The position numbers and the translations under genes are program-made. Under the pieces are notes generated by a model, which saw only the letters and a program-made list of their open reading frames with translations, ran no database searches and was not told where the DNA came from. A DNA stretch of 64,000 nucleotides from Stylophora pistillata (Eukaryota): positions 276,333-340,332 of the forward strand of contig NW_019218050.1 in the NCBI RefSeq assembly GCF_002571385.2. Reading direction: 5' to 3'. This document shows, piece by piece, positions 1 through 64,000 of the stretch; position 1 is the first letter of the stretch, and every line of letters begins with the position of its first letter.

Positions 1-228
1 ATCTTTTGTAAATTAAGTATACATGTGTACATGAATAACAGCAAATTTGAAGGAAACAGTCCTCTTAAGTATTCTCACATAAACCTTAATGGGTAAACAA
101 AACATACAAGCTAAAAAGGTCTTTTGAGACAGGATTCTACAGGAATGAAGCACAGGAAATACATAAAATGCAGTCAGGAAACGGTGATCTGATCTTAAGG
201 AAAAAAATTAAGACATAATTGCACTCAC

Positions 229-702
229 CACAATCTCAACACCAAACATGATCCCATCATAAGGAGGAAGGGCGCCTTTGTAATGAACGATTGCATCCAC
301 ATTCTTCTTTAAATCATCCATCCACACAAGTACCTTACATCCTTCATTCTCCGTCAAAGCCCATCTCAGAAGATCCTGTCTGTCATTCACAATGCTACAT
401 CTTTTACTAAAGGATTGAACAGCCAGCAAAATTTGAGCGTCTTCTAATGAGATAACTTGTAACTCTTCTTTAGGACAATCGACCTCCAGACACTTTTGCT
501 TCAGACCACGTAAAGCTATCTTCTCACTGTCTTGAGCGGGTTGTTCGTCTACTGAACGAGCTTCAAATAATTCGCCTTTCAAGGCTATCGGAGGTTGCGT
601 TCCGTAGACGTAATTCGACAACATTCCCCACAGTACACCAGAATCTTGGGTCGAGGGGTCTTCCAAATCGCGAAGGAGAATGAAATTATTCCTCTTTTCC
701 AT
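229..702 (-). CDS. CYLD: First coding exon of a CYLD-like ubiquitin C-terminal hydrolase (N-terminal segment plus start of CAP-Gly 1); gene continues off the left edge
   Basis: ATG at 702. Translation ends 'VLVWMDDLKKNVDAIVHYKGALPPYDGIMFGVEIV', matching the CYLD CAP-Gly1 pattern (recalled human 'GVVRFRGPL..GIFFGVELL'). Phase-0 donor GTGAGT at 228. The USP domain is outside the window. Confidence 0.75.
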
Positions 703-1125
703 CTTTCAGACGGTAATTTCCGCGCCCACAAAATTCGAAATAAACCACCACGCCCTTACTATAAATATTATTTCATAGCAATAAAAAGTCAGCGGAAGAT
801 GATGATGAAACTGAAATGATGACGAGGTAGGATTCTTTTACGATGAAGTTGCAGCCGTGGGAGTAGAAAAGACTTTGAGATCTCGCAAAAAACGTATACC
901 TTTTCCCATTAAAACTCTCCCAAGGTGAAAAATAAATGAAAGCAAGGCTCTAAAATACTTGGACTATTAGCAGACGTCGGGGAAATTAGAACGCACAGCT
1001 AAGTCCCGCCTTCGTCACTCCTTCCGCCATGATGCAAATATTAACCGTGAGAGATCTGGGGAGAAAAACAAAAATATTCAAGATGGCGCTGGTGCGAACA
1101 GGACCTTGACTATCCTTCCAGGTAT
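703..1125. promoter_or_regulatory. Probable bidirectional promoter between CYLD-like gene and kinase gene K1
   Basis: CpG-richer stretch. YY1-like CAAGATGGCG at 1079-1088 followed by a candidate donor CAG|GTATCC at 1122. The genes diverge. Confidence 0.4.
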
Positions 1126-2316
1126 CCTGATATATATTTTGTTTATATACTTAATATACTTTTTGTTTTGTTTTTTTCGGTAAAAGATTTCGTTTGATTG
1201 TACCTTTCACTTAGAGCATCTGAAATTACAAAGTTTTTACCTCAATCTTTCTGTTCTCACCTTTCCGGTTTGTTCCCCCTGAATTTCGAGTTTGTCTCAG
1301 GGTATCTACAAAATTCACCGCTTCAGTAAAGTTCAAACACCATATTATTATACAAATTCAAGTGAGTGGTCTTAATCTTTCAAGTTTTGAGAGATTCGCG
1401 TACGATCTCGTAAAATCAAATACCGAGGATTGGGTGCAAACTTGGCAGACTTTTTGTAAAGAGGTAAACGCATGGTTTGTGCGAACTGTAACAAGAGGGT
1501 GGGGGGGGGGGGGGAGGTTAGGAGAATCCCTAGCTGCCATTTATTCTACCCCCTTCATGGCTCATATGTTCTTGGGAGTTATAGTCTATGTTAAACCAAA
1601 GTCTTTCACACACTTGTCACAAATATACTAAAGACACATTAAGTGATATGACTTTCAGCCTGTAGACTTAAATACGTTTTGCAGAGATGTCAACCACTGG
1701 AAATCTGAGATCTGGAAACGTTTTTTATTAAAACATCTGCAAACTCAAACCCCAAAATTTAAGACTGACTGCTGTGTCCCACATAGTGATTGTCAGTAGC
1801 TGGATACCCAAATTCCAGATCGAAAACCTGGTTAAGTTTTAATGAAGATGTATATCCTTTTAGTTTTTATCTGGCCGTAACTCTGCAAGGTATGGAAACT
1901 TGTTCATAGGAGTGTGGGTGGATCATTTTGTATGCGATGGACTTTGGAATAATCCAGAAGGGTTGGAATCTGTGTTTCCAGAACCCCTATTCCCCCTTTC
2001 AGTGTTTGTCTTTGGAAATTCTGTCTCAGATATGTCGTAGGATTGTTAAAGCCTTGTTCCTTTCCAAATGGGATAGACAATATGCATAAAGAAAAACATT
2101 TTTGACTCAGAATGTAGATCATTTGGTGAATATTTTTCAAATACCATAAACTCTTTCAAGGAATGAGGACTCTCTTGGGTATAATTATTTCTGTCAATCA
2201 TTGTTTTGCCACCTTCTCCTCTGTAGCTTGTGACAAATTGCAAGGGGTTATCATCTTGGAGTAAGATGTTGGTAGAAACTGAAAATCAATATACAGATAT
2301 ATAGTAAATATTCACA

Positions 2317-4831
2317 ATGCCCAGAGGTTGGCGTGACATCAACAAACCTGACACAGCTGATTCTCAAAGGGGACGACAAAGGCTATCTCCCCGGAGGAAA
2401 AAGTCATGGGAAAAAGAAACTTTTACTCCTTCAGCTACTTCTTGTGACTTTGAGCAAAGAATTGGTGGCACTGCAAATGCTACAACATTGCTCAATAAGA
2501 GACTCCATACAGAAGTTCTTTCAAACTTAAGAGGGACCTTAGATCCAATTGACATCCCCAACACATATTCACCTATTAATCTACAAAAAGATACATCACC
2601 AACATCAAACAGTCTTCAGGGTATCACTCCACTTATATCCAGTAGTTCCTCAAACTCTGGTAAAAAAGTACTTAGCCCAAGTAGTCCAAAACCGCAGGGG
2701 CTTATTCCATTGTTAGCAGGGTCACCTAATAATGTGGACTTGGTAGGATCTGTTGCACGACCATCAACAACCCCACAGTGGATGCAGTATTTAAGTAATC
2801 AAAGTGTTGGTGGAAAGGAACAAGATTTAAACTCAGGTTTGTTATTAAGTCTTCCAGATTTTTATCCATGGTAATTAATAGGAGCTCTCACATCTGTTTC
2901 TGTGGTAAGAGTGTTCCCCTGGTCCGGTGATATTTTCTCCTTTTTTCCCATGGATAATGTGTAATGTCATTGTGTGTAATTGTGGTCATGATAGGTTTGA
3001 TCATTGCAAATAAAGTTGATAACATTTACTATTTAGGATATGCATTTTAGTTGTCCTATCATAAATATATATGTTTTTAACCAAGTTTGGTTGTTTTTTT
3101 TATTTCGTTCTTTTTTTTTTTTTATGGACAGATTAGGTGTACACAGGGTTGATAAAATGTCAAATAAGAAAAACAAACAAACAAATAAGGATACAAACAA
3201 ACTTAACCAAACAAATTAAAACATAAACAAGAAACCAAGAACATTGTTCAGTAATCTTGAGTAAACAAGCTTAGGCAATAAACAATTTCCCACATTGCCA
3301 AAATGTTGGCAATGGTCTAAGATACCATCGGGGGGGGGGGGGTGGATAGCATTACACTTAGCTCTCCACCCATGTCTTTGTAGTGTTAGCAATCAATGTT
3401 TAATTTTCAGGGTGAGCTGGTTCCCACATTTCTTACTCATTTTATGGGTAATTTTTAGTTGGGGTTCACCTGCAGCCTTATTAAAGAGGAAGGTCTCCAA
3501 GGGACTATGTGGTTGTTATGAAGCAAGAGGCAAATCCTCATTTTATTTTATGAATCACAGGTACTTCCTCTGGACTTCAGTATTTAGAAGAAGAGATTGA
3601 AAAACTTCAGTTTGAACAAAGTAAATGGGGGAAAGAAAGAAATGTCTTAGTAACAGAGCTAGAAGGCCTTCAAGAGGAATTTGAGATGACAAAGCAAGCA
3701 AAAGAAGAAGCTGAACAAAGAATTACCAGCTTGGAGGGAGAATTAAGAATCAAAGATGAACATGTGAATGAACTGCAACAAACTTTAAACACAGTTCAAC
3801 AAGCACTAGAGGAGTGCAGACAAAAAGAGTCCTGTGATTGGGCTATATCACGGGATGAGATTCACATGACAGATACCTGCCTTGGNNNNNNNNNNNNNNG
3901 CTGGGAAAATTTAGAGGCTGCAAAGTTGCTGTGAAGCAGATCCATGAATTGATACTTTCTCCACATAACCGACGTCTGTTTGAGCGTGAAATGAACATTG
4001 CCTCAAGATGCCGCCATCCTTGCTTGCTACAATTTATAGGGGCAACAAATGATGAAGGAAGTCCGTTGTTTGTAACAGAGCTCCTGGAATCTAGTTTACG
4101 AACACTACTAGAGCAGCAACCTCTCCCTGCTTCAGATATCTCTATTTTATCCGTCGACATAGCGCAAGCACTTAATTACTTACATTTGAGCAAACCTCCC
4201 ATTATCCACCGTGACATCAGCAGTGCGAATGTGTTGCTATGGCGACAAGGCGAGCAATGGCGAGGTAAGGTTTCAGATTACGGAACTGCTAACTTTATGC
4301 AACAGACCATGACAGTTGCCCCTGGTGCCATGATATACAGTGCGCCTGAAGCACTCACTTCAAATCAGACAATCAAGGTTAGTTGATGTGTGTTCATTAA
4401 TCAAAGTACTGAATTAGACTTACTTTGAGCAAGATCTCTGTTATGAATTGCTCCAACGTAGAAATATACCGGTTTTCTTAGCCATTTTACGACTGTAATA
4501 GTTTACTAATAAAACTATTTGTTTCATGACCTTAACGGTGCCCACCTTGCAAAGTAAAGGAAAATAGAACGACTGTTTTTTCTGCAATAAATCTAAGATA
4601 TTCTTCTTAATTTTTTGCTCTTTGTATCCTTTTCAGATCGATGTGTACAGTTTTGGAGTTCTTCTTTGTGAAATGTGTATACGGGAACTACCAGATCCTC
4701 AGAATCGCAAAGAGCAAGTGGCCATGGTAGCGAATCACGTGTTACGAGGTTTGATACGGCGCTCTGTTCAGACGGACCCAAAGGAAAGACCAAGTATGCA
4801 TGAGATTATCGAGAATTTGGAATCGTCCTAG
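2317..4831 (+). CDS. Kinase K1: S/P/T-rich N-terminus, coiled coil, TKL-type kinase; exons 2317-2836, 3561-4377, 4637-4831
   Basis: Phase-compatible GT-AG junctions (phase 1, then 0). Motifs VAVK, RCRHPCLLQFIG, HRDISSANVLL, VSDYG, YSAPE, IDVYSFG. A 14-N gap at 3886-3899 hides the Gly loop and causes the apparent frame change. Exon 1 is the least certain. Confidence 0.85.
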
Positions 4832-4999
4832 CTCTTTGAACGGAAATAAGAAAAAAAAAGGTTTACTATTTTTTCTATCCACACAGTATACATTTTAATC
4901 AAATTTTAGTTACAGAGAAGTCGAGTAAAAATAGAACTCTAAATTACTGTAGAAATTAGATCGCAGTACACTGTTTGGTTAGGTTTGTCATGTATTGAC

Positions 5000-7900
5000 C
5001 ATCCTCGGAGACCCAGGGGCTGTCGGTCGATTTCAAGTTAGGGCATGAAGAGCCCCTGGGGACATTGTCTTACAAGACTAGTTCCAAACGGTCGCAGTCG
5101 TTCTGCCATCTGATTGGAGCCAGAAAATCTTTGTGTTTTTCTGTCCAATCAGAGTGAAGTGTGCTTTAGAGTCCTTTCGTGTGTTTTAACACGGACATAT
5201 ACTAGTAGCTCAGTTGCTCACTATGTTTGTTTGGACCGTGCGACGGAGATTTGAGAAATCAATCAGATTGTCCGCGAAAATCTTACCGGAAATTATACTG
5301 AATACTTTCGCAGGTATCACTTGAGAACGTGTTTTAAAGTTTGCGAGGTTTCTCTACAGCACGATGGTTGCAGTCATTGATATGTCGCTTTAAACATTAA
5401 ACGAGATTTAAGCTTAAATCTTTCTAGATTTTTTGCATAATTTGCTAAGACTGAAACTTTGCCAATCCTGTGAAGTTATTTCGTCGCACGGGCCACGCAG
5501 GTATGTCGAGCAACTGGCGCTTTCGCCTACGTAGCTTTCTGCTTTCTGTGCGCACCAAAATCTAATCTTCGCTTTGTAGTAAAGTCGTTCACAATACGGC
5601 CAAGGTTGCAGAGAACGTTAAGTTGCACCTGNNNNNNNNNNNNNNNNNNNNNNNNNNNNNNNNNNNNNNNNNNNNNNNNNNNNNNNNNNNNNNNNNNNNN
5701 NNNNNNNNNNNNNNNNNNNNNNNNNNNNNNNNNNNNNNNNNNNNNNNNNNNNNNNNNNNNNNNNNNNNNNNNNNNNNNNNNNNNNNNNNNNNNNNNNNNN
5801 NNNNNNNNNNNNNNNNNNNNNNNNNNNNNNNNNNNNNNNNNNNNNNNNNNNNNNNNNNNNNNNNNNNNNNNNNNNNNNNNNNNNNNNNNNNNNNNNNNNN
5901 NNNNNNNNNNNNNNNNNNNNNNNNNNNNNNNNNNNNNNNNNNNNNNNNNNNNNNNNNNNNNNNNNNNNNNCAGAAAATCAAAGCAGAGATGTTGCAGTTT
6001 CATTTCCATGATAGAATCATACAACACCAAAAAGGAAGATACATCCATGAAATAAATCTTCAAAGAAGAAACTATTTCCTTCCAGCAATCTGCTGCATAT
6101 TGCGGTTTCATGATAATCTCTTTGTGAGCGATCTCTGTAACCAATTCTCTGATATTGTCATTTGTGACTTGTCTCTTACAGTCAAATGTGGAAAGAAATT
6201 CAAGTAGCTCATCATCATCGGGCTGAATACTCTGGCTTAAACATTTACCTATAACATCAGCCTCAGACCTTGATACATAATTCTGAAATGAACTCATCAA
6301 CATCCCATCAGTCACACTCTCTTCTCCAAAAAGACAAGCCACTAAAAAGGACTTACTAATCTTCACAGGGAAATATTGACAATCTTTATATCCCTTAACT
6401 ATGATTCTAGCAACTGCTTCAAACTTGTTTCTGTTGAAGTCATGACAGATATATGGGACTCTTTCAATTTCACCTAGCATATGAGATTCATAACAATCTT
6501 TCCAAAAAAGTGAAAATATTTCCCGTAATGGTCCAGTCCCTGCCCCAGATTCTTCATTACCTTGCTGATTAATAATAATGACAGATAAAGTGTATTTTAA
6601 GATCGACTCATCAGAAAATATATCTAGCATATCTTGCCTGACTAACGATCTATGAACCCTTATTATTTTAATAGGTTGTTCCGTTACAGGCACTTCTGTG
6701 TTGTGTGTGCTATTCATCAGACTGTCTTCATCAACCATCACGACATCTTCCACCTTTTGTTCAGCAACCTATTGCAGATAGATTTAGAGTCTACTGTTAT
6801 TTATGTAGAAAAAAACTGAGGTAAACACTAGCTGACATGTAGTGTACACTACACAAAGCTAAACCAAAACAAAAACAAACAAAATCTGAATTCGAACATC
6901 TCATGGTTCTTTGAAACGAGGTTTGCTCAAGTGCGACTGAGCCCCAATAGTGGAGTATTTGACAAAAGAAACCTCTGGTATGGTTGAGGATTTGAATTTT
7001 CGAAAATGTTAAATTCCCAGGGGGGCCATGGGCACTGCAGGATTTGACTCGTATGTAATTAACATAGCAATGAAAACTAACTTAATTGTAACTGAAGATA
7101 AGCTTAATAAATTGCACTCCTGCATGGTATTCCACAGTCCAATTCATCAGCAAAAAGCAACCAAGAAGATAGAGCCATCCCAACTGTTTATGAACACACA
7201 AGGTATTACCATCATAATTGAAAACTATGTTACAAAATGACAATGCTTACCTCACTTTCTTCACTAATCACTTCTTTGTCACCCTGATCAATCTGTTCTT
7301 TGGGAGGTTCCTCGACAACATTTTTTCCAGTAATGTTGTCTTGGTCACCAGATGCACCTGGTTGTGCATCAAAAGGTACACAAACATCTAAGTGCTGCCG
7401 GAGCTCATTCATTGGGAAAAATTTGTAGCATTGCTGACAAAACTCATCAGGAACGGACATTTTAGCTGGGATGACAACATCGTCAATATCCAGGTTTGAC
7501 TGTATGCCTGCTGATAGCTTTCTGTTTTCTGTGCGCGCCAAAATCTAATCTTAGTAGTAAAGACAATACGGCCAAGGTTGCAGAGAACGTTGAGTTCGTG
7601 GACGACCTCCAGCAAGTGCTAAGAGAAAGCTTAGCTGTGTTTCCGGTTAGCTAATTAAAATCTGAACAAAAACTTATTAACGAGAACATCGTGGGAAGGA
7701 GAGATGTTTTCGGGCAGTTACCGAAGGGGTTTGGAAAGAGTTTAATCTTTCAACTGCTGTCTAGAGTGTTGAAATTCTTGAGCTAGGAAGGCCACGGATT
7801 CTCTTCTAGTCCCTTGGTCATTGTCATTTCACCTCTTCTGTCGATTGTTGAAGACCAAGTTAAATACCTTTGATCATTGGGAATCGATCCGATGCTGTTT

Positions 7901-8652
7901 TCAATGGGAAAAACAAAACCAAAGACCAAGAAATATTGGATGGAAAGGGCGGGTTTGCTTTATTGCAAATGTCAGCTTAGTAGTACAGGGTCATCTACCC
8001 ACATCTAATAAGCAAAAGTTTCCACGCTTAGCTTTTCTTTTTTTTCAAGCGAAGATGAGATTTGATTTTGGCACGCACAGAAAGTTGCGCAATTACCAGT
8101 TGCTCGACATATCTACGTGGCCCGTGCGACGAAATAACTTCACGGGATTGGCAAAGTTTCAGTCACAGCAAATTATGCAAAAAATCTAGAAAGATTTAAG
8201 CTTAAATCTCGTTTAACGTTTAAAGCGACACGTCAATGACTGCAACCATCGTGTTGTATACAAACCTCGCAAACTTTAAAACACGTTCTATGGTGATACC
8301 TGCGAAAGTATTCACTATAATTTCCGGTAAGATTTTCGCGGACAATCTGATCGATTTCTCTTACATTGTGTGCTGAGACTGAAACTTTTCACCTCAAGCA
8401 AATCTCCGTCACACGGTCCAAACAAACATAGTGAGCAACTGAGCTACTAGAGTATGTCCGTGTTAAAACACACGAAAGGACTCTAAAACACACTTCACTC
8501 TAATTGGGCAGAAAAACACAAAGATTTTCTGGCACCAATCAGATGGCAGAACGACTGCGACCATTTGGAACTAGTCTTGTAAGACAATGTCCCCAGGGGC
8601 TCTTCATGCCCTAACTTGAAATCGACCGACAGCCCCTGGGTCTCCGAGGATG
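5000..8652. mobile_element. Non-autonomous AcademH-like DNA transposon with ~550-bp TIRs and 9-bp TSD
   Basis: Starts CATCCTCGGAGACCCAGGGG and ends CCCCTGGGTCTCCGAGGATG. TGTATTGAC on both sides (4991-4999, 8653-8661). Degenerate RecQ-like helicase motif I 'DVFGQLPKGFGKSL' near 7700-7750. Confidence 0.8.
5971..7510 (-). pseudogene. Fragment of a G2E3-like HECT E3 ligase with a UBZ-like zinc finger, inside the transposon
   Basis: Exon ending at 7251 (CQQCYKFFPMNELRQHLDVC) splices in frame to an exon starting at 6768 ('IRVHRSLVRQDM..EESGAGTGPLREIFSLFW..'), typical of a HECT N-lobe. Truncated near the N gap; catalytic Cys lobe not seen. Confidence 0.65.
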
Positions 8653-8669
8653 TGTATTGACAGACGTGC

Positions 8670-8884
8670 CGTTCGAGTTATCGAGGGCAAAAATATACAG
8701 AGAGTGACCTGAAGAGAAACGACAATTGCTTCGAGTTAGCGGGATGTTCGAGTTATCGAGGGTTTAAGTTGCCGAGGGTAAAACTGTAGTAAATGTGTGA
8801 CGGAAATCTAGGGGAAATCAATTTTGGTTTGAGTTAGCGCGAGATTTTAGTAACTGAGGGTTTGAGTTATCGAGAGTTGACTGT
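8670..8884. mobile_element. Partial MITE with TTCGAGTTATCGAG subterminal repeats
   Basis: Several copies or variants of ttcgagttatcgag, ending GAGAGTTGACTG; only one clear terminus. Confidence 0.5.
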
Positions 8885-11800
8885 TAAAGGCCCACGGTGG
8901 GCCCTGAAACCTGAAGATCATTATCAGTTGAAATACCCTAATCAGACTTCGAAGCGAACAGGAAACTGCCCGCACAAGATATAAACGTCCCACATAAAGA
9001 ATCAAAACTAGATATTTGCAATGTTCAAATTTGTTCTACTTCCGAGAAACTTCTTGTTTTCCAATGAGTAAAACTGTCTGATTGGAATCTGCGACACATC
9101 GTGCTCAAGGGCACGTAGTAATAGTGGTGAGGGGTTGTGTTACGCGTTGATTCATTTAGAAACGTCCGGGTTAATTACTTCCTAAGTCTTCTCCTTTACG
9201 TGACGGTTTTTTTTTTACAAAAAAAGACGCCCGTGTGCATTTGCTGAGGCACTAGTAATGGTAACATCTTGGGAAAGTTTTTCCTAGGTTTTCACTCATA
9301 ACTTACAAATCTTACCTAAGTAGCGAAGTAGTACCTAAGTAGTGTCACTGTCATGGTGATCAGAATCCTTAGATGCTAATTTTTTTTTGGAAAGGTTTCT
9401 TATTTCCTTATTGCTGTCAACAGGTCAAGACTTCCTGCCAATCATTATATTTCATTAGCAGCCTAAACAAGAGCCCTTATTGGTGCATTTCGTTGGAACT
9501 CAATCAAGGGCGGAGAACAGGGGTCCCTTAGGGTGCACGCGATCCCCTTTGTCACCGCTCCCCCTCGTTTAGAATAAGGTCTAATTCGTAAGAACAAAAC
9601 AATCGGATATACCAGCAAGTCGCTGATGTAGAATCCTTCTATTTGTAATCTATCTTTACCTCTTAAAAACGTTTTCTGAAATATATTACCATTAATGACT
9701 AATCGAGCTAGGTACAAACCAAATAGTTTGCTGTCTGACTCTCCCAATAGCGAACTGTCAACTTTTGATGACATTGTACATAAGATTGTCATAAGATTGT
9801 CACAGAACGCTAAAAACAGCGCCCTTCATTAGACGCGCGTCATATTTCTTCTCCCTACGCGTATCATGTAAATTTGAAAACAATCAACTGCACCGTTACC
9901 TTTTACAAAAGTAAGAACGAATCAAGAAAGAGGAACGATAAATACTACATAACTCTCGAGCCACTACAAGAACATACTCTTCATAAGCGACTGGGATTCT
10001 GAAAAGTTGGAAACGAAACTGAGAGGAAGATCTATACTTTTGCAAGATTAATCTGCAAAAATGTATGATCCGGCTGATTTGGAAGGAGGATTTCGCCCAA
10101 ACAGGGATTCAGAAAGCCGAGAAGCGGTGGAGTCTTCTGATGCTAAAGCCATACAGTTTTCGGAGACAACTTTTCTAGAGAAAAGAGGATATAGGTCACT
10201 CTCGCACTCCGACGAACAAGGCCAAGATGAAAGAAAGGTTAGGTTACTTTATTAATCAGGCGAAGAATGCGAATTTGAAATGTAGGTTTCAGTGATACCC
10301 AAAAGAAAAATGAAACAGTAAGTTTTCACTATTTTATAACTTTTATATCAGTCGGATTGAAACGTTTATAACGGTGTTTAGCATCGGTTGGATATATTCA
10401 GCTGTCTCATTTTTGGTCTTAAAGTTCTTATCAAAATACGTCATGAAACGACATTATAAAGCTGAATACCCCAGATTCCAAATGTTGAGAGGTTGTGCGC
10501 GTCCTCCGGTTTACAACAGAAAAAAAAGACCTTCCGTCGCCTTACCGTAAATTGCTGTAAACAATGACCGGTTATTCATCTGCCGTTTGAGTTAGATAAA
10601 ATAAGATTTTCAAGGGTGTTCGTGACACAGTTTTTGCTTTCAAGACAGCCAAAAACATATATAAGCCATTCATGTATTCAGCCCTCATAAAATTATGAGC
10701 GGTTGCAAGTTTTCCCATCTGCCAGTTTGTTGGGCCGTGCAATTCGTGGTCAATAATTAATTACAATTACATTACCATTAATTCATGGTCATTCAGTCGT
10801 AATGTAAACTTCATTTTCATGAAGCTAATTTTACTAACAATTTAAGATCTGCTGAAGGTTCGTGCCGACACAGTCTACTTGAGATGGAGTTTCGGGGTGT
10901 CCTTACTTAATTTAAGACCATGTTCACTTTGATCTGATGCTTTCAAGTCTAATAACAGGTCTATCAAGTTTTGACCAATCACAATAAAGTTGAGAACACG
11001 GGAGTAAACCTCAGAACTGCATACTAATTAACGTGTGTCTGCAGTTTAATTTGGCTTTGTTTTTAAATGACAGACTTATTCATCCAATTATCGAACCTAG
11101 CCTTATTGTAAGGGAAGAGAGCACAGATTGCAAGTCACAAATCATTATTAGAATGGATAGTACATGTAATAATCATAATGGTAATGATAATAAATCATGT
11201 TCGGTCCGTAATCATACTAGTGATTACAAAATGATTGCACGTGATTGAACACAGGTGTGATCGGTGCATCTTAGAATTTGGAAGAAAAAATTTTTGTTGA
11301 ATAGAGCATTTTACCGTTTAAATCTGCGAATTATGCTTAGTAGATCTGATAATATAATTTTTGCAGTTCTTGCCGTGACACTCTAAAAGACGATGACAAT
11401 CTCAAGTGGCATCCACCGAACCAGAATTTGAATCAAAACTTTTCTAAGCAGAAATGTCTCAATTGATGTGATCTGCACATCATGTAAATTTGGAGGGAAT
11501 TTTATTAAGAGAACATTTTACCGTTTGAATCAGCGACTCGACTCATACCCAAAACAACTAAATATTTGCGTAGCGAGAAAGTTGCGAAATACGATACCTT
11601 GAGTTGACAGGGTGACCCTATTTAATGAAAGGATGGAACGGCGGATAGGCGGAATGGCGAAGTATCTTAACGCACGGATTAACAGAATATTAAAAAACGA
11701 AGAATACTTTGTTGTATGAAACAATTCTCACACAAATGGAATTACAACAAAACAAGAAAATTGTTTAGCACTTATTCGGTAAACAATCCTCGAGACGAAG

Positions 11801-51300: not shown

Positions 51301-51359
51301 GGGATCCTGAGGATCGTCCAAGGATTGAGGATATCGTTAATATGTTGGGCATGGGCTGA
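42318..51359 (+). CDS. Kinase K4: CYLD-N-like domain, coiled coil, TKL kinase, pseudokinase; exons 42318-42617, 44059-44122, 44617-44778, 46345-46470, 46846-47804, 49417-50334, 51165-51359 (~907 aa)
   Basis: All junctions GT-AG and phase-consistent (0,1,1,1,0,0); total 2724 nt with no internal stop seen. Kinase 1: GEGAWG, VAVK, HRDLSSAN, DYG. Kinase 2: GKGSLG, VAVK, HRNVSSAN, KLTISIAT. Linking exon 1 to the kinase exons is inferred. Confidence 0.8.
44477..44555 (-). mobile_element. tRNA-derived SINE head
   Basis: Reverse complement of ccgcctcccggttagttcaattggctagagcg...gggttcgagccccgg; sits between two ~35-bp direct repeats (aggatctccttccccc...). Confidence 0.65.
45208..45306 (+). pseudogene. 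Degenerate duplicate of the K4 coiled-coil exon
   Basis: KLENEL..LQREQINSLSTKIEALERQLSEN with a 1-bp insertion; the downstream intron is homologous to 44800-44940. Confidence 0.6.
45580..46322. repeat. ~47-bp C-rich minisatellite, ~16 copies, intronic
   Basis: Unit TTATTGAACCTCTCCTCCCCCCATCCCCTCCCTACCGACAATCCCAG. Confidence 0.95.
47888..49042 (-). mobile_element. Non-autonomous AcademH-like transposon in a K4 intron
   Basis: TIR TAGTCTCCTTCGCAGC/GCTGCGAAGGAGACTA; flanks CTCACTTCG and CTCACTTCT (8/9). RecQ-like fragment 'YQKLAIQKFVVQKQDVLVNLPTNSEKSLIYQALP' at 48654-48839. Confidence 0.75.
50426..50876. mobile_element. MITE, possibly Harbinger-like, in the last K4 intron
   Basis: Imperfect TIR gcccc..tttatatggtctcgggtacc / ggtacctgagaccatgtaaatggggc with TGA on both flanks. 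Confidence 0.6.
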
Positions 51360-54251
51360 GCCCCACTTATTTCAGTAAGGTCAAACCACATTTATCTCAA
51401 GTCGGTTTTTCAGTACCAGGCGTAATCAAAGCCAGAGACACAACAAATTTAAAGGTATCTGCTTGCAGACAAATAATTTGTAGTTTAGCAAATTAATCAG
51501 ATACATTTTTGCCTCATGATACTCCTAATATCTTAAGCATCCTAATATCTTAAGCATCCGTTGGAAAAATAGGAACAGACATTTAAAGAAACTGACGTGC
51601 AAGTTTTCTCAGTGATTGAAAAGTTAGAACCCGTTCGACCCTAAATAACATTTATCTAATTTAGTCTCTTGATCACGTAATTGCAACCACCAAGGTTCAT
51701 AGGACCACATGGGTCGTTAGAAACGTGACAAATATCTACAATTCATCGTCATCCTTGCTTGTTAATATTGTGATGGAAACTCTCCAAGTTTTGCTAAGTC
51801 TGTATTTAAAACTCCCCTTTTCCATGCCGTTGAGCTAGAGGTTCCCTACTCGAGGATTTTTTTTCTCTTTTTCTGTAAAGTCTACACCTGTACTTTTTGG
51901 CAGCCTTGGCAATTTTTTACGGACTGCGAATTCAAAAGCCTCTGAAGCGCGATCTGGAACTTTGATAGAAATAAGATACAATGGAAGATAGAAGCCTGTA
52001 AGGTGTGTGAAGCGTTTTTCCTCCCTTAGTAGAGGGACCCATCTAAATGCCCAACAACAACAAGCGAGTCCTAGGACACCTTCCGTTACTACCATGGCCG
52101 GCCTTGTAATGGTGTTCATTCAAACTCAAAATAAAACGAAGCCAACAGAAATAGGTTAGATGAACGCCTTAATAAATTTGTCTCAACTGTCCACTATTAC
52201 CATGTACGTAGCCAGCAGCTGGTGTGACTCTCCTTGCTAAGAAAACATATTGGTTAGAGTAAGAGACAACACACTTATTCCTTTCCCATTCAAATTTGCA
52301 AGAAGATAATTCTCGGACGATCGTGATTGACGTCTCTCTCCCTCAGTATATTCCCTTTGCAATCAGAGCGCAAAAATGCTTATACCCTGGTCCTCAAATG
52401 TTTAGAAGTCTTTGCATGTTACTGAACTGACGTGAGCGGTATTTCCAAGACTTACGGTCTTTTTGACCTTATTAAATTAAACTACACGCTTTATCCATAT
52501 GTGAACTCGACGTGTTTCAGACAGCAATGCGAGACAAAAACAAAGACTTTTTTTTTTTTGTTGGTCACAAATCGAGATTATCCTAGAGAGAGGTCCGGAA
52601 CGGAAATCTGATTGTTTGGTTTTTTGATTAATCATATTTACGTGAGCCCTCGGTCTGTGAAATATGAGGAAGTTGCTGCTTGCCTTATTTTAGCACGGCT
52701 GATTATCAGGCACTCCATATTTAGATGAATAGTATTGAAACCTCTAATGTCGTCTCATTGTGCTGTAAATATGTCTGACTGTCTCGATCCTCCATCCACC
52801 AACCCCAAAAGCCTGATCATCTATCTGAAAACATGGACAAAGGCTTAACATAATTGCGAGATGTTTTGGATTAATGATTTTGTTTGATGAGCGTCACTAA
52901 GTGTTGTTTTGTTTATCATCCCTTATGATGTTGTCGCAATTTACGCTTTGTTACTCCTACAAATAATATAAGCACGAAATTAAACTTAGGGGATCTCATG
53001 TAAAAGTTGGAAGTAATCGCTGTGAGGTCCTTGATTTCTTGATAAAGTAAACTACTGATCATCTAAGTGACCGCACAAAAATAGAGGTGAGTGGATTTAA
53101 ACTGCGGATTAGATAGCAGGGCGACCATAAAATACAACCAGCTAAGACTATCAAACTATCGCACCTACGTCACAATATTTTGTGTCGTTTTCTCTGGCAG
53201 CGCTAGCTTTGGAAATATAGAACAGAAAAACACGAGGATAGTCGTGGAGGGAGAAAACTGACATGGATATATAGTGGATGACAAATTGACATTAATAGTC
53301 TGGTGGCCAAACCCGCTTTGGATATAGTGTCTTTCAGCTGCGACGTTTTGAACAAATATATCATGGGAAACTAGGGCGATTGACTGAGAAAAGAAAAAAA
53401 AGCATTTGCTGACTAAGGGCCGATGGTAACTTCATAAGCACCGAAAGTAGCAGCTCTTTTTCTTTTCTTTTTTCATGCGTAATCGTGCATTTGTCCCTTC
53501 AAGATAAAGGTGAACAGCACGAATAAATGACTGACTAGAGGACTAACTTTCTGACTTTGGAAACGATAATGAAAATCCCTTGTGGTATTTTTGTGTGTTT
53601 CTTTTTATTGAACGAGGTTTGGGTACGACAGTGAATGTTTCGAATGAATAGAATATTAACGATAATTACTCCGAGCCTTCTTAGACATCTCGTTATTCGA
53701 AATTATAATTATTGCCGGTTATTTAAACAAAGTTTCACCCGGTCGTTGTTTAACAAAGCCACGCTCTAAACTAACTTGAATTTAGCAGAATCATTTATCC
53801 GAACGTTAATTTTCGTGAACATTGTCAAGCGAACCGATAGCAGCGGAAGGACATTTAGTTAATAAAAACAAACCTTTTATAGACAATATGTAGGCCCATT
53901 ACTTGCATAAAACCGCAGTTTGGCTGACACTTCGTTTAAATGACCGGCCCTAAGAGTTTCTAGAACGAAACTACGCCTGAGGGAAAACTGGGGTTAAAAA
54001 TAACTCAAAACTAAAAGCCATCGAGAGTATTGATTCAAAGATTCGATCGAAAGTAGACATGTGAATGGAAAAATTGATAAAACGAAGGACGCTGAATCCT
54101 GGTTAGTAAGAAGCAAAAGCTGAAGACGTTGAGTGCAAAAACTGGAAATAGTTTAGTCACGATGGCGTCATTGAGACTGTCGGCAATGTGAGAATAAAAT
54201 CAAGTCCTCACTGACAGTCACATCAAAAGCCCCTAAAACCGCAATAACCAC

Positions 54252-56856
54252 TAATAGGAGGCGAGATACGAACAATGTAAATGCCTGTATTTTTGCTTCA
54301 ATGACAGCGTTTTAAAGCTTACAACTATAAATATACAGCTTAAATTCAAAACGAGGCCCCCCTGCCATATCTGCCTGCACCCCTTAGAAACCTCGCCTTG
54401 TTGTGGAACGTGACAACTGGTAACAATCTGTATAGAAATTAGAACATCAAAATTGAAAAAAATGAATAAATGGGGAGTGGCGGAAGGGAGGTACATTGCT
54501 ATATCTCGCCTCCAGTATTATTCGTACAATTATAATTATACTTCAGATTGCAAGCAGCCTTTGCAAAATCTCCAATTGTACATCATAATACTCGTCTGGA
54601 TATAACAATGTATGTTCAAAGCTTCAAGACCTCGGTTCAACTGCAGCACTAGCTAAAAGAGAGCGGCCGACACTAACATTCCAAACAGGACGATAATAAA
54701 ACTTGAAAGTGGACTCATTTGTCCAATCAGCTAGACGAACTATTTCTGGAATAGAGAAGCCTGCTCTCGGCGCTGCAGAAGTAGCTGCTCCACGAGTGGA
54801 GTGAGCCCTGAATACTTTGTTATCAATTCCAGCTTCCAACAGACAGTTCTTAACCCACTGAGACAGGGTAGCAGAATTCACAGGCTAATGAGGGTTATTC
54901 ACAGAGAGGAATAACCTGTTTGGAGCAGCCACTGATTCTGGCCTAAAAGCCTGTGTTCGCCTTTCATATTCTTTAAGACACGAGCATGGGCACAGCAACT
55001 CATTTTCTGGGAAACTAGAGCGAAAGGAGGTCTTCAAGGGTTTTACAACCCGAAACCCTTTAGTGAGTACTGGGAGATTAAAAGAAACACCTTCTGGATG
55101 AAATCGTCTAAAACGTAAATCATGGGCAATTAGTTCAGAGCCCAAATAACTCGTAACTATGTTAACAACCCATGTAGACGTGTATCTGGGTACCGGTGGA
55201 CGGGAATTGAAAATCCCTTTTAGGAGCTGAACTACAAGGGGATGTTGCCCAACATCGTAACCTTCAATTTGTGAGTGTGTCGCAGACAAAGCTGAACGAT
55301 ACACGTTTAGTGTACGATACTCCAGGCCTGCCTCAAAGTGACTGGCTAGGAAGTTTAACACTGAACCAAAAGATGCTGAAAGGGGATTGAGTTGTTGTTC
55401 ACGACACCAACAAGTCCACTTTTTCCAGGCTGAAGAATAAGTTTTTTCTGTCCTGGTTCTCCATGCAGCCTGGAGCAGTCTTTGAGCTGGTAGTGAAACT
55501 GTTGTACCTTCATATCGACTCCTGAGACTAGCCATGCGGCTAGTTGAAGGTGGGCAAGAGGGTGAAACTTGTTCTCTTGTCTCAGTAGCCCTGGGAACGA
55601 TGGGAGAAATAGGGGATTGTCTATTGTTAATTCTAACAACAAGGGGTACCATGGTTGGGTTTCCCACACTGAAGTCACAATTGTCAACTGAAAGACTGAC
55701 TGACACAGAACTTGCTTTAGTCACCGCACTATTAGGGCAAATGGAGGGAATGCGTATCCCTTGAGCTGGCTCCAATCCAGATTAAAGGCATCCACTCCCT
55801 CTGCCTCTGGATCTGGCTTCCAACTCACACACCTGGGTAGTTGTGTTCTCAGTCTGCTTGCAAAAAAGATCTATTGTGAAGGGGCCCCATTTGTCTTTGA
55901 TCCCTTGTGGATCGAAATCGGCCACAAAGTTTAGCCGCCCCGGAAAGTGGTGAGCTTCGACTGTGATAGACCGATTTAGACACCATTGCCAAAGGTCGAA
56001 GGCTAGGCTTGACAAAATCAGTGATGTGGGCCCACCCATATTTTTTATATAGCTGTATTGTCCATCATTAACTTTACATGGATGTTGCACTTGTTTTTTA
56101 GGAATGACTTAAGGGCAAAACCGCCCGCTAGAAGTTCTAAACAATTTATTTGTAAGAGCCTTTCTGACTGAGACCAAAGCCCTCTGGTCTGAAAGTTTCC
56201 ACAACGTGCTCCCCATCCCATCGATGAAGCATCTGTTTCGATTGTCAAGTGAGGAGGGGTTCGTAAAATTGCTCTCCCGTTCCAAGCAGAAAGGTGTTCT
56301 CTCCACCATTTTAGTTCTTCGAGGGCTTCCTCTGTCCAACACACTGGGGACTCGTAGCCCCCATGAAGGGTTAGACTGTGCTTTTTGACTGCTCGGATGT
56401 GACGATAATGAAGGGGTGCTGGGAACACCACTTGGATCGAAGCACTTAGTTTCCTCAAAAGCCGAGCTAGCTCTGTTATCGTGATGTCTCGGTTTTCCAG
56501 AACTTTCTGGCATTCTCTTCTGATACTCTTTACTTTGTCTAAGGGAAGGCTGATATTTAGTGTAACTGAATTTATGCGGAACCTAGAAACTCTATTGACT
56601 GTGTAGGATTTAGCTGGGATTTTTTGTAATTGACCACAAACCCTAATATCTCTAAAAGGGTGACTGTCAATGTGGTATGATATGTTAGAGTTTCTTCGGT
56701 GGAGGCCATCAGTAAAAAATCGTCTAAATAAATGATCAGACGAATTCCTTACTTTCTTAACAGGCCTATCACGGGTTTCAAAAACTTGATAAAGACTCTG
56801 GGGGCACTTTCTATTCCAAATGGGAGGCATGCAAACTCCCACTGAGTACCATTCTT
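54252..56856 (-). mobile_element. Degenerate 5'-truncated DIRS-type tyrosine-recombinase retrotransposon
   Basis: Frameshifted RT (CLPFG..SAPRVF; YLDD), RNase H (IETDASSMGWGA..INCLEL), 'GPFTIDLF' MT-like segment, recombinase ('YRTLNVYRSALS', 'RAHSTRGAATS'), and complementary repeats at the 3' end. Confidence 0.9.
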
Positions 56857-57000
56857 ATTTTATTTAATCGCTTTCACCATACTTACAATGCTAAAAGGAC
56901 TAAAATATACAAATGAACAAGACACAGAAGAGAACCAAAGAAACCGGAGGAATTTTTGGCGACCTTTCCAAATTGGAACTGAGAAGAGTTCATAAGCGAG

Positions 57001-57541
57001 ATGGGTCAGACACAAACAAAAGAGACGAATCCACGAGATGAATTAAGCAGTGGAGAGGAGACAATCACCGAACTTAGAAATCAACTCTCATCCTTGAGAG
57101 AAGATGTCAGTTTTCCTGATTGCTCTTTCCCCTTTCCACTCTTTTTGTATAAATGTTTTATTCGCTCTTAATGAAAGTTGTGTTCCACCACCGGGATGTT
57201 TTTGGTTTTTTTCTCCCAACAAACTTTAACTGGAGTGCGCCATCTTCAAACTACGCTGACATGCCTGTAAAATATCAAAAACCTACGCTAAGAAAAAGAA
57301 CAGAAACGGATGAAGTTACTTTTGGATTAATTTTTTTCAGATTGATTTCTTTAGCTTTGGTGTTCTTCTCTGCGAAGTGTGCATCAGGGAAATGCCAAAT
57401 CCTATTCGGTGTGTTCTTTAAGTAGACTCGATGAGGAGCATCAGAACTAGACAACTTGCACGAGGCTGCGTGAGGCAAGAAGCCCGTGAGAGACCAAATA
57501 TGGAGGAGATAATAAATGAGCATTTGAACCAAACTAGTTAA
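57001..57541 (+). pseudogene. Relic of a K3-type kinase gene lacking the main kinase region
   Basis: MGQTQTKETNPRDELSSGEETITELRNQL at 57001. Last exon from 57341 reads IDFFSFGVLLCEVCIREMPNPIRCVL*VDS...ERPNMEEII with an internal stop. Confidence 0.75.
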
Positions 57542-59940
57542 AGTAGTGGAACGTTATATCCTTACAGTCAGGCCTTACTTACGGTTGACTCGCTGGCCAC
57601 AGTAAGTTGTTAATCAGTCTCGTTTCACTGATAGTTACTTTCAAACGAAGGCAAGCGCGCGTTTAGATGCACTAATATTGAACATCTAAGTAGCATACAT
57701 TCACATATCTTCAACAGGTGCTTTTATCGTTTTTCTTCGCTTTCGTAAAGATCGATAACCGATGGAAAATGTGGTCTATTGCTTAGTTATCAGTGCGATT
57801 TATTTTACACGATTTTTAACAATTATACGAAAAGTTAGTTCAGGATAGCGGAATCGCAAAATCACAGCTTAGGTTACCAGCAGTAAGTAAGGTTTATTAA
57901 GATCATGATTAAAACCGGTTCTTCTTCACTAAACCTGAGAGGTTCAAGTCAAGGTCGCTGCATAGCCTTTCAGTAATTGCAAGGGTTTTACGAGTCACTG
58001 ACCATAAATATCAAGAATCCGCCGACAGTGGCAAGATTTCGTCATTCATTTTAATTTTCCTACAGGACCCATTTGGTGAACCTTTTGTTTGTTCTTTTGT
58101 TTGTTCTTGCGGCGTTAACGTCTCCTTCTCAACCGTTTTTCGGAGGTGTCATGAAACGACGCCCCCGGTCCTGAACAAAATCGTTATGTTTTGATCGTCC
58201 CCGATAAAAGCTGGTTGGAAAGGAGACTACGCTTCAAAACAAGCAGATTGCTCTTTGGTTATACGAGTGGCATATAGATGGTTGTGGTTTTTGAAATGCC
58301 ACTTTTGTTACTTCGATCGCTTAAAAAATAGCAACACACAATGTTGGAAAGGAACAATGTTCAAACGAAATAAATCGTGGCGATCAGCAAAGCAAAGGCG
58401 ATGAAAGAATATAAGTAAAGTTTATTCCTCGTTTCCTATAATATTCCTGTTGAGTGTAATATGTTTGCTACCCTTATTCAAGCATTTTCATTAAGTATCT
58501 GTGAATGTTTACTTATAAGCAAAAATGTATTCGAGTTTTCGTTTGAGATTTTTTGTGCCATGTCATATGTACAAACCATATTTGTTACGAGCGGCTGTTA
58601 CATAACGATAAGTATTACTACAGTATGATTGTAGAAAAGTGTTGTTAGCTTTGTACATGTATATTTATTATAAATAGTCAGTCAAAGTAGAATAAAAGGG
58701 ATAGTTCTGAATGTTCGCTTATGCTTTGCGTTGACACGAAGCTCAGGATAGGGATTTCGTACATTTAATGAGGACAGACGTGGTCATTTCAATTTGAATT
58801 AAACTTCTTAAAGGAACATTACTGTCACGGAAAATGGATCACGCGTTTCATTTCATTTTCCTTTGACGAAAGTACAATTTCTAGATCAAAGCTGAGTTCT
58901 AGTGACACATACGTTACTTGAGTACTTGAGACATAGGTTTTAATCCAACTTGAAACAAAAACGGGCCAAATAGAATTACTCATCTCAACACTTATTAGAT
59001 GCAAAAAGGAACGAACGACTGTGCCAGTTAATTTTCTACAGGAAATTTAGTGATGGTAATCAGCGTGACTTAAGGGTCTTGTTTTGTAAACCAGTCGACA
59101 AGGATTTATTATGCGATTTGCAAATTTGACAGCGCTGGCTGTCTGCTGATAATTTCTCTTTCCTCCCAAACAATATAGCTCAAAGTAAGGTTTCATTCTG
59201 AAATAACAAAACCTTAATCCTTGATTATCAAGAGAAGATTACTTCATCCTCTCTGAATGACCGATTAACTTCTCGATTCTGAATAGTGACTGACCGTTTA
59301 AAAGAAAGTTATGTCTCAGTAACAAAGTTATCTTTATTCTTTTCTTAATCTTTTCCAGTGCTATCCATTTCATTGAATCTGTGAATATTAGCCCGCTTGT
59401 ACACAAATTAAAGCAGAACAGGAACATACGCCACTTCACACGAGATCTACATATATTCAAGCCGGGGCCAAGATGAAGAGAGTTGTTCTCGAATACGCAA
59501 AACAAATGAGTCCAATTCTTTTCGATACAACAAACATTAAAACTAGCCCAAGGAGTTTTTTTAACCTTAGTTTTCTGGTGAACGTAGCTCTCATGGGAAA
59601 AGAATCTTTTGCTCTTCTAAACTAATTATATGACTTGTATAAAACAAAAACAAAAAAAATAAACAAAGTCTTTTGTAAAGCGTAGTAAAAAGATGCTGCA
59701 GAAAAAATCAAGAGATGGAACCACGCATGTAAAGTCTTAGAATGTTGTAGTTTTAGTATTCGAAACGGATTCGAGTCTGTTTTCATGTTGACTCAGGGTT
59801 CTGACATTTGTGAGACCCGCCCCTCCCCCTTCGGAAATAGAGTGTAATTCAAAGGGGCCTGATAGATAATCACTTGTTTTCCGTTTGAAAATTAAGTGGA
59901 CCACATTCGCTCCGTTTGCAACGTTCCTGACAATTTGAGC

Positions 59941-62430
59941 ATGAAAGTATGCTTATTATATTACTCATACTGAAGATAGTGAAATGCGCCCTCCTCAAGG
60001 TAAATGTTTACTTGGCCAGGCAAATTAAACATTACAAGAAGTAAACATTAGAAAAAGGAACGATACTCGAAAGTGAGCAAACCAAGTAGACCAGATTCTT
60101 TGTGGCTGATCGAAAAGAAGTATGAGGGAATCGACAGAAAGTTAGAATCTCTTTGATTTGTAGAGGTTGAACTGCTGGGAACGATTATGGGTTTTCAACC
60201 GACAGCGACGCTCTAGAGGACAGACAGAAACGGTGAGTGATTTTTACCGGTTAAATCAGTTCGTGGTTCAGTGCCAATCGCTGTCCATCAGCGCGGACTA
60301 CAGAGTTCGAAGCAATTAGCTTCTTTGAATTATGTTGCTTGGTTTTAATGACTTAGAACTAAGCAGCAGTTGAAAGTTTCTCCATGAATTTGTTTTTCTG
60401 TCGGTAGAATTGATACGTGACGACTCGAGTGTCAAACCAGGAAGTAGAATTAAGAAGAGCCAGCCCCATCATTAAGACCAATGACCCCGGCCCCAACCAA
60501 AATTTATACTTCTGATCACGCTTCATCAAGAGAAGAAGTAACAAATAGGAAACGTTTCTTCAATTAACAAATCTGATAGAAAGATGAAACAGTAATTATC
60601 TGCCATTTACCGAAAATAAGCGACAGAAAAGCGTAAACGAATGCAACACATGATTGTCAGCAGGCATAAAAGTTAAAGCTCAAGGATTCTGGTTAAATGA
60701 AAATAACAAGATGCCTCCGGCATCACAAAACGTACATTTCGATATATTTATCGCTTGGAACCAAGTAACGTCCAAGTTGTGATCCCTGTCGTAAAGTTTC
60801 TACGACAGGGATTGGATATTGTGAGACTGGTTTTATTTCAGTTGAGTCGATTGTGCATTTTTCTCATGCGTGTTTACCCGAGAGCACTTAGTCGTAGCCC
60901 GTTTAATGACTTGATTTTTATTTCAATAAGGCGATAACCTGTAACTGGCAATATCTTGCAGATCATCTGACGGATTAAAATGAATTTATCTTCAATTAGC
61001 GGTCTCCCTTATTGACCTCAGTTTTCTTATAGACTAGATGTGTAAAATTCTTTCGAGAAGTCATTTAGAATTGCCTTCAAAGGTGGATTCAATAATCGTA
61101 GCTTACCGGACATTTGGGCGTGATTAAACGAAAATTATTTTCTCTTGTATTTAAGTTTTGTACTTAAAGCGGTCTACTTTTAGTAAATAAAAACATTCAA
61201 GTAAAAACATTTTAGTAAATAAAACATTCATTTTAAAAATTTCAGGAAGCTACACTTAAGAGGATGGAGGAAGGGAAGATGTAATCTGCTTTGCGACCGG
61301 CATGAGGAACAAAGAAAAACATCTGAGTTCCCATTTGGCATACAAGCCCAGACCTTCGGATTTTGCGCCCTAATACTTTGAATTCCTAGCGAGGGAACTC
61401 TTCTTTACTACATGCTCGAAGAACGAGTCTAAAATCTGCCATGTTTCTTATTTTTACACTAAGAGGGCTTGTTAAAATAGTTGTTGGGAAAACCAGCGAC
61501 ATCCGTTCATCCGCTTAAAACTAAACAGCTCCTGTACTTTACGAAAACATCTGCCATCCCTCTCCAGCATATTGATTAATATTATTGGCGAGTAATGCCT
61601 TTGGATTAAGCCTGACACCACACGACACAATGATAGCTCTACAGATTAATCTAAACCTAATAATAAAATACAATAACCTTGTTATCGGAGAAAACAAGAC
61701 GTCGGTATATGTTTGCTTTAAGGGAAGTGATCGGAGGAACGCTCACGTATAGGCTAAGCTTTTGGGACCAAGAACACCTTCTACAGTAGGTATGTACGAG
61801 CAGCTATCAAAGACATATGTTCAATTAGATACTATGTGCATGATTAAATGGAATAACAGAACTCTCTCTGACTCTTTCCGGAAAGAGCTGCAATTTGATA
61901 TTCCATCTTAAGCCTGTCTACACATCGTTCGGTGTTAGATATATACTGAAACGATTACAACCTACAGGGTCAGAGAAACTGGTGGATGTTTACCTCCACT
62001 TTATATAATTAGTGAATTATTTTATCACATCTAAACTTTTCAGTATGCTTTTAAATTTGAACATGGTCCTTTGAAAGGACCTCTCCTCCCTCCCCCCTCC
62101 CTCCTCCCCCCTCATCATGGAATAATCCCATTCACAGTATTATAGTCTCAGACGCCGACGGGAGGAGAATACTCCGAAGTAGACGGTCAGAAGTTAGGTC
62201 TACCAGACAAGAAAGAAACTCTTTGAAACTCTTAACGGTGGCCAATTTACATCATCATCCCCCCCCCCACACACACACAAACACACACCGACGTAGCATT
62301 ACAGTTTCTTTAGAAACTTACTTCCTTTATTTACTGGTCAAAACGTAGCTAAAAATAACAGAGAACAAATCAACACCATAACAGCAGAGACGGAAGAACT
62401 TAAGGAGCATAAAAACATATTTTTTGGTAG
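59941..62430 (+). pseudogene. Truncated K4-like pseudogene: decayed CYLD-N-like exon (59941-60232), ~64-nt exon (~61723-61790), coiled-coil exon pieces (62151-62430)
   Basis: Clear nucleotide homology to K4 exons 1-3 and to 62956-63279, with indels and stops; no kinase exons follow. Confidence 0.75.
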
Positions 62431-62955
62431 GTTTTCAAATGATTTAAGATTTCTAGAAAGTTCAGTAGAACGGTACGTGACATGAAGAAGGAAGTAGAAT
62501 GAAAAGAAAACATTCATTTGACTAAGCAACTTATGTATTGAAAGAGGAAGTGAGTTAACATTGTAAAGTTTACATAAGGAAGCAAAACTTCTTAATGACA
62601 GATTAACAATAACAAAAATACGAATAGATTTATTGCAGTCTACGGACGTCCCAATAGTAAAGTGGTTGTGAAATTGTAACGTGATCTGTATCTAAAAAAA
62701 AATCCTACGCATGTAGAATGTTGCGGTTTGAGTAATAATCTTCGAAACGTATCCGGGTAATGTTGACTTAGGGTTCTGACATTTCTGAGACCCGCCACAC
62801 GCCTACCCATATACTATTTAGCCCCTTCCCCCTCCGGAAATAGAGTGTCATCCAACGGTGCCTGTTTTGCGTTTCTGATAGATATCGGTTGTATACCGTA
62901 TGAAAATTAGGTGGACCACATTCGCTCCGTTTGCGACGTTACTACCAATTTCAGC

Positions 62956-63279
62956 ATGAAAGTGTATTATATTCTTATACGGAATATAGAGAAATGCGCT
63001 CTCTTCCAGGGAGATGTTTACTTAGCCTCTAAAAGGTTGCAAGGCAAAGAATTAGAAAAAGGAACGATACTGAAAAGCGAGCAAACCAACCAGACCAGAT
63101 TCTTTGTGGCTGATCGAAAAGAAATATTTTTTGATAGGAACTGCGTTGAGGAAATCGACGGAAAGTTAGAACTTCTTACATATGCGGAGGCTGAACAGCT
63201 TTTGGAGATTATTTCTCTAGAGGAACGACTGCGGGTATTCGACGCCGGACAGCGACGCTCCGGAGGACAGACAGAAGCG
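62956..63279 (+). CDS. First exon (CYLD-N-like) of another K4 paralog; gene presumably continues past the right edge
   Basis: Open 108-codon exon, well over half identical by eye to K4 exon 1, with a phase-0 donor GTAAGT at 63280. Confidence 0.75.
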
Positions 63280-64000
63280 GTAAGTCATTTGTTATGATTA
63301 AGTCAGTTCGTGGTTCAGTGTCAATTGCCGTCCATCGGTGCGGAACAACAGAGTTCGAAGCAATAAGCTGCTTTTAATTATTGAATTATGTTGCTTGGCT
63401 CTGACTTAGGACTAAGCAGTAGTTGAAAGTTTCTTGATGAGTTTTTTTTCTTTTCAGTTAGTTAGAATCGATACGTGACGACTCGAGAGTCAAACAAGGA
63501 AGCAGAGTTAAAAAGAGTCAGCCCAGCATTTAGAACAATGACCCTACCAAAACCATACGCTTTTATTCACGCTTCGTTAAGAGAAGAAGTAACAAATAGG
63601 AAATGTTTCTTCATTTAAAAATCTGATAGAAAGATGAAACAGTAATGATCTCGCCATCTACCGAAAATAAAGAAAGACAAGCGTAAACGGATGCAGCACA
63701 TGATTGTAGGCTAGCATAAAGGTTAAAGTTCAAGGATTCTGGTTAAATGAAAATAACAAAGAGATGCCTGCCGCATCACGAAACATACATTTCAATACAT
63801 TTATCGCTTGGAACCAAGTTACGTACAAGTTGTAATCCCTGTCGTAAAGGTTTTAGCTTGTATATTACTTGCAAGACCAATTTAATTTAAGTTAAGTTAA
63901 TTGTGCATTTTTTTTCTCATGTGCGTTTACACAAGAGCACATAGTCGTAACCCGTTTATGACTGGTTTTCATTTCGATTAGGCGATAACTTGTAGCGGGC

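What the first reader, a model, noticed from the sequence alone, without database searches (positions are those of the whole stretch)
2317..63279. Modular kinase cluster with swapped N-termini and birth-and-death turnover
Seen: at least six kinase-fold domains plus relics share one core and one intron position but differ at the N-terminus. K1 has an S/P/T-rich N-terminus, K2 small charged exons, K3 MGQ plus repeats, and K4 the CYLD-N-like exon. The coiled coils are built from symmetric phase 1-1 exons (183, 195, 162, 126 nt), and K2 and K4 share a 64-nt phase 0-1 exon (VRPCTATG / LRPRTPTE). Inference: exon shuffling onto a common output module, a pattern typical of immune or allorecognition receptor loci.
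Basis: partly seen in the sequence, partly recalled or inferred. Interest (0 to 1): 0.7.

Follow-up and report, generated by a model that had tools for sequence, protein, structure and literature searches.

The report
Coral kinases carrying borrowed bait domains
This is a cluster of coral signalling kinases from a family whose members keep gaining front-end pieces copied from ordinary host proteins, and sometimes a second, disabled kinase domain, much as some plant disease-resistance proteins do, so it may be an unrecognised animal system for detecting pathogens.

Summary
The cluster is real. The window matches Stylophora pistillata, and K4 equals a deposited 907-aa protein. K2, K4 and K5 are kinase + pseudokinase tandems.

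Inside the window, swapping is weaker than claimed. K0, K1 and K3 have stable Oculina orthologues, the phase 1-1 exons are local duplicates, and K4's CYLD-N exon looks like a cut-down inherited module.

Across corals, swapping is strong. In 45 of 120 relatives the kinase carries an N-terminal domain, of 15 kinds, including pieces of CYLD, eIF4G, USP15, TSG101, Rab5 and DAB2. Such domains sit on kinases 91–94% (Montipora) and 87–93% (Oculina) identical. Tandems arose more than once, and every second domain lost a catalytic feature.

Best reading: cytosolic coiled-coil TKL kinases acting as integrated-decoy sensors, convergent with plant kinase-fusion and tandem-kinase resistance proteins. There are no functional data. 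The fusions in other corals rest on gene models whose DNA I could not inspect. Surface allorecognition receptors are not supported. My paper searches found no description of the family.

The parts
229..702 (-). K0 first exon: CYLD-N plus first half of CAP-Gly. The gene (coiled coil + kinase) runs off the left edge, head-to-head with K1.
   Evidence: 100% over 158 aa to P0058 (714 aa, CAP-Gly + kinase, on a 2747-nt contig); 76% to Oculina P0070; Nematostella P0060 E 1.6e-33
2317..2836 (+). K1 exon 1, S/P/T-rich, phase 0-1
   Evidence: matches the N-terminus of Oculina P0018
3561..4377 (+). K1 exon 2: coiled coil + kinase up to subdomain VIII. An N gap at 3886-3899 hides the Gly loop.
4637..4831 (+). 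K1 exon 3: kinase C-lobe end and stop
14384..14447 (+). K2 64-nt exon, phase 0-1. No CYLD-N exon was found upstream of it.
14882..15064 (+). K2 183-nt exon, phase 1-1, charged, not coiled-coil-like
15524..15718 (+). K2 195-nt exon, phase 1-1, charged
16334..17154 (+). K2 linker + kinase domain 1 (catalytic motifs intact)
18014..18817 (+). K2 fused exon: end of kinase 1 (stops at 18062 and 18077) + pseudokinase domain 2
19613..19801 (+). K2 last exon
33202..34029 (-). K3 exon 1: MGQ start, 63-nt repeats forming a coiled coil, kinase up to subdomain VIII
   Evidence: Oculina partner P0052 also starts MGQ
31877..32089 (-). K3 exon 2, giving a 346-aa intact single kinase
42318..42617 (+). K4 exon 1: diverged CYLD N-terminal (pre-CAP-Gly) domain; CAP-Gly absent
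   Evidence: hhalign 93%, E 3e-7, against K0-type N-termini; 39%, E 3e-4, against a deubiquitinase-only profile; column-shuffled controls at most 8%
44059..44122 (+). K4 64-nt exon, phase 0-1
44617..44778 (+). K4 162-nt coiled-coil exon, phase 1-1
45208..45306 (+). Dead duplicate of the coiled-coil exon (1-nt insertion); not in the 907-aa model
46345..46470 (+). K4 126-nt coiled-coil exon, phase 1-1, a duplicate of the 162-nt exon
46846..47804 (+). K4 main coiled coil + kinase domain 1 (catalytic motifs intact); phase-1 acceptor
49417..50334 (+). K4 fused exon: end of kinase 1, 57-aa linker, pseudokinase domain 2 (alphaC Glu to Thr, HRD to HRN, DYG to ISI)
51165..51359 (+). K4 last exon and stop
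57001..57541 (+). K3-like relic: MGQ/coiled-coil start (57001-57105), kinase exon body missing, C-lobe exon with a stop (57341-57541)
   Evidence: 0 of 1000 shuffles reach its score against the K3 N-terminus
59941..62426 (+). K5-like relic: broken CYLD-N exon, 67-nt exon (61723-61789), coiled-coil exon remnant
62956..63279 (+). K5 exon 1 (CYLD-N). The gene continues off the right edge as an 857-aa kinase + pseudokinase.
   Evidence: P0002, 99% over 110 aa

Best explanation
The locus is part of a cnidarian family of cytosolic TKL-group kinases built as [variable N-terminal module]-[long coiled coil]-[kinase], sometimes with a C-terminal pseudokinase. SHOWN by sequence: the family expands in tandem arrays; in several corals near-identical kinases carry domains copied from unrelated host proteins; CYLD pieces were captured repeatedly; kinase-pseudokinase tandems arose more than once. 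INFERRED origin: the coiled-coil/kinase exon opens with a phase-1 acceptor (K1, K2, K4), so upstream exons of a partly duplicated host gene can splice in frame. The tandem formed when a deletion joined one gene's last exon to the next gene's kinase exon. INFERRED function: the captured domain is bait, or places the kinase in the host complex that a virus or bacterial effector attacks. Binding, cleavage or clustering of the bait re-orients the coiled-coil dimer and switches the kinase on. The pseudokinase acts as brake, second bait or output surface, as proposed for plant tandem kinases. K0, K1 and K3 are the old, conserved members; K2, K4 and K5 are the turning-over branch.
For: Of the 120 listed hits (of 465 found), 47 carry a globular non-kinase Pfam domain, of 15 kinds. 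It lies N-terminal of the kinase in 45 of 47. Nearest solved relatives of six such domains: TSG101 UEV E 3e-34, USP15 DUSP-UBL 2e-73, Rab5 4e-81, eIF4G 5e-119, Grb2/CIN85-type SH3 6e-20, DAB2 PTB 1e-30. Montipora kinases with eIF4G, USP15, SH3 or CYLD N-termini form one clade (100/95) at 91-94% identity between types. Oculina kinases with PTB, Rab5, filamin or CYLD parts form another clade (100/97) at 87-93%. An Oculina kinase N-terminus is 91% identical over 139 aa to Oculina CYLD, against 68% to Stylophora CYLD. Different CYLD segments (N + CAP-Gly1; CAP-Gly3) were taken. Kinase-borne CYLD-N is not one clade, p-AU 0.0003. The captured Rab5 has Lys at the switch-II Gln (that Gln's catalytic role is recalled). 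All five cnidarian second domains lack a catalytic feature and are not one clade, p-AU 0.0004. dN/dS between window paralogues is below 1: CYLD-N 0.36 (0.19-0.59), pseudokinase K2 vs K4 0.32 (0.22-0.48), kinase pairs 0.13-0.27 where dS is not saturated. Full CAP-Gly-, WW- or RRM-coiled-coil-kinase proteins sit on 2.4-3.8 kb contigs (e.g. P0040, P0056, P0058, P0086), which implies spliced transcripts. Plant precedent: PMC13478195, 10.1101/2024.04.30.591956, 10.64898/2026.08.07.743466 (passages).
Against: There are no functional, expression-under-challenge or population data, and no transcript was seen for K1-K5. Fusions in other corals are database gene models whose DNA I could not inspect, so merged neighbours are possible; P0025 and P0026 (kinase followed by CYLD parts) look like such merges. 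Within the window only one module type is foreign (CYLD-N), and it looks inherited and truncated, not newly captured. K0, K1 and K3 are stable orthologues. dN/dS shows no sign of positive selection. No helper NLR or MLKL gene was seen in the window. Only 2 of 77 scanned unnamed representatives of the single-kinase type (P0141, P0252) showed a globular N-terminal domain, although most such records are single-exon ORFs. One AU test (CYLD/CAP-Gly-bearing kinases as one clade) gave p 0.34 in one run and 0.0025 in a rerun (KH and SH 0; delta lnL about 455 in both). The K4/K5 CYLD-N branch is long and its place in the tree is unsure. That the donor proteins are pathogen targets is recalled, not shown here.
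Confidence: 0.55

Rival explanations
1. Neutral chimeras and gene-model merges in a recombination-prone, transposon-rich array. Only K0, K1 and K3 do anything; the rest is short-lived debris.
For: K2 is nonsense-disrupted, and there are three relics and mobile elements between the genes. CYLD paralogues share scaffolds with the kinases, so merged models are easy to make; P0025 and P0026 look merged.
Against: K4 keeps a 907-aa frame over 7 exons and has a Pocillopora N-terminal counterpart at 80% identity. dN/dS is 0.32-0.36 on the pseudokinase and CYLD-N. The eIF4G and SH3 fusions recur in two Montipora species. Several fusions lie on transcript-sized contigs. The foreign domain is N-terminal in 45 of 47.
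Confidence: 0.2
2. Ordinary signalling kinases re-addressed by borrowed targeting domains (endosome, ESCRT, translation complex, ubiquitin chains), serving stress responses or symbiosis rather than pathogen sensing.
For: All the captured domains are interaction or localisation modules. K0, K1 and K3 are conserved and under purifying selection.
Against: The domain sets differ between coral genera on nearly identical kinases, which is hard to square with stable housekeeping signalling. Pseudokinase tandems arose repeatedly.
Confidence: 0.17
3. An intracellular allorecognition (fusion/rejection) locus, analogous to fungal incompatibility genes.
For: It is a clustered, variable family in a colonial animal (inference only).
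Against: There is no signal peptide or membrane segment. The variable parts are copies of conserved host domains, not hypervariable ectodomains. There are no linkage data.
Confidence: 0.08

Closest known systems
Plant kinase-fusion proteins and tandem kinase proteins (RWT4, WTK4, Sr62, Rpg1, WTK1/Yr15)
   Same: Intracellular; kinase + pseudokinase tandems; N-terminal integrated domains (in WTK4 an HMA-like domain binds the effector; PMC13478195, passages); repeated independent fusions.
   Different: The kinase lineage differs: RWT4 is LRR_8B (10.1101/2024.04.30.591956), while these are a cnidarian TKL family nearest TNNI3K, CTR1, TAK1 and IRAK4 in the PDB. They have a long coiled-coil spacer, and most members have one kinase. 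No effector and no helper NLR is known.
Integrated-decoy NLRs; mammalian NLRP1 and CARD8
   Same: A bait region built into the sensor (PMC11781737, passages).
   Different: No NACHT/NB-ARC, LRR or CARD. The output here would be a kinase. The baits are whole folded domains of many host proteins.
CYLD deubiquitinase
   Same: Source of the N-terminal module of K0, K4 and K5 (CYLD-N, with or without CAP-Gly).
   Different: The USP domain is absent, replaced by coiled coil + kinase. K4 and K5 also lack CAP-Gly.
RIPK / IRAK / MLKL / JAK immune kinases and pseudokinases
   Same: Kinase-pseudokinase logic; a TKL-type core (IRAK4 E 2e-21).
   Different: No death, CARD, four-helix-bundle or FERM-SH2 module by Pfam; similarity is only at general kinase level.
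Database labels 'DDB_G0271682', 'drkD', 'U-box domain-containing protein 33/53/70', 'myosin-like'
   Same: These are the names that sources give to family members.
   Different: The labels appear to be best-hit transfers: no U-box or myosin domain was found by Pfam in the members scanned.

Membership tests
TKL-group protein kinase (active) | VAVK Lys, alphaC Glu, HRD, DFG-like and APE motifs intact | tested here: met
   K1 (Gly loop in an N gap), K2 d1, K3, K4 d1 and K5 d1; nearest solved kinases are TNNI3K, CTR1, Fyn/Src, TAK1 and IRAK4
Pseudokinase (second domains) | Loss of the catalytic Asp, the DFG Asp or the alphaC Glu | tested here: met
   K2 d2 and K4 d2 lose all three; K5 d2 loses the DFG Asp; activity not measured
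Plant tandem kinase / kinase-fusion proteins | Two kinase domains, or a kinase fused to an integrated domain, with no membrane segment | tested here: met
Plant tandem kinase / kinase-fusion proteins | Kinase domains of plant receptor-kinase subfamilies such as LRR_8B | tested here: not met
   The best PDB matches are animal TKL/TK kinases and CTR1 at general kinase level. Analogous, not a member.
Plant tandem kinase / kinase-fusion proteins | Recognises a pathogen effector and confers resistance | not testable with these tools
   Needs experiments
Plant tandem kinase / kinase-fusion proteins | Genetically linked helper NLR | tested here: inconclusive
   None among the ORFs examined in this 64-kb window; flanks not available
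CYLD deubiquitinase | N-terminal pre-CAP-Gly region and CAP-Gly | tested here: met
   K0 type: both present. K4/K5: pre-CAP-Gly region only, with weak to moderate support
CYLD deubiquitinase | USP/UCH catalytic domain | tested here: not met
   Absent from P0002 and P0058 and from the scanned K4 exons; present in P0123, P0125 and P0126
MLKL | N-terminal four-helix bundle + brace + single pseudokinase | tested here: not met
   The N-terminus is CYLD-derived and an intact kinase precedes the pseudokinase
RIPK / IRAK-Pelle | Death, CARD or RHIM module | tested here: not met
   No such Pfam family in the window exons or in P0002/P0058
Roco/LRRK | Roc-COR tandem | tested here: not met
   Absent; the one GTPase-bearing relative carries a Rab5 copy without COR
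Surface allorecognition receptors (Alr-like) | Signal peptide, ectodomain, membrane helix | tested here: not met
   Maximum 19-residue hydropathy 1.1-1.5, inside the kinase core; N-terminal maximum 0.7. The family's features are recalled.

The most novel reading that the evidence does not exclude
Corals and anemones have a kinase-based integrated-decoy immune system. An expanding coiled-coil TKL kinase repeatedly captures domains from host hubs that pathogens attack (CYLD, eIF4G, TSG101, Rab5, USP15, CIN85-like, DAB2, PARP14-like) and repeatedly forms kinase-pseudokinase tandems, converging on plant kinase-fusion resistance proteins. The list of captured domains would then be a genomic record of the host proteins that coral pathogens or symbionts target.
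Probability: 0.45. Interest if true: 0.9.

Novelty: new variant of a known kind. Interest (0 to 1): 0.74.

Why it matters
Integrated-decoy kinases and tandem kinases are known as pathogen sensors in cereals; none of my ten paper searches returned an animal counterpart. If the reading holds, it adds a class of intracellular sensors to coral immunity beyond TLRs, TNFRs and NLRs. It would show convergence between plants and early-branching animals, and it names candidate effector targets for coral disease and symbiosis work. The conserved K0 type has a Nematostella orthologue, which makes the question testable in a genetic model.

Tried and rejected
Symmetric 1-1 exons as imported modules: rejected, because they are duplicates of one another.

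A CYLD-N relic upstream of K2: none found by six-frame HMM search.

A CAP-Gly remnant behind the K4/K5 first-exon donor: no significant match.

Folding the K0 N-terminus: low confidence (pLDDT 53). Foldseek gave no match at E <= 0.001, only weak SH3-type rows, so I did not use it as evidence.

ESM Atlas on K4 residues 1-100: best score 0.79, uninformative.

Pfam names none of the K4, K5, K0 or K1 first exons on their own.

The window kinases (K1-K5 domains) as one clade: rejected, p-AU 2e-6. The array is old and mixed, not one recent burst.

Not available: the cluster-member look-up could not be made, the complex predictor was not available, and a full-length K4 model was not accepted. Dimerisation and kinase-pseudokinase contacts are therefore untested.

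I had no genomic DNA of other corals, so their exon phases and gene models are unchecked.

Paper searches that found nothing on this family. The S. pistillata genome paper (PMC5730576) has no occurrence of 'kinase' in its main text. Only one short supplementary file was held and it had no hit; its datasets S2-S7, which I could not see, may list these genes. Reveguk et al. 2025 (PMC12282663) was not held; I saw only its citation.
Full report
SOURCE AND GENE MODELS. A search with the exon at 49417-50334 returned a Stylophora pistillata protein of 907 aa at 100% identity (P0001). It is identical to my seven-exon model of K4, so the window is a coral locus. Translation and splice-site checks gave K1 (+, three exons, N gap over the Gly loop), K2 (+, six exons, stops at 18062 and 18077), K3 (-, two exons, 346 aa) and K4. 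Two more genes touch the edges. K0 (-, 702-229) is identical over 158 aa to a 714-aa CYLD-N/CAP-Gly/coiled-coil/kinase protein (P0058). K5 (+, from 62956) is the start of an 857-aa tandem kinase (P0002). Relics lie at 45208, 57001-57541 and 59941-62426.

OBSERVATION CHECK. The six domains, the shared phase-0 intron, the exon sizes and phases, and the shared 64-nt exon (42/64 identical, z 8.6) are all real. The coiled-coil claim is only partly right. The main heptad stretch shares an exon with the kinase, K2's 183- and 195-nt exons are proline-containing and not heptad-like, and the four 1-1 exons are duplicates of one ancestral exon. K2, K4 and K5 therefore share an N-terminal ancestry; they do not differ by import.

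THE KINASE. It is TKL-type. The nearest solved structures are TNNI3K, CTR1, Src-family kinases, TAK1 and IRAK4, at E 1e-20 to 1e-29, so there is no close vertebrate counterpart in the PDB. Named relatives come from stony corals, anemones and Hydractinia; 469 representatives score E <= 1e-30. No window protein has a signal peptide or membrane helix by hydropathy. K3, its Oculina partner and the 57-kb relic all begin MGQ, which may be a myristoylation site (inference).

TANDEMS. In K2, K4 and K5 the first domain keeps all catalytic motifs. The second domain of K2 and K4 has lost the alphaC Glu, the catalytic Asp and the DFG Asp; that of K5 has lost the DFG Asp. The three second domains form a clade (100/99). 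One exon carries the end of domain 1 and the start of domain 2, and both domains keep the family intron, which points to a deletion that fused two neighbours (inference). Five of the 120 hits have two full domains, and one more is degenerate. The Porites and Actinia tandems also have damaged second domains. Holding the five cnidarian second domains together is rejected (p-AU 0.0004). dN/dS between K2 d2 and K4 d2 is 0.32 (0.22-0.48), so the pseudokinase was maintained by selection.

OLD AND YOUNG MEMBERS. In a 48-sequence IQ-TREE tree, K0, K1 and K3 each pair with an Oculina kinase. The K0 and K1 kinases are 87% and 85% identical to those partners, and K1's S/P/T-rich N-terminus and K3's MGQ start are shared with them. 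The Oculina genes lie on one 64.4-Mb contig, with locus tags G012317-G012385 for many members; I infer synteny from this, not from DNA. Turnover in the window is confined to the K2/K4/K5 branch and the relics. The window's domains are not one clade (p-AU 2e-6).

THE CYLD MODULE. K4's first exon matches the pre-CAP-Gly region of K0-type proteins (hhalign 93%, E 3e-7). It also matches a profile made only from CYLD deubiquitinases (39%, E 3e-4); 30 column-shuffled controls reached at most 8%. True CYLDs with three CAP-Gly domains and a UCH domain share scaffolds with the kinases in Stylophora and Oculina. An Oculina kinase N-terminus is 91% identical over 139 aa to Oculina CYLD but 68% to Stylophora CYLD. 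Other kinases carry the CAP-Gly3 region instead. Kinase-borne CYLD-N domains are not one clade (p-AU 0.0003, with a long-branch caveat). CYLD-bearing kinases as one clade gave unstable AU values, 0.34 and then 0.0025, with KH and SH 0 and delta lnL about 455. Capture from CYLD is thus recurrent in the family. K4 and K5 hold a diverged, CAP-Gly-less version under relaxed purifying selection (dN/dS 0.36).

OTHER CAPTURES. Of the 120 listed hits (465 found; 33 of the 120 are ENA records, mostly single-exon ORFs that cannot show upstream exons), 47 carry a globular non-kinase domain. There are 15 kinds, and the domain is N-terminal in 45. Six were compared with the PDB and match TSG101, USP15, Rab5, eIF4G, Grb2/CIN85-type SH3 and DAB2. 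Pfam adds PARP14/DTX3L-type RRM-KH, WWE, macro, filamin, ankyrin, WW, RING and HEPN domains. Montipora kinases with four different N-termini are 91-94% identical, and Oculina kinases with four are 87-93% identical; each set is its own clade. Sister kinases share no N-terminal similarity in four of five pairs tested (local scores 26-35; the fifth, with CAP-Gly in both, scored 75). The captured Rab5 has Lys at the switch-II Gln. These fusions are database gene models, and P0025/P0026 look like merges. Recurrence in two Montipora species and transcript-sized contigs for several fusions argue that many are real. A scan of 77 of the 138 unnamed representatives found only two single-kinase members with such a domain (CAP-Gly, AIG1), but most of those records stop at the intron.

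MECHANISM. Shown: the architecture, the intact and dead kinase domains, repeated capture, repeated tandem formation, gene death and purifying selection. Inferred: in-frame capture through the phase-1 acceptor of the coiled-coil/kinase exon (K1, K2, K4); coiled-coil dimerisation; activation when the bait is bound, cut or clustered; and a pseudokinase acting as brake or output. From recall, several donors are known pathogen targets (eIF4G for viral proteases, TSG101 for viral late domains, Rab5 for bacterial effectors, the PARP14/DTX3L antiviral module), and CYLD restrains NF-kB and cell-death signalling. I put the sensor reading at 0.55, neutral or merged chimeras at 0.2, non-immune re-targeted signalling at 0.17 and intracellular allorecognition at 0.08.

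COMPARISON WITH WHAT IS KNOWN. Plant kinase-fusion proteins are defined as tandem kinases or kinases fused to an integrated domain (10.1101/2024.04.30.591956, passages). WTK4's integrated HMA-like domain binds its effector (PMC13478195, passages). Sr62 and RWT4 signal through a released pseudokinase to a helper NLR (10.64898/2026.08.07.743466, passages). Mammalian integrated decoys are NLRP1- and CARD8-type (PMC11781737, passages). The coral family is built like the plant proteins but is not a member of them. It also fails the membership tests for MLKL, RIPK/IRAK, Roco, CYLD and surface allorecognition receptors. Nine searches aimed at the family or an animal counterpart found no description (listings only). 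The library lacks most subscription journals, and the genome paper's datasets were not visible.

VERDICT. The finding is real and more interesting than first framed, but for a different reason. The window is a mixed old-and-young array with kinase-pseudokinase tandems, and the striking domain swapping appears across the family rather than among K1-K4. New variant of a known kind; interest 0.74; function untested.

Noticed in passing
window 21983-27151: A 5.2-kb element bounded by 37-bp perfect inverted repeats. It has minus-strand ORFs, one with a phospholipase A2-like domain (PF08398, E 3.5e-8) and duplicated ORF starts that recall Polinton/adintovirus minor capsid proteins (label recalled; no Pfam hit).
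   Followed up: partly
window 21892-21997 and 28699-28803: A 106-bp inverted pair at 94% identity; the right copy runs into short telomere-type TTAGGG repeats.
   Followed up: no
window 54627-56854 (minus): Broken ORFs that recall a DIRS-type tyrosine-recombinase retroelement (label recalled; no Pfam hit at 1e-4), just upstream of the K3-like relic.
   Followed up: partly
window 5530-7544 (minus): ORFs recalling a HECT/G2E3-like repeat family of coral mobile DNA (recalled; only a weak DUF3885 hit), interrupted by a 339-base N gap.
   Followed up: no
window 45581-46327: 47-nt minisatellite, 16 copies, in the K4 intron between the duplicated coiled-coil exons.
   Followed up: no
window 41039-41224: 13-nt tandem repeat, 14 copies, about 1.1 kb upstream of K4.
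   Followed up: no
window 5000-5517 and 8096-8652: 557-bp inverted repeat pair at 89% identity flanking the HECT-like ORFs; possibly the ends of a mobile element.
   Followed up: no
window 17366-17504, 18975-19176, 34920-35077: Palindromic elements of 140-200 bp, MITE-like; the first two are in K2 introns.
   Followed up: no
proteins P0123-P0130 (Stylophora, Oculina): CYLD itself appears multi-copy in corals and shares scaffolds with these kinases; a Paramuricea protein (P0131) fuses CYLD-N/CAP-Gly to a RING domain. One paper search found nothing on a coral CYLD expansion.
   Followed up: partly
proteins P0085, P0178, P0239, P0254 (unnamed sources): A further tandem type whose first kinase belongs to a different subfamily; P0085's second domain lacks the DFG Asp. 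Origin not determined.
   Followed up: no
protein P0121 (Pocillopora verrucosa): K4's N-terminal half (CYLD-N, 64-nt-type exon, coiled-coil exons) annotated without a kinase; either a split model or a kinase-less decoy.
   Followed up: no
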